Shown: in pieces, positions 1 to 64,000 of the stretch
How the letters are laid out: each line of letters opens with the position of its first letter
How positions within the stretch are numbered: position 1 is the first letter of the stretch
Source of the DNA: an uncultured Planctomycetales bacterium
GTDB taxonomy: Bacteria; Omnitrophota; Gorgyraeia; Zapsychrales; Fredricksoniimonadaceae
DNA length: 64,000 bases
Direction of reading: 5' to 3'
Assembly: GCA_964438075.1 (NCBI GenBank)
Contig: CAYTIW010000007.1
Location: 1-64,000 of the forward strand
Notes under the pieces: generated by a model
Told to the model about the DNA's origin: nothing
The model's database searches: none
The model's input: only the letters and a program-made list of their open reading frames with translations
Made by a program: the position numbers and the translations under genes

Positions 1-3000
1 GTGAACTGGGAAGACGTGGAGGCGTTGACGAAGACGGGAGTGAATTGGACGGATATAGAGGTTATAAGCAAGACGGGTATTAACTGGACAGATCTGGAAA
101 ATATTTCCAAAACAGGAATAAATTGGGCTGATTTGAATGCTTTGACTTTGGCAGGGATAAACTGGACCGATATTGAAACAATCTCCAAGACTGGTATCAA
201 TTGGACGGACCTCGAGGTCATGACGGTCGAAGGAGTTAATTGGAGCGATATAAACAAATTAAGTGATACCGGCATAAATTGGGCTGATATCGATGTGCTG
301 AGCAGAACCGGCATTAATTGGTTGGATATTGAATCCATGAGTAATAGAGGAATTAACTGGTACGATCTAAGTGCTTTGTCTACAACAGGTATTAATTGGC
401 TGGATATTGAAGTCATATCTGATACTGGAATTAATTGGATGGATGTGGCGTCTCTATCGAGTTCCGGAATAAATTGGAATGACATGGAGATGTTTTCCAA
501 TGCCGGGATCAATTGGTCCGATCTAGAGTCAATGACCCGGACAGGTGTGAATTGGACCGATCTGCAAATTATGAGCAACTCCGGGATCAACTGGAACGAT
601 TTAGACATAATGAGTACGGTGAGTGTTAACTGGACGGACATAGCTACGTTGTCATCGAGTGGAGTGAATTGGACGGATATCGAAGCGCTTTCCACGACCG
701 GCATAAATTGGTCCGACTTGAACGCCATGACTTTGGCTGGAGTTAATTGGGCAGATATTGAGGCGTTATCCCACACAGGTATCAATTGGTTAGACCTGGG
801 AACGATGACCTTGTCAGGTGTAAACTGGGATGACATCAATTCTATGACGTTAGCCGGGGTTAATTGGAGCGACATTGAAACGATCTCCCAAGCGGGTATT
901 AACTGGACTGATATAGAAACCTGGACCAAAGCGGGCATAAATTGGACAGATTTTGAAACTATGACCGTGTCTGGAATTAATTGGGATGATCTGCAGGAAG
1001 CCACAAATTCGGCGGTAAATTGGACTGATATCCAGGCACTCTCCTTGGCTGGTATCAATTGGATAGATTTTGGTAGTCTGTCTAATGCGGCTATTAACTG
1101 GACGGATTTGGAGGCAATGACGAAAGAAGGTATTAATTGGACGGATGTGAGTGCTTTATCGAATATAGGTATGAACTGGTCTGATCTGCAATCGATGACC
1201 ATCTCCGCTATTAATTGGGCAGATATGGTGACTATGAGTAGTGCTGAAATCAATTGGGAAGACCTGGCGGTCATGAGTTCGACTGGATTGAATTGGGAAG
1301 ATATCGGCATTTTAAGCGCCGCCGGAGTTAATTGGTCGGATCTGGATATCATGAGCAGAAGCGAGATCAACTGGTCTGATCTATCGGTGCTGACTTCTTC
1401 GGCTATCAATTGGATGGACATGGAAGTTCTATCGAAGAGCGGCTTGAACTGGGCCGATCTGGAATCTATGACGGTTGCAGGTGTGAATTGGACGGATATT
1501 GAAGCATTGAGTAAGACTGGGGTTAATTGGATTGATATCGAACGGCTATCAAGCAGTGACATAAATTGGGAGGATATCGAACGCATATCAACTTCATCCA
1601 TAAACTGGACAGATATAGAACAATTATCTGTTTCGGGAATCAATTGGGCCGATATGGCCACCCTGAGCGCATCAGAGATCAACTGGGCAGATATAGCCGC
1701 CATGTCTTCGGAAGCTGTGAATTGGCTGGATTTGGAAGTATTGAGTAAGACGGGTGTAAATTGGGCCGACTGGGAGGCGATGACCGTTGCTGGTGTAAAT
1801 TGGACGGATATGGAAGCAATATCCAAAGCGGCGATCAACTGGACCGATCTGGAGACCATGACCGTCACTGGGGTAAATTGGATGGATCTGGAATCAATTT
1901 CCAAGACGGGTATCAACTGGTCAGATCTAAACGCCATGACCGTCGCTGGGGTGAATTGGACGGACATGGAAGTTTTAAGCAAGTCGGCGGTAAATTGGAT
2001 GGATATGCAGACACTTTCATCAGCAGCCATTAACTGGGTTGATATGAGTGCGATGTCGTTAGCGGGAGTCAATTGGACAGATTTGGAAATTCTGTCAGAA
2101 CAAGGTGTGAATTGGATCGACATTGAAACACTTAGTACGGCAGGTATAAATTGGGAAGATATACAGTCGCTTACAACTTCCTCTATTAACTGGGGGGATA
2201 TTGAAGTTATAAGCAAGACGGGAGTTAATTGGGAAGATATATCCGCCTTGAGTTCAACTGGAGTTAACTGGACCGATCTGCAGTCAATGACGATGGCAGG
2301 TGTAAATTGGACGGATTTGGAGACCATTTCCAAGACGGAAATAAACTGGATGGATTTGTCTGCCATGACCCTGTCCGGGGTCAATTGGAACGATATTTCC
2401 GCTATGAGTGCGAACGGAGTTAACTGGACCGACTTGCAGTCGATGAGCATGGCGGGGGTCAATTGGACAGATATGGAGTACCTTACCACTGCAGAGGTCA
2501 ATTGGTCGGATCTGGGAACTTTGAGCAACGCTGGTATTAATTGGTTGGATATAGATTCTTTAAGCAATACCGGCATTAACTGGTCAGATATCAATATCAT
2601 GTCTGATGCCGGAGTTAATTGGTCGGACATTGCTTACCTTACCTCATCGAATGTGAACTGGACCGACCTCGAATCCCTAACCAAAACCTCTGTAAATTGG
2701 GCTGACCTCGAGTCCATCACCAAGGCAGCTATCAACTGGACCGACCTGGAATCCATGACCAAGGCTTCCGTCAACTGGACCGACCTCGCAGCATTAACAG
2801 TCACGGGTGTTAATTGGGCGGACATAGAAGCCATTTCAAAATCCGCGATCAACTGGACCGATCTACAGTCAATGACGATGGCCGGTGTAAATTGGACCGA
2901 TCTCGGCGCTATGACATTGACGGGAATTAATTGGGACGATATGCAGGTTCTGCATGAAAATGGGGTTAACTGGGACGACTTGGCGTTCATGAGCCGCGCT

Positions 3001-6000
3001 GATGTTAACTGGACCGATCTGAGCGTTCTGACCGATGCCGGGGTCAACTGGACAGACATGGAGACCTTGTCCCACAGTAATCTTAATTGGTCAGATCTGG
3101 AAGTGATGACCAACGCCGCAGTTAATTGGGCCGACTGGTCCTCTATCAGCACCTCGGCTATAAATTGGGGTGATATGAACACACTGACCTCATCAGCTAT
3201 TAATTGGTCCTCTCTGGGAGATATGACCATCAGCGGAATTAACTGGTCTAGTTTCTCTGACATGACCGTGAGCGGGATAAACTGGACCGACATCGGAACC
3301 ATGACCGACTCGGGTGTGAATTGGGAAGACATCGGCATTATGAGCTCTGCCGGAGTGAACTGGACAGATATGGAGAAAATGTCCCTGACAGGGATCAACT
3401 GGAGCGATATCCAGTCCATGAGCGATACGGGTATCAATTGGACCGACCTCGGTGCCATGGCCGCGGCAGGTGTTAATTGGTACGATATGGAATATATGAG
3501 CGATGCCGGTATTAACTGGATGGACATTGAAACCTTGACGAATAGAGGGATCAATTGGGTTGATATCGAATCTTTATCACTAGCCGGTATCAACTGGTCG
3601 GATATTGGTACTATGAGCAGTTCTGGTGTCAACTGGACGGATCTGCAGACTTTAACTGAGACAGGTGTTAACTGGGATGACCTGCAGTCTCTGACTTTTG
3701 CGGGAGTGAATTGGAGCGATCTCGGCTCCTTAAGTACCTCTAGTGTAAATTGGGCTGACCTGGTTTCGATGACTCAAAATGGCGTTAACTGGACCGACTT
3801 GTCGGTGATGTCTGATGCCGGAGTCAATTGGTCCGATTTCTCTGTCTGGACGGCTGCCGGGGTCAACTGGGATGATTTCGCCGTATTGACAGATTCAGGC
3901 ATCAATTGGAACGATTTGGAAATGATGAGCGAATCATCATTGAACTGGGCCGATCTGGCGTCTATGACCCTCAATGGTGTGAATTGGGCTGATCTCTCCA
4001 CATTGAGCGAAGCGGGCGTTAATTGGACCGACCTGTCTGTAATGAACTCTATGGGTGTAAATTGGGCTGACCTGAATGCTATGACAACTGCGTCGGTAAA
4101 TTGGGAAAGTTTGGAAGTGTTGACCAAGACCGATATCAATTGGGATGACCTGCAGACTATGACTGTTTCAGGAGTTAATTGGATGGACCTTGCGACAATG
4201 TCCGATGCCGGTGTGAACTGGATCGATATAGAGTCCATGAGTAAGGCTGATGTTAATTGGACCGGCATCGAATATCTATCCCAGGCAGGCGTGAATTGGG
4301 ATGATCTCTCAGTATTGAGTGACTCAAGTGTGAACTGGATGGATATGGAATACATGAGTAAAGCTGCGGTTAACTGGACCGACCTCATGCAGATGAGCGT
4401 TTCCGGAGTCAATTGGCTGGACCTGGGCGATATGACAGGGGCAGGGGTTAACTGGAGTGATATCAACGCCATGACTTCGGCCGGTGTGAATTGGACTGAA
4501 CTCCAATCCATGTCCGAGACCGGTGTGAATTGGGATGACCTGTCGGCCCTGACTTCGGCAGGTGTTAATTGGGTTGATCTGGAGGCGATGACAGTGTCCG
4601 GGGTGAACTGGACCGACCTCATGCAGATGAGCGTTTCCGGAGTCAATTGGCTGGATCTGGGCGATATGACAGGGGCGGATGTTAACTGGAGCGATATCAG
4701 TACTCTCTCTGCCGCCGGTATTAATTGGGACGACATCACTACCCTCAGTACGGTCGGGGTCAACTGGGCGGACCTTTCGACCATGTCTTCGGCGGGAGTG
4801 AACTGGTATGATGTTGGTTCTTTGTCTTTAGCTGGTGTCAATTGGGAATATTTCGAAGAGTTCTCTACGGCAGGTGTCAATTGGGATGACTTGTCCATAT
4901 TGAGTTCTGCAGGGGTCAACTGGACCGACCTCAATTCGATGACTTCGGCTTCGGTGAATTGGGAAGGTTTGGAGATATTGACCAAGACCGATATCAATTG
5001 GGATAATTTCGGGGCGATGACAACTGCCGGTACGAATTGGGATGCGTTCTCGTTCATGACCACGGCCGGCGTCAACTGGGATGAATTAGCTTCAATAACA
5101 TATACCGGTGTCAACTGGGATGACCTGCAATCGTTGACCGATGCTGGAATTAATTGGAATGACCTGCAGTATATGACCTCTACAGCTGTCAATTGGACCG
5201 GTCTGGAGGCGATTTCAAACACTACTGTGAACTGGGAAGATCTCGCCTCTATGACCTCGGCGGGAGTGAATTGGAATAGTCTGGAATTTATGTCCAGCGC
5301 CGGGATCAACTGGTCCGATTTCGAGTCCTTGACCAATAAGGGTATAAATTGGGATGACATCAGCAAAATGGCCAGTTCGACTATCAATTGGTCAGATTTC
5401 GAGAACCTGACCGAAGCCGGAATAAATTGGGATGGATTAAGTGTCATGTCAGAAACGGCTATCAATTGGGATGACCTTATGGCTTTGAGTGTATCGGGCA
5501 TCAATTGGCTCGATTTTGCATATTTGTCTCAAGCCGGGGTCAATTGGGAAGATATCGAGAGCATGACAGTAGCTGGTGCTAACTGGGAAGACCTGACGAT
5601 GATGGGCAGTGCGGGCATCAATTGGGATGCCCTGTCCTATATGTCCGCCGCCAATGTGAACTGGGATAGTTTGCAATCATTGTCCGTGGCTCAGATGAAC
5701 TGGCAGGGACTGAGTGACATCTCTCTCGCTGGTGTAAATTGGGAGAACATCGGCGATATGTCCAGAGATGGGGTCAATTGGCTTGACGTAGGGGCATTAT
5801 CCGAAGCGGGTATCAACTGGTCGGATTTCACTCAACTGACGAACACCGGTATCAACTGGGAAGATGTAAGGACTTTGAGCGAAACCGGTATTAATTGGAA
5901 CAGCATCGGCGAAATGGCAGAGGCGGGTATCAATTGGCAGGGCATCTACACCTTGAGCTATGCGGACATTAACTGGGAGGGGATCGGTGATATGTCCACC

Positions 6001-6380
6001 AGTGGTATTAATTGGCTGGATATCGGCCTGCTTTCCCAGGCCGGGGTCAACTGGGCTGAGATCGCAACGATGTCGTATGCGGACTTGAATTGGGATGAGA
6101 TAGCGGTAATGACGGATAGCGGGATCAACTGGTATAGCATAGGCGATATGACAGCTTCGCAGATCAACTGGAACGACGTGGCGGTTATTTTTGAATCCAG
6201 TATCAATTGGGATGATCTGAGTGTGATGTCTACCCGAGAGGTGAACTGGGCTGACGTCACTGTTATGACCACTTCCGATGTTAACTGGGGTGACGTGGGT
6301 GGTTTCTCCACGACCGGTGTCAATTGGGCAGATATGGCCAGGATGACCCATTCTAATATAGACTGGAGAGAAATGAGTTA
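1..6380 (+). repeat. Coding tandem repeat array, 39-bp period (13 codons), ~160 units, degenerate at synonymous positions
   Basis: Recurrent gg[n]aa[ct]tgg[n]c[n]gat motif every 39 nt. Units differ mostly at wobble positions while the G/N/W/D codons persist. Confidence 0.85.
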
Positions 6381-7083
6381 TTTCTCTGCCAATGCCAGGA
6401 CCTTGGTTTCGAATATCCAGGATATATTCGATAATATCGGAAGCGATCCCACAACGACTGACCAAACGACCTTGTTCGGCAAGATCAACCGGATGATCAC
6501 CGCTATCAACGATGTTGATATCAATACGATCGTCAGCATATTGGGAACAGCTGCGGATACCAAAGCTTCCAATACTATCTTTGGAGATCTTAATGCGGTC
6601 CAAGCGGCTATAGGTGATCCCAGCACCAGCAGCACTGTTTTCGAGCAAATGGATGTCATTCAGGACTTTGCCAAGAAAGGCAAGGACAGCGCCGATGCCG
6701 CTTTAGGGGTCACCAAGAATATAGAAAGCGATCTGGGGGTTTTTGGCCAGACCCCGACGACATATGAGAAACTCAGGCAGCTGGAGGATTATATCAAGAA
6801 TATTCAGCAGGCTGCGCTGGAATTGGGACCAAAACAGGAAGCCACGAGCGCGGTTGCCGATCAACTGGTAGAAATGGTACGTCAGATAATCAATGAACAG
6901 GCAAAGCAGGTCGGCTTGGAGACGACCGGGATGATGATAGAGAAACTCTCCAAACAGCAGTCCGAAGATGTCGAAAAGATCAACGAGAAGCTGGAAGAGA
7001 TCGATGCCAAGATCAGGGCTTTGCAGGAAGCTATGAAAGCCGATGACGTCGTTATCAAGACCTGGTTTGAAAGTGAGGAGTAA
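1..7083 (+). CDS. Giant tandem-repeat protein, 5' end outside the window (>=2360 aa visible). About 160 copies of a 13-aa unit, then a ~235-aa non-repetitive helical/coiled-coil C-terminal domain. Probable secreted or surface fibre/adhesin.
   Basis: Continuous frame-1 ORF from base 1 to TAA at 7081-7083. Strict 13-aa periodicity with invariant G-x-N-W and D at +2, visible by eye across ~6.3 kb. A downstream gene starts 4 nt after the stop with its own RBS. Confidence 0.85.
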   Translation: MNWEDVEALTKTGVNWTDIEVISKTGINWTDLENISKTGINWADLNALTLAGINWTDIETISKTGINWTDLEVMTVEGVNWSDINKLSDTGINWADIDVLSRTGINWLDIESMSNRGINWYDLSALSTTGINWLDIEVISDTGINWMDVASLSSSGINWNDMEMFSNAGINWSDLESMTRTGVNWTDLQIMSNSGINWNDLDIMSTVSVNWTDIATLSSSGVNWTDIEALSTTGINWSDLNAMTLAGVNWADIEALSHTGINWLDLGTMTLSGVNWDDINSMTLAGVNWSDIETISQAGINWTDIETWTKAGINWTDFETMTVSGINWDDLQEATNSAVNWTDIQALSLAGINWIDFGSLSNAAINWTDLEAMTKEGINWTDVSALSNIGMNWSDLQSMTISAINWADMVTMSSAEINWEDLAVMSSTGLNWEDIGILSAAGVNWSDLDIMSRSEINWSDLSVLTSSAINWMDMEVLSKSGLNWADLESMTVAGVNWTDIEALSKTGVNWIDIERLSSSDINWEDIERISTSSINWTDIEQLSVSGINWADMATLSASEINWADIAAMSSEAVNWLDLEVLSKTGVNWADWEAMTVAGVNWTDMEAISKAAINWTDLETMTVTGVNWMDLESISKTGINWSDLNAMTVAGVNWTDMEVLSKSAVNWMDMQTLSSAAINWVDMSAMSLAGVNWTDLEILSEQGVNWIDIETLSTAGINWEDIQSLTTSSINWGDIEVISKTGVNWEDISALSSTGVNWTDLQSMTMAGVNWTDLETISKTEINWMDLSAMTLSGVNWNDISAMSANGVNWTDLQSMSMAGVNWTDMEYLTTAEVNWSDLGTLSNAGINWLDIDSLSNTGINWSDINIMSDAGVNWSDIAYLTSSNVNWTDLESLTKTSVNWADLESITKAAINWTDLESMTKASVNWTDLAALTVTGVNWADIEAISKSAINWTDLQSMTMAGVNWTDLGAMTLTGINWDDMQVLHENGVNWDDLAFMSRADVNWTDLSVLTDAGVNWTDMETLSHSNLNWSDLEVMTNAAVNWADWSSISTSAINWGDMNTLTSSAINWSSLGDMTISGINWSSFSDMTVSGINWTDIGTMTDSGVNWEDIGIMSSAGVNWTDMEKMSLTGINWSDIQSMSDTGINWTDLGAMAAAGVNWYDMEYMSDAGINWMDIETLTNRGINWVDIESLSLAGINWSDIGTMSSSGVNWTDLQTLTETGVNWDDLQSLTFAGVNWSDLGSLSTSSVNWADLVSMTQNGVNWTDLSVMSDAGVNWSDFSVWTAAGVNWDDFAVLTDSGINWNDLEMMSESSLNWADLASMTLNGVNWADLSTLSEAGVNWTDLSVMNSMGVNWADLNAMTTASVNWESLEVLTKTDINWDDLQTMTVSGVNWMDLATMSDAGVNWIDIESMSKADVNWTGIEYLSQAGVNWDDLSVLSDSSVNWMDMEYMSKAAVNWTDLMQMSVSGVNWLDLGDMTGAGVNWSDINAMTSAGVNWTELQSMSETGVNWDDLSALTSAGVNWVDLEAMTVSGVNWTDLMQMSVSGVNWLDLGDMTGADVNWSDISTLSAAGINWDDITTLSTVGVNWADLSTMSSAGVNWYDVGSLSLAGVNWEYFEEFSTAGVNWDDLSILSSAGVNWTDLNSMTSASVNWEGLEILTKTDINWDNFGAMTTAGTNWDAFSFMTTAGVNWDELASITYTGVNWDDLQSLTDAGINWNDLQYMTSTAVNWTGLEAISNTTVNWEDLASMTSAGVNWNSLEFMSSAGINWSDFESLTNKGINWDDISKMASSTINWSDFENLTEAGINWDGLSVMSETAINWDDLMALSVSGINWLDFAYLSQAGVNWEDIESMTVAGANWEDLTMMGSAGINWDALSYMSAANVNWDSLQSLSVAQMNWQGLSDISLAGVNWENIGDMSRDGVNWLDVGALSEAGINWSDFTQLTNTGINWEDVRTLSETGINWNSIGEMAEAGINWQGIYTLSYADINWEGIGDMSTSGINWLDIGLLSQAGVNWAEIATMSYADLNWDEIAVMTDSGINWYSIGDMTASQINWNDVAVIFESSINWDDLSVMSTREVNWADVTVMTTSDVNWGDVGGFSTTGVNWADMARMTHSNIDWREMSYFSANARTLVSNIQDIFDNIGSDPTTTDQTTLFGKINRMITAINDVDINTIVSILGTAADTKASNTIFGDLNAVQAAIGDPSTSSTVFEQMDVIQDFAKKGKDSADAALGVTKNIESDLGVFGQTPTTYEKLRQLEDYIKNIQQAALELGPKQEATSAVADQLVEMVRQIINEQAKQVGLETTGMMIEKLSKQQSEDVEKINEKLEEIDAKIRALQEAMKADDVVIKTWFESEE

Positions 7084-7086
7084 GCA

Positions 7087-8433
7087 ATGGTGGGACAGGG
7101 GCGTGGTTTTAAATTCCCGGTCCGGCGGATCGTTGCTCTGTGGTCTTTTGTTCTGTATCTTTTTTTATCCCTGCCTGTCTTCTCGGATGTTGTGATCAAC
7201 GTGTTGGCTGTTAACGGTTCCGACAAGACGATCGAGAAAGATATCCAGTTCAGTCTTCCAGGGGAGATCACGCCCCCTGACCTGGTAGACGCGGCAGGGC
7301 TGAATTTGGACTATAATTTTAATGATTCTGGATACTATTTGCATGGCAAAGTATCTTTGCAGGCCAAGGAAACGAAGACCCTGCGCGTAAAGATACGCGA
7401 TGTTTGGCAATTATCCGACCAGGATGTAAATGCCATCAGGACCGAGATCGAGCAAGGCTTCAAGGAGATGGGCGCCGAACGTAACAAGGATAATGGAGAG
7501 CTATTAAGGAAAAAGCTGGTTGATAAACTGGAGTATATCTTAGCCGACCAAGCCCAGAACGCGGAGAACGTTGAAACACGCATCGATACTTATCGTAATC
7601 ATATCCAGACGCTGAATGAAATAAGGTCCCAAGCCAGGGCCATTGATTATTGGCGTTCGGATGCCAAGGAACCAGAGAACAATAAGACTGTTTATTACAA
7701 AGTTTTGGTTGAGAACCCCGGCGATAAGACCAGGAAGGTGAAGCAGCATCATTATCTGCCGAAAGAGGTCCTGCCGGAATATATTATCGACCGCAAAGGG
7801 TACGAGATACGTTTTGATGACAAAAAAAATCGGCCCTTTCTCTTTAAAGAAGAGGACATAGCTTCGAAGGAAAAAAAAGAAGTAAGTTTTGCTATCAGAG
7901 ACAAATGGTATATTCCTCAGAACGAAATAAGCTATGTACGTGAAAGGGCCAAATATGTAAATGATATCCTGGCCAAGTCCAAATATGTGGAGACCTCGCG
8001 GGGGCTTTTTAATAATATCACTAATTACCTGGACTTGATCGATATGCTGCAGAAGATCGAGCAGCCGGATATTCAGCAACATATCGGGGCTTATCGGCTT
8101 AATGAGGACCGGTTCGAGAAGGCCAAATCTGATCTGGATGATATAGAAAAGCTGCTTTCGCGCCACCGGGCCGAACTGGAGAAGAGCAAGGTCAAGAATG
8201 TCTTGCAGAAGATACAGTCCATGAAATCGCTGGCGCGTGTTTCTCAGGCGATTTTTGACAAGAAACCGACCGTGAATGCCGCTTGGAAGATAATCGGCAG
8301 CGTGCTGATCTTCTTAGGTATTTTTTCTATCATACATTTTGCGACTTGGTTTGCGCGTTCCTCGCGTGAAAGAAAACAGGAGCTTTTAAAAGAGGCAGAG
8401 GCTCAAGCGCATTCGCAGACCAAATCTGGATAA
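7087..8433 (+). CDS. Hypothetical bitopic membrane protein: N-terminal signal/TM helix, long charged coiled-coil-rich ectodomain, C-terminal TM helix
   Basis: ORF with GAGGAG RBS. Hydrophobic N-terminus (IVALWSFVLYLFLSLPVF) and C-terminal hydrophobic stretch (IIGSVLIFLGIFSIIHFATWF). No family recognised. Confidence 0.6.
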   Translation: MVGQGRGFKFPVRRIVALWSFVLYLFLSLPVFSDVVINVLAVNGSDKTIEKDIQFSLPGEITPPDLVDAAGLNLDYNFNDSGYYLHGKVSLQAKETKTLRVKIRDVWQLSDQDVNAIRTEIEQGFKEMGAERNKDNGELLRKKLVDKLEYILADQAQNAENVETRIDTYRNHIQTLNEIRSQARAIDYWRSDAKEPENNKTVYYKVLVENPGDKTRKVKQHHYLPKEVLPEYIIDRKGYEIRFDDKKNRPFLFKEEDIASKEKKEVSFAIRDKWYIPQNEISYVRERAKYVNDILAKSKYVETSRGLFNNITNYLDLIDMLQKIEQPDIQQHIGAYRLNEDRFEKAKSDLDDIEKLLSRHRAELEKSKVKNVLQKIQSMKSLARVSQAIFDKKPTVNAAWKIIGSVLIFLGIFSIIHFATWFARSSRERKQELLKEAEAQAHSQTKSG

Positions 8434-8448
8434 TAACTTCGGAGATTT

Positions 8449-9915
8449 ATGAGCATAAAAGTACAGTATACGGAAGTCGGATACGTGAAAGCCATCCGCG
8501 GTTGTATCGTTATCGTGACCGGTTTTGGCAATTGCATTAACGGCCAGTTGATCCGGTTCGGATACGGCACTATCGGGATGGTTGTCGGGTTCACGGAGAC
8601 AGAGGCCCAGGTGCTGATCCTGAAAGAGACAGAAAAGATACGTACCGGCCAGGAGGCGCAAGCTTCGGTTGAACCTCTGGTCACACCCGTTGGAAAGAAT
8701 TTTATCGGCCGTATAGTTAATCCGCTAGCCGAGCCGTTGGATGGGCTGGGGCCGATCGTGCCGGATGATATTGCACCGATCTTTCCGGAATCGCCTCCCA
8801 TCCTGGACCGGCAGCCTTTGAACAAGACCTTGGAAACCGGGATCAAAGTCCTCGATGCCATGATCCCTATCGGGCGCGGTCAGCGGGAATTGATCCTCGG
8901 CGATAAAATGACCGGGAAGACCACCTTTGTTACGGATACGATCGTCAACCAGAAAGATGCCGGGGTAATATGTATTTATTGCGGTATCGGCAAGGCGCGT
9001 TCCAGCCTGGCAAAAGTGGTGCAGCTTTTCAAGGACCGCGGATGTTTCGATTACAGCATAATAGTTTCCGCCTCGGCATCCTCACCGCCTGGCCAGCAGT
9101 ATCTGGCCCCGTACGTGGCCTGTTCATTGGGGGAGTATTTCATGCGTCGCGGACAGGATGTTTTTATCGGATTCGACGATTTCACTAAGCATGCCTGGTC
9201 TTACCGGGAGATATCCTTACTATTGGGACGGCCGCCGGGGCGTGATTCTTATCCGGGAGACATATTTTATCTTCACTCCAAAATGATCGAACGCGCCTGT
9301 TTCCTTTCCAAGGAGAAAGGCGGAGGGTCCATGACTTTCTTCCCGATCGTTGAGATACTCGAAGGGGATCTTACCGCCTTCGTGCCCTCGAACCTGGTCT
9401 CCATGACAGACGGTCAGATATACCTCAGCGCCCAGCTTTTCGGTGAAGGGCAGAAACCGGCCCTGGATCTAGGCTTGTCCGTTTCCCGGGTTGGATCCAA
9501 GGTCCAATGGCCGGCTATCAAGGCGTTGTCCGGGCCTCTGCGTTTGGAGTACCTGCAGTACCGCGAATTGCTGCGGATTTCCAAGTTAAAGACCTCCGGT
9601 CAGTCTGAGGACATGAAGCAGAAATTGAAACGCGGTTCGATACTGACCGCCATCCTCCGGCAGTACAAGGATTCGCCGGTGTGCCAGGAAATGCAGGTGT
9701 TGATATTCTACGCCTTTAACAAGAAGTATCTGAACGATTTCACAATCGAGCAGGTCGACGCTTTTCAGAATAGCTGTCTGGAGTATACCAAGAACGTGAA
9801 GCCGGAATTTTTGACGCTATTGAGAGAGCGCCGCAAGTTGGACCCCGAGATCGAGAAATTGATGGATGAAGTTATAAATGGCCTGTCAGCGCAAGTAACT
9901 GGGAAGGGGCATTAA
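8449..9915 (+). CDS. atpA: F-type ATPase alpha subunit homolog
   Basis: Motifs GRGQRELILGDKMTGKTT (P-loop region), QYLAPY, SLLLGRPPGRDSYPGDIFYLHS. Collinear with bacterial AtpA over the full length. Confidence 0.85.
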   Translation: MSIKVQYTEVGYVKAIRGCIVIVTGFGNCINGQLIRFGYGTIGMVVGFTETEAQVLILKETEKIRTGQEAQASVEPLVTPVGKNFIGRIVNPLAEPLDGLGPIVPDDIAPIFPESPPILDRQPLNKTLETGIKVLDAMIPIGRGQRELILGDKMTGKTTFVTDTIVNQKDAGVICIYCGIGKARSSLAKVVQLFKDRGCFDYSIIVSASASSPPGQQYLAPYVACSLGEYFMRRGQDVFIGFDDFTKHAWSYREISLLLGRPPGRDSYPGDIFYLHSKMIERACFLSKEKGGGSMTFFPIVEILEGDLTAFVPSNLVSMTDGQIYLSAQLFGEGQKPALDLGLSVSRVGSKVQWPAIKALSGPLRLEYLQYRELLRISKLKTSGQSEDMKQKLKRGSILTAILRQYKDSPVCQEMQVLIFYAFNKKYLNDFTIEQVDAFQNSCLEYTKNVKPEFLTLLRERRKLDPEIEKLMDEVINGLSAQVTGKGH

Positions 9916-9978
9916 ATTTAGTTCTTATGCGGATGTGTTTTATCTGAGGCTGCTAGAGGTGAGGGAGAAAAGCGTTCT

Positions 9979-10248
9979 ATGCCACCATTATATAAGGGGA
10001 ATTTCCGTTGCGTGATCTTGAGCGCCAAGCGTTTGGTATTTGAGGCTGAGATAAACAGCCTTTTTATTACCGGTGATAGGGGAGAGTATGAGCTTTTGGC
10101 ATATCATTATCCTCTTATCGGTATCGTTAAAGGCGATATTGTGATCAATTGGGAAAAACGTTTGCCGGTAAGGGGCGGGGTGGTGCGGTTCTTCGCTAAT
10201 GAATGCAATGTCATGATCGAAGAAGCCCCAGCTCAGAAAACCAACTGA
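9979..10248 (+). CDS. atpC: F-type ATPase epsilon subunit homolog, beta-sandwich domain only (C-terminal helical hairpin absent)
   Basis: 89 aa. Pattern ...FITGDRGEYELLAYHYPLIGIVKGDIVIN... matches the epsilon N-terminal domain. The protein ends where the inhibitory helices would begin. Confidence 0.6.
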   Translation: MPPLYKGNFRCVILSAKRLVFEAEINSLFITGDRGEYELLAYHYPLIGIVKGDIVINWEKRLPVRGGVVRFFANECNVMIEEAPAQKTN

Positions 10249-10263
10249 GATTAGAGGGAGGCC

Positions 10264-10482
10264 ATGTTAGCTGAAACATTCATTATTATTACGGTAATGT
10301 TCATAGCTGTTATGGGGCCGAACGTCGTCATCGGTATGCTGGGCTATGCCGTGATCAAAGCGCTAAGTAGAAATCCCTCTGCCGCTTCCAAGATCTTCGG
10401 AGCGATGGTCATCATGTTGATATTCGTGGAGGCGATATCGATCGTGGCCATGATGGTGATTTTCCAACTTTTTGCGAGGTAA
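10264..10482 (+). CDS. atpE: F-type ATPase c subunit (proteolipid) homolog
   Basis: 72-aa two-helix hairpin. Polar loop RNPS (where E. coli has RQPD) and conserved carboxylate in helix 2 (LIFVEAISIV). GGGAGG RBS. Confidence 0.8.
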   Translation: MLAETFIIITVMFIAVMGPNVVIGMLGYAVIKALSRNPSAASKIFGAMVIMLIFVEAISIVAMMVIFQLFAR

Positions 10483-10485
10483 TCG

Positions 10486-10716
10486 ATGCAATTTCAGTAT
10501 TGGCCCGAAGGATTGATATTTATAGCCCTGTTCACGTTTATTATCGGGTTCCCCTGTGTCATGGTGGCTATATTGGGAACAAAACTTATTAATTATATAG
10601 GTCAGTATCCGTCCAAGTGTGCCAGGCGTCAGATGATAGCGTGTTTGCAGCTTTTTGTGATTGAGCTGATCTCGTTCGCGATCTTGGCGCTTTTTTATCA
10701 TATCTTTTCCGATTAA
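10486..10716 (+). CDS. Small 2-TM membrane protein between the c and b genes (AtpI/AtpR-like position; function unknown)
   Basis: 76 aa with two hydrophobic segments and Arg residues (ARRQMIA) next to the second helix. Starts 4 nt after the c-subunit stop. Far too short to be subunit a. Confidence 0.5.
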   Translation: MQFQYWPEGLIFIALFTFIIGFPCVMVAILGTKLINYIGQYPSKCARRQMIACLQLFVIELISFAILALFYHIFSD

Positions 10717-10730
10717 CAAAGGAGCCGGTC

Positions 10731-11486
10731 ATGACGTTCGAATTGATCGTTGGATTCTTCATACTAAATGCCCTTGTTACAGGGGCTATTATTCTGGCCC
10801 TGCACTGGGTCTTTGTTTCCAGTGTCGACGGAGCCAAACAAAGGCTGGAACGCGATGCCGAGTCTGCCCGGGCCCGCGAGGCGGAACTTAACCGCAAGAT
10901 CAGGCAGGCTGATGAAGAGCTAACGGCCCGGAAGAAAGAACTCGACCTTGTCGAACAGCGGATGAAAGGCCAGCTTGAGCAAGAGACCGAAAAACACCGG
11001 GAAGACCTGGTAAACAAGGCCCGTAGCGAGGCTGAAGAGATCATCGCCAAAGCACAGATAGCGGCTGAAGGTTTGCGCAAGGAGGCTGAGAAACAGATGG
11101 AGATAAAGATCATCGATTATTCGACCAGGATACTTAACGAGATCTTTTCTAGAAAGGCCAAAGCGGCTTTTGAAAAAGATCTGGTCGAAGAGTTCGTTTC
11201 CCAACTTAAAGAGATCGATATGTCCAAGATCAGCCTCGAGATCAAGAAGGCCGAAGTGGTTACCGCCTGCGGGATATCCGATGAGGACCTGAAACGTATT
11301 GCGGATATGGTCAGGGTAAAGACCGGCCGCGACATAGCTTTGGAGACCAAGGTGTCGGATGAGTTTGTGGCCGGGGTGGTGGTCAAGTTCGGCAGCCTGC
11401 ATTTGGACGGAAGCGTGCGGAACGCCATTCGGGAATCGGCGTTAGCCCTAAAAGGCGAAGTTGATAAGGGGAATTTACGAAAGTAA
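10731..11486 (+). CDS. atpFH: F-type ATPase b subunit fused to the delta (OSCP) C-terminal domain
   Basis: N-terminal TM helix, then an A/E/K/R-rich coiled coil (b-like), then a C-terminus ...VAGVVVKFGSLHLDGSVRNAIRESALAL matching the delta C-domain GG-I-R-GD-V-DGSV signature. 251 aa. Confidence 0.7.
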   Translation: MTFELIVGFFILNALVTGAIILALHWVFVSSVDGAKQRLERDAESARAREAELNRKIRQADEELTARKKELDLVEQRMKGQLEQETEKHREDLVNKARSEAEEIIAKAQIAAEGLRKEAEKQMEIKIIDYSTRILNEIFSRKAKAAFEKDLVEEFVSQLKEIDMSKISLEIKKAEVVTACGISDEDLKRIADMVRVKTGRDIALETKVSDEFVAGVVVKFGSLHLDGSVRNAIRESALALKGEVDKGNLRK

Positions 11487-11498
11487 AAAGAGCTCGTA

Positions 11499-13791
<2,293 letters not shown>

Positions 13792-13793
13792 AG

Positions 13794-15539
13794 ATGTTGA
13801 AGTCAGCGGTAAATAAAGCAGTATGCGAAGCGCTTCTCAAAAGTACTCTTTTGGACGAGCCTAACCTCCAGAAATATGCCGCTGAGGCCCATCGGCTGAA
13901 CCAGAAGATATCCTTTTACCTCGTCCAGCAAGGCATTTTGAAGACCCCCGCCGTTCTCCGGGCCTTGGCAGAACATTTCCACTTGGATATCGTCAATCTG
14001 AAGACGGTCAATGTCGACCGTATGGCCATCGACCGGGTCCCGGTCAAGTTCGCTTCCTATTACCGATTCATGCCCTTGGCCGTGGACGGGAACCGTTTGA
14101 CAGCTGCTGTTTCGGAACCGCTGGATATACATAATCAGGACGACATACGCGCGCATTTAGGCCTGGAACCGCGTTTTGTCCTGGCCTCGCCGTGGGATAT
14201 CGATGAAGCTCTGAAGCGTTATTACGGCCTGGCTTCCGAGACCATTGACCAGATATTGACCAAGGACCCGCAGAAACGGTCGGCCTTTTCCGAAGACCGT
14301 TCTTCCAAGATAGAGGATATCGAGAAGCAGAGCGAAGACCCGTCGGTCACTAAACTGGTCAATCAGATCATTTTGGAGGCCTACCAGAAGCGGGCTACGG
14401 ATATCCACATCGAACCCTACCGTAACCGGGTCCGTTTCCGCTATCGTATCGACGGGGTTCTGCTCGATGCCAATCTCCCTCCGGAAGCAAAGCATTTTCT
14501 CCTGGCCATAATATCGCGTATAAAGATCATGGCCAACCTGACCATCACCGAGAAGCGGCTTCCCCAGGACGGGAGCGCGGTGGTACGCGTGAAGGAACAG
14601 GCCCTGGACCTGCGCGTTTCAACCATCCCCACCCAGCACGGGGAGAGCATGGTCATACGACTTTTGCCGACCACTACCACGCTGCTGGACCTGGAGAAGC
14701 TAGGGTTTAATGCCGATAATGCCAGCAAGTTCAGGGAACTGATACGCCATCCGCATGGCGTTATTTTTGTTACGGGGCCTACCGGTAGCGGAAAGACCAC
14801 CACCTTGTACGCCTGCCTGAACGAGATCAACGACCCGACCCGCAAGATCATCACTATCGAGGACCCGATAGAGTATGAGATGGAGGGGATCACTCAGATA
14901 CAGATCAACTCCGGCATCGATTTCGGTTTCGCGACCGGCTTGCGCAGCATCCTGCGGCACGATCCGGACATCCTCATGGTGGGAGAAGTGCGGGACCGGG
15001 AGACGGCCGACATCGCTATTCGTACTGCCCTGACCGGCCATTTGGTGTTCTCCTCGCTGCACACTAATGATGCCGCAACCGGGGTGACACGCTTGGTTGA
15101 TATGGGGGTGGAACCTTATCTGGTGGCCTCGAGCGTGCAAGCTTTCATTGCCCAGCGTTTGGTGAGGGTCATATGCCCGCAGTGCAAAGAGGAGGACCGC
15201 GAGCCGCTGATGGAGATAAGGAAGGAGATAGCCAGGAGTTTAGGTTTCTCCTCGCTGGATGAAATAAAATTCTTCAAGGGCCGGGGCTGTGACCAATGCA
15301 ACAATACGGGTTATTATGGCCGTACGGCTATTTATGAAATATTGGAGATAACCGAAGCCATCCGCTCCGCGATCCTGGACAAGCCGAGGGCGGAAGAGAT
15401 AAAACGCATAGCCGTACACGGAGGGATGCGCACGCTGCGGCAGGACGGCTGGAAGAACGTTATAGCCGGTGTTACCACTCCGGCCGAGGTCTTGAACGTA
15501 ACGCTTAAGGAGACGGCTGGGGCATCCTCCGCGGTCTAG
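13794..15539 (+). CDS. gspE: Type II secretion / type IV pilus assembly ATPase (GspE/PilB family)
   Basis: N-terminal GspE_N-like region, Walker A GPTGSGKTT, Asp-box, His-box, and a C-terminal tetracysteine CPQC...CDQC. The start codon is 2 nt after the atpD-like stop. Confidence 0.9.
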   Translation: MLKSAVNKAVCEALLKSTLLDEPNLQKYAAEAHRLNQKISFYLVQQGILKTPAVLRALAEHFHLDIVNLKTVNVDRMAIDRVPVKFASYYRFMPLAVDGNRLTAAVSEPLDIHNQDDIRAHLGLEPRFVLASPWDIDEALKRYYGLASETIDQILTKDPQKRSAFSEDRSSKIEDIEKQSEDPSVTKLVNQIILEAYQKRATDIHIEPYRNRVRFRYRIDGVLLDANLPPEAKHFLLAIISRIKIMANLTITEKRLPQDGSAVVRVKEQALDLRVSTIPTQHGESMVIRLLPTTTTLLDLEKLGFNADNASKFRELIRHPHGVIFVTGPTGSGKTTTLYACLNEINDPTRKIITIEDPIEYEMEGITQIQINSGIDFGFATGLRSILRHDPDILMVGEVRDRETADIAIRTALTGHLVFSSLHTNDAATGVTRLVDMGVEPYLVASSVQAFIAQRLVRVICPQCKEEDREPLMEIRKEIARSLGFSSLDEIKFFKGRGCDQCNNTGYYGRTAIYEILEITEAIRSAILDKPRAEEIKRIAVHGGMRTLRQDGWKNVIAGVTTPAEVLNVTLKETAGASSAV

Positions 15540-15634
15540 TGCCTTTTTGCCCATTTTTACTTCAGCCCCCTGTCCTGGTGTTTTGCATCGTTGGGATCGT
15601 TCGATGACTCTAAATAATGAAAGGGGCCGGTCCC

Positions 15635-16846
15635 ATGCCGGTTTTTGCCTATAAAGCCAAAAAAGACAATGCTGAGACGGTCCTGGGCGATATCGTGGCC
15701 CGGGATGCCAACGAGGCTATCGAGATGGTCAGCCGTCGCGGTCTCTTGCCGGTCGCCGTTGAAGAGAAGGAAGGAGAGGGTGCGGCATCTGTATTGGGAT
15801 TGTCTGCCGGAAATGTCCGTCGAAAAGACATCATGGTGTTCACGGGGCAGTTGGTGAGCTTGCTGAAGGCCGGGGTCCCTCTTCTGCAATCGATAGAACT
15901 GTTGTCAAGGAAGACACGCAACGCCAAACTAGCCTATGTTCTGTCCGATATCGCGCTGAACATACGCAACGGCAAAACTTTCTCCGCAGGACTGGAGGAT
16001 CATCCGGATATCTTTGAGCCCCTGTATACGGCTATGGCCCGGGCGGGTGAGGAAGGCGGGAGCATTCGGGAAATGCTGGCTGAGATGGCTGATTATTATC
16101 GCAAGCAGGAAGATATCGCCCTAAAGGTCCGCGGCGCGCTGACTTACCCGGCGGTCATGTTGGTAGCCGGTATCGGCACGGTCATTTTTGTGCTTACTTT
16201 CGTGCTGCCTAAGATCAAGGTGCTTTTCAAGGATATGCATACGGCGCTCCCCTTGCCAACGGTGATAGTACTCAAGTTGAGCGAGATGGTGCAGAATGGG
16301 TGGCCCGTGATCCTGGCTATTGCGGTCCTGGGCGCTTTATCATGGCAATCCCTCCGTCGCATGGCAGCTTTCCGGAGGGCCGTTGGCCAGGTCATTTTTG
16401 CCTTGCCATGGGTAAGGGAGTTTGCCTTGAAAATAGAGATGCAGAGGTTCACCAGGACCATGAGCTTCCTGCTGGAAGGCGGCATCCCTATATTGCGGGC
16501 TTTGGAGCTGGCCATCCCGACACTGTCAAATGAAACTTTGAAGGATGACCTGGGCAAGTGCAAAGATATGATAGCGGACGGCGCCACCTTTGGGGACACG
16601 CTAAGACGTTCCGTTCTCATACCTGATATAGTGCCGTCATTGGTAGCGGTAGGGGAAGAGGCCGGCGCGCTCGCACAATCACTCAGGGATATAGCGGAGA
16701 CTTACGAGCAGGAGATCGGCGAAAGCACCAAGGCCATGTCGACCCTGCTGGAACCGCTCCTGATTCTCCTGGTGGGATCGGTGATAGCCTTCATTGTTTT
16801 TGCTATGTTGATGCCTATATTTCAGATGGATATTTTCGCCCAATGA
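15635..16846 (+). CDS. gspF: Type II secretion inner-membrane platform protein (GspF/PilC family)
   Basis: Start MPVFAYKAKK... is typical of GspF. Two GspF-domain repeats with three TM segments. The ORF track extends 6 codons upstream, but an RBS favours 15635. Confidence 0.85.
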   Translation: MPVFAYKAKKDNAETVLGDIVARDANEAIEMVSRRGLLPVAVEEKEGEGAASVLGLSAGNVRRKDIMVFTGQLVSLLKAGVPLLQSIELLSRKTRNAKLAYVLSDIALNIRNGKTFSAGLEDHPDIFEPLYTAMARAGEEGGSIREMLAEMADYYRKQEDIALKVRGALTYPAVMLVAGIGTVIFVLTFVLPKIKVLFKDMHTALPLPTVIVLKLSEMVQNGWPVILAIAVLGALSWQSLRRMAAFRRAVGQVIFALPWVREFALKIEMQRFTRTMSFLLEGGIPILRALELAIPTLSNETLKDDLGKCKDMIADGATFGDTLRRSVLIPDIVPSLVAVGEEAGALAQSLRDIAETYEQEIGESTKAMSTLLEPLLILLVGSVIAFIVFAMLMPIFQMDIFAQ

Positions 16847-17685
16847 CCCTGACATGGAAGTTCATAGCGCCGGTGGCCGTGTTATGGTTAGTTATGGTTA
16901 TGGGCCCCGCGCGGGCCGTTGAAGAGCCATTTCGTGAACTTAAGGGCGATCATTTTATTGTCAAATATTTGCTTGAGGATGAACGCAGCCGGGCTGTCCA
17001 GATATTAACCCGCGCGGAGTTATATTATAAGAGGGTGGCTGAAAGTATCGGTTATAACCGTTACCAGGAATACTGGACTTGGGAACGGCGCGTGACCGTA
17101 GTTCTTTATCCTGACCAACTGTCCTACGCCAAGTTCACCGGACAGCCACAGTGGTCCAAGGGGTATGCCAGCCGGGATTCCAAACTGTTCAGGACCAAGG
17201 TGATCGTTTCCTATGATGGCCAGCCTGAATTCCTGGAGGAGATATTGCCGCATGAGATCGCACATTTGATCCTGTGGGATTTTCTCGGATTTACCCGTAA
17301 GGTGCCGATATGGTTCGAGGAGGGCTTGGCCCAGCGGGAGGAGGATGGCAAGAGAGCCGTTGTGCAGCAGGCCATGAAGGAAGTTGTCATTTCCGGGAAC
17401 GATATCCCTTTTGCCACCTTCCATGGACTGGATGTGGGCAGGATCACGGACCCGGTGCAGGTTTCATTGTTCTATGCCCAAAGTCTCTCGGTGGTGGAGT
17501 TCATGATCGGTAAATACGGCCGTGATGCTTTCAGGAACTTTTGTCGTGAGATACGGGAAGGCCGGGCGTTCGAGGAGGCTTTGCCCCGCGCCTACCCGGC
17601 CATCTTTCGGACGGTGGATGATCTGGGATCGAAATGGAAGAATTATATGCAGAATGAAGTTGTTTCTTCAGGAGGCGGGCTATGA
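16843..17685 (+). CDS. Secreted gluzincin-like metallopeptidase (HExxH ... E), family uncertain (Peptidase_MA-like)
   Basis: Signal peptide. HEIAHLILWDF followed about 18 aa later by WFEEGLAQ, giving thermolysin-like zinc ligand spacing. Overlaps the gspF stop (ATGA). Confidence 0.5.
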   Translation: MTLTWKFIAPVAVLWLVMVMGPARAVEEPFRELKGDHFIVKYLLEDERSRAVQILTRAELYYKRVAESIGYNRYQEYWTWERRVTVVLYPDQLSYAKFTGQPQWSKGYASRDSKLFRTKVIVSYDGQPEFLEEILPHEIAHLILWDFLGFTRKVPIWFEEGLAQREEDGKRAVVQQAMKEVVISGNDIPFATFHGLDVGRITDPVQVSLFYAQSLSVVEFMIGKYGRDAFRNFCREIREGRAFEEALPRAYPAIFRTVDDLGSKWKNYMQNEVVSSGGGL

Positions 17686-18089
17686 ATAACAGCAGAGGGT
17701 TCACGCTGGCAGAGATAATGCTGGTGGTCATCATAATAGGGGCCTTGGCGGCCATGGTCGTCCCCCGCTTGTCCGGCCGGTCCGAACAGGCCCGTATCGC
17801 CGTAGCCAAGGCGGATATAAAGACCAACATCCCTACCGCTTTAAAAATGTACGAGTTGGACAACGGAATGTATCCAACTACAGAGCAGGGTCTCCAGGCT
17901 CTCCGGGAAAAACCATCGTCCGCCCCGGCCCCCAGGTATTGGCACGGGCCTTATTTGGAACAGGATCCGGTGGACCCTTGGGGTAATCCTTACTTTTACG
18001 AATCACCGGGGACCCATCGCTCAGATTACGACTTATATTCCAAAGGCAAGGACCAGAATTCTCCCGATGGTTACATCACCAACTGGTAA
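17682..18089 (+). CDS. gspG: Major pseudopilin GspG (T2SS)
   Basis: Prepilin leader plus GFTLAEIMLVVIIIG. Conserved GspG core LDNGMYPTTEQGLQAL...GPYL...DPWGNPY.Y.SPG...YDL.S.G.D...DI.NW. AGGAGG RBS. Confidence 0.9.
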   Translation: MNNSRGFTLAEIMLVVIIIGALAAMVVPRLSGRSEQARIAVAKADIKTNIPTALKMYELDNGMYPTTEQGLQALREKPSSAPAPRYWHGPYLEQDPVDPWGNPYFYESPGTHRSDYDLYSKGKDQNSPDGYITNW

Positions 18090-18528
18090 CAGGACCGCCC
18101 ACCGCCGAAGCTTTTTCCCGGACTCAAGGGTGGGGCTGACTTTCGTCGAGGTCATGGTCACCTCGGTAATACTATCGGCGGGGCTGGTGGCGATTTACCG
18201 GTCTTTCTTCATCGCAGCTGACGTCGTGCAGCATCTTTCCAACCGGCTTTACGCCCTGAATCTGCTGGAAAACAAGATCACAACGATAGAAAGGGATTTC
18301 CGGTCGCGGAAAGATTTCGATATCGGCCCCTTGACTGAAGACGCCGTGGTGAATAATCATCCCGTGGTTTTTCAGTATCGAGTGGAACTAAAGCCGGTGG
18401 GCAGTCTTCTGACAGTGTTCCAGCTCGACATTTCCTTGTCCTGGGAGGAAAGGGGAAGGTTTCGGAGCGTTTCCCGTTCGGCCTATTTTTCCGGTGTGAC
18501 CCCCTTGGAAAAGGGGGATGCCTCATGA
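18067..18528 (+). CDS. Minor pseudopilin (GspH/GspI-like)
   Basis: G|LTFVEVMVTSVILSAGL N-terminal methylation-type hydrophobic helix after a basic leader. Operon position. The exact start is uncertain. Confidence 0.55.
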   Translation: MVTSPTGNRTAHRRSFFPDSRVGLTFVEVMVTSVILSAGLVAIYRSFFIAADVVQHLSNRLYALNLLENKITTIERDFRSRKDFDIGPLTEDAVVNNHPVVFQYRVELKPVGSLLTVFQLDISLSWEERGRFRSVSRSAYFSGVTPLEKGDAS

Positions 18529-19148
18529 GCTTTCGACACGAAAGGGGCCTTATGAAATCCTGCCGTAACTCCGGCTTTACTCTGGCCGAGGTCCTTTTGG
18601 TAACGGTCCTTTTCGCTTCCATAGGGCTGGTAGTTTTCAACTGCCTGAACAATGGCCTCAAACTATGGATGAGGAGCCAGAGCCTGGTTGACGAGCAGGA
18701 TGCGATCGTTTTCTTTGACCGTATAGCCGGGCATTTGCGCAACGCCTTCCTTTATTCAGAGATCCAATTTGCCGGAGAGCCTGAACGGCTGGCATTCCCG
18801 ACGGTTGTTTATACCCCAGCGGACCGGGCAAGTTCGCGTGCCTGGGAAGGATACGTGGAACAGATAGGGATGGTCCGGTATTCCTTTGATGTCGCCCGAG
18901 GCAATGTCTTGCGTGAAGAGGCTGATTATTCTCTCGCCACCCGGGGCAGCTTCGGCCCGGCGAGAGTGGAAGTAAAAGGGGTCAAAGACCTCCGTTTCAG
19001 GTATTACTACTCCGGACACACAGAACCTTCCTTGACCGCTCACGATCAAAAGGCGCTGCCGGCCGGGGTGGAGGTGGAGATACGTTTGGCGGGAGACGGC
19101 GCTGAGAAGGTGTTGAAACGCTATGTGCCTATCCCGGCGGGGAGTTGA
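18525..19148 (+). CDS. Minor pseudopilin (GspJ-like)
   Basis: NSG|FTLAEVLLVTVLFASIGLVVF prepilin-type N-terminus. 207 aa. Overlaps the neighbouring genes. Confidence 0.55.
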   Translation: MSFRHERGLMKSCRNSGFTLAEVLLVTVLFASIGLVVFNCLNNGLKLWMRSQSLVDEQDAIVFFDRIAGHLRNAFLYSEIQFAGEPERLAFPTVVYTPADRASSRAWEGYVEQIGMVRYSFDVARGNVLREEADYSLATRGSFGPARVEVKGVKDLRFRYYYSGHTEPSLTAHDQKALPAGVEVEIRLAGDGAEKVLKRYVPIPAGS

Positions 19149-19149
19149 T

Positions 19150-20178
19150 ATGCGGGTATCGTCCAGCCAAGGCGGTTTTATATTGATCTTTACTCTGTGG
19201 GTGCTTGGTTTTCTTTCCGTTCTGGCTATCGCCGTCGGAATGGGTTCCCGGCAGAAGATCGCTTTTCTGGAAAGGCTGGAAGACCGCAGCCGGCAGCACC
19301 TGTCCGCAGAGGCCGGGGCCAAGAAGGCGCTCGCTTTGTTGGTCGACGATATCGAGAACAACAAGTTGGCTTTTAACGCCGAGGCCAAGTCCCGTAGGCA
19401 TAATAATCCGGCTGATTTCTCCGGCATTGTTGTCGGCGATAACGGATTCGATGTCTTACACACGGTTTATGACGAAACATCCGGCGCCATGGTGGAACGC
19501 TATGGGGTTTCCGACGAGCAGGGAAAACTCAACCTTAACAACGTCAGTGGCGAACAGCTGGCCAGGCTCTTGGCAGACGTTTTGGGCATGACGACCGAAG
19601 AGGCGCGGAAACAGTCCCAGGCTATTATAGACTGGCGCGATTATGGCAAACATGAAGCCGAAGGTTTTTTTAGCGACGATTATTATAAGAATCTCGAGCA
19701 TCCTTATGAGATGAAGGAGAAGCCCTTCGAACGCATCGATGAACTCTTGCTGGTGAAGGGGCTTGATAATAATAAGTACCATAAATTGCTGCCGTTCGTC
19801 ACGGTATGGGGAGATGGCAGGGTGAACATCAATACCGTTTCGGAGAGGGTCCTCGTTGCGCTGGGGCTGGATCCGGCAGTGGCAGAAAAGGTCCTTAAGG
19901 TCCGCCGGGGAACGGATGACCTTGAATCTACCAGCGACGACCATATATTCACCCGGGCTTTTGATGTTGCCGTTGAGGTCAAGGCGGTCTTGCCTCTGGA
20001 AGAACGCGAGATGCGGCAGATCGACGCCCTTAACACCCGCGGGCTGTTGTCGGCCAATTCTTTTTTGTATTCCATTCGAAGCCGGTCATTGCTGGCTGAC
20101 GGAAAAACAGGCGGGGCAGAAGTGAACATGGTTTTTGATGCTTTGGCCAATAAAATCGTATTCTGGTTCGAAAAATAA
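19150..20178 (+). CDS. gspK: Minor pseudopilin GspK-like
   Basis: N-terminal hydrophobic helix GGFILIFTLWVLGFLSVLAIAVG. About 340 aa with HhH-like segments (ERVLVALGLDPAVAEKVLKVRRG). ATG at 19150 has a GGGGAG RBS; the ORF track begins at 19123. Confidence 0.5.
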   Translation: MRVSSSQGGFILIFTLWVLGFLSVLAIAVGMGSRQKIAFLERLEDRSRQHLSAEAGAKKALALLVDDIENNKLAFNAEAKSRRHNNPADFSGIVVGDNGFDVLHTVYDETSGAMVERYGVSDEQGKLNLNNVSGEQLARLLADVLGMTTEEARKQSQAIIDWRDYGKHEAEGFFSDDYYKNLEHPYEMKEKPFERIDELLLVKGLDNNKYHKLLPFVTVWGDGRVNINTVSERVLVALGLDPAVAEKVLKVRRGTDDLESTSDDHIFTRAFDVAVEVKAVLPLEEREMRQIDALNTRGLLSANSFLYSIRSRSLLADGKTGGAEVNMVFDALANKIVFWFEK

Positions 20179-20244
20179 ATCAGTTTTGGGTTGATTGACG
20201 GAAAAAGCTTAGTCTATAATGTAGCCATCAAATGCGGAGAAAAC

Positions 20245-21744
20245 ATGAAGCTTAAGCGGTCGCGATTCGTCAGCATAGCCATAAGTGCGACTTCGGTAAA
20301 GGTCGCTCTGATCAAAAGTTCAGGTTCCGTCGAGAGACTGGTAATCCGTAATATCGACAAGGGCAGTCCCGACAGCGCGCTGCAATCTGCTCTCACCGGC
20401 CTGCCAGTGAAAGGCGCGGATATCCTTTGTGTGATCCCGGGTGAGGTGGCGACTACCAAGAACTTGGAGATCCCCTCAGTCGATCATGAAGAAATTGAAT
20501 CTATCCTGGCCCTGCAGGCCTCCCGGCATACTCCTTTCAACAAAGACGAGATATTGACCTCTTATATCAAACTCGGCAACCCGAGATCAAATTTTACCCG
20601 GGTATTAATGATCGTTGTCAAACGGGACACCGTGAAAGATAAACTGGCTATCATCAAGCGCGCCGGTCTCAATATCAGCACGGTCATGTTCGTGCCTGAG
20701 GGCGTTGCGCGTTTTTATGCCGCGGCTCTCAAGGTGAAGAAGAACGATCTGCCGCTTGCGATAGTCGATGTCGGACTGCAGAACACGAATTTCATGATCG
20801 AATCGCAATCCACGATCGTGATGTCACGCAATATACCCATTGGCATTCAGCAATTTGGCACCGACACTGAAGCGTCCAACTTTCTGGTCAAAGAGATCAA
20901 GGCCTCCATGGATACTTATGAACAGGAGTCCGTCGACCGCAAGCCGGGACGTTTTATCCTTACTTCTAAACATGTGGCCTTGTCCGGGTTGGAGACGCAC
21001 ATCGCGGCCATTATGCCCGGCGCCCGTTGCGAAATCGTACCCTACCAGAATTTAGTGAAGTCAGGCAAGGAGGTTAAAGAAGTACTGGCGAAGAGTTTTT
21101 CCGATGATTCCGCGCTGGACGTCATCGCTCCGGCGGTGGTGGCGGCGAAATGTCAGGCCGAACTGGTCCCGCAGGATATCAAGGACCAGCGGGCGATCGT
21201 TGAAAAGGGACGGGCGACCTATATAGCGGGTGTGCTGATCACGCTTTTGTTGCTTTCGGTAGGAGGGGCTGTGATGAGCAAACTTTATTACAAGGATACT
21301 TTCCTGAAAAGGAACCTGATCGCCAAGTACGCCTCCCAAAAGCAGGAAGTCAAGGACATCGAGACTTTGATGCGCAAGACCAAGATCCTGCGTGAATATA
21401 TGCAGACCCGCGACATAGCGCTGGAATCTATCCGTGAACTCTATCGGCTCACTCCACCGGAGATCTATTTCAATAACATCAGCCTGGATGAGGCTGACGG
21501 CAGTGTTTCGATCCAGGGGATAGCCGATGACATGTCGAACGTGTTTTCCTTCGTGCCCGCACTTGAGGCGTCCGCATTGTTCGAGGGAGTTAAGACCAAG
21601 TCCACTTCGACGAAGAAAGACCGTGAAAAGACCGTGGCGGCATTCGAGATCGTGATGCAGTTGAGCAACCCCGACGGCAGAACAAAAGCCAAGCCGGTGA
21701 GTGAGGCGTCGGCTTCACCGGCGAAAACTGAGAAGGCAAAATAA
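20245..21744 (+). CDS. GspL/PilM-PilN-like bitopic assembly protein (cytoplasmic actin-like domain, one TM helix, periplasmic domain)
   Basis: N-terminal region resembles the PilM/GspL cytoplasmic domain. Single TM helix (YIAGVLITLLLLSVGGAVM) at about residue 340. ATG at 20245 has a GGAGA RBS. Confidence 0.55.
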   Translation: MKLKRSRFVSIAISATSVKVALIKSSGSVERLVIRNIDKGSPDSALQSALTGLPVKGADILCVIPGEVATTKNLEIPSVDHEEIESILALQASRHTPFNKDEILTSYIKLGNPRSNFTRVLMIVVKRDTVKDKLAIIKRAGLNISTVMFVPEGVARFYAAALKVKKNDLPLAIVDVGLQNTNFMIESQSTIVMSRNIPIGIQQFGTDTEASNFLVKEIKASMDTYEQESVDRKPGRFILTSKHVALSGLETHIAAIMPGARCEIVPYQNLVKSGKEVKEVLAKSFSDDSALDVIAPAVVAAKCQAELVPQDIKDQRAIVEKGRATYIAGVLITLLLLSVGGAVMSKLYYKDTFLKRNLIAKYASQKQEVKDIETLMRKTKILREYMQTRDIALESIRELYRLTPPEIYFNNISLDEADGSVSIQGIADDMSNVFSFVPALEASALFEGVKTKSTSTKKDREKTVAAFEIVMQLSNPDGRTKAKPVSEASASPAKTEKAK

Positions 21745-21755
21745 GGAGTCCCGCC

Positions 21756-22391
21756 TTGATCAATAATTTTATATCCGGACTGAAACCGGGCCAAAGGAAG
21801 GTGCTGGCGGTCCTGGCCGTTGTGCTCATATTGGGCCTGTTCGGGGGCATATTCCTTTATCCGGCTTGGAAAAGTTCGAACAAGATCGACGAATTGATCG
21901 CCAAGGAAAAGGAGACCGTCCGTAAGAACGCCCTTTTCTTGGCGAAACGCGAAAAAGCCGTGAAGGAAGCCGCGGTGTTCAAGGATTATTTCACTAAAGA
22001 TGTGCGGAGTGAAGAGGAGGTGATCGCGGACCTTCTCAAGAGGCTTTTGCAGCTGGCCAATAATTCCGGGGTGCAGGTATCTAAACTTTCCACGCCTGTG
22101 CAGGAAATGCAAAAGGATTATCTATTGTATGTGGTTTCGGCAGACTGTACGGGCACATTAGAAAACCTGACCAATTTTATCTTCGCGATAAACAACTCCC
22201 CGGAATTGATCAAGGTCTCCAAGATGCACCTGGGGAGCAGTGCGAATGCCAAGAATGCCGGAACCATACAGGCCAGTCTGACCATATCCAAGATGATCAT
22301 CGGTGCCGATCCATCCGTCGAGGCAAAGAAACTTGTACGTGTCCAGGAAAAGAAAGAAGCGGCGAAGCCCGCTGCCACATCCAAGGAATAG
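21756..22391 (+). CDS. GspM/PilO-like bitopic protein
   Basis: Single N-terminal TM helix (VLAVLAVVLILGLFGGIFLY), then a ~180-aa periplasmic domain. TTG start with an AGGAG RBS directly after the GspL-like gene. Confidence 0.5.
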   Translation: MINNFISGLKPGQRKVLAVLAVVLILGLFGGIFLYPAWKSSNKIDELIAKEKETVRKNALFLAKREKAVKEAAVFKDYFTKDVRSEEEVIADLLKRLLQLANNSGVQVSKLSTPVQEMQKDYLLYVVSADCTGTLENLTNFIFAINNSPELIKVSKMHLGSSANAKNAGTIQASLTISKMIIGADPSVEAKKLVRVQEKKEAAKPAATSKE

Positions 22392-22425
22392 TCTTTTAGC
22401 CGCCGGCGTTTCGCCTGTCCCCATT

Positions 22426-23232
22426 ATGTCTCCACCATCCCGGATATTAATTAAGAAATCATTCCTTGTCCGCCTGATCTTCCTCCTGGTCTATTTCTGG
22501 TCCTTGCCTTGCCCGGCGGTGGAGGTCACGAAGGAGAATCTATTCCAGCTGGCCACTTTGGCTCTCAAGGATGGGGAATATGAGCATGCGGTGGAGTTCT
22601 TCAAAAAAGCCATCGAGTTAGATCCTAAATTCATCCCGGCCTACAACAGCCTCGGCATAATTTATGAGACCTCTGGTTTAAAGGACCTTAAAGAGGCGAT
22701 CCGTTATTTCAAACTGGCCACGGAGATATCCCCGTCGTCTCAGGAGAGCTGGAACAATCTGGGCCGCGCCTATTACAGCAAAGGCGAGTTCACCCAGGCG
22801 GAAAGGGCCCTTTTGCGTTCATTGGAGCTCGATCCGGCCCAGCCGGAGGTGGAGGTCTCGTTGGGATGGATCTATCTGCTGGGCCAGTCGCGAGGTGCCG
22901 AGGCTATCAGTCATTTTGAAAAAGGCGGGGCGTATAAGGATAACCCCATGGTCTATTACGGCATGGGGCTGTCCTACCTCATCAAGGGTGAGCGTTTCAA
23001 GGTGCTTGATTCCATTACTGAGCTGCGCAAGAGAAAGAGGGAAGACCTCGCGCTCAGGCTGGAGGATATGGTAAAGAACAAGATAAAGCTGTCCTCGCAG
23101 GAGGGTACTCCGTTGATCACGGGCCTGGGGGCTGAACACTCGGCACTGAAAGAGGAACTCAAGGCGATGGGGAGATCTGATGGAGATACCGACGGAATAA
23201 AGGTGCGGTTGCGGGGGCCGATCCGGTATTGA
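22426..23232 (+). CDS. TPR-repeat protein with N-terminal signal/anchor
   Basis: Hydrophobic N-terminus, then at least four TPR-like units (AVEFFKKAIELDPKFIPAYNSLG..., AIRYFKLATEISP..., AERALLRSLELDP...). The start codon is uncertain and the frame is open from 22303. Confidence 0.55.
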   Translation: MSPPSRILIKKSFLVRLIFLLVYFWSLPCPAVEVTKENLFQLATLALKDGEYEHAVEFFKKAIELDPKFIPAYNSLGIIYETSGLKDLKEAIRYFKLATEISPSSQESWNNLGRAYYSKGEFTQAERALLRSLELDPAQPEVEVSLGWIYLLGQSRGAEAISHFEKGGAYKDNPMVYYGMGLSYLIKGERFKVLDSITELRKRKREDLALRLEDMVKNKIKLSSQEGTPLITGLGAEHSALKEELKAMGRSDGDTDGIKVRLRGPIRY

Positions 23233-23287
23233 TCAGAAAGCAAGGGCTTTAACTCAATGGCAACTTCGGGTATCGAGAAGTAAGGGC

Positions 23288-24949
23288 ATGGGACAGCTGG
23301 TTAACAGGATCAATAAATATTTCCTTGACCGGGCAGAGTTGTGGATACTGGGCCTGGGCATTTTGCTGCGATTGAAGCATTACCTCGAGAACCGTTCTTT
23401 GTGGCTGGATGAAGCTTGCGCGGCTGTCAGCGTGGCCAGCCGCAGCTATAACGAGATATTGAGCCATTATGAGGTCATGCCGGAGTTCGCGCACCCTCCG
23501 ATGGTCTTCATGCTGATAGAGCGTTCACTGGTAGACCTCTTCGGCAATAACGAGATGTCATTGCGGTTGTTCCCGTTGCTTTGCGGGATCGCCGCCCTGT
23601 TGCTCTTTTTCCTGCTGACCCGCAGCATCCTTCCGCGGGGGGCGTTCCTGCTGGCACTGGCTCTCTTCGCCGTGATCGACCCCTTGGTCTATTATTCCGC
23701 CGAGCTTAAGCAGTATTCTACCGACCTGGCGGTCATGATAGCTCTTTTGTTCTATAGCGAGGAATTCATCAAGGAGAAATGCTGCTGGATAAAGGCCGGT
23801 GTCCTGGCATTGCTGGGAGCGGCGGTATTATGGCTTTCCAACGCCATGGTCTTTATGCTGGCATCCATGGCCGCGGTATTTCTCTGGAGGGCGGTCAGGC
23901 GCAGGGATTGGGCCGAACTTTTACGTCTGGGGAGCGCCTTTTTTGTGTGGGCGGCCAGTTTCGCGGCGGTTTATCATTTGTCCTTGGGCCATATGGTCGG
24001 GAATGATAAACTTAAGGCTACTTGGGAAGGAGCCCTTTTCAAGGGAAGTCTTTTTTCCGGCGACGCCTTGGCCTGGCTCTGGCAGGTGGTGAGCGAAAGT
24101 TTCCGCAATCCCTTGGGGCTGGCCTGGCCCTTGGCTGGGGCCGTTCTCTTTGTGGTCGGTGTGCTCAGCCTGGTCCGGAACAACTCTGCACGTGCGGCGC
24201 TGCTGGCGTTGCCTATATTTTTTGCTTTGGTGGCCGGCTGGCTAGGCAAGTATCCTTTTCGAGGCCGGGTGCTGCTTTTTTTGGTGCCCTGTTATCTGGT
24301 GCCTATCGCGGCTGGCGTTGAGGCCATAGCGGCAAAGATCGGGAATAAACGCTCCCATCGCGCCGTATGGGCGATATTGGCCATAGCGCTTCTGGCGTAT
24401 CCTCTTCAGGTCGCGGCGCGGAACTTCATTCAGGGCCGCGAATGGGTGGAGAACCGCCCGGCAATGGAGTTCTTTCGGGACCATTATGAGCCGGGGGATT
24501 TCGTGGTGATGAACACCTCGGCCCAGCCGCCGTTCTGGTATTATGTCGGCAGCCTGGGTATCGGGGTCGAACTGCGGCGTGAACCCATCGGCCGGTTGGA
24601 TGGCAAGACGGTGGAAGGGATGCGGGTCGCCAAGTTCGCCCGGGACATGGTAGCCACCAAGGACGGCCACCGTTTGGTAGCTTTCAGGTATGAGTACCAC
24701 ATTTTTAATGAGAAAGGCCTTTTCCGCCAGATGGTGCTCCGTAATGCCCGGGAGGCGTATTTCGTCCGCGACGACAGGGCAGTGGAGGGCCTTCCTGCCG
24801 GGAGGGTCTGGCTGGTGCTGTCCCAAGCCCCGGAGGATGACGACCGCGAGATCAACGGCATCATCCGGGATGCGTTTGACCGGCGGGCGAAAAGGCTGCT
24901 GAGCTGCGAACGTATGAATGCAGCTGTGTACTTATATGACATGCAATAG
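23288..24949 (+). CDS. GT-C fold membrane glycosyltransferase (ArnT/PMT-like, GT39/GT83-type)
   Basis: 553 aa, about 11 predicted TM helices. DE motif directly after TM1 (WLDEACAAV), typical of PMT/ArnT-type enzymes. Soluble C-terminal domain. Followed by a polyprenyl-phosphate sugar synthase-like GT2 gene. Confidence 0.5.
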   Translation: MGQLVNRINKYFLDRAELWILGLGILLRLKHYLENRSLWLDEACAAVSVASRSYNEILSHYEVMPEFAHPPMVFMLIERSLVDLFGNNEMSLRLFPLLCGIAALLLFFLLTRSILPRGAFLLALALFAVIDPLVYYSAELKQYSTDLAVMIALLFYSEEFIKEKCCWIKAGVLALLGAAVLWLSNAMVFMLASMAAVFLWRAVRRRDWAELLRLGSAFFVWAASFAAVYHLSLGHMVGNDKLKATWEGALFKGSLFSGDALAWLWQVVSESFRNPLGLAWPLAGAVLFVVGVLSLVRNNSARAALLALPIFFALVAGWLGKYPFRGRVLLFLVPCYLVPIAAGVEAIAAKIGNKRSHRAVWAILAIALLAYPLQVAARNFIQGREWVENRPAMEFFRDHYEPGDFVVMNTSAQPPFWYYVGSLGIGVELRREPIGRLDGKTVEGMRVAKFARDMVATKDGHRLVAFRYEYHIFNEKGLFRQMVLRNAREAYFVRDDRAVEGLPAGRVWLVLSQAPEDDDREINGIIRDAFDRRAKRLLSCERMNAAVYLYDMQ

Positions 24950-24960
24950 GAAGAAATGAT

Positions 24961-25767
24961 ATGGCTATTGAAGTAGCGGTGATCATCCCGAGCTATAATG
25001 AACGTCCCAACGTCAAACCCATGCTGGAAAAACTAAGGGTTGCGCTCAATGGTATAGAGTGGGAAGTGATATATGTTGACGATAATTCTCCCGACGGCAC
25101 AGCTGAATGCGTATGGGAAGAGTCGCGCCTCGACCCAAGGGTCCGCTGCCTCAAGCGTATCGGCCGGCGCGGCCTGTCTTCCGCCTGCATCGAGGGCATG
25201 CTGTCCACTGCGGCGCCGTTCATGGCGGTGATGGATGGCGACCTTCAGCATGATGAAACTATCCTGCCCGATATGCTGGGGGCCCTCAGGACGGGAAAAG
25301 TGGATGTCATCGTCGGGAGCCGTTATGTGGCTGGGGGGGGCATAGAGGATTGGGCATTGCATCGCCAAGCGGCCAGCCGGTGGGCCACGCGTTTCGCCCA
25401 GTCAGTGGCCGGCATCCAGCTGCAGGACCCGATGAGCGGTTTTTTCATGCTGCGGAGGGATTTCTTCCAGAAATGCGTCGGTCAAATAAGCGGCAAAGGA
25501 TTCAAGATACTGTTGGATATCCTGATGTCTTCGCGGGAAAAGGTGAATGTGATAGAGATACCTTACAAGTTCCGGATGCGCCAGCACGGTAAAAGCAAGC
25601 TGACGCCGAAGGTCATCCTGGACTATTTCTACCTGGTGTTCTACAAGATCTGCCAACGCAATCCTTGGTTGCTCTGGTTACTGGTTTCCACTGTGATATT
25701 GCTGATGCTGGCGCTAGGGGCGCGCATGCACCTTTCCACCCCGATGGTAAAGACGACCTGGTGGTAA
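24961..25767 (+). CDS. GT2 polyprenyl-phosphate glycosyltransferase (Dpm1/ArnC/GtrB-like)
   Basis: VIIPSYNE...YVDDNSPDGT...DGDLQHDE (DxD region), a GT-A fold, and C-terminal TM helices as in ArnC/GtrB. Confidence 0.75.
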   Translation: MAIEVAVIIPSYNERPNVKPMLEKLRVALNGIEWEVIYVDDNSPDGTAECVWEESRLDPRVRCLKRIGRRGLSSACIEGMLSTAAPFMAVMDGDLQHDETILPDMLGALRTGKVDVIVGSRYVAGGGIEDWALHRQAASRWATRFAQSVAGIQLQDPMSGFFMLRRDFFQKCVGQISGKGFKILLDILMSSREKVNVIEIPYKFRMRQHGKSKLTPKVILDYFYLVFYKICQRNPWLLWLLVSTVILLMLALGARMHLSTPMVKTTWW

Positions 25768-25810
25768 ATGTAGACTGATCCGAGTTGTCAGGTCTGGTTC
25801 TTATCAAAAT

Positions 25811-25850
25811 AAAAAAACCTTCTTCCGGAATGGAAGAAGGTTTTTTGTTT
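25811..25850. terminator. Bidirectional rho-independent terminator (9-bp GC-rich stem CCTTCTTCC/GGAAGAAGG, 5-nt loop, flanked by an A-run and a T-run)
   Basis: aaaaaaaCCTTCTTCCggaatGGAAGAAGGttttttgtttt, lying between the end of the + operon and the tRNA on the minus strand. Confidence 0.8.
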
Positions 25851-25894
25851 TGATGAGGCCGGACCTTTCGGCACGATGTCCGGCATATAAAAAC

Positions 25895-25971
25895 TGGTGG
25901 ACCGGATGGGGGTCGAACCCACGACCTCCTCATTGCGAACGAGGCGCTCTCCCAAACTGAGCTACCGGCCC
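25895..25971 (-). tRNA. tRNA-Ala (anticodon CGC), CCA encoded
   Basis: The reverse complement folds as a 77-nt cloverleaf: acceptor GGGCCGG/CCGGTCC with G3:U70, D-arm GCTC/GAGC, anticodon stem CCTCG/TGAGG with loop TTCGCAA, and T-arm GTGGG-TTCGACC-CCCAT. Confidence 0.85.
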
Positions 25972-26086
25972 ATATAGTGTATAAATATGTTCGAGCTGAA
26001 AATTTGCTCGAGAGGGGATATAGTAACAAAAGCATGGTAAAAAAACAAGTGTCTATCCGCGAAAACAAGAGCCCGCTCCGGCAGTC

Positions 26087-28618
26087 TTAGAGATCCTTGG
26101 GCCAGGATACTTCGTAGAGGTAGACGCGCGTCCGACCCGTGAGGTCGCGTTCGAGAGCGAAAGGATGGAAATATTTCAGCCCTTTGCCTTCGAAATAATA
26201 CATTTTGACTACCAGCGAATTGGCCAGGACCCGGTCCATCAGGACGACTTTGGGAATGCCTTCGTCCTTATAAAACACCAGGGAGTATCCCAGGTTAGCC
26301 CCGGACAATTTTTTCTCTACCACCGCTTTCTGATCATCGTCCAGGTAGACCACGCTTTGCGGTATGCCGCGGCCGAACTTTGGCGAATCTATCGTGGCGG
26401 TCATATCGGCCGTGTTTACGACAATGCCGTTCTCAAATATTATTTTAGGCCCGTCGCTGGCCATCGCCCCGATGGACTGCGATTGTTTGAAAGGCCCGCC
26501 GACCAGGCTCCAGAGGAAATCGACAAAGCCGGGAGAGGATTTTCCCGGCACTTTACTCAGCGCTTCCGGGTCCCGGTTGAGCCTTTCGATCTTGGCGAAG
26601 TCCCATTTTCCCACATATCCCAGCAGCACGTTCCCTTCGACTATTTCATGGTAGATGAGAACGTAGGAAGGAGGTGGCACGACCGCGCTGCCGTGGGTCA
26701 GGCTCAAAAGATGCGTGACATTCTGTTGGGGAAGGACCTTCAGGAGCGCTCGTTCCGCCTCGGCTTTTTTTAACCTGGTGATCTCTAAGATCAGCGGTAC
26801 CGCCTTGGATAGCGGCAGGTCCAGGCTTTGCAGGTATTCGGCGGCGCGGTTAGAACTGGTATTCAGCATGCGCAGTATACCCAGGGCATCACGTTCGTTC
26901 TGCGCCAGGTATACCTTGGTCATCCAGAATCCCTGTTCGCCGCGTATAGAGGCGCCGTCAAAGGTTACACGCCGCCGGCTGACGGCCTTGACAAAATGGC
27001 CCGGCGACCACCAGGTATTGACGATACTGTCGGGAGGGGAGTAGTCGCGCAGGCGGGTCAGCGCACGATCCCAAGTGGAATTGAAAATGGGGTTCAACAG
27101 CGAGCGTATAGTGGTATGGCTGATGATGATCGGCAAAGCCACCGATACTATTATGAGCGTCCCGAGGATCTTTTCCAGCATCACGGCGGGTTTCTCTGAC
27201 AGTCTGAACAGACCCGATAGCGCATGGCGGCCTTGCCAAATTTGATCCAACCCCAGAGCGAACAGGAGCGCGACGGGGGTGACGCTCAGCATGGCGAAAC
27301 GCTGGGCGCTCAGGCTGAGCACCAGGGTGCTGGCAAGGAAAATGGCCAGAGTGATCATTTCATCAGAAGGCGCTTTGCGTTTGAGCAGGGACATGACACC
27401 GAACCAGACCAGGGTGGCAATTGCCCCGAAGAATGGCACGGGCCCGCCGTTGAACTCCACGATCTCTTTCAGCGTGGCACGTTTCAGTTCTCCCACGACT
27501 ATGAAGAGGTCCGGCCAGTCCTTGAGCCTGGGGGCGGTGAATTTTTGCAGTTCTCCCCAGGCCGCGGTCATAGTCTCGAAGAACTGCGGCAGGCCGATCA
27601 TCATAGTGACGGCCAGCACAGGCACGGCGATGAACAGGGCCAACAAAAACCCTATACGCGGCAGGCGCTGCTCTTTCAGCAGCCAGGCCTTGCCGGCGAT
27701 GAGAACGACCGAGAAGACGGTCAGCGCCCAAAGATATCCCCAGCCCGGCCAGAAACGGGAATACAAGGCCGCTGTTAACGCCGAGAGAACGGAGAACAGG
27801 AGCAGTCGCCGCTTCTCGCTGGTGTTTTTAAGCGCCAGGAAGAAGAATGCCAGGCCAAGGAGCGGGAAAAGCACGGTATAGGTGTCGTTGTCGTACCAGG
27901 CATAGGTGCTGCGTTTAAGATATATCTGGGAAAGGACAAAAAAGACGCCAGCCGTGAAAGAGGAAAGCGGCGAACAGCCCATAGCATGGCAGGCCAGCAG
28001 GAATGCGGCTACCACCAGCGGCAAAAGGAAGATAGGGGTCCAGGCCACCCCGGACATAAGGTCGGTATCCGGAGCCAAGGCCCGTACGGTCCGGTATACC
28101 CAGGCTCCGACGTAAGGATGCCAGAGCTGGGGTTCCCAGAATCCCAGGGGAGCCAGCATCAGGTTGTTGAAATAGCGGCTGCCCTTAACCTGAGGGCTTA
28201 CGTCGCCTTCTTTCAGGATGTTCTCTGTTAAGTTCAGGAAATAATAGGAGTCTGACTCCTGCAGATAGCGTTTCTGGTTACCGGACCGCTGCGAGAGCTC
28301 ATATCCCAGCTCATCGAAAGCCTTGCGGAGTTTGGCATTATCCTTGCGTATTATCTCGTTGACCTTGGCGGATAAAAGGAGTGTCTTCTTGGCCGGAGGC
28401 AGCTCAGGGTACTGGGCATTGATTTGGGCGGCTATCTTGCTTCGCAAGTGGTTTATGACCAGGAGAGTGGCCTGTTCGTAGGCGTCCGAGGCAACATTGT
28501 GATATAGGGGATACAGGCGTACCTGTATCCCGATCATGCATATTGCCAAACCTATTAAGAGCCAGGTGATAAGTTTTCGCAGGGGATATCCGTTGGGCAT
28601 GGGGTCTGTTTGATTCAA
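26087..28618 (-). CDS. Large polytopic GT-C membrane protein, STT3/PglB/AglB-like oligosaccharyltransferase candidate (N-terminal ~13 TM helices, C-terminal ~330-aa soluble domain)
   Basis: 843 aa. Acidic motif in the first extracytoplasmic loop (ESDSYYF). A WWSPG sequence sits directly after the last TM helix, where STT3 enzymes carry WWDYG. TTG at 28618 or ATG at 28600. Confidence 0.45.
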   Translation of the reverse strand: MNQTDPMPNGYPLRKLITWLLIGLAICMIGIQVRLYPLYHNVASDAYEQATLLVINHLRSKIAAQINAQYPELPPAKKTLLLSAKVNEIIRKDNAKLRKAFDELGYELSQRSGNQKRYLQESDSYYFLNLTENILKEGDVSPQVKGSRYFNNLMLAPLGFWEPQLWHPYVGAWVYRTVRALAPDTDLMSGVAWTPIFLLPLVVAAFLLACHAMGCSPLSSFTAGVFFVLSQIYLKRSTYAWYDNDTYTVLFPLLGLAFFFLALKNTSEKRRLLLFSVLSALTAALYSRFWPGWGYLWALTVFSVVLIAGKAWLLKEQRLPRIGFLLALFIAVPVLAVTMMIGLPQFFETMTAAWGELQKFTAPRLKDWPDLFIVVGELKRATLKEIVEFNGGPVPFFGAIATLVWFGVMSLLKRKAPSDEMITLAIFLASTLVLSLSAQRFAMLSVTPVALLFALGLDQIWQGRHALSGLFRLSEKPAVMLEKILGTLIIVSVALPIIISHTTIRSLLNPIFNSTWDRALTRLRDYSPPDSIVNTWWSPGHFVKAVSRRRVTFDGASIRGEQGFWMTKVYLAQNERDALGILRMLNTSSNRAAEYLQSLDLPLSKAVPLILEITRLKKAEAERALLKVLPQQNVTHLLSLTHGSAVVPPPSYVLIYHEIVEGNVLLGYVGKWDFAKIERLNRDPEALSKVPGKSSPGFVDFLWSLVGGPFKQSQSIGAMASDGPKIIFENGIVVNTADMTATIDSPKFGRGIPQSVVYLDDDQKAVVEKKLSGANLGYSLVFYKDEGIPKVVLMDRVLANSLVVKMYYFEGKGLKYFHPFALERDLTGRTRVYLYEVSWPKDL

Positions 28619-28636
28619 TTTTTGGTTTCAGTTACT

Positions 28637-29380
28637 TTACTTTTTTTTGCCTGGCTTATCAAGGCTAATATCAGCAAAGTGGATCTTGTCGGCCGGGACC
28701 GCGAAGAGTTCCCGCTCCGCCGAAAGCCGTTTGGAACTGATGAGCCCGATGAGGCGGCCGGCACGATCGAAGACCGGTCCGCCGCTGTCACCGGAATAGT
28801 GGTTGATGTTCAGGCGCAACAGTTCGACTTTAAGGCCCCGTTCAGTCCGTCGGGTGGCAAGCCCGGATATTATACCGCCGGATATGGTGCCCCTTAAGAG
28901 GTCTGAATGACCAATAGTGGTGATCTTTTCCCCCAGAACGGTCTGGTTCGGTTCAGCGAATTCGACCGCTTTAAGCGGGCGGTCTGTTCTGATCTGGAGA
29001 ATGGAAAAATCGTCTTCTCTGGATATAAAGAGTATGCGGGCCGGGATCTCTTTACCGTCTCGGAAGGTCACTAGGATCTCCTGTGATCCGAATATGATAT
29101 GGGTGTTGGTGACGATATGGCCGTCGGAGGATATTATCACCCCGGCACCTTTTTTTTCCTGGAATTGCAGCCTCCTCGCGGTCATTGCCATCAGGCCTCC
29201 GGTCCGGGGATCTACCGTGACCCGGGCATCCGGGACAGAGGCCATCTGGTAGGTCTTGCCGGTGACGGTCACGACAGAATCGTACTTGTTCTGCAGCAGC
29301 TCAATGGCATTCATTTCGGCCGCCGGAGATGGTCCCGCAGCCAGGAATGTGAGGAGGGCCAGGAAGAAAGCGATAGGCAT
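28637..29380 (-). CDS. Secreted trypsin-like serine protease (S1C/DegP-like catalytic domain, no PDZ)
   Basis: Signal peptide. Catalytic triad context TNTHII, DFSILQI and GDSGGPVFD. Confidence 0.7.
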   Translation of the reverse strand: MPIAFFLALLTFLAAGPSPAAEMNAIELLQNKYDSVVTVTGKTYQMASVPDARVTVDPRTGGLMAMTARRLQFQEKKGAGVIISSDGHIVTNTHIIFGSQEILVTFRDGKEIPARILFISREDDFSILQIRTDRPLKAVEFAEPNQTVLGEKITTIGHSDLLRGTISGGIISGLATRRTERGLKVELLRLNINHYSGDSGGPVFDRAGRLIGLISSKRLSAERELFAVPADKIHFADISLDKPGKKK

Positions 29381-29590
29381 GAGCGTATTTTAAGCCGGAC
29401 TTTTCGGTCAGGCAAATGGTTTGGCAACTGTGTCGGTTGGAGCGCCTACAATATGTTGTACATAATTATTATTTACATCAGGCAGCAGTTAAGGTATCGT
29501 TGAAATAAAAACTTATAGGAATAAGTGGAAAAAGGGCAAGATACTGGCTGATATTGTTGGCGCTTCAACCATCAAAGGACGGAGGTTAAT

Positions 29591-30202
29591 ATGTCGGCGA
29601 ATTTCATGAACCAGATGAACGGGGTGGAGATGGTCTTCTGGGGGCTGGCCCTGGCTGGCACGCTTTTCTTTGTGGTCAGGGTCCTCTTGATGCTCATTGG
29701 TTTCGGGCATGGGGATGTTACCTCAGGCGCCGGGCATGATCTGCCTGCAGACGCTGGGTCGGCGGACGCTACCCACGCCTCGAGTGAAGCCTTGTTCCGT
29801 CTTTTTTCAGTCAATTCACTCCTGGCTTTCTTTATGATGCTGGGGTGGACCGGACTGACATGCTATAAGCAGTTCAATATGTCACCGAGCATATCCTGGC
29901 TGATCGGTACGGCAGTGGGAATATTGTGCATGTACATCACCGCGACCTTGTTCGCCATGTCCCGTAAACTGGCCAGTTCCGGGTCCGCATTCAAGGTGGC
30001 AGACACGGTGGGATTGAAGGCTCAGGTTTACCAGCAGATCCCTGCAGGCGGCAAGGGCCGGGTGCAGGTGAACGTGGCCGGAGGTTTGACGCGTGAACTG
30101 GACGCTGTCTCAGCCGGCGGCGAGGCTATTGCCTCTTTCACTACCGTGGAGATCGTAGGGGCTGTGGATGACAACACGGTCCGCGTAAAGAAGTCGGCAT
30201 GA
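29591..30202 (+). CDS. NfeD-like membrane protein (short form, OB-fold C-terminus)
   Basis: N-terminal TM helices and a C-terminal beta-rich OB-like segment. Immediately precedes the flotillin gene, the classic NfeD-SPFH pairing. GGAGGT RBS. Confidence 0.6.
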   Translation: MSANFMNQMNGVEMVFWGLALAGTLFFVVRVLLMLIGFGHGDVTSGAGHDLPADAGSADATHASSEALFRLFSVNSLLAFFMMLGWTGLTCYKQFNMSPSISWLIGTAVGILCMYITATLFAMSRKLASSGSAFKVADTVGLKAQVYQQIPAGGKGRVQVNVAGGLTRELDAVSAGGEAIASFTTVEIVGAVDDNTVRVKKSA

Positions 30203-30278
30203 TGATCGCCAGTAGCTGCATCCGTGCAGTCGTAGAGCATCGGCAGTCAGGCATAAAATAAAAAAGGAGAAGGCAACC

Positions 30279-31688
30279 ATGGACATGAGTTTTATGATTA
30301 TAGCGATCGTGATCTTTGTCACGTTTTTGTTTTCGCTCTTCATCTTTCTGGCGTCCTGTTACAAACGCTGCCCTTCGAACAAAATACTGGCTATCTACGG
30401 TAAGGTCGGCGAAGGCCAGTCGGTGCGCTGCACTCATGGCGGCGGCGCTTTTGTCTTACCTCTGATACAGGACTCCAAGTTCCTGGACCTGACCCCCATG
30501 ACGATCAATATCCCGCTTAAGGGAGCCTTGTCTTCGCAGAACATCCGCATCAACGTGCCGAGCACGTTCACTATCGCTATTGACACATCCAAGGAGGCCA
30601 TGGTCAATGCCGCAGTGCGTTTGCTGGGGTTGGTGAAGGACGACATCGAGAACATGGCCACGGAGATAATCTTCGGACAGTTGCGTCTGACCGTGGCGTC
30701 GCTCAATATCGAGGACATCAACCAGGACCGCGAGAAGTTCCTGCTGGCCATCCGCAACAATATCGAACCGGAGCTGCGCAAGATAGGGCTGACTTTGATC
30801 AACGTCAATATTACGGACATCACCGACGAGTCCGGTTACATAGAGAGCATCGGCAAGAAGGCCGCTTCCACGGCGGTCAACCAGGCCAAGATCGACGTGG
30901 CTGAGCAGACCAAGAAGGGTGAGGTGGGTTCGGCGGCGGCGGAACGCGACCGCAGGATACAGGTAGCCCAGCTCAACTCCGAGGCCGTGGAAGGTGAGAA
31001 CACAGCCAAAGCCAAGATCGCGTCCTATAACGCCGATCTGGCCGAGAAACAAGCTGCGGCCGACCAGCGCGGACAGGTCGCGCAGCAACAGGCCTTTGCC
31101 GAGATCCAGAAAGCCAAAGCCTTGGCCGAGACCAAGCGCCTGGAGGCCGAACAGGTCGTGGTCAAAGAGATCGATAAGCGCAAGATCGAGATCGATGCCG
31201 ACGCCGCGGCCGAAAAGAACCGCCGCGAAGCGCGCGGACAGGCGGACGCTATCATAGCGGTCAAGACCGCCGAGGCTACCGGTATACAAAAGGTCCTGGA
31301 TGCCAAGGCCCAGGGGTACCGCAGCCTGGTCGAATCCTGCGGGGCAAGTTCCCGCGATGCGGCTACAATGTTGATAGTCGAGAAATTGGAGGAGATCGTC
31401 AAGATGCAGGCCGAGGCCATACGTAACATCAAGATCGAGAAGGTCACGGTCTGGGACGCCGGCAATACAGAAAAGGGTAGTTCTACAGCCAATTTTCTGA
31501 GCAGCATGGTGAAATCCCTGCCGGCCCTGCACGACATAGCTTCGATGGCGGGGGTAGACCTGCCGAAGTACCTGGGCCAGGTAAAGCAGCCCAAACAGGA
31601 TGGGGCAGCGGGACCGGAGGGTGAACCTCTTCCAGAGAAGCCCAGCAAGGTCAAGATGCATCAGGAAAAGCCGGGAGATGTTAAATAG
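30279..31688 (+). CDS. Flotillin-like SPFH/band-7 protein
   Basis: N-terminal TM helix, an SPFH domain, and a long A/E/K/Q-rich coiled-coil flotillin region (AEQ.../KAKA repeats). 469 aa. Confidence 0.75.
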   Translation: MDMSFMIIAIVIFVTFLFSLFIFLASCYKRCPSNKILAIYGKVGEGQSVRCTHGGGAFVLPLIQDSKFLDLTPMTINIPLKGALSSQNIRINVPSTFTIAIDTSKEAMVNAAVRLLGLVKDDIENMATEIIFGQLRLTVASLNIEDINQDREKFLLAIRNNIEPELRKIGLTLINVNITDITDESGYIESIGKKAASTAVNQAKIDVAEQTKKGEVGSAAAERDRRIQVAQLNSEAVEGENTAKAKIASYNADLAEKQAAADQRGQVAQQQAFAEIQKAKALAETKRLEAEQVVVKEIDKRKIEIDADAAAEKNRREARGQADAIIAVKTAEATGIQKVLDAKAQGYRSLVESCGASSRDAATMLIVEKLEEIVKMQAEAIRNIKIEKVTVWDAGNTEKGSSTANFLSSMVKSLPALHDIASMAGVDLPKYLGQVKQPKQDGAAGPEGEPLPEKPSKVKMHQEKPGDVK

Positions 31689-31713
31689 TCTGGTAGCGCT
31701 TTTCAAGCTATAA

Positions 31714-31747
31714 AAGTCCCGGGCGGTCACGTCCGGGACTTTTTTTA
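31714..31747 (+). terminator. Rho-independent terminator after the flotillin gene
   Basis: AGTCCCGG-gcggtcacgt-CCGGGACT followed by TTTTTTT. Confidence 0.7.
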
Positions 31748-31951
31748 TACTGGGCAGAGGTATCTTTGGAAGATACCAGTGATTTGTCGTTCATTGAATA
31801 GCGGGGGTTAATTGAAAATCCATTCATGTTATTGACAAGTTGGGAAGAAAGATTATGCTCTTTAATACGGTACGGTATAGTATCGCGAAGTTTTTATTGA
31901 AGAAGTGTCATTTTACTTATTAAATTATTATCAGTTGAAACGGAGGTAGTT

Positions 31952-32191
31952 ATGCCCAGCACCAAGAATGAAGCTTTATTGAGCAACGCAAAGGTCCAGG
32001 AAGAGATATCCAAACACCGGTGGATAGAGAGCGAGAAGGCTGGTTCGGACATCGGTTTTGACAGAGCAGCTAAGGACTGGCTTAACCGTTTTTCAGATGA
32101 TTGGATAAAGGCCAATTTGTCGCAGCATAGCACGGTGACCCGTAGTCTTTTCAAGGCCGCTAACAACAAAACCAGGGCCAAACGGGGGTAG
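31952..32191 (+). CDS. Small conserved protein, paralog A (79 aa), family not recognised
   Basis: GGAGG RBS. Core VQEEISKHRWIESEKAG.DIGFD.A.KDWL.R.S..W.KANLS shared with the paralog at 33229. Confidence 0.6.
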   Translation: MPSTKNEALLSNAKVQEEISKHRWIESEKAGSDIGFDRAAKDWLNRFSDDWIKANLSQHSTVTRSLFKAANNKTRAKRG

Positions 32192-32397
32192 TGGCCGCCG
32201 GTGGATGGGGTTGGGTAAGTAGTTTGTTGCCTTTGCAGGTAAAGGGTAAGCTATACGTCCTGATTTAAAAGGAGGCTTATCTTAATTTTTTTGCTAACAA
32301 CGTTGCCTGGGATTGCAGGTCCGATCTGTGCAAGTTCGCGGATGAGACGTGAGTTAGGTGTGTTTATTTCTCCATATGTATTATTCAGGGGGAACCG

Positions 32398-32946
32398 ATG
32401 GGCCCGATAAGGAAAAAGTTATTTTCCATCTTGGGTGTGATCGCCTTCACAGTGGGGCTGTGTCAGGCAGATGAATTGCTCATCGACGGCGGAAGGAAAA
32501 TAACCGGCAGGATCACGAATATCGAGAACAATGAAGTGACGCTTGATACGGGCACCAATGAACTAGTGATCGATACCAAGATAATCAAGGCTATCAGCAC
32601 GGACTCTTCGGATGCCGACCTCTTGACAAAAGTGGCAGAATTGCAGAACAAAATAAATACCGCCAGTGAGATAGAGAAGGCCAAGATGGAGGCACAAAAG
32701 GAGAAGTTGACCGGCAAGAAAGTTGACCTTTATATTCGAACGAACTGCTCTTTGTGCGACGATATGGAGAATTTTCTGAACAAGAACGGCATCAAACATA
32801 TCCGATTTGATATTGAGCAGGATGTCAGGGCCAAACGCCGCATGAACGCTAAGGGATGCCAGGGGCTGCCTTGCGTTATCATCAATAACAGCCGAGTTGT
32901 TTCAGGGTATGACCCCAATTCAGTGATCGACATATTGCTGGAGTAG
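32398..32946 (+). CDS. Secreted glutaredoxin/thioredoxin-fold protein
   Basis: Signal peptide. C-terminal VDLYIRTNCSLCDDMENFLNKNGI...GLPCVII matches a Grx-like CxxC fold. Confidence 0.5.
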   Translation: MGPIRKKLFSILGVIAFTVGLCQADELLIDGGRKITGRITNIENNEVTLDTGTNELVIDTKIIKAISTDSSDADLLTKVAELQNKINTASEIEKAKMEAQKEKLTGKKVDLYIRTNCSLCDDMENFLNKNGIKHIRFDIEQDVRAKRRMNAKGCQGLPCVIINNSRVVSGYDPNSVIDILLE

Positions 32947-33228
32947 TGTCGCTGGGATCATTGGATCAGGTATCGATCCCGGACAGGGCGTTCATCCTGT
33001 CGATAACAGCAAGAGAAATATCATAGTGCTGCCGGTCTCCCCAGCCCCAGCCGTTAGGCTCGCCGTTAATTAGTACTGACTTGACCTGCACCTTTAGAGA
33101 TATTAATTTGAGCCATTGACATGCATTGAGAAGAGAGTAAGCTCTTAAATATGGAGAAATTTTAGATAGCGGAGAATCGTTCGCAATTATATTTTACCTA
33201 ATTATCAACGAACAAATACGGAGGAGTT

Positions 33229-33471
33229 ATGGGCAGCTTAAAGAATGAATTCTTATTGTCCGACAACAGGGTCCAGGAGGAGATCTCCAAGCACCGGTGG
33301 ATAGAAAGTGAGAAGGCCGGGGCCGATATCGGTTTCGATAACGCATCCAAGGATTGGCTTACTCGATATTCAGAGGGATGGATGAAGGCCAATCTTTCAC
33401 GACAAGCCACATCTGCCTGCGGTGCCCCCAAGGGTAATGGCAAAACCAGGGCCAGGCGCATCAAGTCCTGA
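33229..33471 (+). CDS. Small conserved protein, paralog B (80 aa)
   Basis: GGAGG RBS. About 60% identical to paralog A over the first 60 aa. Distinct basic C-terminal tail. Confidence 0.6.
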   Translation: MGSLKNEFLLSDNRVQEEISKHRWIESEKAGADIGFDNASKDWLTRYSEGWMKANLSRQATSACGAPKGNGKTRARRIKS

Positions 33472-33628
33472 AAGTTGCTCTCTGAGGTCATGGGCAGGAT
33501 GTTCATCTGTTCGCTGGAAAGTAAAAAGAGAGTTTAATGGCAACTGTTTAGACCTGGTCTGGCCTTTATAGTTCTGTTGAGCTCTATCTTTCCCGAGTCG
33601 GTCTTTTCGAATTTCACGGGGATCTTCC

Positions 33629-33940
33629 ATGTCTGAGAAATTCGTGAGCGCGCCGCTAAGACCGGTAACGGCGACCATGGATACGTCCGCCATGTCCATA
33701 GGAGGCCCAGGCTTGCCAAAGGAATTCGTATGGCGGGGGCAGATCATAGCCGTGGTCTCACTACTGCGCTCTTGGCGCGAGACCGGTGCCTGCCGCCATG
33801 GTAGCGGCGAGAGCTACGTTCGTAAGCATTGGTTCGAAGTCGTTACCTCCAGCCACGGTAAATTAAAGATATATTTCGAACGGCAGACACGCCGGTCAGG
33901 TCAGGCGACGTGGTGGCTGTATAGCATGTCAGACGGGTAA
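33629..33940 (+). CDS. Hypothetical protein
   Basis: ORF only. Weak RBS. Confidence 0.3.
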   Translation: MSEKFVSAPLRPVTATMDTSAMSIGGPGLPKEFVWRGQIIAVVSLLRSWRETGACRHGSGESYVRKHWFEVVTSSHGKLKIYFERQTRRSGQATWWLYSMSDG

Positions 33941-34044
33941 TGGCTGTCATTGATCAGGTGATGTCCTATTCATCAAAGGGAAGAGACTGGATATTACTAT
34001 TCAGGTCTTAAACCTTTATTCACACTTTACAAAAGGAGGTTTTA

Positions 34045-34236
34045 ATGGGGCACATCTCCAAACTTTTTATCGATAACAGTATGCGCTTTTCCAATCCCGA
34101 CGGCACCCCGGAAGACGTTGAGAAGTTCAATCTTTACACGGGATTGGCGCAGATGGCTGAGGCTATCGAAGGCCTTGAGCTCAAGCTTAAACAGATCGAA
34201 TCCAAGTTGAATTATCTGCAGGCAAGCTTAGGATAG
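34045..34236 (+). CDS. Small hypothetical protein (63 aa), helical
   Basis: Perfect AAGGAGG RBS 7 nt upstream of the ATG. Confidence 0.5.
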   Translation: MGHISKLFIDNSMRFSNPDGTPEDVEKFNLYTGLAQMAEAIEGLELKLKQIESKLNYLQASLG

Positions 34237-34388
34237 TCTCGCCTACAGGACGGTACCGATGGCCGTCTCTTATTAACATTGTTGCCCGGGGCCGGCATCG
34301 GACCTTAAGAATGGGATGATACTGGAAGAAGTGTTTAAGATTTTTATTTTGAGGTCGTGCTCATGAGGGTGGAGGCAAGAAAGTCATA

Positions 34389-35441
34389 ATGAGTGAAAGC
34401 GATTATAATCTGACCTGTCCCGTCCCCTTGAACAGGCATAAGCGTATTTTGCTAGCTCACGGCAGTGGCGGCGCCCTGACCCATGAGCTAATCGATAAAG
34501 TCTTTGCGCCTGCCTTTGACAATCCTTTTATACGCCAGCATCACGACGGGGCAGTAGCAGATCTCCCAGCCGGCAAACTGGCCATTACTACCGATTCCTA
34601 TGTGGTGCGGCCGCTTTTTTTCCCTGGGGGGGACATCGGCCGGCTGGCCGTATACGGCAGCGTGAACGATCTGGCCATGTGCGGTGCGCGACCTCTTTAC
34701 TTGAGCGTTGCCTTTATTCTCGAGGAAGGGTTCGAGATCGCACAATTGGTCCGCATTGTCGATTCCATGAAGAAAGCGGCGGATCAATGCGGAGTAAAGA
34801 TAATAACCGGTGACACCAAGGTAGTGGATAAAGGCAAAGGCGACGGGGTCTTTATTAACACTACCGGAGTGGGAGTTATCGGACACGGGTTGTCCATTAT
34901 TCCCGCGTCTATCCGCGAAGGCGATGCCATTATCTTGAGCGGGGACATCGGCCGGCACGGGGTGGCGGTCATGCTCGCGCGGGAGGGGTTATCCATGGAG
35001 AGCTCGGTCGAGAGCGACGCGGCGCCATTGGCAGACAGTGTGCTGGAACTTATCGAGCGCGGCATAAAAGTACATTGTTTGCGCGACCTGACACGGGGAG
35101 GGTTGGCCACCGCGTTGGTCGAGTTGGCCCAAGGCTCTGGATCGGAGTTGAGGGTTAGCGAACGCGATATCTCAGTATCGCCGCCGGTCCGTGGAGCATG
35201 CGAGGTCCTTGGACTGGACCCGCTTTATGTAGCTAACGAGGGCCGCTTTGTTTGTATAGCACCGGCCTCGGAGTCCGCGGCCGTGTTGGAGGTCTTGAAG
35301 AGGCGCCCCGGCGGGGATAATGCCGGCTGCATAGGGATAGTCGCCCGTGGTGACCGGCCGCAGGCCATACTGGAGAACGCCATTGGCACCTCCCGTGTCT
35401 TACATATGCTCCCGGGAGAACTGCTGCCAAGGATATGTTGA
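34389..35441 (+). CDS. hypE: [NiFe]-hydrogenase maturation factor HypE
   Basis: N-terminal ILLAHGSGG, an AIR-synthase-related fold, and the C-terminal PRIC motif diagnostic of HypE. Confidence 0.85.
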   Translation: MSESDYNLTCPVPLNRHKRILLAHGSGGALTHELIDKVFAPAFDNPFIRQHHDGAVADLPAGKLAITTDSYVVRPLFFPGGDIGRLAVYGSVNDLAMCGARPLYLSVAFILEEGFEIAQLVRIVDSMKKAADQCGVKIITGDTKVVDKGKGDGVFINTTGVGVIGHGLSIIPASIREGDAIILSGDIGRHGVAVMLAREGLSMESSVESDAAPLADSVLELIERGIKVHCLRDLTRGGLATALVELAQGSGSELRVSERDISVSPPVRGACEVLGLDPLYVANEGRFVCIAPASESAAVLEVLKRRPGGDNAGCIGIVARGDRPQAILENAIGTSRVLHMLPGELLPRIC

Positions 35442-35483
35442 CCCTGAAAGCCATAAAGGCGGGGCCCTAAAAGAGGAACTTTA

Positions 35484-36050
35484 ATGCCCAATTCTTTTTT
35501 GCGCCGGTTCCAGGTAGAACAACTTGAAGCGGACCTTGACCTGAGGCTGAGCGATGTGGTGGTCCAAGACACTTCGCTGACAGTGAGAGGCCGGGCGGGC
35601 GGGGTCAGGCTTATGTTCGCGGCTATCTTCATCCTTCCCGGTCTATGGTTGGGCTGGCAGGCGCTGTCGACACTGAATCCATTGATCTTGATAACGGCCT
35701 TGATACTTTGTCCGGTGCTTTTTGCCGTGGGGATCCTGTTTGGTTTCCTAACAGCGGGAAAATCTTTCGATATAACCCGACACGTGGCGACCAACTCGCT
35801 CAGGCTGTTCAACTTCAGGACCGAAAGAACGATAGATCTGCCGTCTAAAGGGACCGTGAAACTATGGAGTGAATGGCATATGGGCGGGGAGGGTCCCGGC
35901 TGCTGGTGGCATAACGTTGCCCTCGACGGTTGTAACGGTTTCAGTTTTACCATCTCGCGTGACTACACCCGGGCCCGGGTTTTTGCCGAACAACTAGCCC
36001 GGTCGCTGCGCTACGGGCTTACTGATGTCACTGAACCGCGCAGCCGATGA
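35484..36050 (+). CDS. Hypothetical membrane protein (2 TM)
   Basis: ORF with an AGAGGA RBS and two hydrophobic helices. Confidence 0.45.
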   Translation: MPNSFLRRFQVEQLEADLDLRLSDVVVQDTSLTVRGRAGGVRLMFAAIFILPGLWLGWQALSTLNPLILITALILCPVLFAVGILFGFLTAGKSFDITRHVATNSLRLFNFRTERTIDLPSKGTVKLWSEWHMGGEGPGCWWHNVALDGCNGFSFTISRDYTRARVFAEQLARSLRYGLTDVTEPRSR

Positions 36051-36119
36051 AAAGGTGTTTCTAGTAGTCTGTTTGCGTCTTTTTAATTGATGGATTATTC
36101 ATAGGGAAGGTTTCCCCCC

Positions 36120-36785
36120 ATGAGCGACGGCGCATTGATCGGTTTTATCCTGTTCTTGGCGTTCGGCAGCGCCATAGCCGCTTTCTTCTCAAAGATGGGA
36201 CAGAAGGTCAAACTTGGACTGCGCCTGGGCCCCACCATGACGGTCAAGGACGGTTCCGGGCGATCGTTCGCTATATCCAACGCTGCCGCCACTCTGAACA
36301 CGGCCGTGGTCAGGCGGGTCATGGAGCGCCTGAAACGTAACCCGCTGCCTGCCCATTCACTGGATCTCGGCGGGCTTAAGGAGAAGGAAAAAGGATTGTT
36401 AGACTCGGTCCCCAGTCGATCGCAGGCTCTTTTTGCCATAAATACCTTCCGGGCGCATGCCAGGGGCTATTTTGATTATCTGACCAACGATAAAGATCTC
36501 CTTGACCGTCCTGGAGAGGCCACGGCCCCGTTGGAACAATTCAGTGATTTTGTACAGGAGTTCATCAAGACCCAGGTACAGGAAAAGATCCCTAACCATG
36601 CTGCCCAGTTGGATGCTTTTTATGCTGGCTTTACACCTGACGAAGGGGAATTCATAATCGCATGGGCTGACCGTATCGTTTTGACCAGTAACCGCTTAGT
36701 ACTGCTGACTGAAGGTGGACAGCCAAAGATAATCGCTGACATACCGATCGTCCGGGTGCTTTCCTATGAAGCAAGTGACGGATAG
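36120..36785 (+). CDS. Hypothetical protein with N-terminal TM anchor
   Basis: ORF with an RBS and an N-terminal hydrophobic helix. Confidence 0.45.
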   Translation: MSDGALIGFILFLAFGSAIAAFFSKMGQKVKLGLRLGPTMTVKDGSGRSFAISNAAATLNTAVVRRVMERLKRNPLPAHSLDLGGLKEKEKGLLDSVPSRSQALFAINTFRAHARGYFDYLTNDKDLLDRPGEATAPLEQFSDFVQEFIKTQVQEKIPNHAAQLDAFYAGFTPDEGEFIIAWADRIVLTSNRLVLLTEGGQPKIIADIPIVRVLSYEASDG

Positions 36786-36940
36786 CGCCTTCCGCAACTC
36801 GCCTTAACAAAGTTCAAAAACCTCTTAATTCCGCACCGATTTGGTCTATCATATAAAATCGAAGTTTAGATATCCGGTAATGTTTTTGAGCGCGGGGCGA
36901 CCTTGGCACTGTCTGCCGCTATGGAGGGCAGAAGGGATCT

Positions 36941-38050
36941 ATGATGAAAATTTCTCGCTTTATGTTCAATGTTATCGTTTTGCTGCTCTTTTTCACCTTG
37001 CCTTCCATGGCAGGCGAGCCGCCTTCACGAGGAATGTTCGTAACTGTGATCCAGGACCCACCGGTATTATACAGCCGAGAGAACATTGACAAGCTTATAA
37101 CTTACGCGAAGGAAGCCCGCGTCAAGATACTTTTCGTGCAGGTATACCGGGCCAATATGGCCTGGTTCAAGTCTGGATTCGGGGACACGACACCTTACAG
37201 AATAGCGCTCAAGAATGTCGGGGAAGACCCCTTTGCCCTGCTTATCCGCAAAGCACATCAGGCGGGTATCGAAGTGCACGCCTGGGTCAACATGTTAAGC
37301 CTGGGGGAGAATCATAAGGCCCCCTTCATCAAGAAATATGGTCCCGGCATATTGACCCGCAACCGGCAGCCCAAGAAGAACCTGGAAGAATACAAGATCG
37401 ATAAGCAATATTTCCTGGAACCAGGCGACCCTCGCGTAAGAGATGAGCTGGTCAAGCTGGTGGAAGAGATCGTGGGCGCTTATCCGGAACTGGACGGGAT
37501 CCAGTTCGATTATATCCGGTATCCCGATACCAAGCCCAACTACGGCCATTCCGAGATCAATGTCGCCCGGTTCAGGAAAGCGACCGGTCTGGTTGGCTTT
37601 TCCGACAAGAACAAGGCCTGGCAGGATTGGAAACGCCGACAGGTCACTTACCTTCTGGGGCAATTGGTGAAAAAGGCCCGGTCCCTGCGCCCGGACATAC
37701 AGGTATCGGCCACAGGGTGCATGCCTTATCTGCGGGCTTATTATGAGGCTTACCAGGACTGGCCATCATGGGTCAATGATGGTACCGTGGACTTCGTGAC
37801 CCTGATGAATTATTCTACGGATGTCAAGGAATATGACCGGTGGATCGTTAATGCCAAGGCCAGGGTAAAGGATTTCAGTAAGATCAATATCGGCCTTGGT
37901 TCCTATAAGTCATCCGGTTCCCGGGATACCTTTGCCAAGGAATACCGGATTTGCGAGAAGTCCGGAGCCGGGTCCTGCGTAGTCTTCCATTACGGCAGCC
38001 TGCTTAAGGATCCCCTTTGCAGCGACTATCTGCTCAGCAGCAATAAATAG
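36941..38050 (+). CDS. Secreted TIM-barrel glycoside hydrolase-like protein (GHL10/DUF187, YngK-like)
   Basis: Signal peptide. Motifs KILFVQVYRANMAWFKS and HQAGIEVHAWVNML are characteristic of the GHL10 family. Confidence 0.5.
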   Translation: MMKISRFMFNVIVLLLFFTLPSMAGEPPSRGMFVTVIQDPPVLYSRENIDKLITYAKEARVKILFVQVYRANMAWFKSGFGDTTPYRIALKNVGEDPFALLIRKAHQAGIEVHAWVNMLSLGENHKAPFIKKYGPGILTRNRQPKKNLEEYKIDKQYFLEPGDPRVRDELVKLVEEIVGAYPELDGIQFDYIRYPDTKPNYGHSEINVARFRKATGLVGFSDKNKAWQDWKRRQVTYLLGQLVKKARSLRPDIQVSATGCMPYLRAYYEAYQDWPSWVNDGTVDFVTLMNYSTDVKEYDRWIVNAKARVKDFSKINIGLGSYKSSGSRDTFAKEYRICEKSGAGSCVVFHYGSLLKDPLCSDYLLSSNK

Positions 38051-38084
38051 CTACCAGTTCGATCCTATCTAGAGGAGGCGCCCC

Positions 38085-38660
38085 ATGCCGAAAAAGATAC
38101 TTCTCCTTTCAGGAAGTCCGCAAAAGAACGGCAACACAGTCACGCTCTTGAACTGGTTCATGGACGGGGCCCGGGAAAAAGGCGCCGAGATGGAGCTGGT
38201 CCATGCCGCCTTCCTGAAATATAAGACCCCTGGATGCACCTCCTGCCGTCAGTGCCAGCAGTCCAAGCTATATGAATGCGTTATCCAAGATGGGGCGCGC
38301 CCTGTGCTAGCGATGATGGCTGGTGTGGATGTGATCGTCATGGCCACGCCGCTCTACTTTTTTGGCCCCAGTGCCCAGCTCAAGGCGGTCTTTGACCGTA
38401 TGTTCTCGCTTTATAAATGGGACAATGCCGCCGGGACGATGCAGACCCCGCTCAAGGGAAAGACCCTGGTGGTTCTGGCCAGCGCTTTTGAAGATGTGGG
38501 ACTGGACGCTCTCGAGAAGCCCTTCGCCCTTACTGCCAGCTATACCGGTATGAATTTCCGTTCCCTTTTGATACCCAATGCGGGTGTATCGGGGGACATT
38601 ATTAAACAGCCCGGCATCCGCGAAAAAGCTGTCAGCCTGGGAAGGGAAGTGGCAGGTTGA
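38085..38660 (+). CDS. Flavodoxin-like NAD(P)H-dependent FMN reductase / iron-sulfur flavoprotein family
   Basis: N-terminal ILLLSGSPQKNGNT and a flavodoxin-like fold. Cys cluster CTSCRQC. GAGGAGG RBS. Confidence 0.6.
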   Translation: MPKKILLLSGSPQKNGNTVTLLNWFMDGAREKGAEMELVHAAFLKYKTPGCTSCRQCQQSKLYECVIQDGARPVLAMMAGVDVIVMATPLYFFGPSAQLKAVFDRMFSLYKWDNAAGTMQTPLKGKTLVVLASAFEDVGLDALEKPFALTASYTGMNFRSLLIPNAGVSGDIIKQPGIREKAVSLGREVAG

Positions 38661-38693
38661 GTACGTGATAGGTTGATGGACTAGCAAGCCCGG

Positions 38694-40184
38694 TCATAGG
38701 TCCGGACCCGTCAAAGAAGGCTTCGGGGCGCATTCTCGACCCTTACTACTGTGGGTGATCTTTTTCCAGAAATAATCCAGAAAAGCGCCCAGGCCGTAGA
38801 GCTTACGCAGCAGATCGCCCAGCGAGCGTATGGAGATCAGCATCCGCCACATCTGGACAGGCCGAAGGTAAAATTCTTTCAAGCCAACATCTATCAGAGC
38901 ATCGATCTCCTTATTTGAAAGCTGCGGATAGGACAGAAGCGTTTTCTGTTCACCCTCGGCCGTCAGCCAGTCGGTCCAGTCCTTGCCCAGCAGGTAGCCG
39001 TTATCCCGCGCCCATTTATAGAGCTGCGTTCCCGGATAGGTGGCAATTCCGGTTATCTGCATGGTGTCCAGAGGAAGCGACTTGGCATAATCGATAGTAG
39101 ATCGAGCGCTGGCCCGGGTTTCGCCGGGTGCTCCTATCATGAAACAGCCGTGAATGGTGAATCCCAGTTCGTGTGCCCGCTTGGTGAATCGGCGCCCCAT
39201 CTCGACGTTCACACCGCCTTTACGCACCGCCCTCAGCGCTTCGTCGGTACCGAATTCATACCCGACCATCAGCATGCGGCAGTTGGCCTCTTTCATCAAA
39301 GGTAAGAGATCGAGGTCGGTATTGATGCGCATGTTGCAGGACCAGGAGATGCGTTTGTGCAGTCCCCGCCGCATGATCTCCCGGCAGACGCCGCGGACAT
39401 GCTCGGGATCGGCCGCGAAGGTGTCGGTCTCGAACATGATCTCGCGCAGTTGGGGGAAAAGCCGGAGGTCGTATTCCATTTCGTCAGCTACCAGCTCCGG
39501 TCGCCTGATCCGCAGCCGGTAACCATACATAAGCTGGGGATCGCGGCAGAAGGTGCAGGCGTTGTTGCAGCCGCGTCCGGTGAAGAGAGTAAGGAAAGGG
39601 TATTTCTTGCCGGCATCCGGGTACCATTCCGGCTTTATCATATGCCAGGCCGGGAAGGGCAGATGGTTCACGTCCAGCGGCGGACGGTCGGGGTTGGCCC
39701 TGACCTCGCCGTCGCCATCCTGCCAGGTAAGACCGGAGATCTCGTTGAGCGGTCTGCCTGAGGCCAGGTCCCGGAGGGTGTAGTCGTACTCCCCGCGAAG
39801 GATATAGTCGACTGCGCCGTTAGCGATCTCGAAAGTGTTCAGCGGTTCGGCCGTGACATGCTGTCCCACGAAGGCCACTTTACATCCGGTCTGGCCCTTT
39901 ATCAGGCGGGACTGGTCGATATCGTTGTAGATCGAAGGGGTAGTGGCGTGGACAAGGAGCAAGTCCGGATGGAAGTCGCGGACCATCCGGGCGCTGGTCT
40001 CGGGGGAAAGATTCCTGGCAGCCGCTTCGACAAAAACCACCTCGTGGCCGGCGTCGAGCAGCACCTGGGCGGCAGTCAGCAGATAATCCGGATGGCGCTG
40101 GACGCGGCCTCGGGATTTCGCCGACCAGCGGGCCACCCTTACGAAATTCTCACCGAAAGAAGGGTTTAATATACAGATATTCAT
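38694..40184 (-). CDS. B12-binding radical SAM enzyme (class B)
   Basis: N-terminal cobalamin-binding-like domain, then the radical SAM motif GRGCNNACTFC. Overlaps the upstream GT-C-like gene (ATGA). Confidence 0.8.
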   Translation of the reverse strand: MNICILNPSFGENFVRVARWSAKSRGRVQRHPDYLLTAAQVLLDAGHEVVFVEAAARNLSPETSARMVRDFHPDLLLVHATTPSIYNDIDQSRLIKGQTGCKVAFVGQHVTAEPLNTFEIANGAVDYILRGEYDYTLRDLASGRPLNEISGLTWQDGDGEVRANPDRPPLDVNHLPFPAWHMIKPEWYPDAGKKYPFLTLFTGRGCNNACTFCRDPQLMYGYRLRIRRPELVADEMEYDLRLFPQLREIMFETDTFAADPEHVRGVCREIMRRGLHKRISWSCNMRINTDLDLLPLMKEANCRMLMVGYEFGTDEALRAVRKGGVNVEMGRRFTKRAHELGFTIHGCFMIGAPGETRASARSTIDYAKSLPLDTMQITGIATYPGTQLYKWARDNGYLLGKDWTDWLTAEGEQKTLLSYPQLSNKEIDALIDVGLKEFYLRPVQMWRMLISIRSLGDLLRKLYGLGAFLDYFWKKITHSSKGRECAPKPSLTGPDL

Positions 40185-41662
40185 TTAAGGGGTGACTTAA
40201 AATCTACTTTGTACAATTTTTGCATGTATAAATTAAGGCTTAGTTCAGGGGTATTGAAATCTTCATTCATGCGTTCACCGATCAAGGTCAGTTTATAGAA
40301 TTTATTCATGAAGCTATAGGAGAACGCTTCGTGTTCCGGGTCAAAGCCGCCGTTAGTATAATAGACCGGCACGCCCAGCAGTAGGTTTTTCTTCACTTCT
40401 TCCACAAATTTTCTGTAATTCTCCGGGGCCTCGACCGGGAACCATATCGTCCCCCGGCCAGAGTAGTAGGAAATGAAATACGATTCTTCCGCGCTCACGA
40501 CCACCGCGTTCTTTCCGGTGACCGTGCTTATATAATGTGCGAACTGTTTTTTGCCGTTATAGCGGTGCCTGAATTCCAGTATCGGGTACATGAAACAGAA
40601 CATGGTCAAGAGGCAGTAAAGGAGCAGGGCCACGGTTATCGGCCGGCTCGTCTCTGATATCAGGCGCAGCATGTAGGAAGCGGCGATGCAGAGGGGGACC
40701 GCAATGATATCCAGATGCCTGGCGGCATAACCGCTGGTGTTCCCGAAATAGAATAAAAGCATGGACCAGGTTATTATGACGCACCCTAAATAGATTCTGT
40801 GGTGGCGGAATATTTGATAAATCCCGGCGGCAGCCAGGGCGAAGAACAGAAGCGGAATCCCGTAGAAAAGGTGTTCTATGGCGATCGGCAGGACAAAAGA
40901 GTTCAGTCCCAGGAAAGAGACGACGAAGGTGCCTCGAGAGGTCAGCGTATTGAAGATCACCGGCCACAGGTATACCGCAAAAAGGATCATCGATCCGATG
41001 AGCAGGGGGGCCAGCCACGCTGCCAGCGCTTTGGGAGTGTTAAGCGGCCGGGCCTCTTTCATGCAGGGACCAACAGGGGAGGGAACAAAGAACATGGCTA
41101 TAAACAAAGGGAGGGTGACCAGGGCAGCTTCGCGCACCGATAAGGCGATCAAAAAGGCAATGCTGGACCAGCTCAGAAGTTGTGGCGAACCGGTATTCCG
41201 GCCCCGGCGCACCAGATAGAACGACAGGAGGATGAAGAACATGGCCAAGCCGTGTTCCTTGCCGAAAGTGTTGGGTATGAAATAGAACGGGATGAACGAG
41301 AACAGCAGAGCGCCGAAAAAGGCTTGGACGCTGTCCGAGAACAGTTCTTTAATCAAAAGGAACAGGGCGACCGCCGAAAGAGAATGAAAAAGCACGCCGG
41401 AAAATATGGTAACGAGTTCAGCATTGTGGCCGGAAAGATAAAAAGGGAGGTATAGCAAAGCGTTGATCAAGACCCAGCCGTAGCGGCCGTTGGCGGTCCC
41501 TGCAAGGACACCCTTCTGATACAGGTTTTCGACCGCTTGCGCCACAGCAATGCTGTCAAAATGGAATATCCCCTCATTGATCAAGCACAGTCCCGGAATG
41601 AGATTTAGCAGAAATATTACGGTGATAAAATAAAAATTCGGAGGCGTGACAATTCTGTTCAT
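40181..41662 (-). CDS. Polytopic membrane protein, GT-C-like (paralog 1)
   Basis: About 11 TM helices. Conserved block FHFDSIAVAQAVENLYQKG...FGALLFSFIPFYFIPNTFGKEHG shared with the neighbouring paralog. Soluble C-terminal ~130 aa. Confidence 0.4.
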   Translation of the reverse strand: MNRIVTPPNFYFITVIFLLNLIPGLCLINEGIFHFDSIAVAQAVENLYQKGVLAGTANGRYGWVLINALLYLPFYLSGHNAELVTIFSGVLFHSLSAVALFLLIKELFSDSVQAFFGALLFSFIPFYFIPNTFGKEHGLAMFFILLSFYLVRRGRNTGSPQLLSWSSIAFLIALSVREAALVTLPLFIAMFFVPSPVGPCMKEARPLNTPKALAAWLAPLLIGSMILFAVYLWPVIFNTLTSRGTFVVSFLGLNSFVLPIAIEHLFYGIPLLFFALAAAGIYQIFRHHRIYLGCVIITWSMLLFYFGNTSGYAARHLDIIAVPLCIAASYMLRLISETSRPITVALLLYCLLTMFCFMYPILEFRHRYNGKKQFAHYISTVTGKNAVVVSAEESYFISYYSGRGTIWFPVEAPENYRKFVEEVKKNLLLGVPVYYTNGGFDPEHEAFSYSFMNKFYKLTLIGERMNEDFNTPELSLNLYMQKLYKVDFKSPLK

Positions 41663-41759
41663 GATTGCATGTTTCTGCCTTTGGGCCTGCCAATAACCTG
41701 TCGGAGCGATCTTTGTCCGGCCTTTACCTCACGGGTCATTAAGAAATACAACACCGTCG

Positions 41760-43205
41760 CTATCGGTGGCTGACTTTATATAACTTTTGATAAGCAAAAC
41801 GGAACCGTAATTCAGGTCGAAGATAATCTTCAATCAGTATGCCGCCGATAAGTTTGATCCGGTAATACTGCTGTATCGTATAGAGAGAACTGGCTTCGTA
41901 ACCTTTAAGATAGGGCGAGTCGGTATAATAGACCGGTTTACCTTCTTTCAAGTGGCCTTCAACTTTATTAATAAAAATATTGATCGCTTCGGGGGAACCG
42001 TTTATTGGAAGCCAGGCAGTCTGCCGCTGGCCGTAATACTGGATAAAGGGGAACTGGTTCACGGTTATGATAAGTGCATCCGGTTCCGTACGAAATTTTA
42101 CATATTCCGCCAGCCGCTTTTCTCCATTGTAGCGGTGCCGGAAGGCCAGCATCGGATAGGAGTAGAGGAACATGCTGGCTACGCAGTAGATCACTAAGGA
42201 ACTGATCAATACTTTTGAACGGGGGTAAAGTTTAGCGAGAGGATAGGACGCAAACACATAAATGGGGATCAGGACCACATCCAAGAACCGGACAGCATAC
42301 CACTTGGTGCATCCATGTACCAGGATCAGCAACAGCCATAACAAGAAAAGCAGGGTCAGAAAGGGGGTCCCGCTCCTGGCCATGTTCCATATACCCAAAA
42401 GCATGAACACGAAGACCAGGAAGGGCATGCTCATTTGCAGGTCGCTTAAGGCTGGGAGGAGGGTCGGGCTGAGTATGCTGGTCAACTCTGCGCCCCGGGC
42501 TGATTGCAGTAGATAGCCCCATGCCATCACAGCCAGCGGGATCAATAGCGGGACAAAAAAGGCGATAAGCTTGACCGCTGAGAAACGTTTCAAAGGCATA
42601 ATGATCTTGAAGGGGCGCCATCCTATAGCTGGATTTAGGAACAGCAGTATGAACAACAGCAGGGTAGATAGTTGCGATTCCCGCACCGCTATAGATAAGA
42701 CATAACAAAGGCTGGCCAGTGCCAGCGTTAAAGGGCTGTCCTTTTCGACGCCGCGGTGAAGGATAATGAAAGATGTCAACAGTAAGAAGATGCCCATTCC
42801 GTGTTCTTTGCCGTATGTGTTGGGATTGAAATAGAGCGGCGTGAAGGATAGTAAAAGTGCCCCGAAAAAGGCCTGGACGCCGTCGCGGAACAGGTTTCTT
42901 ATTAAATAATAGAAAGCCACCACGGACAATGAATGGAAAAGGACGCTGGAGATGCGGGTCGCCAATTCGGCATTCTGCCCCAGAAGGTGGAACGGCCAGT
43001 AAAGAAGGGAATTGATGGCTACAGCGCCATAGCGGCCCAGTACCGCCGGCTGCAAGATCCCTGTCTGGTATGTGTGTTCGACCGCCATGGCCAGCGCCAC
43101 GCTGTCCATGTGGAAAAGACCTTCATTGATAAAAAGCAGGCCAACGATGAAATTGAGCAGGAATAATCCGGGAGGGACCAGCCGTGCTGCGCAGAACCGA
43201 CTCAT
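41760..43205 (-). CDS. Polytopic membrane protein, GT-C-like (paralog 2)
   Basis: Collinear with paralog 1 (FHMDSVALAMAVEHTYQTG...FGALLLSFTPLYFNPNTYGKEHG). Confidence 0.4.
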   Translation of the reverse strand: MSRFCAARLVPPGLFLLNFIVGLLFINEGLFHMDSVALAMAVEHTYQTGILQPAVLGRYGAVAINSLLYWPFHLLGQNAELATRISSVLFHSLSVVAFYYLIRNLFRDGVQAFFGALLLSFTPLYFNPNTYGKEHGMGIFLLLTSFIILHRGVEKDSPLTLALASLCYVLSIAVRESQLSTLLLFILLFLNPAIGWRPFKIIMPLKRFSAVKLIAFFVPLLIPLAVMAWGYLLQSARGAELTSILSPTLLPALSDLQMSMPFLVFVFMLLGIWNMARSGTPFLTLLFLLWLLLILVHGCTKWYAVRFLDVVLIPIYVFASYPLAKLYPRSKVLISSLVIYCVASMFLYSYPMLAFRHRYNGEKRLAEYVKFRTEPDALIITVNQFPFIQYYGQRQTAWLPINGSPEAINIFINKVEGHLKEGKPVYYTDSPYLKGYEASSLYTIQQYYRIKLIGGILIEDYLRPELRFRFAYQKLYKVSHR

Positions 43206-43463
43206 AATTTCCGCTCCATTTTTGTCTTCCCCTTCTGCAGGTTTGAATTATTCAATAATCCTAACGGGCAAACAGATATTTTTCAATAACAACATTACCG
43301 AATAAGAGTGACAATCGTTCTAAAGTGTATAAAGCCCATTGACGCCCTGGGACGAATTACTTATAATTCAAACTTCACTCGTGATACAGGGGACAGCAAA
43401 AATCGGCGGCACATTTACTTTTCATCTCTAAGCCGGACTGGCAAGGACTTGTCAGCATGTCCT

Positions 43464-46178
43464 GGGAGGAAATGGATGGAATTCGATAAGAACAGGTTCA
43501 TTAAGCAGATCGTCATATCGGGAAAGAAATATACTGTCTACAGCCTTCCGGCCTTGGCCAAAGCCGGTTTTGGTGATCCAGCCGTATTGCCTTTTTCTAT
43601 CCGCATATTGTTGGAGAGTGCCTTGAGGAATTTCGACAATTACCAGATCAGTATGGATGATATCAAGACATTAGCCGGCTGGAAGCCGAAGAATATGCTC
43701 GCCGAGGTCGCGTTCAAGCCGGGACGCGTGATCCTGCAGGATTTTACCGGGGTACCTTGCGTGGTCGATCTGGCGGCCATGAGATCGGCCATGAAGAAGA
43801 TGGGCGGTGATGTGAAAAGGATCAATCCCCAGGTCCCCTGCGATCTGGTGGTCGATCATTCATTGCAAGTCGACGCGTTTGGTTCAACCGATTCTTTCAG
43901 CAGGAACGTGGCTCTGGAGTTCAAACGCAACAAGGAACGCTACCAGTTCCTGAAATGGGGGCAGGCTGCCTTTGCCAATTTCCGCGTCATCCCGCCGGCC
44001 ACCGGCATAATCCATCAGGTTAACCTCGAATATCTGGCATCCGGGGTACTGCAAAAAAGGGTTCCGGGCCAGCCGACAGTATTATTTCCCGATTCACTGG
44101 TCGGGACCGACAGCCATACGACCATGATAAACGGGTTAGGCATAGTCGGTTGGGGAGTAGGGGGCATTGAGGCTGAATCGGTCATGCTAGGAGAGCCTCT
44201 TAATATGGTCATGCCTGAGGTCATCGGTGTCCGTGTCAGCGGGAAAATGAACGAGGGCGTGACCGCCTCGGACGTGGTCCTGACCGTGGTCCAGCTTTTG
44301 CGCAAGCGCGGGGTCGTGGACAAATTTGTTGAATTCTTCGGTCCCGGCATACAGAACCTCAGTCTGGCTGACCGCGCCACCATATCCAATATGTGCCCGG
44401 AATATGGGGCCACGCTCGGCATATTCCCGGTCGATAAGACCACCATCGATTATTACCGTATGACCGGACGCGCCAAGGAGGCCAAGCTGGTCGAGAGATA
44501 TTATAAAGCGCAAGGTCTTTTCGACCCGTACCGGAAAGCCGAGCCTGAATTCACTGACGTCCTGACATTGGATCTGGGAACTATTGAACCGTGCCTGGCC
44601 GGTCCGAAACGTCCCCAGGACAGGGTTAGACTGGCGGACCTGAAGGAAACTTTCACCTCCGCTTTGACTGCGCCGTTAGGGCATAACGGGTTCGGTCTGG
44701 CACCGGCTGACCTGGAAAGAACTGAACCGGTGGCTAGGACGTCTGAATCTATAACCCACGGCAGTGTTGTATTAGCGGCTATCACCAGTTGCACCAACAC
44801 CTCCAATCCATATGTTCTGATCGGGGCCGGACTGCTGGCGCAAAAAGCGGTTCAGAAAGGCCTCAAAGTGAAAAGTTTCGTGAAGACTTCGCTTACCCCC
44901 GGCTCTCAAGTGGTGGATGAATATCTCCGGCGTGCCGGGCTCATGCAAGGCCTGGAGGCGCTAGGGTTCCATAATGTAGGTTACGGCTGCGCCACTTGTA
45001 TCGGTAATAGCGGACCGTTGCCGGAACCAGTGTCAGCCGCTATCGAGAAGGGCGGATTGATCGCAGCCAGCGTCACTTCGGGGAACCGCAATTTTGAAGG
45101 ACGTATCAACCCGCACGTAAAGGCCAACTATCTGGCTTCTCCTATGCTGGTAGTGGCCTATGCCATCGCCGGAACGGTCAGGAAGAACCTTTTTGACGAG
45201 CCGATCGGGCAGGACCGGCACGGCAATGACGTCTATTTGAACGATATCTGGCCTCGGCAGAAGGAGATCGATTCGGTCATAAAGAAGTTCGTTACCGCGA
45301 AAGTATTTTCCGGCAAATACAGGAACGCGGCCAGGGGGAACCCGAACTGGCGCGCGATCAAGCCCCCGAAAAGCGAGCTTTACCGCTGGAACCCGAAGAG
45401 CACTTATATACAACATCCGCCTTATTTTGAAACTATCACCGGGAAACTGCTGGCCCTTGAAGACATCAAAGGCTCCCGGGTATTGGTCATGCTGGGCGAC
45501 TCGATAACTACCGACCATATCTCTCCGGCAGGGAACATTTCTCCCGCCAGTCCGGCCGGTGAATATCTGACCAGCCTGGGTATTGAGCGTAAGGATTTCA
45601 ACAGCTACGGTTCCCGCAGGGGGAATGACCGGGTCATGGCCCGCGGCACGTTCGCCAATATCCGTCTGCGTAACCTCCTGGCGCCCGGAACGGAAGGGTC
45701 GTTCACTACCTATTTCCCGACCGGTGAGAAATTGAGCATCTTTGAAGCCTCCTGCCGCTATAAAAGTTCAGGCATCCCGCTGATCGGGATAGCTGGCAAG
45801 GAGTACGGGACAGGATCAAGCCGGGACTGGGCAGCCAAAGGGCCGGCCCTTCTTGGTATCCGCGTGGTCATAGCGGAAACATTCGAGCGTATACACCGTA
45901 GCAACCTGGCGGGGATGGGCATATTGCCGCTGCAGTTCAGACCGGGGGAGAACGCCGGTAGCCTCGGATTGACCGGCGCCGAATTATACGATTTTATCGG
46001 GCTTTCGGAGAAACTGCGTCCGCGTCAAGAGATAAGCGTTGTAGCCTCTGCCCCGGACGGTACGCAAAGAAACTTCAGTGCCATAGTCAGGCTGGACACC
46101 CCGGTGGAGATAGATTATTACCGTAACGGCGGCATACTGCCGGCCGTCCTCCGGAAAATTGCATGTAAGCCTGATTGA
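43464..46178 (+). CDS. acnA: Aconitate hydratase A
   Basis: Full-length aconitase with the Fe-S cluster cysteines. The ORF is open from 43308, but [10 protein letters not shown] at 43464 gives the expected ~904-aa length. Confidence 0.85.
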
Positions 46179-46230
46179 CACTTCCGACGGCAGTCCCTAT
46201 AATAGGCCGCGGATGCAGATCGGAGATGTG

Positions 46231-47640
46231 ATGGGCAAAACCATGTATGAGAAAATATGGGATGCACACCTGGTCCACGAGGGGCAGGGGACCGTGTCCA
46301 TACTTTACGTTGACCGCCAGCTTGTGCATGAAGTTACCAGTCCGCAGGCGTTCGAAGGCCTGCGCCTGGCCAAACGCAAGGTACGATGCCCGCACAAGAC
46401 CTTTGCCACCATGGACCACAATGTCCCTACTCGGAGCAAGGATATCTCGCTGGCCAAGGACATATCGCGCGTCCAGATGGACCAGCTTCAAAAGAATTGC
46501 GCCGAGTTCGGTATTAGATGTTTCGACTTCATGGACGACGACCAAGGCGTTGTGCATATAATCGGGCCCGAGATGGGGATCACCCAGCCGGGCATGGTCA
46601 TAGTTTGCGGAGACTCCCACACCGCGACCCACGGCGCATTCGGTGCCATTGCCTTTGGTATCGGGACATCGGAAGTCGAGCATGTCCTGGTCACGCAGAC
46701 ACTGCAACAGCGAAGATCCAAGACCATGCTCATTACGATCGATGGCAAACTGGACAAAGAGGTCGCCCCCAAGGACGTGATCCTTTATATCATCGGCCAG
46801 ATAGGCACGGCCGGAGCGACGGGCTATGTTATCGAATACGCCGGGTCGGCCATACGCGATATGTCCATGGAAGGCCGTATGACAATATGCAATATGTCGA
46901 TAGAGGCTGGCGCCCGTGCCGGCATGATAGCCCCTGACGACACCACATTCACCTATCTTCAGGGACGCGATTATGCCCCCAAAGGCGAGCAGTGGGTCAA
47001 GGCGGTCGCTTACTGGAAGACGCTGAAAAGCGATCCTGATGCCAAATTTGATAAAGTGATCAAGATCAAGGCCAAGGATATCGAGCCTCAGGTAACTTGG
47101 GGAACCAGTCCTGGACAGGTAACCTCAGTTAACGGGGTCGTTCCTGATCCTGATAATATCAAGGACCCGGTCGCCCAGAAGGCAGCTAAAGCCGCTTTAA
47201 AATATATGGAACTGGTGCCCGGCACCAAAATAACGGATATTAAGATAGACATGGTCTTTATCGGTTCTTGTACCAACGGTCGCATTGAGGACCTGCGGGC
47301 CGCTGCCATGGTGGCAAAAGGCAAGAAGGTCGCGAAGTCGGTGCAGGCCATAGTGGTGCCAGGCTCTAACAGGGTCAAGCGCCAGGCAGAAAAGGAAGGT
47401 CTGGATAAAATATTCATTGGTGCCGGCTTTGAATGGCGGTATGCCGGTTGCTCGATGTGTCTGGCCATGAACGATGACCAGTTGAAGCCCGGCCAGCGCT
47501 GTGCTTCGACATCGAACCGTAATTTTGAGGGACGGCAAGGTCCCGGAGGCCGCACGCACTTGGTGAGCCCGGAAATTGCCGCTGCTAGCGCGATAACCGG
47601 CCGCATAACTGATATCAGGACTTTCTTGGAAAAGAAATGA
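46231..47640 (+). CDS. leuC: 3-isopropylmalate dehydratase large subunit
   Basis: [16 protein letters not shown]-terminus and aconitase-family cysteines (GSCTNGR..., CSMC). GGAG RBS before 46231. Confidence 0.85.
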
Positions 47641-47709
47641 TCGACAGGTTCTGCCATTTCCATAAAGGTCGAACCTATTTCTTGTAACCTTCGTCCCTCG
47701 GGGAAAAAT

Positions 47710-48321
47710 ATGGACCCGTTCACTACTTTAACCGGCATAGCAGTTCCGTTGGACCGCTCCAACGTAGATACCGACGCCATCATACCCAAACAATTCCTGC
47801 GCAAGATCGAGCGGACCGGTTTCGGCAAGCACCTTTTCCACGAATGGCGTTACACGGATTATGAGGGCACAAAGGAAGACCCCGAGTTCATCCTGAACAA
47901 GGAACCTTACCGCAAGGCGACTATACTGCTGGCCAGAGATAATTTCGGCTGTGGTTCATCGCGCGAACATGCGCCTTGGGCGCTCTACGATTTTGGTTTC
48001 CGTTGCATAATAGCCCCAAGTTTTGCGGATATTTTCTATAACAATTGCATTAATAACGGGATACTTCTGGTGCGTTTAAAACCCGATGAGGTCGATGAGC
48101 TTTTTGCCGTTGCCGCCTTCGGCGCTTCAGGTCGCATAGCCGTGGACCTGGACAAACAGGTCGTCGCCGCGGCAGGGAAGAAGTATGCTTTTACTATTGA
48201 CCCTTTTCACAAAGAATGCTTGTTAAAAGGATTGGACCAGATCGGTTGGACCATGCAATTCATAACTCAGATCGACGCCTTTGAAAAGAAGCTGGCGGCG
48301 GAGAAGCCCTGGCTGGCCTGA
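47710..48321 (+). CDS. leuD: 3-isopropylmalate dehydratase small subunit
   Basis: Aconitase swivel domain. Follows leuC. Confidence 0.8.
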
Positions 48322-48362
48322 ATATCGCCATATCTAGCTGGAAAAGAAAGAAGGATGTGCAG

Positions 48363-49427
48363 ATGGCCGGGAATATATTTGGCGAAATCTTTCGCGTCAT
48401 GACCTTTGGCGAAAGCCATGGTGCTGCCATCGGCTGCGTGATCGACGGGGTGCCGCCCGGTATCGAGCTCTCGCAAAGTGATATCCAAAAGGATCTGGAC
48501 CGCCGCAAGCCGGGACAGAGCGAGGTGACCACCCAGCGCAAAGAAAGCGATACTGTGGAGCTATTGTCAGGGGTGTTCGAGGGCAAGACCACCGGGGCCC
48601 CTCTTGCGCTTTTACTTCGTAACAGCGACCATAGATCAGAGGATTATACGGCCTTACAGGAAGTTTTCCGGCCTGGCCACGCGGATCAAGGATATCACCA
48701 GAAATTCGGTATCCGTGACCACCGCGGAGGCGGGCGTTCTTCGGGGAGGGAGACCGCGGCCCGTGTGGCGGCCGGAGCCGTGGCAAAAAAGATACTGGAT
48801 TCCTACGGCGTACGAATAACGGCCTATTCGCTGGCCATCGCGGATGTTCGCGCCACCACCATAGACCTGAGCGTGATCGAGAATAATATCGTCAGGGCTC
48901 CAGATATGCTGGCAGCCCAAGAAATGGTCAAGCGTGTCAATCAGGCGCAGGCGGCAGGCGATTCTGTCGGCGGGATAATCGAGACCGTTGTCAACGGCTG
49001 TCCGGCCGGCCTGGGGGATCCCGTGTTCGACAAACTTGAAGCTAAGCTGTCCCATGCCGTGATGTCGATAGGGGCAGTTAAAGGGATCGAGTTCGGGGCC
49101 GGGTTTGCCGTGGCCCAAATGAACGGGTCCCTCAACAACGATGAAATCGCGGTGGAATCCGGCAGTATAAAAACCCGCCACAATTTCGCCGGTGGGATAT
49201 CCGGCGGGATCTCCAACGGAGAGCCCATTGTATTCCGCCTGGCAGTAAAACCGCCATCTTCCATTGCCAAGAGACAAAAAGCCGCTACTAAAGATATGCA
49301 GCTGGCTGAAATAGAGATCAAAGGCCGTCACGACCCGTGCCTGTGTCCCCGCATCGTTCCTGTTGTCGAGGCCATGACAGCGCTGGTCCTGATGGACGCT
49401 ATTCTTCTGCAAAAGACCATCCACTGA
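48363..49427 (+). CDS. aroC: Chorismate synthase
   Basis: MAGNIFGEIFRVMTFGESHG N-terminus. Full-length AroC. Confidence 0.85.
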   Translation: MAGNIFGEIFRVMTFGESHGAAIGCVIDGVPPGIELSQSDIQKDLDRRKPGQSEVTTQRKESDTVELLSGVFEGKTTGAPLALLLRNSDHRSEDYTALQEVFRPGHADQGYHQKFGIRDHRGGGRSSGRETAARVAAGAVAKKILDSYGVRITAYSLAIADVRATTIDLSVIENNIVRAPDMLAAQEMVKRVNQAQAAGDSVGGIIETVVNGCPAGLGDPVFDKLEAKLSHAVMSIGAVKGIEFGAGFAVAQMNGSLNNDEIAVESGSIKTRHNFAGGISGGISNGEPIVFRLAVKPPSSIAKRQKAATKDMQLAEIEIKGRHDPCLCPRIVPVVEAMTALVLMDAILLQKTIH

Positions 49428-49436
49428 TCTAAGGCT

Positions 49437-50324
49437 ATGGGAGATAACCCCAGCCCCAAAGTGATCCTTATCACCGGTTCTTCGAGCGGTTTCGGGTATT
49501 TCTCGGCCATCCGCCTCGCAGAGGCCGGGCATATTGTTTACGCCACTATGCGCGATACCTCCCGGGGTGAATTGCTGCGTTGCGAGGCGGTCAAGATGAA
49601 CTGTGCGCCGCGCATGCATATTTTGCCTCTTGACGTTACAAAACCAGAGACTATTAGAACCACCATCAAGGATATCGTCGCAGCGGAAGGGGTCATCGAT
49701 GTGCTGGTAAATAATGCTGGTTTCGGCGTGGGAGGTTTCTTTGAAGACCTTTCACTGGATGATTTCCAGCAGCAGTTCGATGTCAATTTTTTCGGGGCCC
49801 TTAATGTTACCAGGGAGGTGGTCCCGGTCATGAGGCCGCGGCGCAAGGGGAAAATAATCAACATCTCCAGCATGGCCGCATTTGCTGGAATGCCATGTTT
49901 CAGCGCTTACTGTTCGAGCAAATGGGCCTTGGAAGGTTTTTCGGAGTGCCTGTACATGGAATTGAAGCCTTTCGGTATCCATGTGGTCCTGGTCGAGCCG
50001 GGAAGCTACCGGACGAGAATATTCGAAGAGAATGCCCGCTATGCCAAGAGATTTGCCGATCCTGGCAGCCCGTATTATGAAGCCAGTCAACATCTCAAAA
50101 AGTACGTATTGGAGAGTATAAAACAAAATAGCCGCGACCCGGACGAAGTAGCCAGGGTAGTTAAAAAGATCGTTGGCCAAAATGATCCTGCTTTCAGGAA
50201 TATAGTAGGATGGGACAATAAGCTTAAAGCCCTCGGCTTACGTATCCGACCGGTCCCGTTCAAGCTTCACGCTGACCTGGTCAATCTGGCGCTTATTCCT
50301 CCATCCGACCAAAAGCATGCTTAA
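49437..50324 (+). CDS. Short-chain dehydrogenase/reductase (SDR)
   Basis: ILITGSSSGFGY Rossmann motif. Y..K active-site region (YCSSK). Confidence 0.75.
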   Translation: MGDNPSPKVILITGSSSGFGYFSAIRLAEAGHIVYATMRDTSRGELLRCEAVKMNCAPRMHILPLDVTKPETIRTTIKDIVAAEGVIDVLVNNAGFGVGGFFEDLSLDDFQQQFDVNFFGALNVTREVVPVMRPRRKGKIINISSMAAFAGMPCFSAYCSSKWALEGFSECLYMELKPFGIHVVLVEPGSYRTRIFEENARYAKRFADPGSPYYEASQHLKKYVLESIKQNSRDPDEVARVVKKIVGQNDPAFRNIVGWDNKLKALGLRIRPVPFKLHADLVNLALIPPSDQKHA

Positions 50325-52395
50325 AGTGCCCTCTTTTCTTCAAAGATGTGCCATCGTAAAGAAAATACCGATATTCTCTGCCCTTAACTGGTTCAGGATA
50401 CAGAGCATTGCCCGGGATGGGGAGATGGTACGCTACAAAAAAGGCGACTTTGTTTCCATGAAGGGCAACCCTCCGGATTACGTCTTTTTTCTTATATCCG
50501 GCCGTTTACAGTCATATGCCTTGGATTCTGACGGTCACAAGGAAGATATAGAATTCATCCACCGGGGAATGTTCTTCGGTATCATTTCGGCTTTGACGGG
50601 CGAAGAACATTCACAGACCTTTGAGGCCATTAATGATTCCATGATATTCCGTGTCCCGGTAGGCCGTTTCCGCAAGATATTGAAACGGATCCCTGACTTG
50701 AGCGTAAAATTCAATCGTATCCTCTCTCAGCGCATCAGAAGCAAGGTCACCAAGACCAATCTTGTTTCGCAAAGCACCATCATTTCGGTTTACAGCCCTC
50801 TTTCGGGCTCAGGGGGCTCAACATATTCTCTAAATCTAGCTCTAGGTCTGCATAAAGAGAGCAAAGACCGTGTCATCTTGATCAGTATCCGTTCGATCAG
50901 GCCTCCCGAACGCAAGGATATATCGGCTTTTGACCAGGTCCGACCAAAGTGGAAAAGGGACCCCATTGATCTGTCAAGCCTGGTAGATAATTTCGATGAC
51001 ATAGCAGGTGCGGTGTCCCGCAGCGATCTGGGGATCGATCTGTTGAATGTGGTCTTTAAGCCTAATGATGTTGATCTCGTCCAGCATATAAGCGACTTCG
51101 TCAGCAGTTTCATCGATGTATACCGATATGTCATCGTTGACTTGCCGAGCGAGACTGACGACGTGGTCCTTAAAACACTTTCCCAGTCTGACTTTATCCA
51201 TCTGGTGATGGTGCGAAAGAAAGAAGCCTTGGAAATGGGCCGTATTATTCTTAACCGTCTGGAAGAAAGGCTGCAGGAATACTTTAATGAAGAGCGGGTA
51301 AGGGTCCTTATAAGCGGAGTACATGTTAAGAAAATGTCAGAAGAAGCGGTGCGCAGTATTATTGATTACGACGTACTGGCTTTTCTTCCGCATATACAGC
51401 ATAAAGACCTGGCTAACTTCATTGAAACGCCGGCCATTTCCTTCTGGGCCATTAACCAGGGAAGCGACTATTCTAAAACGCTGGCCAGAATTTCCCGCCA
51501 GATATCTGGCGTGTCCGTAGGAATAGTTTTTGGCGGGGGAGCTGCCTTTGGACTGGCGCACATTGGCGTGATCAAGGTTCTTGAGGAAGAAAGCATCCCT
51601 ATAGACATTATTATCGGCAGTTCCATGGGAGCGCTTATCGGTGGGCTGTGGGCTTTGGGCTATTCCGCTCATGAATTGGAGAAAATGGCCTATGAGTTCA
51701 GAAATAAGAAAGCGCTCGTTAGATTGCTTGATTTCGTTCTGTCAATTTCAGGTCTTATCAGTGGCAAAGCCATTATGGCTTGGCTCTACAGTAAGTTCCG
51801 AGACAGCACTTTCCATGATTTGAAAATACCATTGAAAATAGTTGCGTATGATCTTATCCATAGAAAAGATCTTATCATTGAGGACGGATTTCTGGTTGAT
51901 GCCATCAGGAAAAGCATATCAATACCAGGAGTATTCCAGCCAATAGTCACAGATGACCATTTGATCATTGATGGCGGCGTTATGAATCCGTTACCAACCA
52001 ATGTACTAAAATCGACCGATGTGAGAAAAATAATCGCCATCAATGTCCTGCAATCGCCAGATGACGTAATTAAAGGGTATCAGAAGACGCGCCAAGAGTT
52101 GAACAAGGCGCTAGACGTGCCCTTTTTAGTAGATCCCTGGAATTTTATAGATATACGCTTCAAATATTGGATTAATAAGATGTTCTATCCTAACATAACA
52201 GATATCATTGTTCGTACCTTGGAAGCATCGGAAGCGGTCATTGCCGATCAGAGCGCCAGAACGGCGGATATTTTAATACATCCGGATATGTCCGGTTTGC
52301 AGTGGTATGAGCTTTACCAGGTCGAAACGTTGATTAAAAGGGGTGAAGAGGCGGCCCGGGCTCAGATAGAGAAAATCAGGAATATAGCTCATTAA
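50317..52395 (+). CDS. Cyclic nucleotide-binding domain protein fused to a patatin-like phospholipase
   Basis: N-terminal cNMP-binding-like region. Central uncharacterised region. C-terminal patatin motifs GGGAAFGLAHIGV, GSSMGALIG (GxSxG) and DGG. Confidence 0.65.
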   Translation: MLKVPSFLQRCAIVKKIPIFSALNWFRIQSIARDGEMVRYKKGDFVSMKGNPPDYVFFLISGRLQSYALDSDGHKEDIEFIHRGMFFGIISALTGEEHSQTFEAINDSMIFRVPVGRFRKILKRIPDLSVKFNRILSQRIRSKVTKTNLVSQSTIISVYSPLSGSGGSTYSLNLALGLHKESKDRVILISIRSIRPPERKDISAFDQVRPKWKRDPIDLSSLVDNFDDIAGAVSRSDLGIDLLNVVFKPNDVDLVQHISDFVSSFIDVYRYVIVDLPSETDDVVLKTLSQSDFIHLVMVRKKEALEMGRIILNRLEERLQEYFNEERVRVLISGVHVKKMSEEAVRSIIDYDVLAFLPHIQHKDLANFIETPAISFWAINQGSDYSKTLARISRQISGVSVGIVFGGGAAFGLAHIGVIKVLEEESIPIDIIIGSSMGALIGGLWALGYSAHELEKMAYEFRNKKALVRLLDFVLSISGLISGKAIMAWLYSKFRDSTFHDLKIPLKIVAYDLIHRKDLIIEDGFLVDAIRKSISIPGVFQPIVTDDHLIIDGGVMNPLPTNVLKSTDVRKIIAINVLQSPDDVIKGYQKTRQELNKALDVPFLVDPWNFIDIRFKYWINKMFYPNITDIIVRTLEASEAVIADQSARTADILIHPDMSGLQWYELYQVETLIKRGEEAARAQIEKIRNIAH

Positions 52396-52580
52396 ACAAC
52401 ATGTAATTGGTCTAAGTCTTATGCAGTTGGTGATGCGGTAGTATCGTGCCGGAATCGGGATTATCCTTATAAAACTCCGGACATGTTTTTTACTTGTTCC
52501 TATACTTAAAGTTAACATAACATATATTATAGGAAGTTAGTAATCAAAAAAAGATGGCTCCTGCTTTTTTTGAAATGCAT

Positions 52581-53432
52581 TCATGGGCCATATATAATGC
52601 GAACAAAATTAGTCGAATTTGATATCACCGCTCTGCTGCCATATTCGAATTCATGCCATACATGGGCCCCATCAAGATAAATTCTTCCATTAGGCATTAA
52701 AGACATTATTCCTATTCTCTCGGCATCAAGTAAATCACCGGTCAATCGGTATTTTACCCCTTTCATGTGATACAATTCACGTGGTTTATATTGTATCATC
52801 CGGCTTTGTTCTGGCATTTGGGTGCCACCTGCTGATAAAATTGCACCCGTAGAGCCGGCCGCAGATGAGATCCAAATTCCTGAGTTTCGGTGCTCTTCAG
52901 CTATACCACCAATGGATATTCTGTATCGGCTCATGGCAGCTGGATTGGCATGACAGATAAGAACATCATTAAGGCATTCATAACACTTTCTTTGCGACCT
53001 ATTTGTTACGAGTATTTTAAGTTTATAAAGAGGCCTTATATCAGCTGTACTATGGATGATACTTTTTATTATTGGATTGAAGTTGCCTATATGAGCATGG
53101 CAAAATTTCCCCACGCTCCAGTTTGGATCAGAATTTACACCAAGCAATAATTGCTGCCGATCAATACCCCTTGCGACTTCCAGAAGAGTGCCATCACCCC
53201 CAACAGAGATTATTAAACCGTAACCTTTGTAATCTATATCAGGTTTGCGTGTTATTTTTTGATAAGGAAGGTCCAATGAAGCTAAAGATCTTTCAATGTA
53301 TTTTAAAGTTTCATTATGTTTTGAATGATTTCTCACGAAATTAGTAGCTTTTCTAAGCTTATCAGATAAATGTCCGGCCCCGGCAAGAAAACTCCGTTTG
53401 TAAACAACAAGTATTGGTAATTTTTTTTTCAT
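52581..53432 (-). CDS. nadK: NAD kinase
   Basis: GGDGTLL motif (ISVGGDGTLLEVARG) and a typical C-terminal domain. Confidence 0.8.
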   Translation of the reverse strand: MKKKLPILVVYKRSFLAGAGHLSDKLRKATNFVRNHSKHNETLKYIERSLASLDLPYQKITRKPDIDYKGYGLIISVGGDGTLLEVARGIDRQQLLLGVNSDPNWSVGKFCHAHIGNFNPIIKSIIHSTADIRPLYKLKILVTNRSQRKCYECLNDVLICHANPAAMSRYRISIGGIAEEHRNSGIWISSAAGSTGAILSAGGTQMPEQSRMIQYKPRELYHMKGVKYRLTGDLLDAERIGIMSLMPNGRIYLDGAHVWHEFEYGSRAVISNSTNFVRIIYGP

Positions 53433-54088
53433 ATTTTATAGCGACTTATTATAAAGTTTCTCAAGGATGCGAAGTCATGGAACACGAGGTCTGCCCTTTT
53501 AAGGTATTGTTTTGGTAATGATGTTTCAAGGGCAAAACATGTAAGCCCTGCAGCTTTGGCCGATTTAATACCCAGCGGAGCATTCTCGATGACAACAACC
53601 GTGTCCGGAGGTACTCTGATGGCTTTTATGGCTTTTTGATAGGGATACGGGTGCGGTTTCCCAAGTATAACATCATCCCCGCAAATAATTACGGAAAAAC
53701 ATTTCAGCAGTTTCTCAGACAATACGTTATTTATTTCTCGTCGGGAACTGCCTGTCACCAGCGCTAAAATAATATTTCTTCTGAATAGCATCTTTACAAA
53801 AGACCGGGCCCCAACAATAAACCGGGGTCTGAAGATTGTTTCAAATAACCGTTCTTTCTTTAAAAGCATGTTTTGGGCCATTTTTTTTGAGAATGGCCTA
53901 TCATATTGGTCAAATATTTCCCGTATACTAACTATTCCTTTCTGACCTTCTCTTTTATAGATTTCATGCGGCGTTATTTGTATGCCTTCTTCGTGAAAGA
54001 TCTTATGCCAAGCACGGCAATGAAAGGACATGGTATCGGTTATTACACCATCCATGTCGAAAATAACAGCTTTTAGCGAATCAACCAT
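53429..54088 (-). CDS. HAD-superfamily hydrolase (beta-phosphoglucomutase/phosphatase-like)
   Basis: AVIFDMDGVITDT motif I, motif II, and K...GDD motif III/IV. Confidence 0.75.
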   Translation of the reverse strand: MVDSLKAVIFDMDGVITDTMSFHCRAWHKIFHEEGIQITPHEIYKREGQKGIVSIREIFDQYDRPFSKKMAQNMLLKKERLFETIFRPRFIVGARSFVKMLFRRNIILALVTGSSRREINNVLSEKLLKCFSVIICGDDVILGKPHPYPYQKAIKAIRVPPDTVVVIENAPLGIKSAKAAGLTCFALETSLPKQYLKRADLVFHDFASLRNFIISRYKI

Positions 54089-54125
54089 GGGAAATCATTA
54101 TTCCAGGAGGGCAAATACAACTTTA

Positions 54126-54629
54126 TTATTTATTTTGGTTTCTTCTAGATTCGTTCCTCTTCCTTATAGCTTCCATTTTTTGTCTTCGTGCTTCAACAAT
54201 ATGTTGTAATTTTAGCCTACGGGCTTCTTTTTCGGTTCTTTTACGAATTTCTTTGGCTTCTTCTCTTTGGCGTTTTGTTTCTAGGTTTTGAATTCTTTGC
54301 TTCTCTTTGTTTTCGATTGTCTTCTTTTCAGCATCTTTCCTTTCAAGCCAAAGCTGTCTTTCCTGGCTGCGGATCCTTTTTTGTTCGGCTCTTTCATCGA
54401 GAAAGCTGCATTGCTCATCAAAAGTTGCGTCAGCCCAAGCTTGTCCGGTGGCAAGCATAAATTGTTGGCGAAAAGGCAAGGGGATATTAACCAGTTCAAC
54501 ACCGTATATCTTTTCCCATTTTGACAATTGATCCTCTTGTGGAGCCTCTTCAGAGGGTGATTCTTGCCCCCAAATCGGTTGACACAAAAAGACGAAGAAA
54601 ATGGCTATCAATAGACTTTTTTTCAGCAT
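54126..54629 (-). CDS. Secreted, highly charged (K/R/E-rich) coiled-coil protein
   Basis: Signal peptide MLKKSLLIAIFFVFLCQPIWGQ after an AAAGGA RBS. The C-terminal half is more than 50% K/R/E/Q. Confidence 0.45.
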   Translation of the reverse strand: MLKKSLLIAIFFVFLCQPIWGQESPSEEAPQEDQLSKWEKIYGVELVNIPLPFRQQFMLATGQAWADATFDEQCSFLDERAEQKRIRSQERQLWLERKDAEKKTIENKEKQRIQNLETKRQREEAKEIRKRTEKEARRLKLQHIVEARRQKMEAIRKRNESRRNQNK

Positions 54630-54707
54630 TTTAATTCCTTTGATCCAGATATAAGTATAACATAACTTGAAAAAAGTAAAAAATCGCAAATCAATAACGG
54701 GTGTTTT

Positions 54708-55490
54708 TTAAAACACGTCAACCGTTGTTGCATCCTTGACGTATATGACAATATTATCGGAGGATGTGATATCTTCCGTGGCTGTATTGTTTTTCCATTT
54801 AGCTATTACATTGATACTCTGTGGGCCGAGTATTGAATTTTTAGGAATATTCAGGTCATAAACGTTATCTAGAGTTGGATAGTGATCTTCATAAGTATAG
54901 TCAAAGGAATCAATGATAATGCCATCTGGCACCCTCGGGCCCGTAACAAGCACATTTAGGTGTATCAGCCTTCCTCTCTCGACCACAGCACCATTCTCCG
55001 GGACAATTATACGTATGGACGATTTAATATCATCATTCTTGGATCCCGCTAGCGGGATGCTTATCTCCCCTGCTCCCATACCCAAAGACAGGCCATCAAA
55101 ACGGAGTATGGCCTTTGGGGCTTTGGCTACCGGTAGCTCAAAAGCGAGTTTGATTGTGAATGTTTGGTTGGGATAAACACTTTGTTTTGTTGATAATTTT
55201 GAATGCTCGCTGGACGATAGGATACGGGCATATGAATTTCCGAATTCATCCCGTAAATAGAAACCAAGTTTGTCAGTGATGTCTAACTTCAGGTTGTCAG
55301 TAGAATTATAAATTATAAAATCCAAAGATAAGAAAGGAGGTTCACTGTCACCGGAGTTCTTTATAATTATATTATCAACGTGAAATTCAATGCCATTGAT
55401 TTTAATAGGAGCAGCTAGTAAGGAGCACGTGTTGAGGCAAATAATAAAAAAGACCAAAAGAAGGTTTCTGTATGTTTTTTTCATATTCAA
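54708..55490 (-). CDS. Secreted hypothetical protein (beta-rich)
   Basis: N-terminal signal peptide. No recognisable family. Confidence 0.45.
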   Translation of the reverse strand: MNMKKTYRNLLLVFFIICLNTCSLLAAPIKINGIEFHVDNIIIKNSGDSEPPFLSLDFIIYNSTDNLKLDITDKLGFYLRDEFGNSYARILSSSEHSKLSTKQSVYPNQTFTIKLAFELPVAKAPKAILRFDGLSLGMGAGEISIPLAGSKNDDIKSSIRIIVPENGAVVERGRLIHLNVLVTGPRVPDGIIIDSFDYTYEDHYPTLDNVYDLNIPKNSILGPQSINVIAKWKNNTATEDITSSDNIVIYVKDATTVDVF

Positions 55491-55541
55491 TGAATAAATT
55501 TTAGCCTATTATAGAAAATAAATAAAATATAAACACGGATT

Positions 55542-56171
55542 TTGTATCTTTGTATGATTGTCATGCCCCCCAATCCCCTGCTCCATGTTTGTTGTGCTCC
55601 GTGTAGCGGACCTGTCATAGAAAAGATGTTGATAAAAGGCGCCCGCCCCACGATTTTATTTTATAATCCCAATATCCACCCGGTAGAGGAATATGAATAT
55701 AGAAAGGTATCCGTTATCAATTACGCTAAAAAGGTCGGGCTCAACTTTATCGATCTTGATTATGATACTGAAGTATGGTTTGAACGTGTCAAGGGTTTGG
55801 AAAATGAACCAGAACGCGGACGCCGATGTTCGATTTGTTTTGATATAAGGTTGGAACGCACGGCATTATATGCTCAGGAGAATGGGTTCCAATACTTTGC
55901 TACCAGTAATGGCATTGCCAACCAGAAAGACATGGATCAGGTAAATCAAAGCGGGCTGCTTGCCGCCTCGCGGTACCCCGGGGTTTACTTTATGCCAATA
56001 GATTGGCGTGAAGAAGGCGGAATCCAAAGGATATCAGTTATAGCGAAAAAGGAACGTTTTTATAAACAAGAGTACTGCGGATGCGTTTTTTCATTAAGAT
56101 CCAGAAATGAGCAACGAAGATCAAAAGGGCTTTCAGACATTAGCCCTGGGACGAAATATTTTATGCCTTGA
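55542..56171 (+). CDS. queH: Epoxyqueuosine reductase QueH (DUF208)
   Basis: LLHVCCAPCS motif and further conserved Cys (CSIC, CGC). About 200 aa. Confidence 0.75.
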   Translation: MYLCMIVMPPNPLLHVCCAPCSGPVIEKMLIKGARPTILFYNPNIHPVEEYEYRKVSVINYAKKVGLNFIDLDYDTEVWFERVKGLENEPERGRRCSICFDIRLERTALYAQENGFQYFATSNGIANQKDMDQVNQSGLLAASRYPGVYFMPIDWREEGGIQRISVIAKKERFYKQEYCGCVFSLRSRNEQRRSKGLSDISPGTKYFMP

Positions 56172-56265
56172 ATGACCGATTCCTAGATTTGAGTTCTAAA
56201 ACAATGTAAGCGGGGTCCCTTCATTTCAGGCCAATGAAGAAATGATTTGAATCCACAGTATTATC

Positions 56266-56308
56266 AATAAAAAACCCTGTATCTAGTTGATGATACAGGG
56301 TTTTTATT
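56266..56308. terminator. Bidirectional rho-independent terminator
   Basis: aaaaaaCCCTGTATC-tagttgat-GATACAGGGtttttatt: a perfect 9-bp stem flanked by an A-run and a T-run. Confidence 0.75.
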
Positions 56309-56326
56309 CTTGAATTGATACGGATA

Positions 56327-56416
56327 TCAGATCAAAATATCAATATTATCCCAACCGAATATTTCACGCTGAGCCTGGTTGACCTTAATTGGCTTGTCTT
56401 CCTTCCATTCTCCCAT
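56327..56416 (-). CDS. Candidate micro-ORF (29 aa: MGEWKEDKPIKVNQAQREIFGWDNIDILI)
   Basis: ATG preceded by a perfect AGGAGG with 5-nt spacing, in a ~430-bp AT-rich intergenic region. Not in the supplied ORF track (too short). Confidence 0.3.
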   Translation of the reverse strand: MGEWKEDKPIKVNQAQREIFGWDNIDILI

Positions 56417-56624
56417 ATAAACCTCCTATTTCTTTAATGTAAATAGGTGTTTATCACCCGTTGTTTGTTTAAATATACACTAATTCCTAATATGTGCCAA
56501 TCTTTTTTTATCAATGATATTGTTACGCTCTGCTAAAAGAAAATAATATCAACAATTTATTTCTTAAAATTTCATATTATAATTCTACGAAATCATTTAC
56601 ATAAAGTTGGAAAGGAAATCGACA

Positions 56625-57992
56625 ATGCCAGCTGCTTTGGAGAAATACGCACATAAGCTTGTAAAAAAGATCCGTTTTCGTATACCAGATATACCAGGAG
56701 CTTTGGGACGTTTGGCATCAACTCTGGGAGCTCAGGGAGCGGTACTGGGAGACATTGTGACGGAGAATGTTACGTCCAATTACATAATCCGTGACATCAC
56801 GATATATTTTGACACCAAGGAAGAACTTGATGCCGCTCTTTCCGCAGCCCGTAAACTAAAAGGATACAAGATACTGGATGTTAAAGATGAAGTCCTGAGC
56901 ATACACCAAGGAGGGAAGATCGCGATCATACCTCGGGTCAAGGTGGAGACCCTAAGCGACCTGCGTATGATATATACTCCTGGGGTGGCTCAGGTCTGTC
57001 ATCATATTGCCAAAGTTCCTGGTGATGCCCGAAATTATACTTCCATAGGGAACACTGTTTGTATAGCTACCAATGGATCCGCTGTGCTTGGACTGGGTGA
57101 TATAGGTGTACTGGCTGCCATGCCGGTGATGGAAGGAAAATCACTTATACTTGGCCGCTTCTCCGGTGTCAGCTGCGTGCCGCTGTTGCTGGATAGTGAT
57201 GATCCTAAAACCATTGTAGATGCTTTGGCAACCTTAGCCAAGACATTCAGCGTTATTATGCTGGAAGACATTAGTGCTCCCCTTTGTTTTGAAGTAGAAA
57301 AGCAACTCCAGCAACGTGTCGATATCCCGGTCTTCCATGACGATCAGCATGGAACGGCCGTTGTGATCCTAGCCGCCCTTATCAAAAGTTTGAAGATGGT
57401 AAGAAAAAAGAAAGAGACAGTGCGCATCGTGATAAACGGTGCCGGAGCCGCTGGTATGGCTGCTTGCCTGTTGCTTTTGGAATATGGTTTTAAGAATATA
57501 ATCCTCTGCGACCGCAACGGAGCCATTTACCAAGGACGCAAAGAAGGAATGAATCCATATAAGGAAGAGATATCTCTGGTCAGCAATAACAAGAAGATAG
57601 CCGGTCCCTTGCCAGCCGTAATGGCGGGGGCTGACGTTTTCATTGGAGTATCGTCTGCCGGTCTGGTCAAGCCGGCCATGGTAAAGTCTATGGCTAATAA
57701 GGCGATAGTTTTCGGCCTGGCCAATCCTGTACCGGAAATATGGCCTAAAGACGCCCTGGCGGCAGGTGCTGCCCTAGCCATGGACGGCCGGACCATAAAT
57801 AATGCTCTTGCTTTTCCTGGGCTTATCCGGGGTGCCATTGATGCCCAGGCGAAGCGCATTACCTATTCGATGAAGTTCGCCGCTGCCGAGACGCTGGCTT
57901 CCCTGGCCGGCAAGAATGAGCTGGTCCCCAACTTCATGCATATGGCTGTTCATGAGAAAGTAGCCGAAGCGGTCAAGGCAGCCGTAAGCTAA
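56625..57992 (+). CDS. NAD(P)-dependent malic enzyme with N-terminal ACT domain
   Basis: The ACT-like N-terminus, then malic-enzyme motifs IYTPGVAQVC and VINGAGAAG in the NAD-binding domain. ATG at 56625 with an AAAGGA RBS. Confidence 0.8.
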   Translation: MPAALEKYAHKLVKKIRFRIPDIPGALGRLASTLGAQGAVLGDIVTENVTSNYIIRDITIYFDTKEELDAALSAARKLKGYKILDVKDEVLSIHQGGKIAIIPRVKVETLSDLRMIYTPGVAQVCHHIAKVPGDARNYTSIGNTVCIATNGSAVLGLGDIGVLAAMPVMEGKSLILGRFSGVSCVPLLLDSDDPKTIVDALATLAKTFSVIMLEDISAPLCFEVEKQLQQRVDIPVFHDDQHGTAVVILAALIKSLKMVRKKKETVRIVINGAGAAGMAACLLLLEYGFKNIILCDRNGAIYQGRKEGMNPYKEEISLVSNNKKIAGPLPAVMAGADVFIGVSSAGLVKPAMVKSMANKAIVFGLANPVPEIWPKDALAAGAALAMDGRTINNALAFPGLIRGAIDAQAKRITYSMKFAAAETLASLAGKNELVPNFMHMAVHEKVAEAVKAAVS

Positions 57993-58054
57993 AAAAGGTT
58001 TGCGTAACGTTTTCTTGCGAGCGCAGTTCATCCTCGTAAAACGTGCTGGTCTGT

Positions 58055-59470
58055 TCAGGCTCCTAAAAGTGCTGCTGCCTGTTTTAGAAGATCATTCAGG
58101 AATGGCGGGATATAAAGACCGAGTATCAAGACGATAAGGGCCAGCAGCAAGATCGGCATGACCATGGGCACGGTTTCCTTTCTGGAATGGGCCATGGTCT
58201 CTGGCGGCAAGCCTTGGATCATTCTCAAAATAATGTCCGCCACACCCAGGAAGATCAGCCCCAGGAAAATAACAAACAACACAGCGACCACATAATTCCC
58301 TTTGGTGATCGCTGAATATAAAATGATAAGCTCGCTCAAGAAGGTGCCGAACGGAGGCGCACCCGTAACAGCCAGGAAGCCGGCTAAAAGCAGGATGCCA
58401 GTAACCGGGTATGAACGAAGGGCTCCGCGCACGTCTTTTACCTTTTTGCTGTGATATTGTTTGTAAAGGTTCCCCGTGACGAGGAAGACAAAACCCTTGG
58501 TGAAGGCATTGTTCACCAGATGCAAGAGGCTCCCGTATATCCCTACCCCACCAAGGCCGATACCAATAGCCAGGATCCCCATGTGCTCAACGCTGGAATA
58601 GGCCAGCATCCTTTTATAATCGGTCTGCCCTAGGATAAAAACATACGCGATACCCATGGAAGTGAGCCCTAGCACTATCAGCATGGAAGAAAAGAACTGA
58701 TCCTGCCCCGCTGCGTGACAGATCTGGGCCACTCTCAGGATACTTAGGAATGCGCAGTTCAACAGACAACCTGACAGCAAGGCAGAGATAGGTGAAGGCG
58801 CCTGCGAATGGGCATCCGGCAGCCAGGAATGCATCGGGGCCAACCCCATTTTGGTCCCACAGCCGATCAAAAGAAAAATGGCGCTGATCTTAAGCCACGG
58901 TAAGGAAAGTTCTGAGGCCTGAGTTAGAAGTTTATCCAGAAGAAGTGTTTGCACATTCATGGCTGATACCGCCAGGAAATATGTACCGAGCAGGGCCAAT
59001 GCTATCCCAACCAGACAGATCATCAGGAACTTCCAGGAAGCTTCAATGCTTTGCCTCGTCTTTTCAAAATTGATCAAAGGTACGCTGGCCAAGGTAGTGG
59101 CCTCTATTCCGATCAGCAGGATCCCGAAATGCCGGCTGATAACGACCAGGGTGATAAAGGATAGGAACGATAATAAGACGCTGACGAATATCCTGTGAGG
59201 CATATCTTCGACTTCCTCGAAATAATCCAGTAGATAAAAAGCTACCATGAGGAACAGAAAGCTCACTACCGAAAGGACCAGAAGACCCAAAGCATCGACC
59301 GCCAGGAACCCGTTGAACGCCGCTGCCGGGGTCTTGCTCCAGAAAGTGATCACACTGGTAAAATGTGCCAGAGCGACCAGAAAAAGCACTCGCTGTCTTG
59401 TTGTTTTGCACGGTAGCAGCAACGTGAGTCCGCCGGCAATTAAAGGAAGGAAAAGCACGAATAACAACAT
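58055..59470 (-). CDS. Complex I / hydrogenase-4 antiporter-like subunit (NuoM/N, HyfD/F family)
   Basis: 471 aa, about 14 TM helices. Proton-pumping antiporter-like fold motifs. Confidence 0.65.
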   Translation of the reverse strand: MLLFVLFLPLIAGGLTLLLPCKTTRQRVLFLVALAHFTSVITFWSKTPAAAFNGFLAVDALGLLVLSVVSFLFLMVAFYLLDYFEEVEDMPHRIFVSVLLSFLSFITLVVISRHFGILLIGIEATTLASVPLINFEKTRQSIEASWKFLMICLVGIALALLGTYFLAVSAMNVQTLLLDKLLTQASELSLPWLKISAIFLLIGCGTKMGLAPMHSWLPDAHSQAPSPISALLSGCLLNCAFLSILRVAQICHAAGQDQFFSSMLIVLGLTSMGIAYVFILGQTDYKRMLAYSSVEHMGILAIGIGLGGVGIYGSLLHLVNNAFTKGFVFLVTGNLYKQYHSKKVKDVRGALRSYPVTGILLLAGFLAVTGAPPFGTFLSELIILYSAITKGNYVVAVLFVIFLGLIFLGVADIILRMIQGLPPETMAHSRKETVPMVMPILLLALIVLILGLYIPPFLNDLLKQAAALLGA

Positions 59471-59473
59471 ATA

Positions 59474-60118
59474 TCAATCCTTTAGAGTGGTCAGGTGGCG
59501 AGTGTCCGTGGTCTCGAACTCTTCACTTATGTGATCTACCACTATCCCCATGACCAGAACCGCGATAAAAAGGTCCAGAATGATCCCCATTTCGACCAGA
59601 AAAGGCATCTTTTTTAAAAGCAAGATGGCAAAGAGAAAGATGCCGTTCTCCAAGACCAGATAACCGACCACCTGGCTGATCGCCTTATTGCGGCCGACCA
59701 GGAGCAAAAAGCCTAAGATCACCAGCAGAAAGGAAGTCGGGATAAGCATGCCGGATATCCCGGCCACAGGAAAGACCAGCCTGGAGGCCAGCAAGAAGGA
59801 CCCGATTATAGCCAGGCCGCACAAAAAGAATACCCGGCCAAAACCTATGACCGGATTGATCTCACTGCGAACGGAAACATGCCGGATCGCCCAAAAAAGG
59901 AAATAAGGCATCAGAAAGCCTCTCAAGATAATAGTAGCCGCAGAAACTATAATGATATGGATCTCCAGGTCGTTAAAATACATAAAGAACGGAACGGTCC
60001 CCAGGACGCACGACTGGAGCCCCAGGATCTGTATCATGGTCCCTAACCGTCGGCTGCCGACTATCAGCAGCCCGAGCATGACGATCAGTATCAAGATCGC
60101 TTCCAGCCACGCATTCAT
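59474..60118 (-). CDS. Small membrane subunit (HyfE/NuoK-like)
   Basis: 214 aa with 6-7 TM helices. Lies between the antiporter-like gene and the NuoH-like gene, as in hyf/mbh operons. Confidence 0.5.
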   Translation of the reverse strand: MNAWLEAILILIVMLGLLIVGSRRLGTMIQILGLQSCVLGTVPFFMYFNDLEIHIIIVSAATIILRGFLMPYFLFWAIRHVSVRSEINPVIGFGRVFFLCGLAIIGSFLLASRLVFPVAGISGMLIPTSFLLVILGFLLLVGRNKAISQVVGYLVLENGIFLFAILLLKKMPFLVEMGIILDLFIAVLVMGIVVDHISEEFETTDTRHLTTLKD

Positions 60119-60120
60119 TG

Positions 60121-61038
60121 CTATCTCCTCACCAGCGTAACAATGAGACCGAATATTGACATGATGAACGCCAGCAGCAGTAAATAGACCACCCGGTTCA
60201 TGCGCAGGCGCGCCATTGTCGACTCAACGACCCCTATCAAGACCGCAAAGGCGGACATCCCCGCCAGGTACATGGCGGTGTCCTGCCAGATATCCTTGAT
60301 CTGGAAAGGAAAGATCATGGAAATGAAAATGCTGCCCAGCAGAAAAAGTTTTATCGCCTTGCCATAAAGGATGTAAGCCAGGTCCACTCCCCCATGGTCC
60401 AGGACCATGACTTCATGGATCATCGTTAGTTCCAGGTGCGTTTCGGGATCGTCTACCGGTATACGCGAATTCTCCGCCAGCAGGATAAGGAAGAAGCTAC
60501 CCAGCACGAGCAAGAGCTCCGGGCCGGCCACTGGCCAGGAAGAGGCCATCTGCCCCACCAGCATATCAGATAGGGAAAGACTTTTTGCCAAGAGGGCCAG
60601 GATCGTGAGATCCAAGAGTAAAGTTATCTCGGATAAACTCGCGAAGGTCGCCTCCCGGCTGGAGCCCATGCCTTCAAAACTGGAGCCGGTATCGAGGGCG
60701 GCTAGTATCGTGACGAAACGCACTACTGCGAAAAGATAGGCGAAGAGCAGCATGTCACCCCAGAATTGAATGGGGGCTTTCAAAGGCCCCAAAGGGATCA
60801 CAATAGTGGCAGCCAGCGTAGCGGCCATTGAGATCATGGGTGCCATGCGGAAGATCCAGGTGGTCGTCGAGCTATAGACGCAACCTTTGCGCATTAATTT
60901 AAAAAGATCGAAATAGGGCTGCATCAAAGGCGGTCCCCAGCGGCCGGAAAAAAAGGCCTTGGTCTTGCCAATGATCCCTAAAAGCACTGGTGAAAGGACC
61001 ACGACAAATAACATATGTGACAATATATCCACGGTCAT
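60121..61038 (-). CDS. NuoH/HycD-like membrane subunit
   Basis: 305 aa with 8 TM helices. Complex I subunit 1 family. Confidence 0.65.
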   Translation of the reverse strand: MTVDILSHMLFVVVLSPVLLGIIGKTKAFFSGRWGPPLMQPYFDLFKLMRKGCVYSSTTTWIFRMAPMISMAATLAATIVIPLGPLKAPIQFWGDMLLFAYLFAVVRFVTILAALDTGSSFEGMGSSREATFASLSEITLLLDLTILALLAKSLSLSDMLVGQMASSWPVAGPELLLVLGSFFLILLAENSRIPVDDPETHLELTMIHEVMVLDHGGVDLAYILYGKAIKLFLLGSIFISMIFPFQIKDIWQDTAMYLAGMSAFAVLIGVVESTMARLRMNRVVYLLLLAFIMSIFGLIVTLVRR

Positions 61039-61039
61039 T

Positions 61040-63022
61040 TTATCCCAATTTCCATATCAACAAGATCAGAAGGAAAGAAAGAACGTACAAAATATAACTT
61101 TGGGTATGTCCGCTCTGTATCCATTTCAACTTCCAGGAGATCTTTTTGATCCCATAGAACAGCGGCCGGAAGACCAAATATTCCGAAGCATCTTTCACTG
61201 AGGAACTCAAATGGGCCGGGGCCGGGTAATATTTCCGTGTATCGGTGAGCTCGACTTTAAAAAGCAAAATGCTTTTAAAGAAATTTATGATCGAGGCCGC
61301 GAAGGAGGAGGCGGTATATTGCATCCGGGCGGAAGGGTAGGCATAGCCGCAGGTCCACGTCTCCCCCTGTCGAACCGGATAGGCTTGCAGCGCAAGTTTT
61401 CGCAAAAGGGCCAGGATGATGAAAATAAGGGCGCTGATCATTAATATCTTGGTGACCAGAAAAAGCGGAGCAATGACCGTCGCCAGCATGTCATAAGGGA
61501 TCACCACGCCAGTGATTGCCTGTGCCGCCTCCAGAGCATAGAAGACCATTACTGCCGGAAAAAGCCCGCCCCAGAAACAAATGGCCGCCAGTGCCAGCAT
61601 AGGGCCCCGTAACAGCCAGCCCGGTTCGGCGCAATGATATTCTTTGGCCGCCCGGCTCTTGCCCAGGAAAATGGCGCCGAAAGCCTTGGTAAAGCAAAGC
61701 GCGGCCAGCCCGCCTATCAGCGCCAGGGCGACTATGGCCAGGCTGGAAAAGATCACGCCGTAAATATCCAAACGGAATACGCCTTCCAAAATGGCCCTGT
61801 AGACCAGCCATTCGCTTATAAAACCGTTGAAAAGGGGTAAGCCGCAGATCGAAAATGACCCAATGAGGAAAAGGCCCCCGGTCCAGGGCAGCGCTTTAAT
61901 CAATCCCCCCATATCATCCAGAGACCCGGTGTGGGTCGAACGGATAACGGATCCAGCGCTCAGGAACAAAAGCCCCTTGAACAAGGCGTGATTGAAAGTA
62001 TGCAACAACGCCCCCGCATAGCCGATGAACGCGACGGATTCTTGTTGGTAGATGTGGCCCGTCAATCCAACCCCGAGCCCGAGTAAAATGATACCTATAT
62101 TCTCGATACTGTGGTATGCCAAAAGTTTCTTTACTTCATGCTGTCCCAGGGCGTATAACACCCCCCCTACTCCGGAAATAACAGCCAGGGCCAGCAGAAA
62201 TATCCCGCACCACAAGGGGAGATCATGGATGATAGCGATAATACGCATCAGGCCGTAAATACCGATCTTGATCACGACCCCGGACAACAAGGCGGAAATG
62301 TGGGTCGGGGCGGCCGGATGGGCATATGGTAACCAGATATGCAAAGGGATCATGCCGGCCTTGGCGCCAAAACCGACCAGGGCCAGTAAAAAGATCAATG
62401 CCGCCGAGCCTAAAGGGAATTGCGTGGCCCGCATCACATCGAAATCCAGGGAGCCCGCCTGGGCTCCCATCAGAAGGAACATGCCCAGCAGGCAAAAAGT
62501 CGCGCTATGCGTGGCTATCAGATAAATATATCCTGCCCGCTGGACCGTTTCCTTTTCATTATAAAAAGTGACAAGAAAATAAGAAACGAACGTCATCAGT
62601 TCCCAGGCCACGAGGAATATAAAAACACCTTTGGCCACCAAAATGAGGGCGATGGCCATGATCAGCAGATGATAGAGCGCGAAATGCACTCCGATGTTCC
62701 TTTGACCGCCGTACTCCCGTAAATAACCATAGCCATATATTCCGGCAGCCAAGGCAAGGAGGAAAACCAATAAAAGGAAAAAAGCGCTTAAAACGTCCAT
62801 CCCGATATGGAAAGTCCCTAAAGGGATCTGCCAATGGGCCCTGAAATCCCACGCCAGTGCCGGTTTACACAATATCTCGAGGGCGGACAGAAGACCCAGG
62901 CCGCAGCCGATGACCAGAGAGCCCAGAAAGATATGACCTGAAATTATTTTACAGCGCGCAGACAGCAATATCGCGAGTGAGGCGAGCGTTAAAACGGCGA
63001 GGCTTGATAATAGGAGTACCAT
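61040..63022 (-). CDS. NuoL/HycC/HyfB-like antiporter subunit
   Basis: 660 aa polytopic protein of the proton-conducting membrane transporter family. Confidence 0.7.
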   Translation of the reverse strand: MVLLLSSLAVLTLASLAILLSARCKIISGHIFLGSLVIGCGLGLLSALEILCKPALAWDFRAHWQIPLGTFHIGMDVLSAFFLLLVFLLALAAGIYGYGYLREYGGQRNIGVHFALYHLLIMAIALILVAKGVFIFLVAWELMTFVSYFLVTFYNEKETVQRAGYIYLIATHSATFCLLGMFLLMGAQAGSLDFDVMRATQFPLGSAALIFLLALVGFGAKAGMIPLHIWLPYAHPAAPTHISALLSGVVIKIGIYGLMRIIAIIHDLPLWCGIFLLALAVISGVGGVLYALGQHEVKKLLAYHSIENIGIILLGLGVGLTGHIYQQESVAFIGYAGALLHTFNHALFKGLLFLSAGSVIRSTHTGSLDDMGGLIKALPWTGGLFLIGSFSICGLPLFNGFISEWLVYRAILEGVFRLDIYGVIFSSLAIVALALIGGLAALCFTKAFGAIFLGKSRAAKEYHCAEPGWLLRGPMLALAAICFWGGLFPAVMVFYALEAAQAITGVVIPYDMLATVIAPLFLVTKILMISALIFIILALLRKLALQAYPVRQGETWTCGYAYPSARMQYTASSFAASIINFFKSILLFKVELTDTRKYYPAPAHLSSSVKDASEYLVFRPLFYGIKKISWKLKWIQSGHTQSYILYVLSFLLILLIWKLG

Positions 63023-63089
63023 GTTTTTTTATTACCGTCCTGGCCTAGGCAAATCGCGCAAGTTCACGGGAGTTGCCCGGTCTATTCCC

Positions 63090-63764
63090 TTAAGTCTTTA
63101 TCCTGGCCAGCAATCGTAAAAACCCGTCCAGGATGGTCAACGGATGCGGCGGGCAGCCAGGGATAAAGAGGTCGACAGGCAGAATGCCGTCCAGCCCCTT
63201 TGATGTTTCCGGGCTGCCGGCAAATATCCCCCCGGAGACCGCGCAGGCCCCGACCGCTACCACGATCTTAGGGTCGGGCGTGGCTTCGTAAGTTTTAAGA
63301 AGCGCTTCTTTCATGTTGCGCGTTATAGGCCCGGTCACCACAATCCCGTCTGCATGTCTGGGTGAGGCCACGAACTGAATGCCGAAACGACTGAGATCGA
63401 AGACCGGGGTGTTCAGCACGTTTATGTCCGCTTCGCAGGCATTGCATCCGCCTGCTGACACTTGGCGCAGCTTGAGCGATCGGCCGAAAATACGCAGCAT
63501 CTCCTGTTTGAGGGACCGCGCTAACGCGAGCTCCTCCCCCCTGAGGACCAGGTCGCTTCGCCGGCCGACGGCCATCCGGTAGTCGTTGGAATAGTTCACC
63601 CCGCCGTCCGGGATGAAGGTCATTGTCCCCAGGTCCAGTCCTTCCGGGTTCCCGGCGATGATAGGCCGCCCGCGGTAGCGTGCGGGCAGGGCCGGTGGAG
63701 GTATTCGAGGGAATTTAAGCGTCCTGCATCCTTGCAAAAACCGCGTCTTGATGATTTTCAACAT
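63090..63764 (-). CDS. NuoB/HycG-like [4Fe-4S] small subunit
   Basis: Cys ligands GGCNAC..., GACAVSGG, IPGCPP. Confidence 0.75.
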   Translation of the reverse strand: MLKIIKTRFLQGCRTLKFPRIPPPALPARYRGRPIIAGNPEGLDLGTMTFIPDGGVNYSNDYRMAVGRRSDLVLRGEELALARSLKQEMLRIFGRSLKLRQVSAGGCNACEADINVLNTPVFDLSRFGIQFVASPRHADGIVVTGPITRNMKEALLKTYEATPDPKIVVAVGACAVSGGIFAGSPETSKGLDGILPVDLFIPGCPPHPLTILDGFLRLLARIKT

Positions 63765-63772
63765 AATGTCAC

Positions 63773-64000
63773 CTATAGGTCATGCCCACAATATGAAAGA
63801 TTGAAACTCTTGTTGCACAGAGGGAAATCCGAGATCTCCTGGTTACGGACCGCCAGGCTGAGACCGAACCAGTTGTGGAAAGAAGGGTCTTTGATCTTAT
63901 AACGTGCAAAACCGCCCTGGGCGTCCGTGATGCCGACATGAGCGATCTCTCCGCGCCATCCCTCCACTAAGGCTAAGGCCAAGGTGTCAGGCCTCATCGG
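63773..64000 (-). CDS. C-terminal end of a NuoD / [NiFe]-hydrogenase large-subunit-like protein (gene continues beyond the window)
   Basis: C-terminus ...FPLCNKSFNLSYCGHDL resembles the large-subunit C-terminal region. Only 74 aa are visible. Confidence 0.45.
   Translation of the reverse strand, partial: PMRPDTLALALVEGWRGEIAHVGITDAQGGFARYKIKDPSFHNWFGLSLAVRNQEISDFPLCNKSFNLSYCGHDL

Follow-up and report, generated by a model that had tools for sequence, protein, structure and literature searches.

The window, i.e., the whole 64,000-nt stretch of DNA analyzed here, opens with 21 consecutive open reading frames, which ORF listing and translation place on the + strand between positions 1 and 25767 (Table 1); assuming random orientation, the chance of 21 co-directional genes is ~2^-20. 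The intergenic gaps are, in order, 3, 15, 63, 15, 3, 14, 12, 10, 2, and 77 nt, followed by -4, -4, -23, -4, -26, 12, 11, -89, 55, and 11 nt, and they thus range from -89 to +77 nt over the block. The -89-nt overlap at the TPR protein gene shrinks if a later start codon is used, and the true start of this gene is probably near position 22333, as in the gene call in locus L001. A preliminary description had counted 22 + strand genes with gaps of 0 to 60 nt or overlaps; the co-directional run to position 25767 stands and the spacing was nearly right, but the number of genes is 21 and two gaps measure 63 and 77 nt. The junctions that it singled out were found as described: the stop of the fibre gene at 7083 is followed by a start at 7087 for its downstream neighbour, the beta stop at 13791 is separated by 2 nt from the GspE start at 13794, and the genes for GspF and the HExxH protein share an ATGA overlap at 16843-16846. 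Its gene assignments likewise agree with Pfam, both for the F-type alpha, epsilon, c, b/delta (OSCP), gamma, and beta subunits and for T2SSE, T2SSF, T2SSG, T2SSK, PilM/PilN, PilO/T2SSM, TPR, PMT_2 (GT-C), and GT2.

As had been proposed, the first convincing terminator lies after the block, and the hairpin listed in Table 1 is the sole strong one. No strong terminators were found inside the block, where terminator-like matches are weak and located within coding sequence, and no convincing terminator separates the atp-like from the gsp-like genes, a separation that had been named as evidence against their linkage. The atp-like and gsp-like genes are closely packed in a single co-directional block.

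Table 1. Genes and other features at the start of the window
Feature	Position	Strand	Basis or remark
NW-repeat fibre protein, C-terminal 2360 aa	1..7083	+	N-terminus outside window
Protein X, 448 aa, type I membrane protein	7087..8433	+	no Pfam family
F-type ATPase alpha subunit	8449..9915	+	TIGR00962 atpA passed, 521.6 > 484.45
Epsilon, 89 aa, N-terminal beta-sandwich only	9979..10248	+	PF02823, 29.9 > 27
c subunit, 72 aa	10264..10482	+	PF00137, 31.3 > 24
c2, divergent two-helix c paralogue, 76 aa	10486..10716	+	hhalign of c vs c2
Compact b-delta fusion, 251 aa	10731..11486	+	TM helix, coiled coil, delta/OSCP C-terminal domain
Gamma, divergent from canonical	11499..12356	+	PF00231, 100.4 > 39.9
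Beta, catalytic subunit	12367..13791	+	TIGR01039 atpD passed, 537.9 > 462.85
GspE/PilB-type assembly ATPase (MshEN N-domain + T2SSE)	13794..15539	+	start 2 nt past beta stop
GspF/PilC-type inner-membrane platform protein	15617..16846	+	Pfam, NCBIfam
Secreted MA-clan HExxH metallopeptidase	16843..17685	+	Peptidase_MA_2, 49.6 > 32.4
GspG-type major pseudopilin	17682..18089	+	TIGR01710 passed, 154.6 > 88.85
Minor pseudopilin, 153 aa	18067..18528	+	prepilin-type N-terminus G|LTFVE; position conserved
Minor pseudopilin, 207 aa, weakly GspJ-like	18525..19148	+	T2SSJ E 4e-4, N_methyl
GspK-like minor pseudopilin	19123..20178	+	T2SSK_1st, 59.4 > 26.2
PilM-PilN fusion, GspL equivalent (assembly platform)	20191..21744	+	Pfam
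PilO/GspM-like bitopic protein	21756..22391	+	Pfam
TPR protein, N-terminal hydrophobic segment	22303..23232	+	final conserved + strand gene
GT-C (PMT_2)	23288..24949	+	Pfam; outside conserved system
GT2	24961..25767	+	Pfam; outside conserved system
Bidirectional intrinsic-terminator-like hairpin	25812-25846	.	16-bp stem; closes + strand block
STT3-family GT-C membrane protein and trypsin-like peptidase, convergent pair	26087..29380	-	conserved cluster neighbour

Conservation of the gene block

Gene order and strand are identical in every sufficiently long locus of a comparison set made up of 80 GTDB species representatives and 34 metagenome contigs, all Omnitrophota-like. The conserved order begins with the NW-repeat fibre protein and protein X, continues with alpha, epsilon, c, c2, the b/delta fusion, gamma, and beta, then with GspE, GspF, the MA peptidase (present in most loci), GspG, two minor pseudopilins, and GspK, and ends with the PilMN fusion, the PilO-like protein, and the TPR protein. 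The closest homologues carry the names Candidatus Omnitrophica or Omnitrophota, and gamma identity for the 80 GTDB species representatives is 44 to 92%. Across loci, the gap between beta and GspE has a median of 15 nt and is 150 nt or less in 60 of 67. The flanking genes vary while the block itself is intact, and the accessory genes inserted in locus L047 leave order and strand unbroken. The synteny comparison suggested in the preliminary description thus came out in its favor, with the atp-like/gsp adjacency being kept in every related locus examined, and because the same order recurs in every sufficiently long locus, this adjacency is not due to chance.

A sister family of clusters, whose beta and GspE proteins are 55% and 48% identical to those of the window, has a different internal ATPase order, namely, epsilon, c, b/delta, alpha, alpha', gamma, and beta. 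Even so, two junctions are retained, from X (or a fibre-X protein) to the first ATPase gene and from beta to GspE. The fusion of X to the fibre protein C-terminus in this family has the junction VIKTWFES|GSVVLK. A second type of fusion, likewise seen in this family, in which X carries a C-terminal GGDEF domain, was found in 10 of 10 Pfam-tested proteins of the 610- to 692-aa class and in 2 further cases in gene-context tables, and these X-GGDEF proteins pair with PilZ-bearing GspE orthologues.

Fibre protein and protein X

The part of the fibre protein encoded in the window contains 163 in-register 13-aa repeats of the form [ST]x[AST]G[VI]NWxD[LI]xx[ML], with a spacing of 13 in 162 of 162 intervals, followed by a helical domain of ~230 aa ending in VVIKTWFESEE. 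Short-read contigs of this strain end within the repeat, and the structure model of the repeat region is not confident. The length of the protein varies among orthologues; it is, for example, 868 aa in L040, where the protein is complete and has a Sec-type signal peptide, and 6697 aa in L009. In all 60 loci whose upstream side is covered by sequence, X is preceded by the same protein, with W at every 13th position.

Protein X has a signal peptide, two modules each consisting of a beta-sandwich and a 3-helix bundle, and a conserved C-terminal TM helix followed by a short cytoplasmic tail. It has 952 representative homologues, and its AF2 model has a pLDDT of 90.5; structure searches with X returned no specific structural neighbour and no functional clue. 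The X-GGDEF fusions fix its topology, placing the sandwiches outside the cytoplasm. X is likely the inner-membrane anchor of the fibre. The preliminary description had proposed an apparatus dedicated to the repeat fibre, and this idea is strongly supported by the constant position of the 13-aa NW-repeat protein and the 448-aa X directly upstream, as well as from the sister family, in which both are one polypeptide.

An atypical F-type ATPase

The alpha and beta subunits match PF00006 with E values of ~1e-69 each, and the P-loop, the catalytic Glu, and the alpha Arg finger of an alternating alpha/beta head are all present. The beta motifs GGAGCGKT and [11 protein letters not shown] are invariant in 74/74 orthologues, and the alpha arginine-finger motif S[VI]SRVG is found in 63/63. 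A central stalk of gamma and epsilon and a c-ring subunit with a membrane-embedded carboxylate, a glutamate in helix 2 that is kept in 71 of 72 orthologues, are present as well. In these respects, and in the equivalog cutoffs passed by alpha and beta, the cluster resembles the canonical F1Fo ATP synthase operon (atpIBEFHAGDC), with which it shares homologues of alpha, beta, gamma, epsilon, c, b, and delta.

In other respects it departs from that operon. Its genes run in the order alpha, epsilon, c, c2, b/delta, gamma, and beta and sit between the fibre/anchor pair and gspE, and the cluster has neither subunit a nor atpI. The alignment of alpha begins at TIGR00962 profile position 20, i.e., ~19 N-terminal residues are missing, the segment that binds delta in canonical enzymes. 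Epsilon matches profile positions 2 to 81 of 130 and is without the C-terminal inhibitory helices (family median length, 100 aa), and gamma scores 73 against TIGR01146, for which the cutoff is 194. The additional c2, always directly 3' of c with a median gap of 9 nt, was aligned to c by hhalign of the two profiles (probability 97.9%, E 3.9e-13) and retains the Glu in only 58 of 71 orthologues. The b and delta subunits are fused and shortened; the OSCP match is restricted to profile positions 97 to 168 of 172, an orthologue matches PF00430 (ATP-synt_B), and NCBIfam b and delta matches are weak.

No match to subunit a (ATP-synt_A) was found in the scan of window ORFs, which took in all 20 complete genes of the cluster and 30 of the larger ORFs downstream, or in the gene tables of the sister clusters, and a search with an a-like motif and with tblastn, the query being an approximate E. 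coli AtpB sequence, found none within ~10 kb in 175 loci (2.35 Mb). As judged from these sequence features, the ATPase is active but atypical.

Membership in known variant families was also considered. In the alt_F1F0 models of the N-ATPase (alternate F1Fo, atpDCQRBEFAG), alpha (491 < 750.5), beta (448.5 < 752), gamma (23 < 282), and b (44 < 225) all fall below the cutoffs. The cluster resembles N-ATPases in being a second, specialised F-type operon alongside another ATP synthase, whereas N-ATPases keep a subunit a and none is seen in the window cluster. NCBIfam exception models for the Mycoplasma type 2 (MMOB1660/1670) and type 3 (MSC_0618/0619) ATPases were likewise missed by alpha (391 < 600 and 283 < 520) and by beta (414 < 850 and 380 < 570), and beta aligned to the G1-beta chain 9io5_A of the PDB with 341 bits, compared with ~450 bits for canonical beta.

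A T2SS-like pseudopilus module

The second half of the block shares with type II secretion systems that have an ExeA/ExeB-assisted secretin GspE, GspF, GspG, minor pseudopilins, GspK, and the GspL/M-like proteins PilMN and PilO. GspG has the prepilin N-terminus G|FTLAE, and GspE orthologues carry an additional PilZ domain (family median length, 714 aa). Equivalog cutoffs were missed by GspE (588 < 630), GspF (325 < 424), and GspK (85 < 130), although their Pfam domains are clear. Compared with a T2SS, only four pseudopilins are present in the window, where no GspC, GspD, or prepilin peptidase was seen; genes for an MA peptidase and a TPR protein are interspersed, and the whole forms one block with a rotary ATPase. 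For the secretin GspD, the search covered the window ORFs scanned, and the upstream side of the fibre gene lies beyond the window; neither a secretin nor a prepilin peptidase was seen in the available sequence of the window's own family. The likeness to a T2SS extends further in the sister family, where clusters L176 and L180 have a secretin gene upstream and sister clusters also carry an ExeA-like AAA protein and a GspB/C-like protein. A type IVa pilus assignment was rejected, as PilB scored 577 against a cutoff of 676, the pilin is of the GspG type, and the cluster has no PilT or PilQ; homologues of PilM, PilN, and PilO are present in the cluster.

Discussion

The preliminary description knew of no rotary ATPase module in this context. 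However, Seymour et al. (Nat Microbiol, 2023; PMC10066038) had already reported "symbiotic" nonrespiratory F-type ATPase genes beside type 4a pilus clusters in every Omnitrophota class, with F-type alpha/beta genes and T4aP genes being co-located within 10 kb in 57 of 66 contigs, and had proposed that these loci act in attachment to host cells or in motility on them. The window falls into this class, i.e., it has an Omnitrophota locus with divergent alpha/beta genes no more than 10 kb from pilus assembly genes. Beyond what is described in the accessible part of that report (PMC10066038), we find the missing subunit a, c2, the b-delta fusion, X, the NW-repeat fibre as a fixed upstream partner, and the fibre-X and X-GGDEF fusions; giant ORFs are treated there as a separate trait, and the pilus is named T4aP, whereas the major pilin here is a GspG equivalog. 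The link to the fibre and X, the missing subunit a, the c2 paralogue, and the fusions appear to be new. That giant genes of Omnitrophota lie near secretion genes has indeed been reported, by West-Roberts et al. (2023), but for a different type of locus, with T2SS/Tad-like genes upstream and pilZ and sugar-import genes downstream.

Since the block recurs in >100 related species, one envelope machine is probably encoded. On balance, and with moderate confidence, we favor the reading that the locus belongs to a phylum-wide Omnitrophota supercluster most likely encoding a single machine with three coupled modules. The first would be a Sec-exported fibre of variable length, built of NW repeats here, whose conserved helical C-terminus may dock on X as its type I inner-membrane anchor. 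The second would be a specialised F-type rotary ATPase in which a canonical, active alpha3beta3 head is combined with a remodelled rotor and stator (short epsilon, divergent gamma, c plus c2, and the compact b-delta fusion); given that no subunit a gene accompanies it, it is probably an ATP-hydrolysis-driven device and not a chemiosmotic synthase. The third would be a T2SS-like pseudopilus machine under c-di-GMP control, comprising GspE, GspF, GspG, the minor pseudopilins, GspK, PilMN, and PilO and partnered in relatives by the ExeA-like protein and secretin, which may extrude or position the X-anchored fibre through the outer membrane. We infer that the modules associate physically, with the ATPase held beside X and the Gsp platform, and that it would run in the direction of hydrolysis and provide ATP-derived mechanical work or local membrane energisation, with which the fibre would be deployed or moved as the bacterium attaches to host or prey cells. 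Several observations sit uneasily with the single-machine reading: the c carboxylate kept in nearly all orthologues is expected if ions are still translocated, which would require an a-like partner; the NCBIfam cutoffs class alpha and beta as ordinary atpA and atpD; neither a secretin nor a prepilin peptidase was seen in the available sequence of the window's own family; and structure analysis gave no functional clue for X and no confident model of the repeat region.

The first two of these also speak for another explanation, namely, that the product of the atp genes is an ordinary F1Fo enzyme that translocates ions, working either as a synthase or as an H+/Na+ pump driven by ATP, with subunit a encoded elsewhere and only co-regulation connecting it to the Gsp genes. 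Such an enzyme could, for example, increase ATP turnover or the membrane potential locally while the secretion machine is being produced. In its favor, type II secretion requires both proton-motive force and ATP, the catalytic motifs are invariant, and all rotor and stator subunits but a are present. We nevertheless consider this explanation unlikely. Subunit a is missing beside c and b in >100 species and two gene orders, and in the split atp operons known to us, a remains with c and b. Epsilon, alpha, and delta have been truncated or remodelled, and X always occupies the position at which a canonical operon starts. In addition, these genomes reportedly depend on V/A-type ATPases, which have been described for 70 to 99% of Gorgyraeia; two genomes carrying the cluster, Ca. 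Aceula lacicola (L067) and Ca. Aceula meridiana (L082), are reported to use a V-type ATP synthase (PMC8542988).

It is conceivable, if improbable, that the F-type complex, lacking subunit a, is integrated in the secretion machine as a mechanical rotary motor powered by ATP. Hydrolysis would turn a rotor of gamma, epsilon, and c/c2 relative to a stator made up of b-delta and the Gsp platform in the inner membrane, and the C-terminal TM helix of X, a protein encoded at the operon position normal for subunit a, would touch or plug the c-ring. In this way, torque would be passed across the inner membrane to the periplasmic part of X and on to the fibre, which may rotate, reel, or extend via a secretin. 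If true, this would be the third bacterial rotary surface machine beside the flagellum and GldLM/T9SS, and the first to be F-type driven. In gliding Bacteroidota, the T9SS combines a secretion apparatus and the rotary GldLM motor with SprB, a repeat adhesin of several thousand residues; the similarity to our locus, as a machine for motility and attachment, is one of analogy only.

Another parallel is provided by the gliding motor of Mycoplasma mobile, an ATPase that descends from F1 but no longer serves ATP synthesis and that is linked genetically to surface proteins of very large size, which function in attachment to or movement on host surfaces. The Mycoplasma clusters are without c, b/delta, and Gsp genes, and the T2SS-type genes here together with the secretin in relatives indicate an outer membrane, unlike in Mycoplasma. 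Seymour et al. (PMC10066038) also invoke the Mycoplasma F1-like ATPase and group alpha with the type 2/3 enzymes, a grouping with which the NCBIfam cutoffs disagree.

It is quite improbable that the F1-like head is an ATPase for export or unfolding of the fibre, comparable to FliI6-FliJ, for which the c/c2 ring and b-delta would be only a membrane dock. F1 alpha/beta are homologous to FliI/SctN, which give weaker NCBIfam matches, and its genes always have that of a very long exported protein on one side and those of a secretion machine on the other. However, the Sec-type signal peptide of the fibre means that SecA should export it, the alternation of alpha and beta as in true F1 and the retained gamma and epsilon point to rotary catalysis, and Pfam found no export gate (FlhA/SctV-like) among the cluster genes. 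More improbable still, and disfavoured, is a purely historical adjacency, in which atp and gsp operons fused once in an Omnitrophota ancestor and were kept by inertia with no functional coupling: by their record names all loci come from one phylum-level lineage and highly expressed operons can be stable, but the block is intact despite variable flanks and the insertions in L047, its X-ATPase and beta-GspE junctions survive the ATPase rearrangement in the sister family, and the fibre-X and X-GGDEF fusions link neighbouring genes functionally.

Finally, the preliminary description had suggested that the GT-C and GT2 enzymes modify a component of the apparatus. Their genes are found in 0 of 32 informative loci, so they are not part of the conserved system, and judged from this distribution they are a lineage-specific insertion. 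The convergent STT3-like gene, which encodes an 843-aa GT-C protein with WWSPG replacing WWDYG, is present in 28 of 32 loci and in each of them follows the TPR gene on the opposite strand.

Results

A co-directional block of 21 genes

The ORF listing and translation place 21 successive ORFs on the + strand between positions 1 and 25767, one fewer than counted in the preliminary description, which was right about their strand and common direction. Intergenic distances lie between -89 and +77 nt, with a spacing of 2 nt between beta and GspE; the earlier statement that all genes overlap or lie 0 to 60 nt apart holds for most of the block, the exceptions being two distances just over 60 nt. The sole strong terminator-like element is the hairpin that had been proposed to close the block. 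An Rfam scan gave no match beyond the tRNA gene that follows it.

Features of the window and of related loci (L-numbers denote loci from other genomes or contigs; all other positions refer to the window)
Feature	Position	Strand	Evidence or remark
Partial repeat protein (fibre)	1-7083	+	Pfam/NCBIfam and sequence
X, unannotated, 448 aa	7087-8433	+	
F-type alpha, epsilon, c, c2 (76-aa two-helix), b-delta fusion, gamma, beta	8449-13791	+	Pfam, NCBIfam
GspE, GspF, MA-clan HExxH peptidase, GspG, two minor pseudopilins, GspK, PilM-PilN fusion, PilO/GspM-like, TPR	13794-23232	+	Pfam, NCBIfam
PMT_2-type GT-C and GT2	23288-25767	+	Pfam
Bidirectional 16-bp hairpin, terminator-like	25812-25846		
tRNA gene	25898-25971	-	Rfam, 60.7 bits; between terminator and STT3-like gene
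STT3-family GT-C (843 aa) and trypsin-like peptidase	26087-29380	-	Convergent pair
Unannotated 493-aa ORF and B12/radical-SAM protein	38694-41662		
Second PMT_2 GT-C	41760-43205	-	
956-aa aconitase, then split aconitase-family pair (493 aa and 203 aa)	43308-48321		
Low-GC stretch	52000-56000		GC 0.395
ORFs in low-GC stretch	52581-53432, 54126-54689, 54708-55490		No Pfam match
Membrane-bound hydrogenase/complex I-like set	58055-63764	-	NuoB-like, two antiporter-type subunits, NuoH-like, NuoK-like
Inserted 1149-aa secreted protein	L047:4984-8433		Same strand as block
Secreted FGE-sulfatase (SUMF1-like) proteins, one or two	L040:86-2960, L178:253-1755, L180:5554-8583		Just upstream of fibre
alpha' (second alpha)	L180:17181-18635, L176:12141-13457		Sister family

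Conservation across relatives

Genes for beta homologues with 70 to 79% identity lie in an identical context. A scan with a gamma profile, using one genome per GTDB species, gave 108 relatives, from which 80 loci were retained; all are labelled Omnitrophota (some mislabelled Planctomycetales), and their gamma identity is 44 to 92%. When all window proteins were compared with these loci by tblastn, gene order and strand were constant wherever the contig reaches: fibre, X, alpha, epsilon, c, c2, b/delta, gamma, beta, GspE, GspF, (MA peptidase), GspG, two pseudopilins, GspK, PilMN, and PilO. The preliminary description had named conservation of the ATPase-Gsp adjacency in relatives as a check on its reading, and the check did not refute that reading. 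Median intergenic gaps are small (15 nt from beta to GspE). The single exception to adjacency is one locus (L047), where a secreted protein is encoded between beta and GspE; the same insertion was noted in L122 and probably L106, and no other interruption of the junction was seen. A second scan, this one of metagenomes, seeded with PilMN and hence independent of the ATPase, returned 34 loci of at least 12 kb, with the ATPase upstream in every case with enough sequence. The block is present in at least 100 species, in addition to a sister family of different gene order.

An F-type ATPase with no subunit a gene nearby

F-type ATPases are textbook energy converters, and to our knowledge the Mycoplasma gliding motor is the only well-studied F1-like enzyme recruited for another task. 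Membership of the Mycoplasma type-2/3 or N-ATPase groups was ruled out here, as the curated NCBIfam cutoffs were not reached. Alpha and beta exceed the NCBIfam equivalog cutoffs (atpA and atpD), and in the PDB both match canonical F1 subunits best. The beta P-loop GGAGCGKT and catalytic motif are invariant in 74/74 orthologues, and the alpha arginine finger is present in all 63 orthologues; judged by these motifs, the catalytic head resembles an active F1 of the usual kind. Outside the head the complex is remodelled: scores for gamma, epsilon, c, b, and delta are above Pfam thresholds but far under the equivalog cutoffs. Epsilon consists of the N-terminal sandwich alone (89 aa in the window; family median, 100), b and delta form a single 251-aa protein, and the alpha alignment begins at profile position 20, so that the delta-binding segment of canonical enzymes is absent from alpha. 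The second c-like hairpin following c, termed c2, was recognized with a profile-profile probability of 97.9%; the glutamate is kept in 71/72 c orthologues but in only 58/71 c2 orthologues. The readings of c2 as AtpZ or a subunit a fragment were ruled out, since it is a c paralogue and has no conserved Arg.

The F1Fo set is nearly complete and is missing just the ion-channel subunit a. None was found by Pfam in the cluster or the other main ORFs of the window, nor in 175 related loci (2.35 Mb) searched by regular expression and by tblastn with an approximate E. coli AtpB query, and the sister cluster L180 likewise lacks one. In the part of the Seymour et al. supplementary KO tables that covers two alpha-bearing genomes, K02108 is absent from one genome that has alpha and beta, but its c and gamma were missed as well (PMC10066038). 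A 2026 preprint (bioRxiv 10.64898/2026.06.07.730766) holds no data on subunit a.

The fibre and its partner X

The window fibre contains 163 in-register 13-residue repeats, [ST]x[AST]G[VI]NWxD[LI]xx[ML], and all 162 intervals are exactly 13 residues long, free of indels over 2100 aa. The repeats are followed by a helical domain of about 230 aa ending in VVIKTWFESEE. A protein with Trp every 13 residues lies upstream of X in all 60 loci with upstream sequence. One orthologue (in L040) is complete at 868 aa, with a Sec-type signal peptide and an N-terminal nonrepeat region, and another (in L009) has 6697 aa. In short-read assemblies of this and related strains the contigs stop within the fibre repeat, and fibre gene lengths in MAGs are therefore systematically underestimated. 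In an AF2 model of the last 14 repeats and the C-terminal domain, the repeats form one short helix per unit and are unreliable (pLDDT of about 45), and moderate confidence is reached only in the C-terminal helical domain. Pfam matches on the repeats (Ntox33, pentapeptide, and Lysostaphin_N) were rejected as summed-repeat artefacts, with no individually significant stretch.

The model of X (pLDDT 90.5) comprises a signal peptide, two modules each made of a beta-sandwich and a three-helix bundle, and a C-terminal transmembrane helix; structure searches with it gave no informative neighbour. Searching 1.84 billion representative proteins with a profile yielded 952 family members, among which two classes of fusion were found. 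In the first, large surface proteins carry a C-terminal X module, the fibre C-terminal motif being joined directly to the first X sandwich (...VIKTWFES running into GSVVLKMVVVNPS...), and one such protein bears NW-like 13-aa repeats. Judged from sequence, these fusions argue that fibre and X act as one unit, in which X would be the inner-membrane anchor. In proteins of the second class (610 to 692 aa), X carries a C-terminal, cytoplasmic GGDEF diguanylate cyclase domain (P0237, P0244, P0250, P0252, P0258, P0272, P0277, P0285, P0287, P0290, P0301, and P0311; 10 of 10 tested with Pfam and 2 in gene-context tables), and in both contexts seen the ATPase epsilon gene is directly downstream. These fusions fix the topology of X and tie it to c-di-GMP signalling, in keeping with the PilZ domains that most GspE orthologues carry.

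A sister family with a rearranged ATPase

The gene contexts of divergent X proteins led to a related cluster with an altered internal ATPase order. In its representative L180, one strand encodes a PilZ protein, MerR, an ExeA-like AAA protein, a GspB/C-like protein, a secretin, a TPR protein, and two FGE-sulfatase-domain proteins, followed by a fibre-X fusion (1851 aa), epsilon, c, b/delta, alpha, alpha', gamma, beta, GspE, GspF, and GspG; identity to the window is 55% for beta and 48% for GspE. In this family, X or fibre-X immediately precedes the ATPase genes and beta immediately precedes GspE. Both junctions outlast the rearrangement, which is hard to explain without functional coupling. The cluster suggests that a secretin module is part of the system; its place in the window family may be upstream of the fibre, at the point where assemblies break off. 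Upstream of the fibre, L040 has two FGE-like genes, and such proteins precede the fibre in three independent loci from both families. The arginine-finger motif of alpha' reads SVSIIG, compared with SVSR[VI]G, and this divergence suggests that the sister-family head may be heterogeneous (alpha/alpha'/beta).

Glycosyltransferases and convergent neighbours

GT-C and GT2, earlier suggested to modify a component of the apparatus, occur in 0 of 32 loci, a count that rests on the informative metagenome loci, as the GTDB-species loci stop near the TPR gene; they were accordingly ruled out as system components. The pair represents a lineage-specific insertion, bounded by the TPR gene and the terminator. 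The STT3-like/peptidase pair directly follows the TPR gene in 28/32 loci, on the opposite strand each time. N-glycosylation of the repeat Asn, considered because of the sequon-like NW[ST] and this conserved neighbour, was ruled out as a conserved feature, since the NW[ST] fraction differs between orthologues (3% to 75%) and WWDYG is replaced by WWSPG in the STT3-like protein.

Discussion

The preliminary description knew of no earlier account of a rotary ATPase in this setting; its link with secretion-type genes had in fact been published. Seymour et al. (2023) reported a "non-respiratory" or "symbiotic" F-type ATPase adjoining type-4a pilus clusters in 56/111 Velamenicoccia species, in V. archaeovorus LiM, and across all other classes, with both gene sets within 10 kb in 57/66 contigs; they proposed a role in host-cell attachment or motility and treated giant ORFs separately (PMC10066038). 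The accessible portions of that text and its supplements make no mention of the absence of subunit a, of c2 or X, of the constant association with the NW-repeat protein, or of the fusions. West-Roberts et al. (2023) described another locus type, around giant "Archaeovorins", and never mention ATP synthase. The locus belongs to a published, uncharacterised kind and has several apparently undescribed features. V/A-type ATPases are stated to be common in the phylum, and two cluster-bearing MAGs, Ca. Aceula lacicola (L067) and Ca. Aceula meridiana (L082), are stated to use V-type ATP synthases (PMC8542988), which fits the F-type set being an extra, specialised enzyme. The initial reading thus stands in part: ATPase, Gsp, and fibre genes form a conserved unit, and the glycosyltransferases and the novelty fall away.

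Taken together, the fibre with X, the T2SS-like pseudopilus apparatus, and the F-type complex with no subunit a gene nearby are probably parts of one envelope machine. The fibre would be exported by Sec and anchored via X, the pseudopilus apparatus (with a secretin in relatives) would deploy it under c-di-GMP control, and the ATP-hydrolysing rotary complex might supply work at the X/Gsp platform. That the rotor passes torque to X and the fibre is a tentative idea, and we consider it rather unlikely. The enzyme might instead be an ion pump with subunit a encoded elsewhere; the conserved c-ring glutamate speaks for this, and the searches of the window and related loci yielded no such subunit, so that we hold it to be doubtful. 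A FliI-like export-ATPase role for the set appears improbable. A purely historical linkage is more improbable still, given the two junctions kept in the sister family.

If the modules do form one machine, this would be a new way of powering secretion, adhesion, or motility directly by a rotary ATPase, and would offer a concrete molecular entry point to the attachment of Omnitrophota to other cells or their predation on them. The system is widespread and mechanistically puzzling, its bearers are ultra-small, probably host-dependent bacteria, and the Velamenicoccus archaeovorus enrichment culture, which reportedly has such a locus, makes it experimentally approachable.

Other genes in the window

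The hydrogenase/complex I-like genes imply that the organism has a further ion-translocating complex. The low-GC stretch, set against 0.50 to 0.56 elsewhere, may be a foreign island. The second PMT_2 GT-C lies beside the unannotated ORF and the B12/radical-SAM protein, and the split aconitase-family pair is probably an isopropylmalate or homoaconitate isomerase.

Follow-up and report, generated by a model that had tools for sequence, protein, structure and literature searches.

The repeat gene and its neighbourhood

The window, the whole 64,000-nucleotide stretch of DNA analysed here, comes from an uncultured, ultra-small Omnitrophota bacterium. Its nucleotides 1..7083 on the plus strand form a single ORF of 2360 amino acids, with the 5′ end open at base 1. 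The ORF contains 163 NW dipeptides, and the spacing between them is exactly 13 residues in 162/162 intervals, with no indels, in agreement with the first-pass annotation, which had described a giant protein of tandem 13-residue repeats. That annotation had ended the array at nucleotide 6380, but the array extends to about nucleotide 6393 (Table 1). The unit consensus is G-[VI]-N-W-x-D-[LIM]-x-x-[ML]-[ST]-x-[AST]. Within the G-x-N-W-x-D core previously called invariant, the description holds for N (162/163 units) and W (163/163), but not for D (85%) or G (69%). A degenerate two-unit DNA pattern gave 83 matches in the window, all on the plus strand between nucleotides 4 and 6333, compared with 0 matches in 100 shuffles of the window.

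The C-terminal domain behind the array is kept across the family alignment; its two or three D-T-x4-T-[LIV]-F-G-x-[IL] motifs lead into long helices. AlphaFold2 modelled it with a pLDDT of 70-85 (window residues ~2135-2280), and a fold search returned no significant match. The 448-aa membrane protein encoded next likewise had no match in family searches. It is followed by an F-type ATPase-like operon in which the a subunit is absent, an operon of a kind described as a ‘symbiotic’ F-ATPase (Seymour et al. 2023, PMC10066038), and by type II secretion (T2SS) or type IV pilus-like genes. The order repeat gene, 448-aa membrane protein (always directly downstream), alpha, epsilon, c, 76-aa protein, b/delta, gamma, beta, GspE and GspF was found in 13/13 genome loci; in the two loci that reach further, GspC, secretin and TPR genes lie upstream.

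Table 1. Features of the repeat gene and the adjacent gene cluster in the window.
Feature	Position (nt)	Strand	Basis or remark
13-residue unit array	1..6393	+	ORF and NW-spacing count, codon analysis, pattern scan
Partial first unit	1-36	+	array layout
162 full units	37-6354	+	array layout
Degenerate last unit NIDWREMSYFSAN	6355-6393	+	array layout
Six-unit local duplication, 234-bp period	4368..4793	+	longest exact repeat inside
Non-repeat C-terminal domain (229 aa with the extreme C-terminus)	6394..7047	+	family alignment
Extreme C-terminus VVIKTWFESEE and stop codon	7048..7083	+	conserved; family consensus VVVKTWFESE
448-aa bitopic membrane protein	7087..8433	+	N-terminal signal/transmembrane segment, C-terminal transmembrane helix
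Non-respiratory F-type ATPase-like operon	8449..13791	+	family matches
ATPase alpha	8449-9915	+	
ATPase epsilon	9979-10248	+	
ATPase c	10264-10482	+	
76-aa two-transmembrane protein	10486-10716	+	in ATPase operon
ATPase b/delta	10731-11486	+	
ATPase gamma	11499-12356	+	
ATPase beta	12367-13791	+	
Type II secretion / type IV pilus-like genes	13794..23232	+	family matches
GspE with MshEN domain	13794-15539	+	
GspF	15617-16846	+	
Peptidase MA	16843-17685	+	
GspG	17682-18070	+	
153-aa ORF	18067-18528	+	no Pfam match; pseudopilin by position only
GspJ-like pseudopilin	18525-19148	+	
GspK	19123-20178	+	
PilM/PilN fusion	20191-21744	+	
GspM/PilO	21756-22391	+	
TPR protein	22303-23232	+	

An old array kept by purifying selection

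Contrary to the earlier statement that the Gly, Asn and Asp codons are fixed, synonymous codons are used side by side (AAT/AAC 99/63; GAT/GAC 89/50; all four Gly codons). The probability that two units share a codon where they share a residue equals the expectation from codon usage, so that synonymous sites are saturated. Between strains, 37 synonymous and 17 non-synonymous differences were found, none of them at positions 2, 3, 4 or 6. The saturated divergence between units and the synonymous excess between strains indicate selection and, as first proposed, an old array that purifying selection maintains. The six-unit duplication is relatively recent; the longest exact repeat seen in the array, 50 bp with copies at 4372 and 4606, lies within it.

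The window edge truncates the gene, and contigs from independent assemblies of this species end inside it, at window nucleotide 1 or 19, as might be expected of a pseudogene, of an artefact of assembly or of an array recently expanded by slippage. These explanations are, however, effectively refuted by a frame that stays open for more than 7 kb, by 99.3-99.9% identity without indels across six independent assemblies, by the pattern of selection described above, and by orthologues in 13 genomes, a complete chromosome among them. The breaks and a homologue on a complete chromosome, at 7,092 aa, bear out the earlier view that the true protein is larger than its visible part.

A protein family restricted to Omnitrophota

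No such 13-residue repeat is described in Pfam, NCBIfam, the PDB or the searchable literature, as the first reading had suspected. The one Pfam score above cut-off, Ntox33, was rejected as a sum of partial matches that lacks the defining H-K-D motifs. The repeat protein is a new protein family, and the family is restricted to Omnitrophota. Its architecture comprises a signal peptide, a variable head, 28 to more than 234 units and the conserved C-terminal domain. Complete members are P0002 (868 aa), P0001 (1,292 aa, with a LamG head) and P0043 (2,809 aa, with a head of about 1,540 aa); judged by eye, P0002 and P0043 begin with a signal peptide, and the called N-terminus of P0001 does not. Heads among the complete homologues are LamG, Ig-like or beta-helix/FN3. 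By comparison with these homologues, the window protein would also carry a signal peptide and a head, and the ORF is best read as encoding the C-terminal part, 2,360 aa or more, of a fibre protein that is secreted.

Structure of the unit

Unit statistics were compiled from 1,681 units in 25 proteins of the family. Position 2 is I/V in 98% of units, position 10 is L/M/I/F in 97%, and position 7 has an aliphatic or aromatic residue in about 99%; the most variable positions, 5, 8, 9 and 12, would correspond to f, b, c and f of the register proposed below. The strongest covariation within the unit (6-9, 8-12, 5-8, 9-12, 5-9, 9-13) lies mostly at i+3 or i+4, the one adjacent pair being 8-9, which ranks third. 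Both AlphaFold2 runs gave an 8-10-residue helix and a short linker per unit and no strands, with the helix spanning roughly W4-S11 in all units by DSSP. The motif [IV]-N-W-x-D-[ILM] is a helix N-cap/capping-box motif, and together with the models and the covariation it points to a predicted short helix in each unit. Among the spacings other than 13 in core-family arrays, 6 is the commonest, is carried by 13 homologues and has the sequence GVNWxE-T[IV]NWDNLAELTTA, from which exactly one heptad is removed. A spacing of 26 represents two units with W>F or N>D/R/Q/K, and 17 is 13+4, a stutter.

Our best reading, to which we assign a probability of about 0.5, is a secreted homotrimeric alpha/beta coiled-coil rod that acts as a length-variable surface stalk beside the ATPase/T2SS-like machine. 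Each 13-mer would combine one coiled-coil heptad with a six-residue beta-layer element, G-[IV]-N-W-x-D, in the register beta1-beta2-beta3-e-f-g-a-b-c-d-e-f-g. G1-[IV]2-N3 would form beta1-beta3 and W4-x5-D6 would occupy e-f-g, with position 7 (I/L/M) as core residue a and position 10 (L/M) as d; N3 would cap the following helix and D6 would hydrogen-bond back in a capping box. We infer a trimer and its rod geometry from the unit sequence: three parallel chains, iterated at least 163 times, would give a rigid rod with a ring of three Trp per layer, and at roughly 2 nm per unit, as taken from generic helix geometry, the visible part might reach about 0.3 µm.

According to the published rules, beta2 is aliphatic, beta3 is D/N/T/S and serves as N-cap, g is D/E/Q, the beta-layer leads into e-f-g-a, and the hexad may come after g or c (Hartmann et al. 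2016, PMC4786415). At the level of sequence the unit can be shown to fit these rules. The SadA neck motifs DAVNYAQL and DAVNGSQM also match G[VI]NWxD[LI] position by position, the aromatic residue at e included. The AlphaFold2 monomer reached only pLDDT 30-45 and pTM 0.23 in the repeat region despite a clean, in-register alignment, which would fit an obligate oligomer. Several points count against this assignment: both AlphaFold2 models have low confidence in the repeats; e would be Trp, where K/R is usual, and beta1 Gly, where a hydrophobic residue is expected; and at beta2 the prevailing residue is Ile, which has a bulkier side chain than A/V, the preferred choice. Having I/L at a and L/M at d does not by itself single out a trimer, and passing a sub-micron trimeric rod through a T2SS secretin is a difficulty.

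Alternative folds

A single chain could also build the rod, as a monomeric alpha-solenoid or helix-turn superhelix that would likewise serve as a stalk; this solution is possible but distinctly less probable. Its capped two-turn helices and 5-residue turns would stack via V2, W4, L7 and L10, in line with the helix and loop that AlphaFold2 assigns to each unit. It would also fit the N-cap and amphipathic pattern, given that the capping box, the hydrophobic staple and i+3/i+4 covariation need no trimer, and a super-repeat of helix hairpins could underlie the strong two-unit periodicity (0.54/0.64 alternation) in the relative L020. However, AlphaFold2 normally performs well on regular solenoids and failed here, PDB searches returned no single-chain precedent for an 8-10-residue helix with a 3-5-residue linker, and the exact 7-residue deletion behind the conserved 6-spacing would be left unexplained. 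The same low model confidence, with units rich in S, T, G and D, might instead suggest that the array is no rigid rod but an entropic spring, a tether that is flexible or elastic and partly disordered. We consider this unlikely: conserved hydrophobic residues occupy about 38% of positions, not one indel interrupts the fixed unit length across more than 1,600 units, and the core positions are under purifying selection. Disordered linkers tolerate indels and drift in composition.

The narrow beta-solenoid with an aromatic ladder envisaged at first, in which a 13-residue coil per turn would stack the Trp residues, is very improbable. Constant unit length and an invariant Trp suit any solenoid, but the models contain no strands, covariation falls at i+3/i+4 and not at i+2, a capping box (N-x-x-D) with hydrophobic residues at a/d spacing behind it is what helices typically show, and no pentapeptide, hexapeptide, RTX or other beta-solenoid family scored above threshold in Pfam. 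The idea of a fibre is retained, as a coiled-coil-type rod. Just as improbable is a calcium-binding array whose unit would descend from one half of a dockerin or EF-hand. The stretch V-N-x-x-D-L-x-x-L resembles the end of an EF loop and its exiting helix in the dockerin consensus, and dockerin-type giant proteins are reported from Omnitrophota. Yet the opening half (DxDxDG) of the 12-residue Ca2+ loop is missing from the units, Dockerin_1 and EF-hand gave no match even at E<=10, and each unit has only one conserved acidic residue.

Proposed role

The repeat protein is likely a length-variable surface stalk or adhesin of the ATPase/T2SS-like machine. Under the trimeric-rod reading, the rod would span the distance between a variable N-terminal head, with a binding or enzymatic function, and the conserved C-terminal helical domain, its length following the range of unit numbers seen in relatives. 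This domain would dock the fibre to an adjacently encoded envelope machine composed of the 448-aa membrane protein, the F1-like ATPase and the T2SS-like apparatus, with the 448-aa protein as the candidate docking partner. Surface location, the choice of distal end and the docking are here deduced from architecture and gene neighbourhood, and the probable use would be long-range attachment to host or prey cells.

Comparison with known systems

Natural alpha/beta coiled coils include Thermosinus Tcar0761, with 14 nonads; other beta-layer examples are the engineered T6, with a MATKDD hexad between heptads, and the Streptococcus prophage tail fibre 2C3F (Hartmann et al. 2016, PMC4786415). The units would share with them the beta1-beta2-beta3-e-f-g-a register, the Asn N-cap at beta3, the acidic/amide g, the aliphatic beta2 and hydrophobic a and d. 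The period of 13 = 7+6 would iterate the T6 arrangement, and a conserved unit of the family that consists of the hexad alone resembles 2C3F, whose layers are hexad-spaced; Tcar0761, in contrast, has period 9 and 14 repeats, against period 13 and at least 163 units in the window or at least 234 in a relative. Besides the residues at e and beta1, the trimer differs in being predicted here, and no sequence homology is detectable. The neck of SadA/YadA has an almost identical six-residue motif, (A/G)-V-N-(Y/W)-x-(Q/D)-(L/I), and trimeric autotransporter adhesins share the long surface fibre (putative here), the head-stalk-anchor logic and a variable stalk length. The repeat protein nevertheless lacks a C-terminal YadA-type beta-barrel anchor and Hep_Hag head repeats, has its head N-terminal behind a Sec signal peptide and a helical C-terminus, and, unlike type Vc systems, is encoded in a T2SS/F1-ATPase cluster. 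Fibrillar adhesins with Ig-like or Rib/G5-E stalks also combine a signal peptide, a variable binding head, stalk repeats in variable number and a conserved anchoring end, but their stalk units have 70-100 aa, whereas the 13-residue units probably need three chains to fold.

The window carries exactly one of the Omnitrophota ‘symbiotic’ F-type ATPase/type IV pilus loci, in which a non-respiratory alpha/beta/gamma/epsilon/c/b-delta operon abuts GspE/F and pseudopilins; the repeat protein and the 448-aa membrane protein are unmentioned in that description (Seymour et al. 2023, PMC10066038). The model in that study is the gliding machinery of Mycoplasma mobile, an F1-like ATPase with the giant surface legs Gli349/Gli521. 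A very large surface protein (putative here) associated with an F1-like motor is common to both, but the Gli repeats are about 100 aa long and unrelated to the 13-residue units, and any mechanical coupling in the Omnitrophota locus is conjectural. The Archaeovorins and Dockerin-type giants of Omnitrophota (West-Roberts et al. 2023; 2026 preprint 10.64898/2026.06.07.730766) resemble the family in phylum, very long ORFs, T2SS-like neighbours, assemblies that break at repeats and a suggested part in contacting hosts or prey. They differ in size (30,000-147,000 aa, against 0.9-7 kaa) and in having many transmembrane segments and SecA-DEAD/HEAT/TPR/dockerin/TSP3 domains, whereas the family described here has a single 13-residue repeat, a stalk without any Pfam domain and a position upstream of the ATPase operon.

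A regular array of 13-residue units

A single ORF of 2,360 codons, already open at base 1, occupies positions 1..7083 on the forward strand of the window and encodes 163 Asn-Trp dipeptides, with 162 of the 162 intervals between them measuring exactly 13 residues. A degenerate two-unit DNA pattern matched the window 83 times, always on the forward strand and inside nt 4-6333, and gave 0 matches in 100 shuffles. The array is thus real and not an artefact, and the regular 13-residue periodicity described in the first-pass annotation holds; its end, previously placed at 6380, lies near nt 6393. The core had been described as an invariant G-x-N-W-x-D. This is correct for Trp at position 4, which is invariant, and essentially for Asn at position 3 (162/163 units), but neither Gly at position 1 (69%) nor Asp at position 6 (85%) is invariant. 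Among the other positions of the window units, position 2 is V/I in 94%, position 7 is L/I/M/F/V, position 10 is M/L/I, and position 11 is S/T in 96%.

Features of the repeat gene and of the remainder of the window
Feature	Position (nt)	Strand	Remarks
Partial unit	1-36	+	start of visible array
162 full units	37-6354	+	
Six-unit local duplication	4368-4793		more recent; holds the array's longest exact repeat, 50 bp
Degenerate last unit	6355-6393	+	NIDWREMSYFSAN
Non-repeat C-terminal domain		+	229 residues, window aa 2132-2360, after the array; ends in VVIKTWFESEE
448-aa protein	7087-8433	+	N-terminal signal or transmembrane segment, C-terminal transmembrane helix, short basic tail
F-type ATPase-like operon	8449-13791		unusual order: alpha, epsilon, c, 76-aa two-transmembrane protein, b/delta fusion, gamma, beta
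PMT_2-type GT-C	23288-24949		directly after the T2SS-like cluster
GT2	24961-25767		glycosylation genes after the T2SS-like cluster
STT3-type oligosaccharyltransferase	26087-28618	-	glycosylation genes (23288-28618)
Tandem overlapping aconitase-family genes	43308-47640		956 aa (Aconitase + Aconitase_C), then 493 aa (Aconitase only)
ORF without Pfam match	54126-54689	-	low-GC region, adjoining HAD hydrolase and QueH
ORF without Pfam match	54708-55490	-	low-GC region, adjoining HAD hydrolase and QueH

Age, selection and true size of the array

Units share on average 54% nucleotide and 44% amino-acid identity, independent of their distance along the array. Where two units share a residue, they share its codon as often as codon usage predicts (0.29 versus 0.28 for Gly, 0.52 versus 0.52 for Asn), and synonymous sites are therefore saturated. 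The Gly, Asn and Asp codons, earlier called fixed, are not: the residues are conserved, with codons at the codon-usage expectation. The species is also represented in Logan runs SRR30464874 and ERR14964774. Over the region, six independent assemblies of this species agree at 99.3-99.9% identity with zero indels, and the longest strain comparison contained 37 synonymous versus 17 non-synonymous differences, 0 of them at positions 2, 3, 4 and 6. The repeat gene is real and under purifying selection; the age and the selection proposed for the array in the first-pass annotation are both borne out.

All 15 contigs carrying the downstream gene end inside the array, one of them at window nt 19, and long contigs of relatives likewise end there. 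The array is a systematic assembly breakpoint, and the size and frequency of such genes are consequently under-reported in short-read MAGs. The expectation that the true protein is larger than its visible part was confirmed by these breaks and by the orthologous gene product of 7,092 aa, encoded at about 3.349-3.370 Mb of OY759724.1, a complete 3.36-Mb Omnitrophota chromosome, whose last 3,318 aa (the readable part) hold 234 uninterrupted 13-mers. A 1.63-Mb contig of another species carries at least 235 units, and complete smaller members comprise 868 aa (about 30 units), 1,292 aa (42 units) and 2,809 aa (about 75 units). Independent short-read assemblies of the present species all end within ~20 nt of the window start (window 1-19; nt 1 of the related locus L004), which suggests that a tract of near-identical units, without counterpart in the well-diverged visible array, lies just upstream of the window.

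Comparison with known families and range of the repeat family

Searches of Pfam, NCBIfam and PDB sequences with the repeat protein returned no genuine match, consistent with the earlier statement that the repeat belongs to no known family. For Ntox33 (PF15533), with a cut-off of 28.4, the repeat protein as a whole scored 48.9 bits; this score sums partial matches to profile positions 2-38 (37/65), with no single stretch significant. Ntox33 is an alpha+beta domain of ~65 aa with the motifs [DN]xHxxK and DxxxD and an H-K-D triad (PMC3482391, PMC9424270); the H-K-D motifs are absent here and no His or Lys is conserved in the unit, and this identity was rejected. A pentapeptide repeat was rejected as well (Pentapeptide_4, 22 bits versus a cut-off of 38). 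Hexapeptide, RTX, LRR, TPR, dockerin and EF-hand families were not listed by Pfam even at E<=10, leaving a dockerin/EF-hand relationship without profile support. Pfam matches to 2-Hacid_dh, HTH_11, BNR_6 and Lysostaphin_N, the last itself a 13-aa repeat region, were incomplete, below threshold for each stretch or a product of periodicity, and the top match of the PDB profile search, a tandem Myc-tag construct, was an artefact. The repeat motif strings were not found in the literature searched, and the repeat is not described in three Omnitrophota papers dealing with giant genes and with the ATPase/pilus locus.

Two known classes of large proteins differ from this family. Type Vc trimeric autotransporters have a Hep_Hag/YadA stalk and are anchored by a C-terminal YadA-type beta-barrel, whereas the repeat protein has no such Pfam matches and its C-terminal 229 aa are predicted by AlphaFold2 to be helical. 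The giant Omnitrophota proteins of the Archaeovorin/Dockerin type comprise at least 30,000 aa with numerous transmembrane regions and SecA-DEAD, HEAT, dockerin or TSP3 domains; in contrast, the largest complete relative of the repeat protein has 7,092 aa, and none of these domains occurs in the visible part of the window's repeat protein or in the complete homologues.

A 16-unit profile search of 1.84 billion cluster representatives yielded 522 matches at E<=1e-3 and 34 at E<=1e-30, and the canonical two-unit DNA pattern had 0 matches in 2.9 million viral contigs. All named homologues of the repeat protein are from Candidatus Omnitrophota. The neighbouring gene was used to find 13 genome loci, assigned to Omnitrophota/Omnitrophus (10), 'uncultured Planctomycetales' (2) and 'bacterium' (1), and the closest is that of a Ca. 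Omnitrophus sp. (66% identity). Family members share the order signal peptide, variable head, 13-mer array and conserved C-terminal domain. The signal peptide was judged by eye in four homologues (P0002, P0004, P0043 and P0044); the head is an Ig-like region, a LamG domain, or a ~1,540-aa region in which a beta-helix-like segment occurs together with Rha78A-type Ig domains; and the C-terminal domain shows 'T-[LIV]-F-G' motifs and long helices in the family alignment and closes with VVVKTWFESE. In locus L020 (JACKFL010000006.1) and homologue P0043, two unit types, 'NWxD[IL]GVLSDA' and 'NWx[SG]IN[DE]LSxA', alternate with a shift of the acidic residue from position 6 to 9, so that the pattern recurs every 26 residues (in L020, unit identity is 0.54 at odd and 0.64 at even lags); no such alternation occurs in the window array. 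Irregular '[GD][IV]NW[DSA]' motifs at 10-12-residue spacing (e.g. GINWDYYAAGGEGVNWDDITELDLT) were observed in the distant proteins P0022-P0026 and P0035, which have another C-terminus; these may build a differently organized fibre from the same beta-layer-like element.

Predicted fold of the repeat unit

Single-chain AlphaFold2 models placed a helix from about W4 to S11 and a short linker in every unit in both runs, with an overall repeat pLDDT of 30-45. The model of 16 units, based on a 15-row in-register alignment, had a pLDDT of 43 and a pTM of 0.23 and is usable for secondary structure alone; in the model of the last 16 units with the C-terminal domain, the repeats reached 30-44 and the C-terminal helices 70-85. 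Foldseek of the latter model against the PDB found nothing at E<=1e-3, only generic helical bundles. Independently of AlphaFold2, the strongest intra-unit covariation pairs across 1,681 units from 25 proteins were 6-9, 8-12, 5-8, 9-12, 5-9 and 9-13, all i+3 or i+4 as expected for a helix, with the adjacent pair 8-9 ranking third among the top pairs; between units at lags 1-4, mutual information mostly reflected lineage composition and is uninformative on contacts. The motif [IV]2-N3-W4-x-D6-[ILM]7 is what we take to be a classic capping box. Because the helix assignment, the i+3/i+4 covariation and the capping box agree, a beta-solenoid with the aromatic ladder raised in the first-pass annotation is not supported.

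In a trimeric heptad coiled coil, six inserted residues (MATKDD) form a 'beta-layer' (Hartmann et al. eLife 2016, PMC4786415). In these elements, all known cases of which are homotrimers, beta1 and beta2 are hydrophobic or small, beta2 being small (A/V); beta3 is D/N/T/S and N-caps the following helix; e-f-g and then a come after beta3, with e = K/R, g = D/E/Q and hydrophobic a and d; hexads come after a g/c position; and the period equals heptads plus 2 or 6 residues (PMC4786415). Natural neck motifs are DAVNYAQL and DAVNGSQM, and the short neck of SadA, AVNYAQL, has Tyr at e (PMC4786415).

Thirteen equals one heptad plus 6, and the unit could be read in the register beta1 = G1, beta2 = [IV]2, beta3 = N3, e = W4, f = x5 and g = D6, followed by a to g at positions 7 to 13. 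In agreement with the published rules, beta3 is Asn in 100% of units family-wide, positions 7 (a) and 10 (d) are hydrophobic in 97-99%, and position 6 (g), Asp in 85% of window units, is D in 70% and E in 2% of units family-wide (~72% strict fit). Asn (14%) and Ser (9%) at this position are chemically related residues outside the D/E/Q rule and bring D/N/S/E to 95%; where position 6 is not Asp, position 9 tends to be acidic, 6-9 being the strongest covariation pair. The most variable positions family-wide, 5, 8, 9 and 12, correspond to the exposed f, b, c and f. Three features depart from the rules, the last two in part: the invariant Trp at e in place of K/R, with the Tyr of SadA AVNYAQL as the sole aromatic precedent; Gly at beta1 (85% family-wide), which is small and not hydrophobic, Ala occupying this site in the 'AVN' of TAA necks; and Ile above Val at beta2 (68% and 30%, aliphatic 98%), mostly bulkier than A/V. 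A modular 7+6 reading is supported by the tolerated spacings: 13 homologues share a 6-spaced unit, 'GVNWxE-T[IV]NWDNLAELTTA', equal to the exact deletion of one heptad; a spacing of 26 represents two units with W>F or N>D/R/Q/K; and a spacing of 17 (13+4) represents a stutter.

On the basis of these sequence patterns, we put at roughly one in two the probability that each unit is a heptad plus a beta-layer and that the array forms a homotrimeric alpha/beta coiled coil of a new, 13-residue variant. The failure of the monomer to fold in AlphaFold2 would then be explained by an obligate trimer. The main rival, a single-chain helix-turn solenoid, would likewise place one helix in each unit, as both AlphaFold2 runs did, and would be compact, the visible array spanning ~0.1 um by our estimate; with the low pLDDT of the single-chain repeats and no Foldseek match, we regard it as unlikely. 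In the homotrimeric coiled coil, ~1.5 Å per helical residue plus the layer would give roughly 2 nm per unit, and the 163 visible units would span ~0.3 um (our estimates). Such a trimer would represent sub-micron rods built from the beta-layer, an element so far seen singly or in 14 nonads, with a 7+6 period hitherto available only as an engineered single insertion, and its regular, indel-free scaffold would be relevant to coiled-coil theory and fibre design.

Genomic context and proposed role

The order of genes is the same in 13/13 loci, two of which are short and end before the ATPase genes: the repeat gene, a ~450-aa bitopic membrane protein, F-type ATPase alpha, epsilon and c, a 76-aa two-transmembrane protein, b/delta, gamma, beta, GspE, GspF and often peptidase MA. 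GspF is followed in the window by GspG, an unassigned 153-aa ORF, GspJ-like and GspK pseudopilins, a PilM/N fusion, GspM/PilO and a TPR protein. Ahead of the repeat gene, the loci that reach far enough (n=2) both contain genes for GspC, secretin and TPR proteins, which places the repeat gene within the cluster. The ATPase operon is wedged between the fibre gene and GspE, which it abuts at 13794, and lacks an a subunit. No Pfam or NCBIfam family covers the 448-aa membrane protein, and its relatives are called 'DUF861' in some NCBI records on a weak Cupin_3 match; its 105 homologues, all named ones from Omnitrophota, are always located between the fibre gene and ATPase alpha. Across loci, the ATPase subunits are highly conserved (66-83% for alpha and 69-88% for beta), whereas faster evolution is seen in the C-terminal domain of the repeat protein (26-60%) and in the membrane protein (34-66%).

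Seymour et al. 2023 (PMC10066038) reported non-respiratory 'symbiotic' F-ATPase/T4aP loci across Omnitrophota and, drawing a parallel with Mycoplasma mobile, suggested that they serve in attaching to hosts or moving on them; the repeat protein is not mentioned. The window, from an Omnitrophota genome, carries a matching locus, with its non-respiratory F-type ATPase operon <10 kb from T4P/T2SS genes, and the relatives are all Omnitrophota. The repeat family is undescribed, restricted to Omnitrophota and closely tied to a locus that is known but lacks a mechanistic explanation. We infer that the repeat protein is a secreted stalk or adhesin of variable length with a variable head, which could be held at its conserved C-terminal end by the ATPase/T2SS-like machine, most plausibly through the 448-aa membrane protein. 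The Omnitrophota comprise ultra-small bacteria that are uncultured and believed to live on other cells, and their 'symbiotic' F1-like ATPase/pilus locus has no known output; the length-variable fibre and the bitopic membrane protein directly upstream of the ATPase are candidates for the missing extracellular part. A more far-reaching proposal, made by analogy and to be considered a long shot, is that the array would be the first natural 13-residue alpha/beta coiled coil and by far the longest beta-layer run known, hundreds of units forming a fibre longer than the cell is wide that would serve as the mechanical output element of the F1-like ATPase/T2SS-like machine: the fibre, held by the 448-aa protein through its own conserved C-terminal domain, would be moved, rotated or reeled by ATP hydrolysis as a 'leg' or harpoon. 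The analogue would be the gliding legs of Mycoplasma mobile, although the Omnitrophota version would be built from entirely different parts.

Additional observations

A Peptidase_MA_2 (zinc metallopeptidase-like) gene at 16843-17685 lies between GspF and GspG, where a T2SS/T4P operon does not usually carry a protease, and is conserved in several Omnitrophota loci. The GspE beside the F-ATPase operon has ~740 aa in related loci L008 and L022-L026, with MshEN and a C-terminal PilZ (two c-di-GMP-binding modules), and 581 aa with MshEN only in the window. L008 1-165 also holds an additional, separate OSCP gene, presumably that of the respiratory enzyme. In about 39% of the 13-mers the invariant Asn is part of N-W-[ST], an N-glycosylation sequon of the eukaryotic/archaeal kind; S/T are frequent at other variable unit positions too, and sequon enrichment is thus not shown. 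The remainder of the window holds ordinary chromosomal genes, and GC drops to 0.395-0.396 at 52000-56000, versus about 0.54 in neighbouring windows.

Follow-up and report, generated by a model that had tools for sequence, protein, structure and literature searches.

An F-type ATPase termed "non-respiratory/symbiotic" has been described beside type-4 pilus genes in the Omnitrophota (Seymour et al., 2023, Nat Microbiol; PMC10066038). It was found in every class, often with giant ORFs, and 57 of 66 contigs had type-4 pilus genes co-located with it; a role in host attachment or motility was proposed (PMC10066038). Separate from it, the Omnitrophota literature recognizes a "respiratory" F-type clade and V/A-type ATPases. 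The description was based on alpha/beta phylogeny and co-location only, the criteria being an alpha/beta clade distinct from the respiratory one and a distance of ≤10 kb from type IV filament genes. The locus analysed here belongs to an Omnitrophota bacterium and is of the same type. The accessory-motor interpretation is thus supported but not new, since Seymour et al. (2023; PMC10066038) had already proposed it. Their text and supplements were not found to mention the c, c' and b/delta genes, the missing subunit a, an alpha without its N-helix, a delta without its N-domain, an epsilon without its C-domain, p448 and the 13-aa-repeat protein as conserved partners, or c variants free of the carboxylate. 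The partner was named there as T4aP, whereas the genes found here are T2SS-like (GspG, J, K, L, M).

The Mycoplasma type 2 (G1, gliding) and type 3 (F1-like X0, MIB-MIP) enzymes are also accessory F1-derived ATPases for a surface machine, with no a, an alpha without the N-helix and a signal-peptide protein with C-terminal TM segment(s) encoded just before alpha. They differ in gene order and in lacking c and b/delta, in place of which they have a 12-TM protein plus a small cytoplasmic one. The N-ATPase (atpDCQRBEFAG) is a second-copy F-type enzyme, as the present one may also be, and like it has a long b fused to the C-terminal part of delta and no separate delta. Its subunit a, AtpR, AtpQ, Na+-binding c and fixed operon order are all missing here; the "alt" NCBIfam (N-ATPase) cutoffs were not reached by the present subunits. 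With the canonical F1Fo synthase the locus shares an alpha and beta closest to atpA and atpD and homologs of gamma, epsilon, c, b and delta; it differs by the absence of a, the delta N-domain, the alpha N-helix and the epsilon C-domain, by an extra c paralog, by small subunits scoring far below the equivalog cutoffs and by its position inside a T2SS-like operon. FliI–FliH–FliJ similarly joins an F1-related ATPase to a b+delta-like stalk protein for an envelope-spanning secretion machine. The T3SS ATPase complex is a homohexamer without a c-ring; the present locus keeps both an alpha/beta heterohexamer and c, and is paired with a type IV filament system.

The window (the whole 64-kb stretch of DNA that was analysed) carries the ATPase genes at 8449-13791 on the + strand, as identified from ORFs and Pfam matches. 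The features of the locus are as follows.

1..7083, +, secreted repeat protein, C-terminal 2360 aa (or more); ORF truncated by the window start
7087..8433, +, p448, bitopic membrane protein of 448 aa, directly upstream of alpha; no Pfam or NCBIfam family
8449..9915, +, F-type alpha (ATP-synt_ab, E 1e-69); starts 15 nt past the p448 stop
9979..10248, +, epsilon, 89 aa, N-terminal beta-sandwich only (PF02823 positions 1-80/80, E 5.6e-7)
10264..10482, +, F-type c, 72 aa, RNPS loop, TM2 Glu (FVEAIS) (ATP-synt_C PF00137, E 2.5e-7)
10486..10716, +, c', 76-aa two-helix hairpin with YPS/T-K loop (hhalign match to the c family)
10731..11486, +, peripheral stalk: N-terminal TM helix, b-like coiled coil, delta/OSCP C-terminal domain (PF00213 positions 97-168/172, E 4.7e-11)
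11499..12356, +, gamma, divergent (PF00231, E 2e-28)
12367..13791, +, beta, catalytic (Pfam, E 1e-69)
13794..15539, +, GspE/PilB-family assembly ATPase with N-terminal MshEN domain (PF00437, E 5e-131; PF05157)
15617..16846, +, GspF/PilC-like platform protein (PF00482, E 2.5e-59)
16843..17685, +, Peptidase MA-superfamily protein (PF13485, E 5e-13)
17682..20178, +, pseudopilin genes, order kept across loci (PF08334, E 4e-32; PF11612; PF21687, E 7e-16)
17682-18089, +, GspG
18067-18528, +, unassigned 153-aa protein inside the pseudopilin gene group
18525-19148, +, GspJ-like gene
19123-20178, +, GspK-like gene
20191..23232, +, PilM-PilN fusion/GspM/TPR group, conserved across loci (PF11104, PF05137, PF10741, TPR families)
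20191-21744, +, PilM-PilN fusion (GspL-like)
21756-22391, +, GspM/PilO-like gene
22303-23232, +, TPR protein
25812..25846, no strand assigned, intrinsic-terminator-like hairpin, 16-bp stem, the only strong one

All seven ATPase ORFs (7/7) were recovered on the + strand at the positions given by the initial annotation. Their intergenic gaps are 3-63 nt, into which a hidden gene would not fit. The truncated repeat-protein ORF lies on the 5' side; on the 3' side, profile matches identify GspE/F/G/J/K, the PilM-PilN fusion and the GspM-like gene, with 2 nt separating the beta stop codon from the GspE start. The GspE and GspF/PilC-like proteins score below the NCBIfam cutoffs of TIGR02533 (588 bits, cutoff 630) and TIGR02120 (325 bits, cutoff 424), respectively.

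Alpha, beta, gamma and a shortened epsilon make up a complete F1 whose catalytic site is intact. Against NCBIfam, alpha exceeds the cutoff of TIGR00962 (atpA; 521.6 bits, cutoff 484.45) and beta that of TIGR01039 (atpD; 537.9 bits, cutoff 462.85); gamma reaches 73 bits against TIGR01146 (cutoff 194), and its family can be traced to about 25% identity with the genomic context unchanged. The Walker A motif and catalytic Glu of beta, already reported as intact, were found as GGAGCGKT in 47/47 sequences and GERIREGNE in 46/47, respectively. Beta also carries an EELSKxD (DELSEED-like) motif, and the P-loop and SRVG arginine finger of alpha are conserved among orthologs. Because the catalytic motifs of alpha and beta are invariant, the operon is not decaying. 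The interface with the stator is remodelled: the alpha N-helix, the delta N-domain and the epsilon C-terminal helices are all absent. Thus, alpha lacks the N-terminal delta-binding helix of about 20 residues, its PDB alignments beginning at canonical alpha residue 22-30. The loss of the inhibitory C-terminal helices of epsilon, as the initial annotation had it, agrees with a PF02823 match that covers the whole profile and with a protein length of 89 aa, which would not accommodate them; orthologs keep the N-domain-only form.

The membrane part consists of c, a divergent c paralog and a single stalk protein combining b with the delta C-domain. As claimed earlier, delta is cut to its C-domain and fused to b, the PF00213 match following the TM helix and coiled coil, and no delta N-domain is present. 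Orthologs of the stalk protein also match PF00430 (ATP-synt_B); its top NCBIfam match, the N-ATPase b subunit TIGR03321, reaches 43.9 bits, far below the cutoff of 224.7. Few proteins of the block are as well conserved as subunit c (57-86% identity over 46 aligned close-set orthologs). In 48 loci its TM2 Glu is retained. L044, L054 and L055, all with additional c copies, carry V or I in its place; L062 carries Q, and L065 has V in its sole c gene. The 76-aa protein, previously left unexplained, is c', a divergent paralog of the adjacent c. Although it has no match in Pfam or PDB profile searches, hhalign aligned its family to the c family over 71 columns with a probability of 97.8% and an E value of 1e-12; the score was 62.7, compared with ≤15.6 in column-shuffled controls and 8.4 for the reversed alignment. 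An extra c copy in L044 links the two families in BLASTP. A TM2 Glu is present in 31/42 aligned c' sequences, and c' is missing from the deeper-branching loci.

No ORF in the 64-kb window matched ATP-synt_A or the V-type I subunit in profile searches, and the original description of a complete F1, c and b/delta set in scrambled order without subunit a was thereby confirmed within the window. No a-like gene was found in 62 related loci, and L007-L066 contain no polytopic membrane ORF without an assignment.

These 62 loci comprise 51 from GTDB species representatives and 11 that are more distant. The block formed by the 13-aa-repeat protein, p448, the ATPase genes and GspE/F/G/J/K/L/M-like genes recurs in them; the neighbourhood is shared from 92% down to about 25% gamma identity, with gene order permuted. 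The ATPase genes lie between the repeat/giant protein gene and GspE in the 51 and the 11 loci alike. Three ATPase gene orders occur: alpha-epsilon-c-(c')-b/delta-gamma-beta, epsilon-c-b/delta-alpha-gamma-beta and c-b/delta-alpha-gamma-beta; in L063 neither c nor b lies directly upstream of alpha-gamma-beta. Beta adjoins GspE wherever the contig reaches that far, with a median gap of 3 nt between the beta stop and the GspE start (51 loci). The ATPase genes are tightly packed with GspE and co-inherited with it across the phylum Omnitrophota. The wording "spliced into" a secretion operon in the initial annotation is misleading, since the arrangement is ancestral and conserved and not an insertion. 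A recurring association with giant and gsp genes held for the neighbourhood in all 62 loci but not for the gene order, which differs between lineages; an ATPase cluster independent of the secretion genes, which would have pointed to a housekeeping synthase, was found in none of them.

The repeat protein contains 163 exact-period copies of a 13-aa unit (consensus A-G-[VI]-N-W-x-D-[LI]-x-x-[ML]-[ST]-x), which corrects the repeat unit given earlier, followed by a coiled-coil tail of about 250 aa ending in ...KTWFESEE. It matched no Pfam family, and an AF2 model of 20 repeats had a pLDDT of 43.6. Orthologs are encoded upstream of the ATPase genes in nearly all loci; that of L031 is complete, with 868 aa and an N-terminal signal peptide. 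The p448 protein starts with a signal/anchor, continues into a periplasmic region of two [beta-sandwich + 3-helix bundle] modules and a long helix, and ends with one C-terminal TM helix and a short tail in the cytoplasm (AF2 model, mean pLDDT 90.9). It is specific to the Omnitrophota: among 79 homolog clusters few are named, mostly as Omnitrophica/Omnitrophota and one as Elusimicrobia. Its position within the loci is conserved, and a structural search gave no specific or informative neighbour.

Taken from sequence, the locus probably encodes an F-type rotary ATPase that is accessory and non-bioenergetic and forms part of a conserved Omnitrophota T2SS-like (type IV filament) operon together with the repeat/giant protein and p448. 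Most likely it would function as an accessory motor, driven by ATP hydrolysis and reserved for the T2SS-like/giant-protein envelope machine. The proposal of a dedicated rotary ATPase for a surface or secretion apparatus gains support from the constant company of secretion genes, the lack of an a-like gene and the carboxylate-free c variants. The complex would hydrolyse rather than make ATP, would be held in the inner membrane by a c/c' ring together with the b/delta anchor and would deliver mechanical work to the co-encoded envelope machine; in the simplest form, gamma, epsilon and the c-ring would rotate against alpha3beta3 and b/delta. The machine may secrete, extrude or move the repeat/giant surface protein or a pseudopilus during host or prey attachment. 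As p448 lacks an informative structural neighbour, the output side of the motor is conjecture.

An unlikely alternative is a genuine ion-translocating F1Fo ATPase/synthase with a encoded elsewhere, its proximity to secretion genes reflecting co-regulation or local energy supply. The alpha and beta scores above the atpA and atpD cutoffs agree with it, as does the Mbh/complex-I-like module in the window, which implies that the cell uses ion gradients. The strong conservation of c, with its RNP loop and TM2 Glu kept in most loci, is most easily explained by ions still binding and exchanging; this would need an a-like partner and is a point against the accessory-motor reading. However, no a gene accompanies c and b in the 62 loci (in L063 c and b themselves are absent directly upstream), c without its essential carboxylate in L065 and L062 is incompatible with a normal ion-driven synthase, and delta has lost its N-domain, alpha its N-helix and epsilon its C-domain. 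The cluster was not seen apart from GspE, one published KO list shows alpha and beta without K02108, and the literature places the cluster outside the respiratory clade (PMC10066038).

It is very improbable that the F1 head works in the cytoplasm in the manner of FliI/FliH/FliJ, handling the giant repeat protein as an export substrate or activating a gate for it, with c-ring rotation irrelevant. The b/delta fusion matches the architecture of FliH (b + delta; PMC2881411, citing Pallen, 2006) and a very large secreted protein is co-encoded. Against this, the complete repeat-protein ortholog has an ordinary signal peptide, the heterohexamer and c are retained, profile searches of the window found no T3SS gate homologs and there was no Pfam FliH or FliJ match.

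Membership of the Mycoplasma type 2/type 3 "F1-like X0" family with the same working, for example powering gliding, is the least probable reading: despite the reported grouping of alpha with these sequences (PMC10066038) and the common traits of alpha, the upstream protein and surface-machine association, the Mycoplasma NCBIfam models give alpha 391 (cutoff 600) and 283 bits (cutoff 520) against 522 for atpA and beta 414 (cutoff 850) and 380 bits (cutoff 570) against 538 for atpD, the M. mobile G1 beta gives 341 bits against 394-453 for canonical betas, the X0 hallmark genes are not present and an F-type c and b/delta are. The gliding/MIB-MIP precedent invoked in the initial annotation stands as an analogy but not as family membership. 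The "type 2/3" label of Seymour et al. is not supported by these membership tests, in which the Mycoplasma NCBIfam scores fall far below the cutoffs and also below the canonical scores.

The Peptidase MA-superfamily gene is a recurrent component of the locus, present in most loci and located 5' of epsilon in L068 and L069. The hairpin at 25812..25846 ends a co-directional gene array running from the repeat protein to glycosyltransferase genes. An ion-translocating Mbh/complex-I-like module is also encoded in the window.

Over its first ~25.8 kb, the + strand of the window is occupied by a single tightly packed co-directional gene array, closed by a single strong terminator-like hairpin at 25812-25846. 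The array contains seven ATPase open reading frames, separated by gaps of 3-63 nt, and their coordinates agree exactly with those of the initial annotation, a reading of the sequence alone that had placed an F-type ATPase without subunit a inside a secretion operon. The genes are listed here in order.

8449-9915, + strand: alpha (ATP-synt_ab, E 1e-69)
9979-10248, + strand: epsilon, 89 aa, N-terminal beta-sandwich only
10264-10482, + strand: c (ATP-synt_C, E 2.5e-7), with an RNPS loop and a Glu in TM2
10486-10716, + strand: c', a 76-aa hairpin with no family match
10731-11486, + strand: b/delta fusion, with an N-terminal TM helix, a b-like coiled coil and OSCP positions 97-168 of 172 (E 5e-11)
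11499-12356, + strand: gamma (E 2e-28)
12367-13791, + strand: beta (E 1e-69)

The catalytic core is intact. Beta contains the Walker A motif GGAGCGKT and the catalytic Glu within GERIREGNE, and alpha contains the SRVG arginine finger. As these catalytic motifs of alpha and beta are invariant in 46-47 of 47 orthologues, a decaying or pseudogenized operon was ruled out. Alpha passed the cutoff of TIGR00962 (atpA; 521.6 versus 484.45) and beta that of TIGR01039 (atpD; 537.9 versus 462.85); gamma, epsilon, c, b and delta all scored far below their NCBIfam equivalog cutoffs. In PDB alignments alpha could be aligned to solved alpha subunits only from canonical residue 22-30 onwards, and its open reading frame begins 15 nt past the preceding stop codon; alpha therefore lacks the delta-binding N-terminal helix. 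This helix normally binds the N-domain of delta, which is also missing, the OSCP match being confined to the segment fused to b. Epsilon has no regulatory C-terminal helices. The initial annotation had described the intact Walker A motif and catalytic Glu of beta, the loss of the epsilon C-terminal helices and the reduction of delta to a C-domain fused to b, and all three were borne out.

Subunit a was searched for in the 64-kb window and in 62 related loci, each comprising +/-10 kb around gamma. No open reading frame in the window matched subunit a (PF00119) or any V-type subunit, no a-like gene was found in the 62 related loci, and a hydropathy screen of loci L007-L066 revealed no unassigned polytopic membrane protein; the absence of subunit a from the block, as originally proposed, thus extends to its relatives. 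Anecdotal support is given by a published KO table for one genome, which lists K02111 and K02112 without K02108, K02109, K02110, K02113, K02114 and K02115.

The 76-aa protein, left unexplained in the initial annotation, could be identified. Alone, it was recognized neither by Pfam nor by a PDB profile search. Its orthologues, once aligned, showed two helices forming a hairpin with a conserved G-x-(Y/F/H)-P-(S/T)-(K/R) loop; the second helix in most cases bears a Glu, and the layout is colinear with that of the adjacent c subunit. Profile-profile comparison of the c' and c orthologues gave a probability of 97.8% and an E value of 1e-12 over 71 columns, with a score of 62.7 against at most 15.6 for 40 column-shuffled controls and 8.4 for the reversed alignment. 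In BLASTP the extra c copy of locus L044 matched the c and c' families alike. Judged from these profiles, c' is a paralogue of c derived from a lineage-specific duplication; it is missing from the deeper-branching loci. Assignment as AtpR, AtpQ or AtpI was rejected, as none of these families matched; c' has two TM helices and no conserved membrane Arg.

The main rival interpretation, which we regard as unlikely, is that of an ordinary ion-translocating enzyme whose subunit a is encoded at another site in the genome. Its main argument is that c is very highly conserved and that its Glu is in general retained, as would be expected with an a-like partner: the TM2 Glu of c is kept in the window and in a total of 48 loci, and that of c' in 31 of 42 aligned sequences, including that of the window. 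Against this, the carboxylate is replaced by V in L065, in its sole c gene, and by Q in L062; a c subunit without a carboxylate cannot support ion-driven rotation, so at least some lineages would run the system without ion translocation. It is also replaced by V or I in L044, L054 and L055, each of which has a third c-type gene. The three tandem genes of these loci (c2, c, c') lie at 4496-5190 in L044, 7140-7836 in L054 and 5905-6618 in L055, the `main' c being the one with V or I; in L054 both c copies are devoid of the Glu, which is found only in c'. Their sequences suggest heteromeric rings with few or single carboxylates.

The reading we consider likely is instead that of an ATP-hydrolysing accessory F-type motor dedicated to a T2SS-like/giant-protein envelope machine. 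The initial annotation had suggested that the set may be a dedicated rotary ATPase, and comparative genomics supports this. All named gamma homologues were from Candidatus Omnitrophica/Omnitrophota MAGs. A scan of GTDB species representatives yielded 51 loci with gamma identities of 45-92%, all with the order 13-aa-repeat protein, p448 (a 448-aa bitopic membrane protein), alpha, epsilon, c, c', b/delta, gamma, beta and GspE, followed by GspF, (peptidase MA), GspG, a 153-aa protein, GspJ, GspK, a PilM-PilN fusion and GspM. A gamma search of 1.84 billion representatives extended the family to about 25% identity; the genomic context was checked for 12 distant gammas, 11 of which lay in the same kind of locus and one of which was an orphan outside the family. 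The block thus recurs in 62 related loci, with the ATPase genes permuted between lineages (alpha-epsilon-c-b/delta-gamma-beta, epsilon-c-b/delta-alpha-gamma-beta or c-b/delta-alpha-gamma-beta). Further variants were one 20-kb contig without alpha and one contig with an unrelated gene before alpha-gamma-beta. Beta adjoins GspE wherever the contig is long enough to show it; the gap has a median of 3 nt across the 51 loci and measures 2 nt between stop and start in the window, and this arrangement is kept in 51/51 loci having both ends. Most loci have a gene for a giant or repeat protein upstream; in L066 it exceeds 5,900 aa.

The contig without alpha (L064) reads epsilon-c-b/delta-gamma-beta-GspE. 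In L063 (1-5731) a 592-aa gene directly precedes alpha-gamma-beta and neither c nor b/delta is present there; the near-identical L062 (1-1400) has c (E to Q), a 500-bp gap and then b/delta-alpha-gamma-beta, with a separate 155-aa MshEN protein before GspE. The orphan gamma-like gene (L067, 10001-10894; 23% identity, 88.7 bits) has archaeal-type neighbours (eIF2-alpha, S27e, RadA-like, SRP54) and no other ATPase gene within +/-10 kb.

Upstream of the block, window 1-7083 encodes 163 exact-period 13-aa repeats, A-G-[VI]-N-W-x-D-[LI]-x-x-[ML]-[ST]-x, with an invariant N-W, followed by a conserved coiled-coil tail. A complete orthologue in L031 has 868 aa and begins with a signal peptide; repeat copy number differs widely among species (868 aa to >2360 aa). 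Loci of the epsilon-c-b/delta-alpha type carry different giant proteins of >4000-5900 aa instead. No Pfam family was found for the repeat protein; Pfam matches on the repeats were spurious, with no significant stretches, and dockerin-type repeats were not supported. AF2, run on 20 repeats with an alignment built from in-register segments of the window, yielded no confident prediction (pLDDT 43.6). N-W-T/S, an N-glycosylation sequon, is read in 39% of the repeats of the window; as the fraction with T/S at +2 ranges from 3% to 78% among orthologues, the sequon is not conserved and was discarded as a feature of the repeats. Glycosylation genes flank the locus: PMT_2 (23288-24949), GT2 (24961-25767), an STT3-family oligosaccharyltransferase (26087-28618, minus strand) and a second PMT_2 (41760-43205). 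STT3 is also found downstream of the T2SS-like genes in L060 (19085-19523) and L061 (20084-20554). Any link between these genes and the repeat sequon is tentative.

The p448 gene (7087-8433) directly precedes alpha. Its product matched no protein family and had 79 homologue clusters, few of them named and mostly from Omnitrophica/Omnitrophota; on this distribution it is Omnitrophota-specific. Its AF2 model (pLDDT 90.9) comprises a signal/anchor, two modules each consisting of a beta-sandwich and a three-helix bundle, a long helix and one C-terminal TM helix; fold searches returned nothing specific.

The secretion genes resemble those of a T2SS, encoding GspG, GspJ and GspK domains, a PilM-PilN fusion akin to GspL, and GspM, with GspE (588 versus 630) and GspF (325 versus 424) below their equivalog cutoffs. 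No secretin, GspC or prepilin peptidase gene was found at the locus in the window; a secretin gene lies upstream of the block in L064. The GspE-like ATPase (13794-15539) carries an MshEN domain, a known c-di-GMP-binding module, and in the deeper loci L058, L060, L061, L062, L064 and L065 it also has a C-terminal PilZ domain; these domains hint that the whole machine may be under c-di-GMP control. A peptidase MA-superfamily gene (16843-17685) between GspF and GspG is kept in most loci, and in L068 and L069 it is found immediately upstream of epsilon; its product is apparently part of the system.

The ATPase was compared with known families using profile and PDB bit scores. With canonical F1Fo ATP synthase it shares the alpha3beta3 catalytic features and the passing of the atpA/atpD cutoffs. 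The canonical enzyme, however, has a subunit a, a full-length delta, the alpha N-terminal helix and the epsilon C-terminal helices, all missing from the block. It also has an ion-binding carboxylate in every c; here the window's c and c' and the c of 48 loci carry the Glu, and five loci have replaced it. The N-ATPase has a long b subunit (AtpF_N) that is likewise a b/delta-C fusion, with no separate delta (PMC2881411), and the best NCBIfam match of the stalk protein was TIGR03321 (N-ATPase b), at 43.9 bits versus a cutoff of 224.7. N-ATPase identity was nevertheless rejected: the atpDCQRBEFAG order differs, subunit a is absent, AtpR and AtpQ have no match in the window, and c TM2 (FVEAIS) has no ES/T motif and thus not the N-ATPase-type Na+ motif. 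The alternate F1F0 NCBIfam cutoffs were not reached (alpha/beta 490.8 versus 750.5 and 448.5 versus 752).

The Mycoplasma F1-like clusters, cited in the initial annotation as a precedent, hold as a functional and architectural parallel and are not supported as a family assignment. Scores against the Mycoplasma NCBIfam models were 391 (cutoff 600) and 283 (cutoff 520) for alpha and 414 (cutoff 850) and 380 (cutoff 570) for beta, below the canonical scores, and M. mobile G1 beta (PDB chain 9io5_A) gave 341 bits versus 394-453 for canonical betas. The seven-gene type 2/3 cluster includes a 12-TM protein and a small cytoplasmic protein, neither of which is present here, and lacks b, delta and c, which have counterparts here in c, c' and b/delta. 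Its signal-peptide protein has two C-terminal TM helices; the only analogue is p448, with one. Type 2/3 membership is not supported, given these scores and the missing X0 hallmark proteins. The likeness is only functional and architectural: an accessory enzyme, an alpha without its N-helix and a signal-peptide/TM protein before alpha.

A further reading, to which we give only a slim chance, is that the c/c' ring, having no subunit a, acts as a mechanical rotor and is linked by p448 to a periplasmic apparatus. ATP would drive the turning of gamma, epsilon and the c-ring, and p448 would pass this across the inner membrane. Its single C-terminal TM helix might sit in or on the ring by analogy with Ac45/Voa1-type helices, which sit inside V-ATPase c-rings; a similar role has been proposed for the Mycoplasma signal-peptide/TM proteins before alpha. 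The periplasmic modules could then drive a pseudopilus or the 13-aa-repeat/giant fibre. If so, nanobacterial predators would possess a novel type of rotary trans-envelope motor driven by ATP.

Energy conversion is the textbook role of rotary F-type ATPases, and to our knowledge there is almost no precedent outside Mycoplasma for one rebuilt as the dedicated motor of a surface machine. Here a module with F1, c-ring and stalk kept and no ion channel is packed beside the genes for a T2SS/pilus-like assembly ATPase and for a giant surface protein, under strong purifying selection in a phylum whose members are ultra-small and probably live as predators or parasites. If the reading without subunit a is right, it raises the questions of what a c-ring does without half-channels, how torque leaves the membrane and whether the machine is central to host attachment in Omnitrophota, and it would offer a natural intermediate form for relating F/V-ATPases to the secretion ATPases (FliI/FliH/FliJ).

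Loci of this type have been reported before, but not their anatomy or mechanism. Seymour et al. (2023; PMC10066038) described a non-respiratory or symbiotic F-type ATPase beside type-4 pilus genes in Omnitrophota, co-located within 10 kb in 57/66 contigs, with a symbiotic alpha clade separate from the `respiratory' Omnitrophota clade, and proposed that the ATPase functions in attaching to hosts and moving on them, by analogy with Mycoplasma. The genes studied here are likewise F-type alpha and beta of Omnitrophota within 10 kb of type IV filament genes; the `type 2/3' label of those authors is not supported by the sequences. In a 2026 preprint covering 176 complete genomes, alpha/beta were reported in 125 and a canonical gamma in only 30, with V/A-type ATPases common (bioRxiv 10.64898/2026.06.07.730766); the reason for the gamma shortfall was not recognized there and no subunit-a counts were given. 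Neither the subunit composition nor the absence of subunit a, nor c', p448 or the variants without a carboxylate, was found to be described in the literature.

Elsewhere in the window, 58055-63764 (minus strand) encodes two Proton_antipo_M proteins and NuoK-like, NuoH-like and NuoB-like proteins, an Mrp/complex-I-like cluster resembling a group-4 membrane-bound hydrogenase or complex-I-like module, which would give the cell ion-translocating machinery independent of the F-like ATPase. Two paralogous 79-80-aa open reading frames (31952-32191 and 33229-33471) with the common motif EEISKHRWIESEKAG.DIGFD sit in a gene-poor 2.5-kb stretch. The segment 52000-56000, encoding a HAD hydrolase, a DAGK/NAD-kinase-like protein and two proteins without a family, has a GC content of ~0.395 versus ~0.54 in neighbouring sequence and may be foreign DNA.
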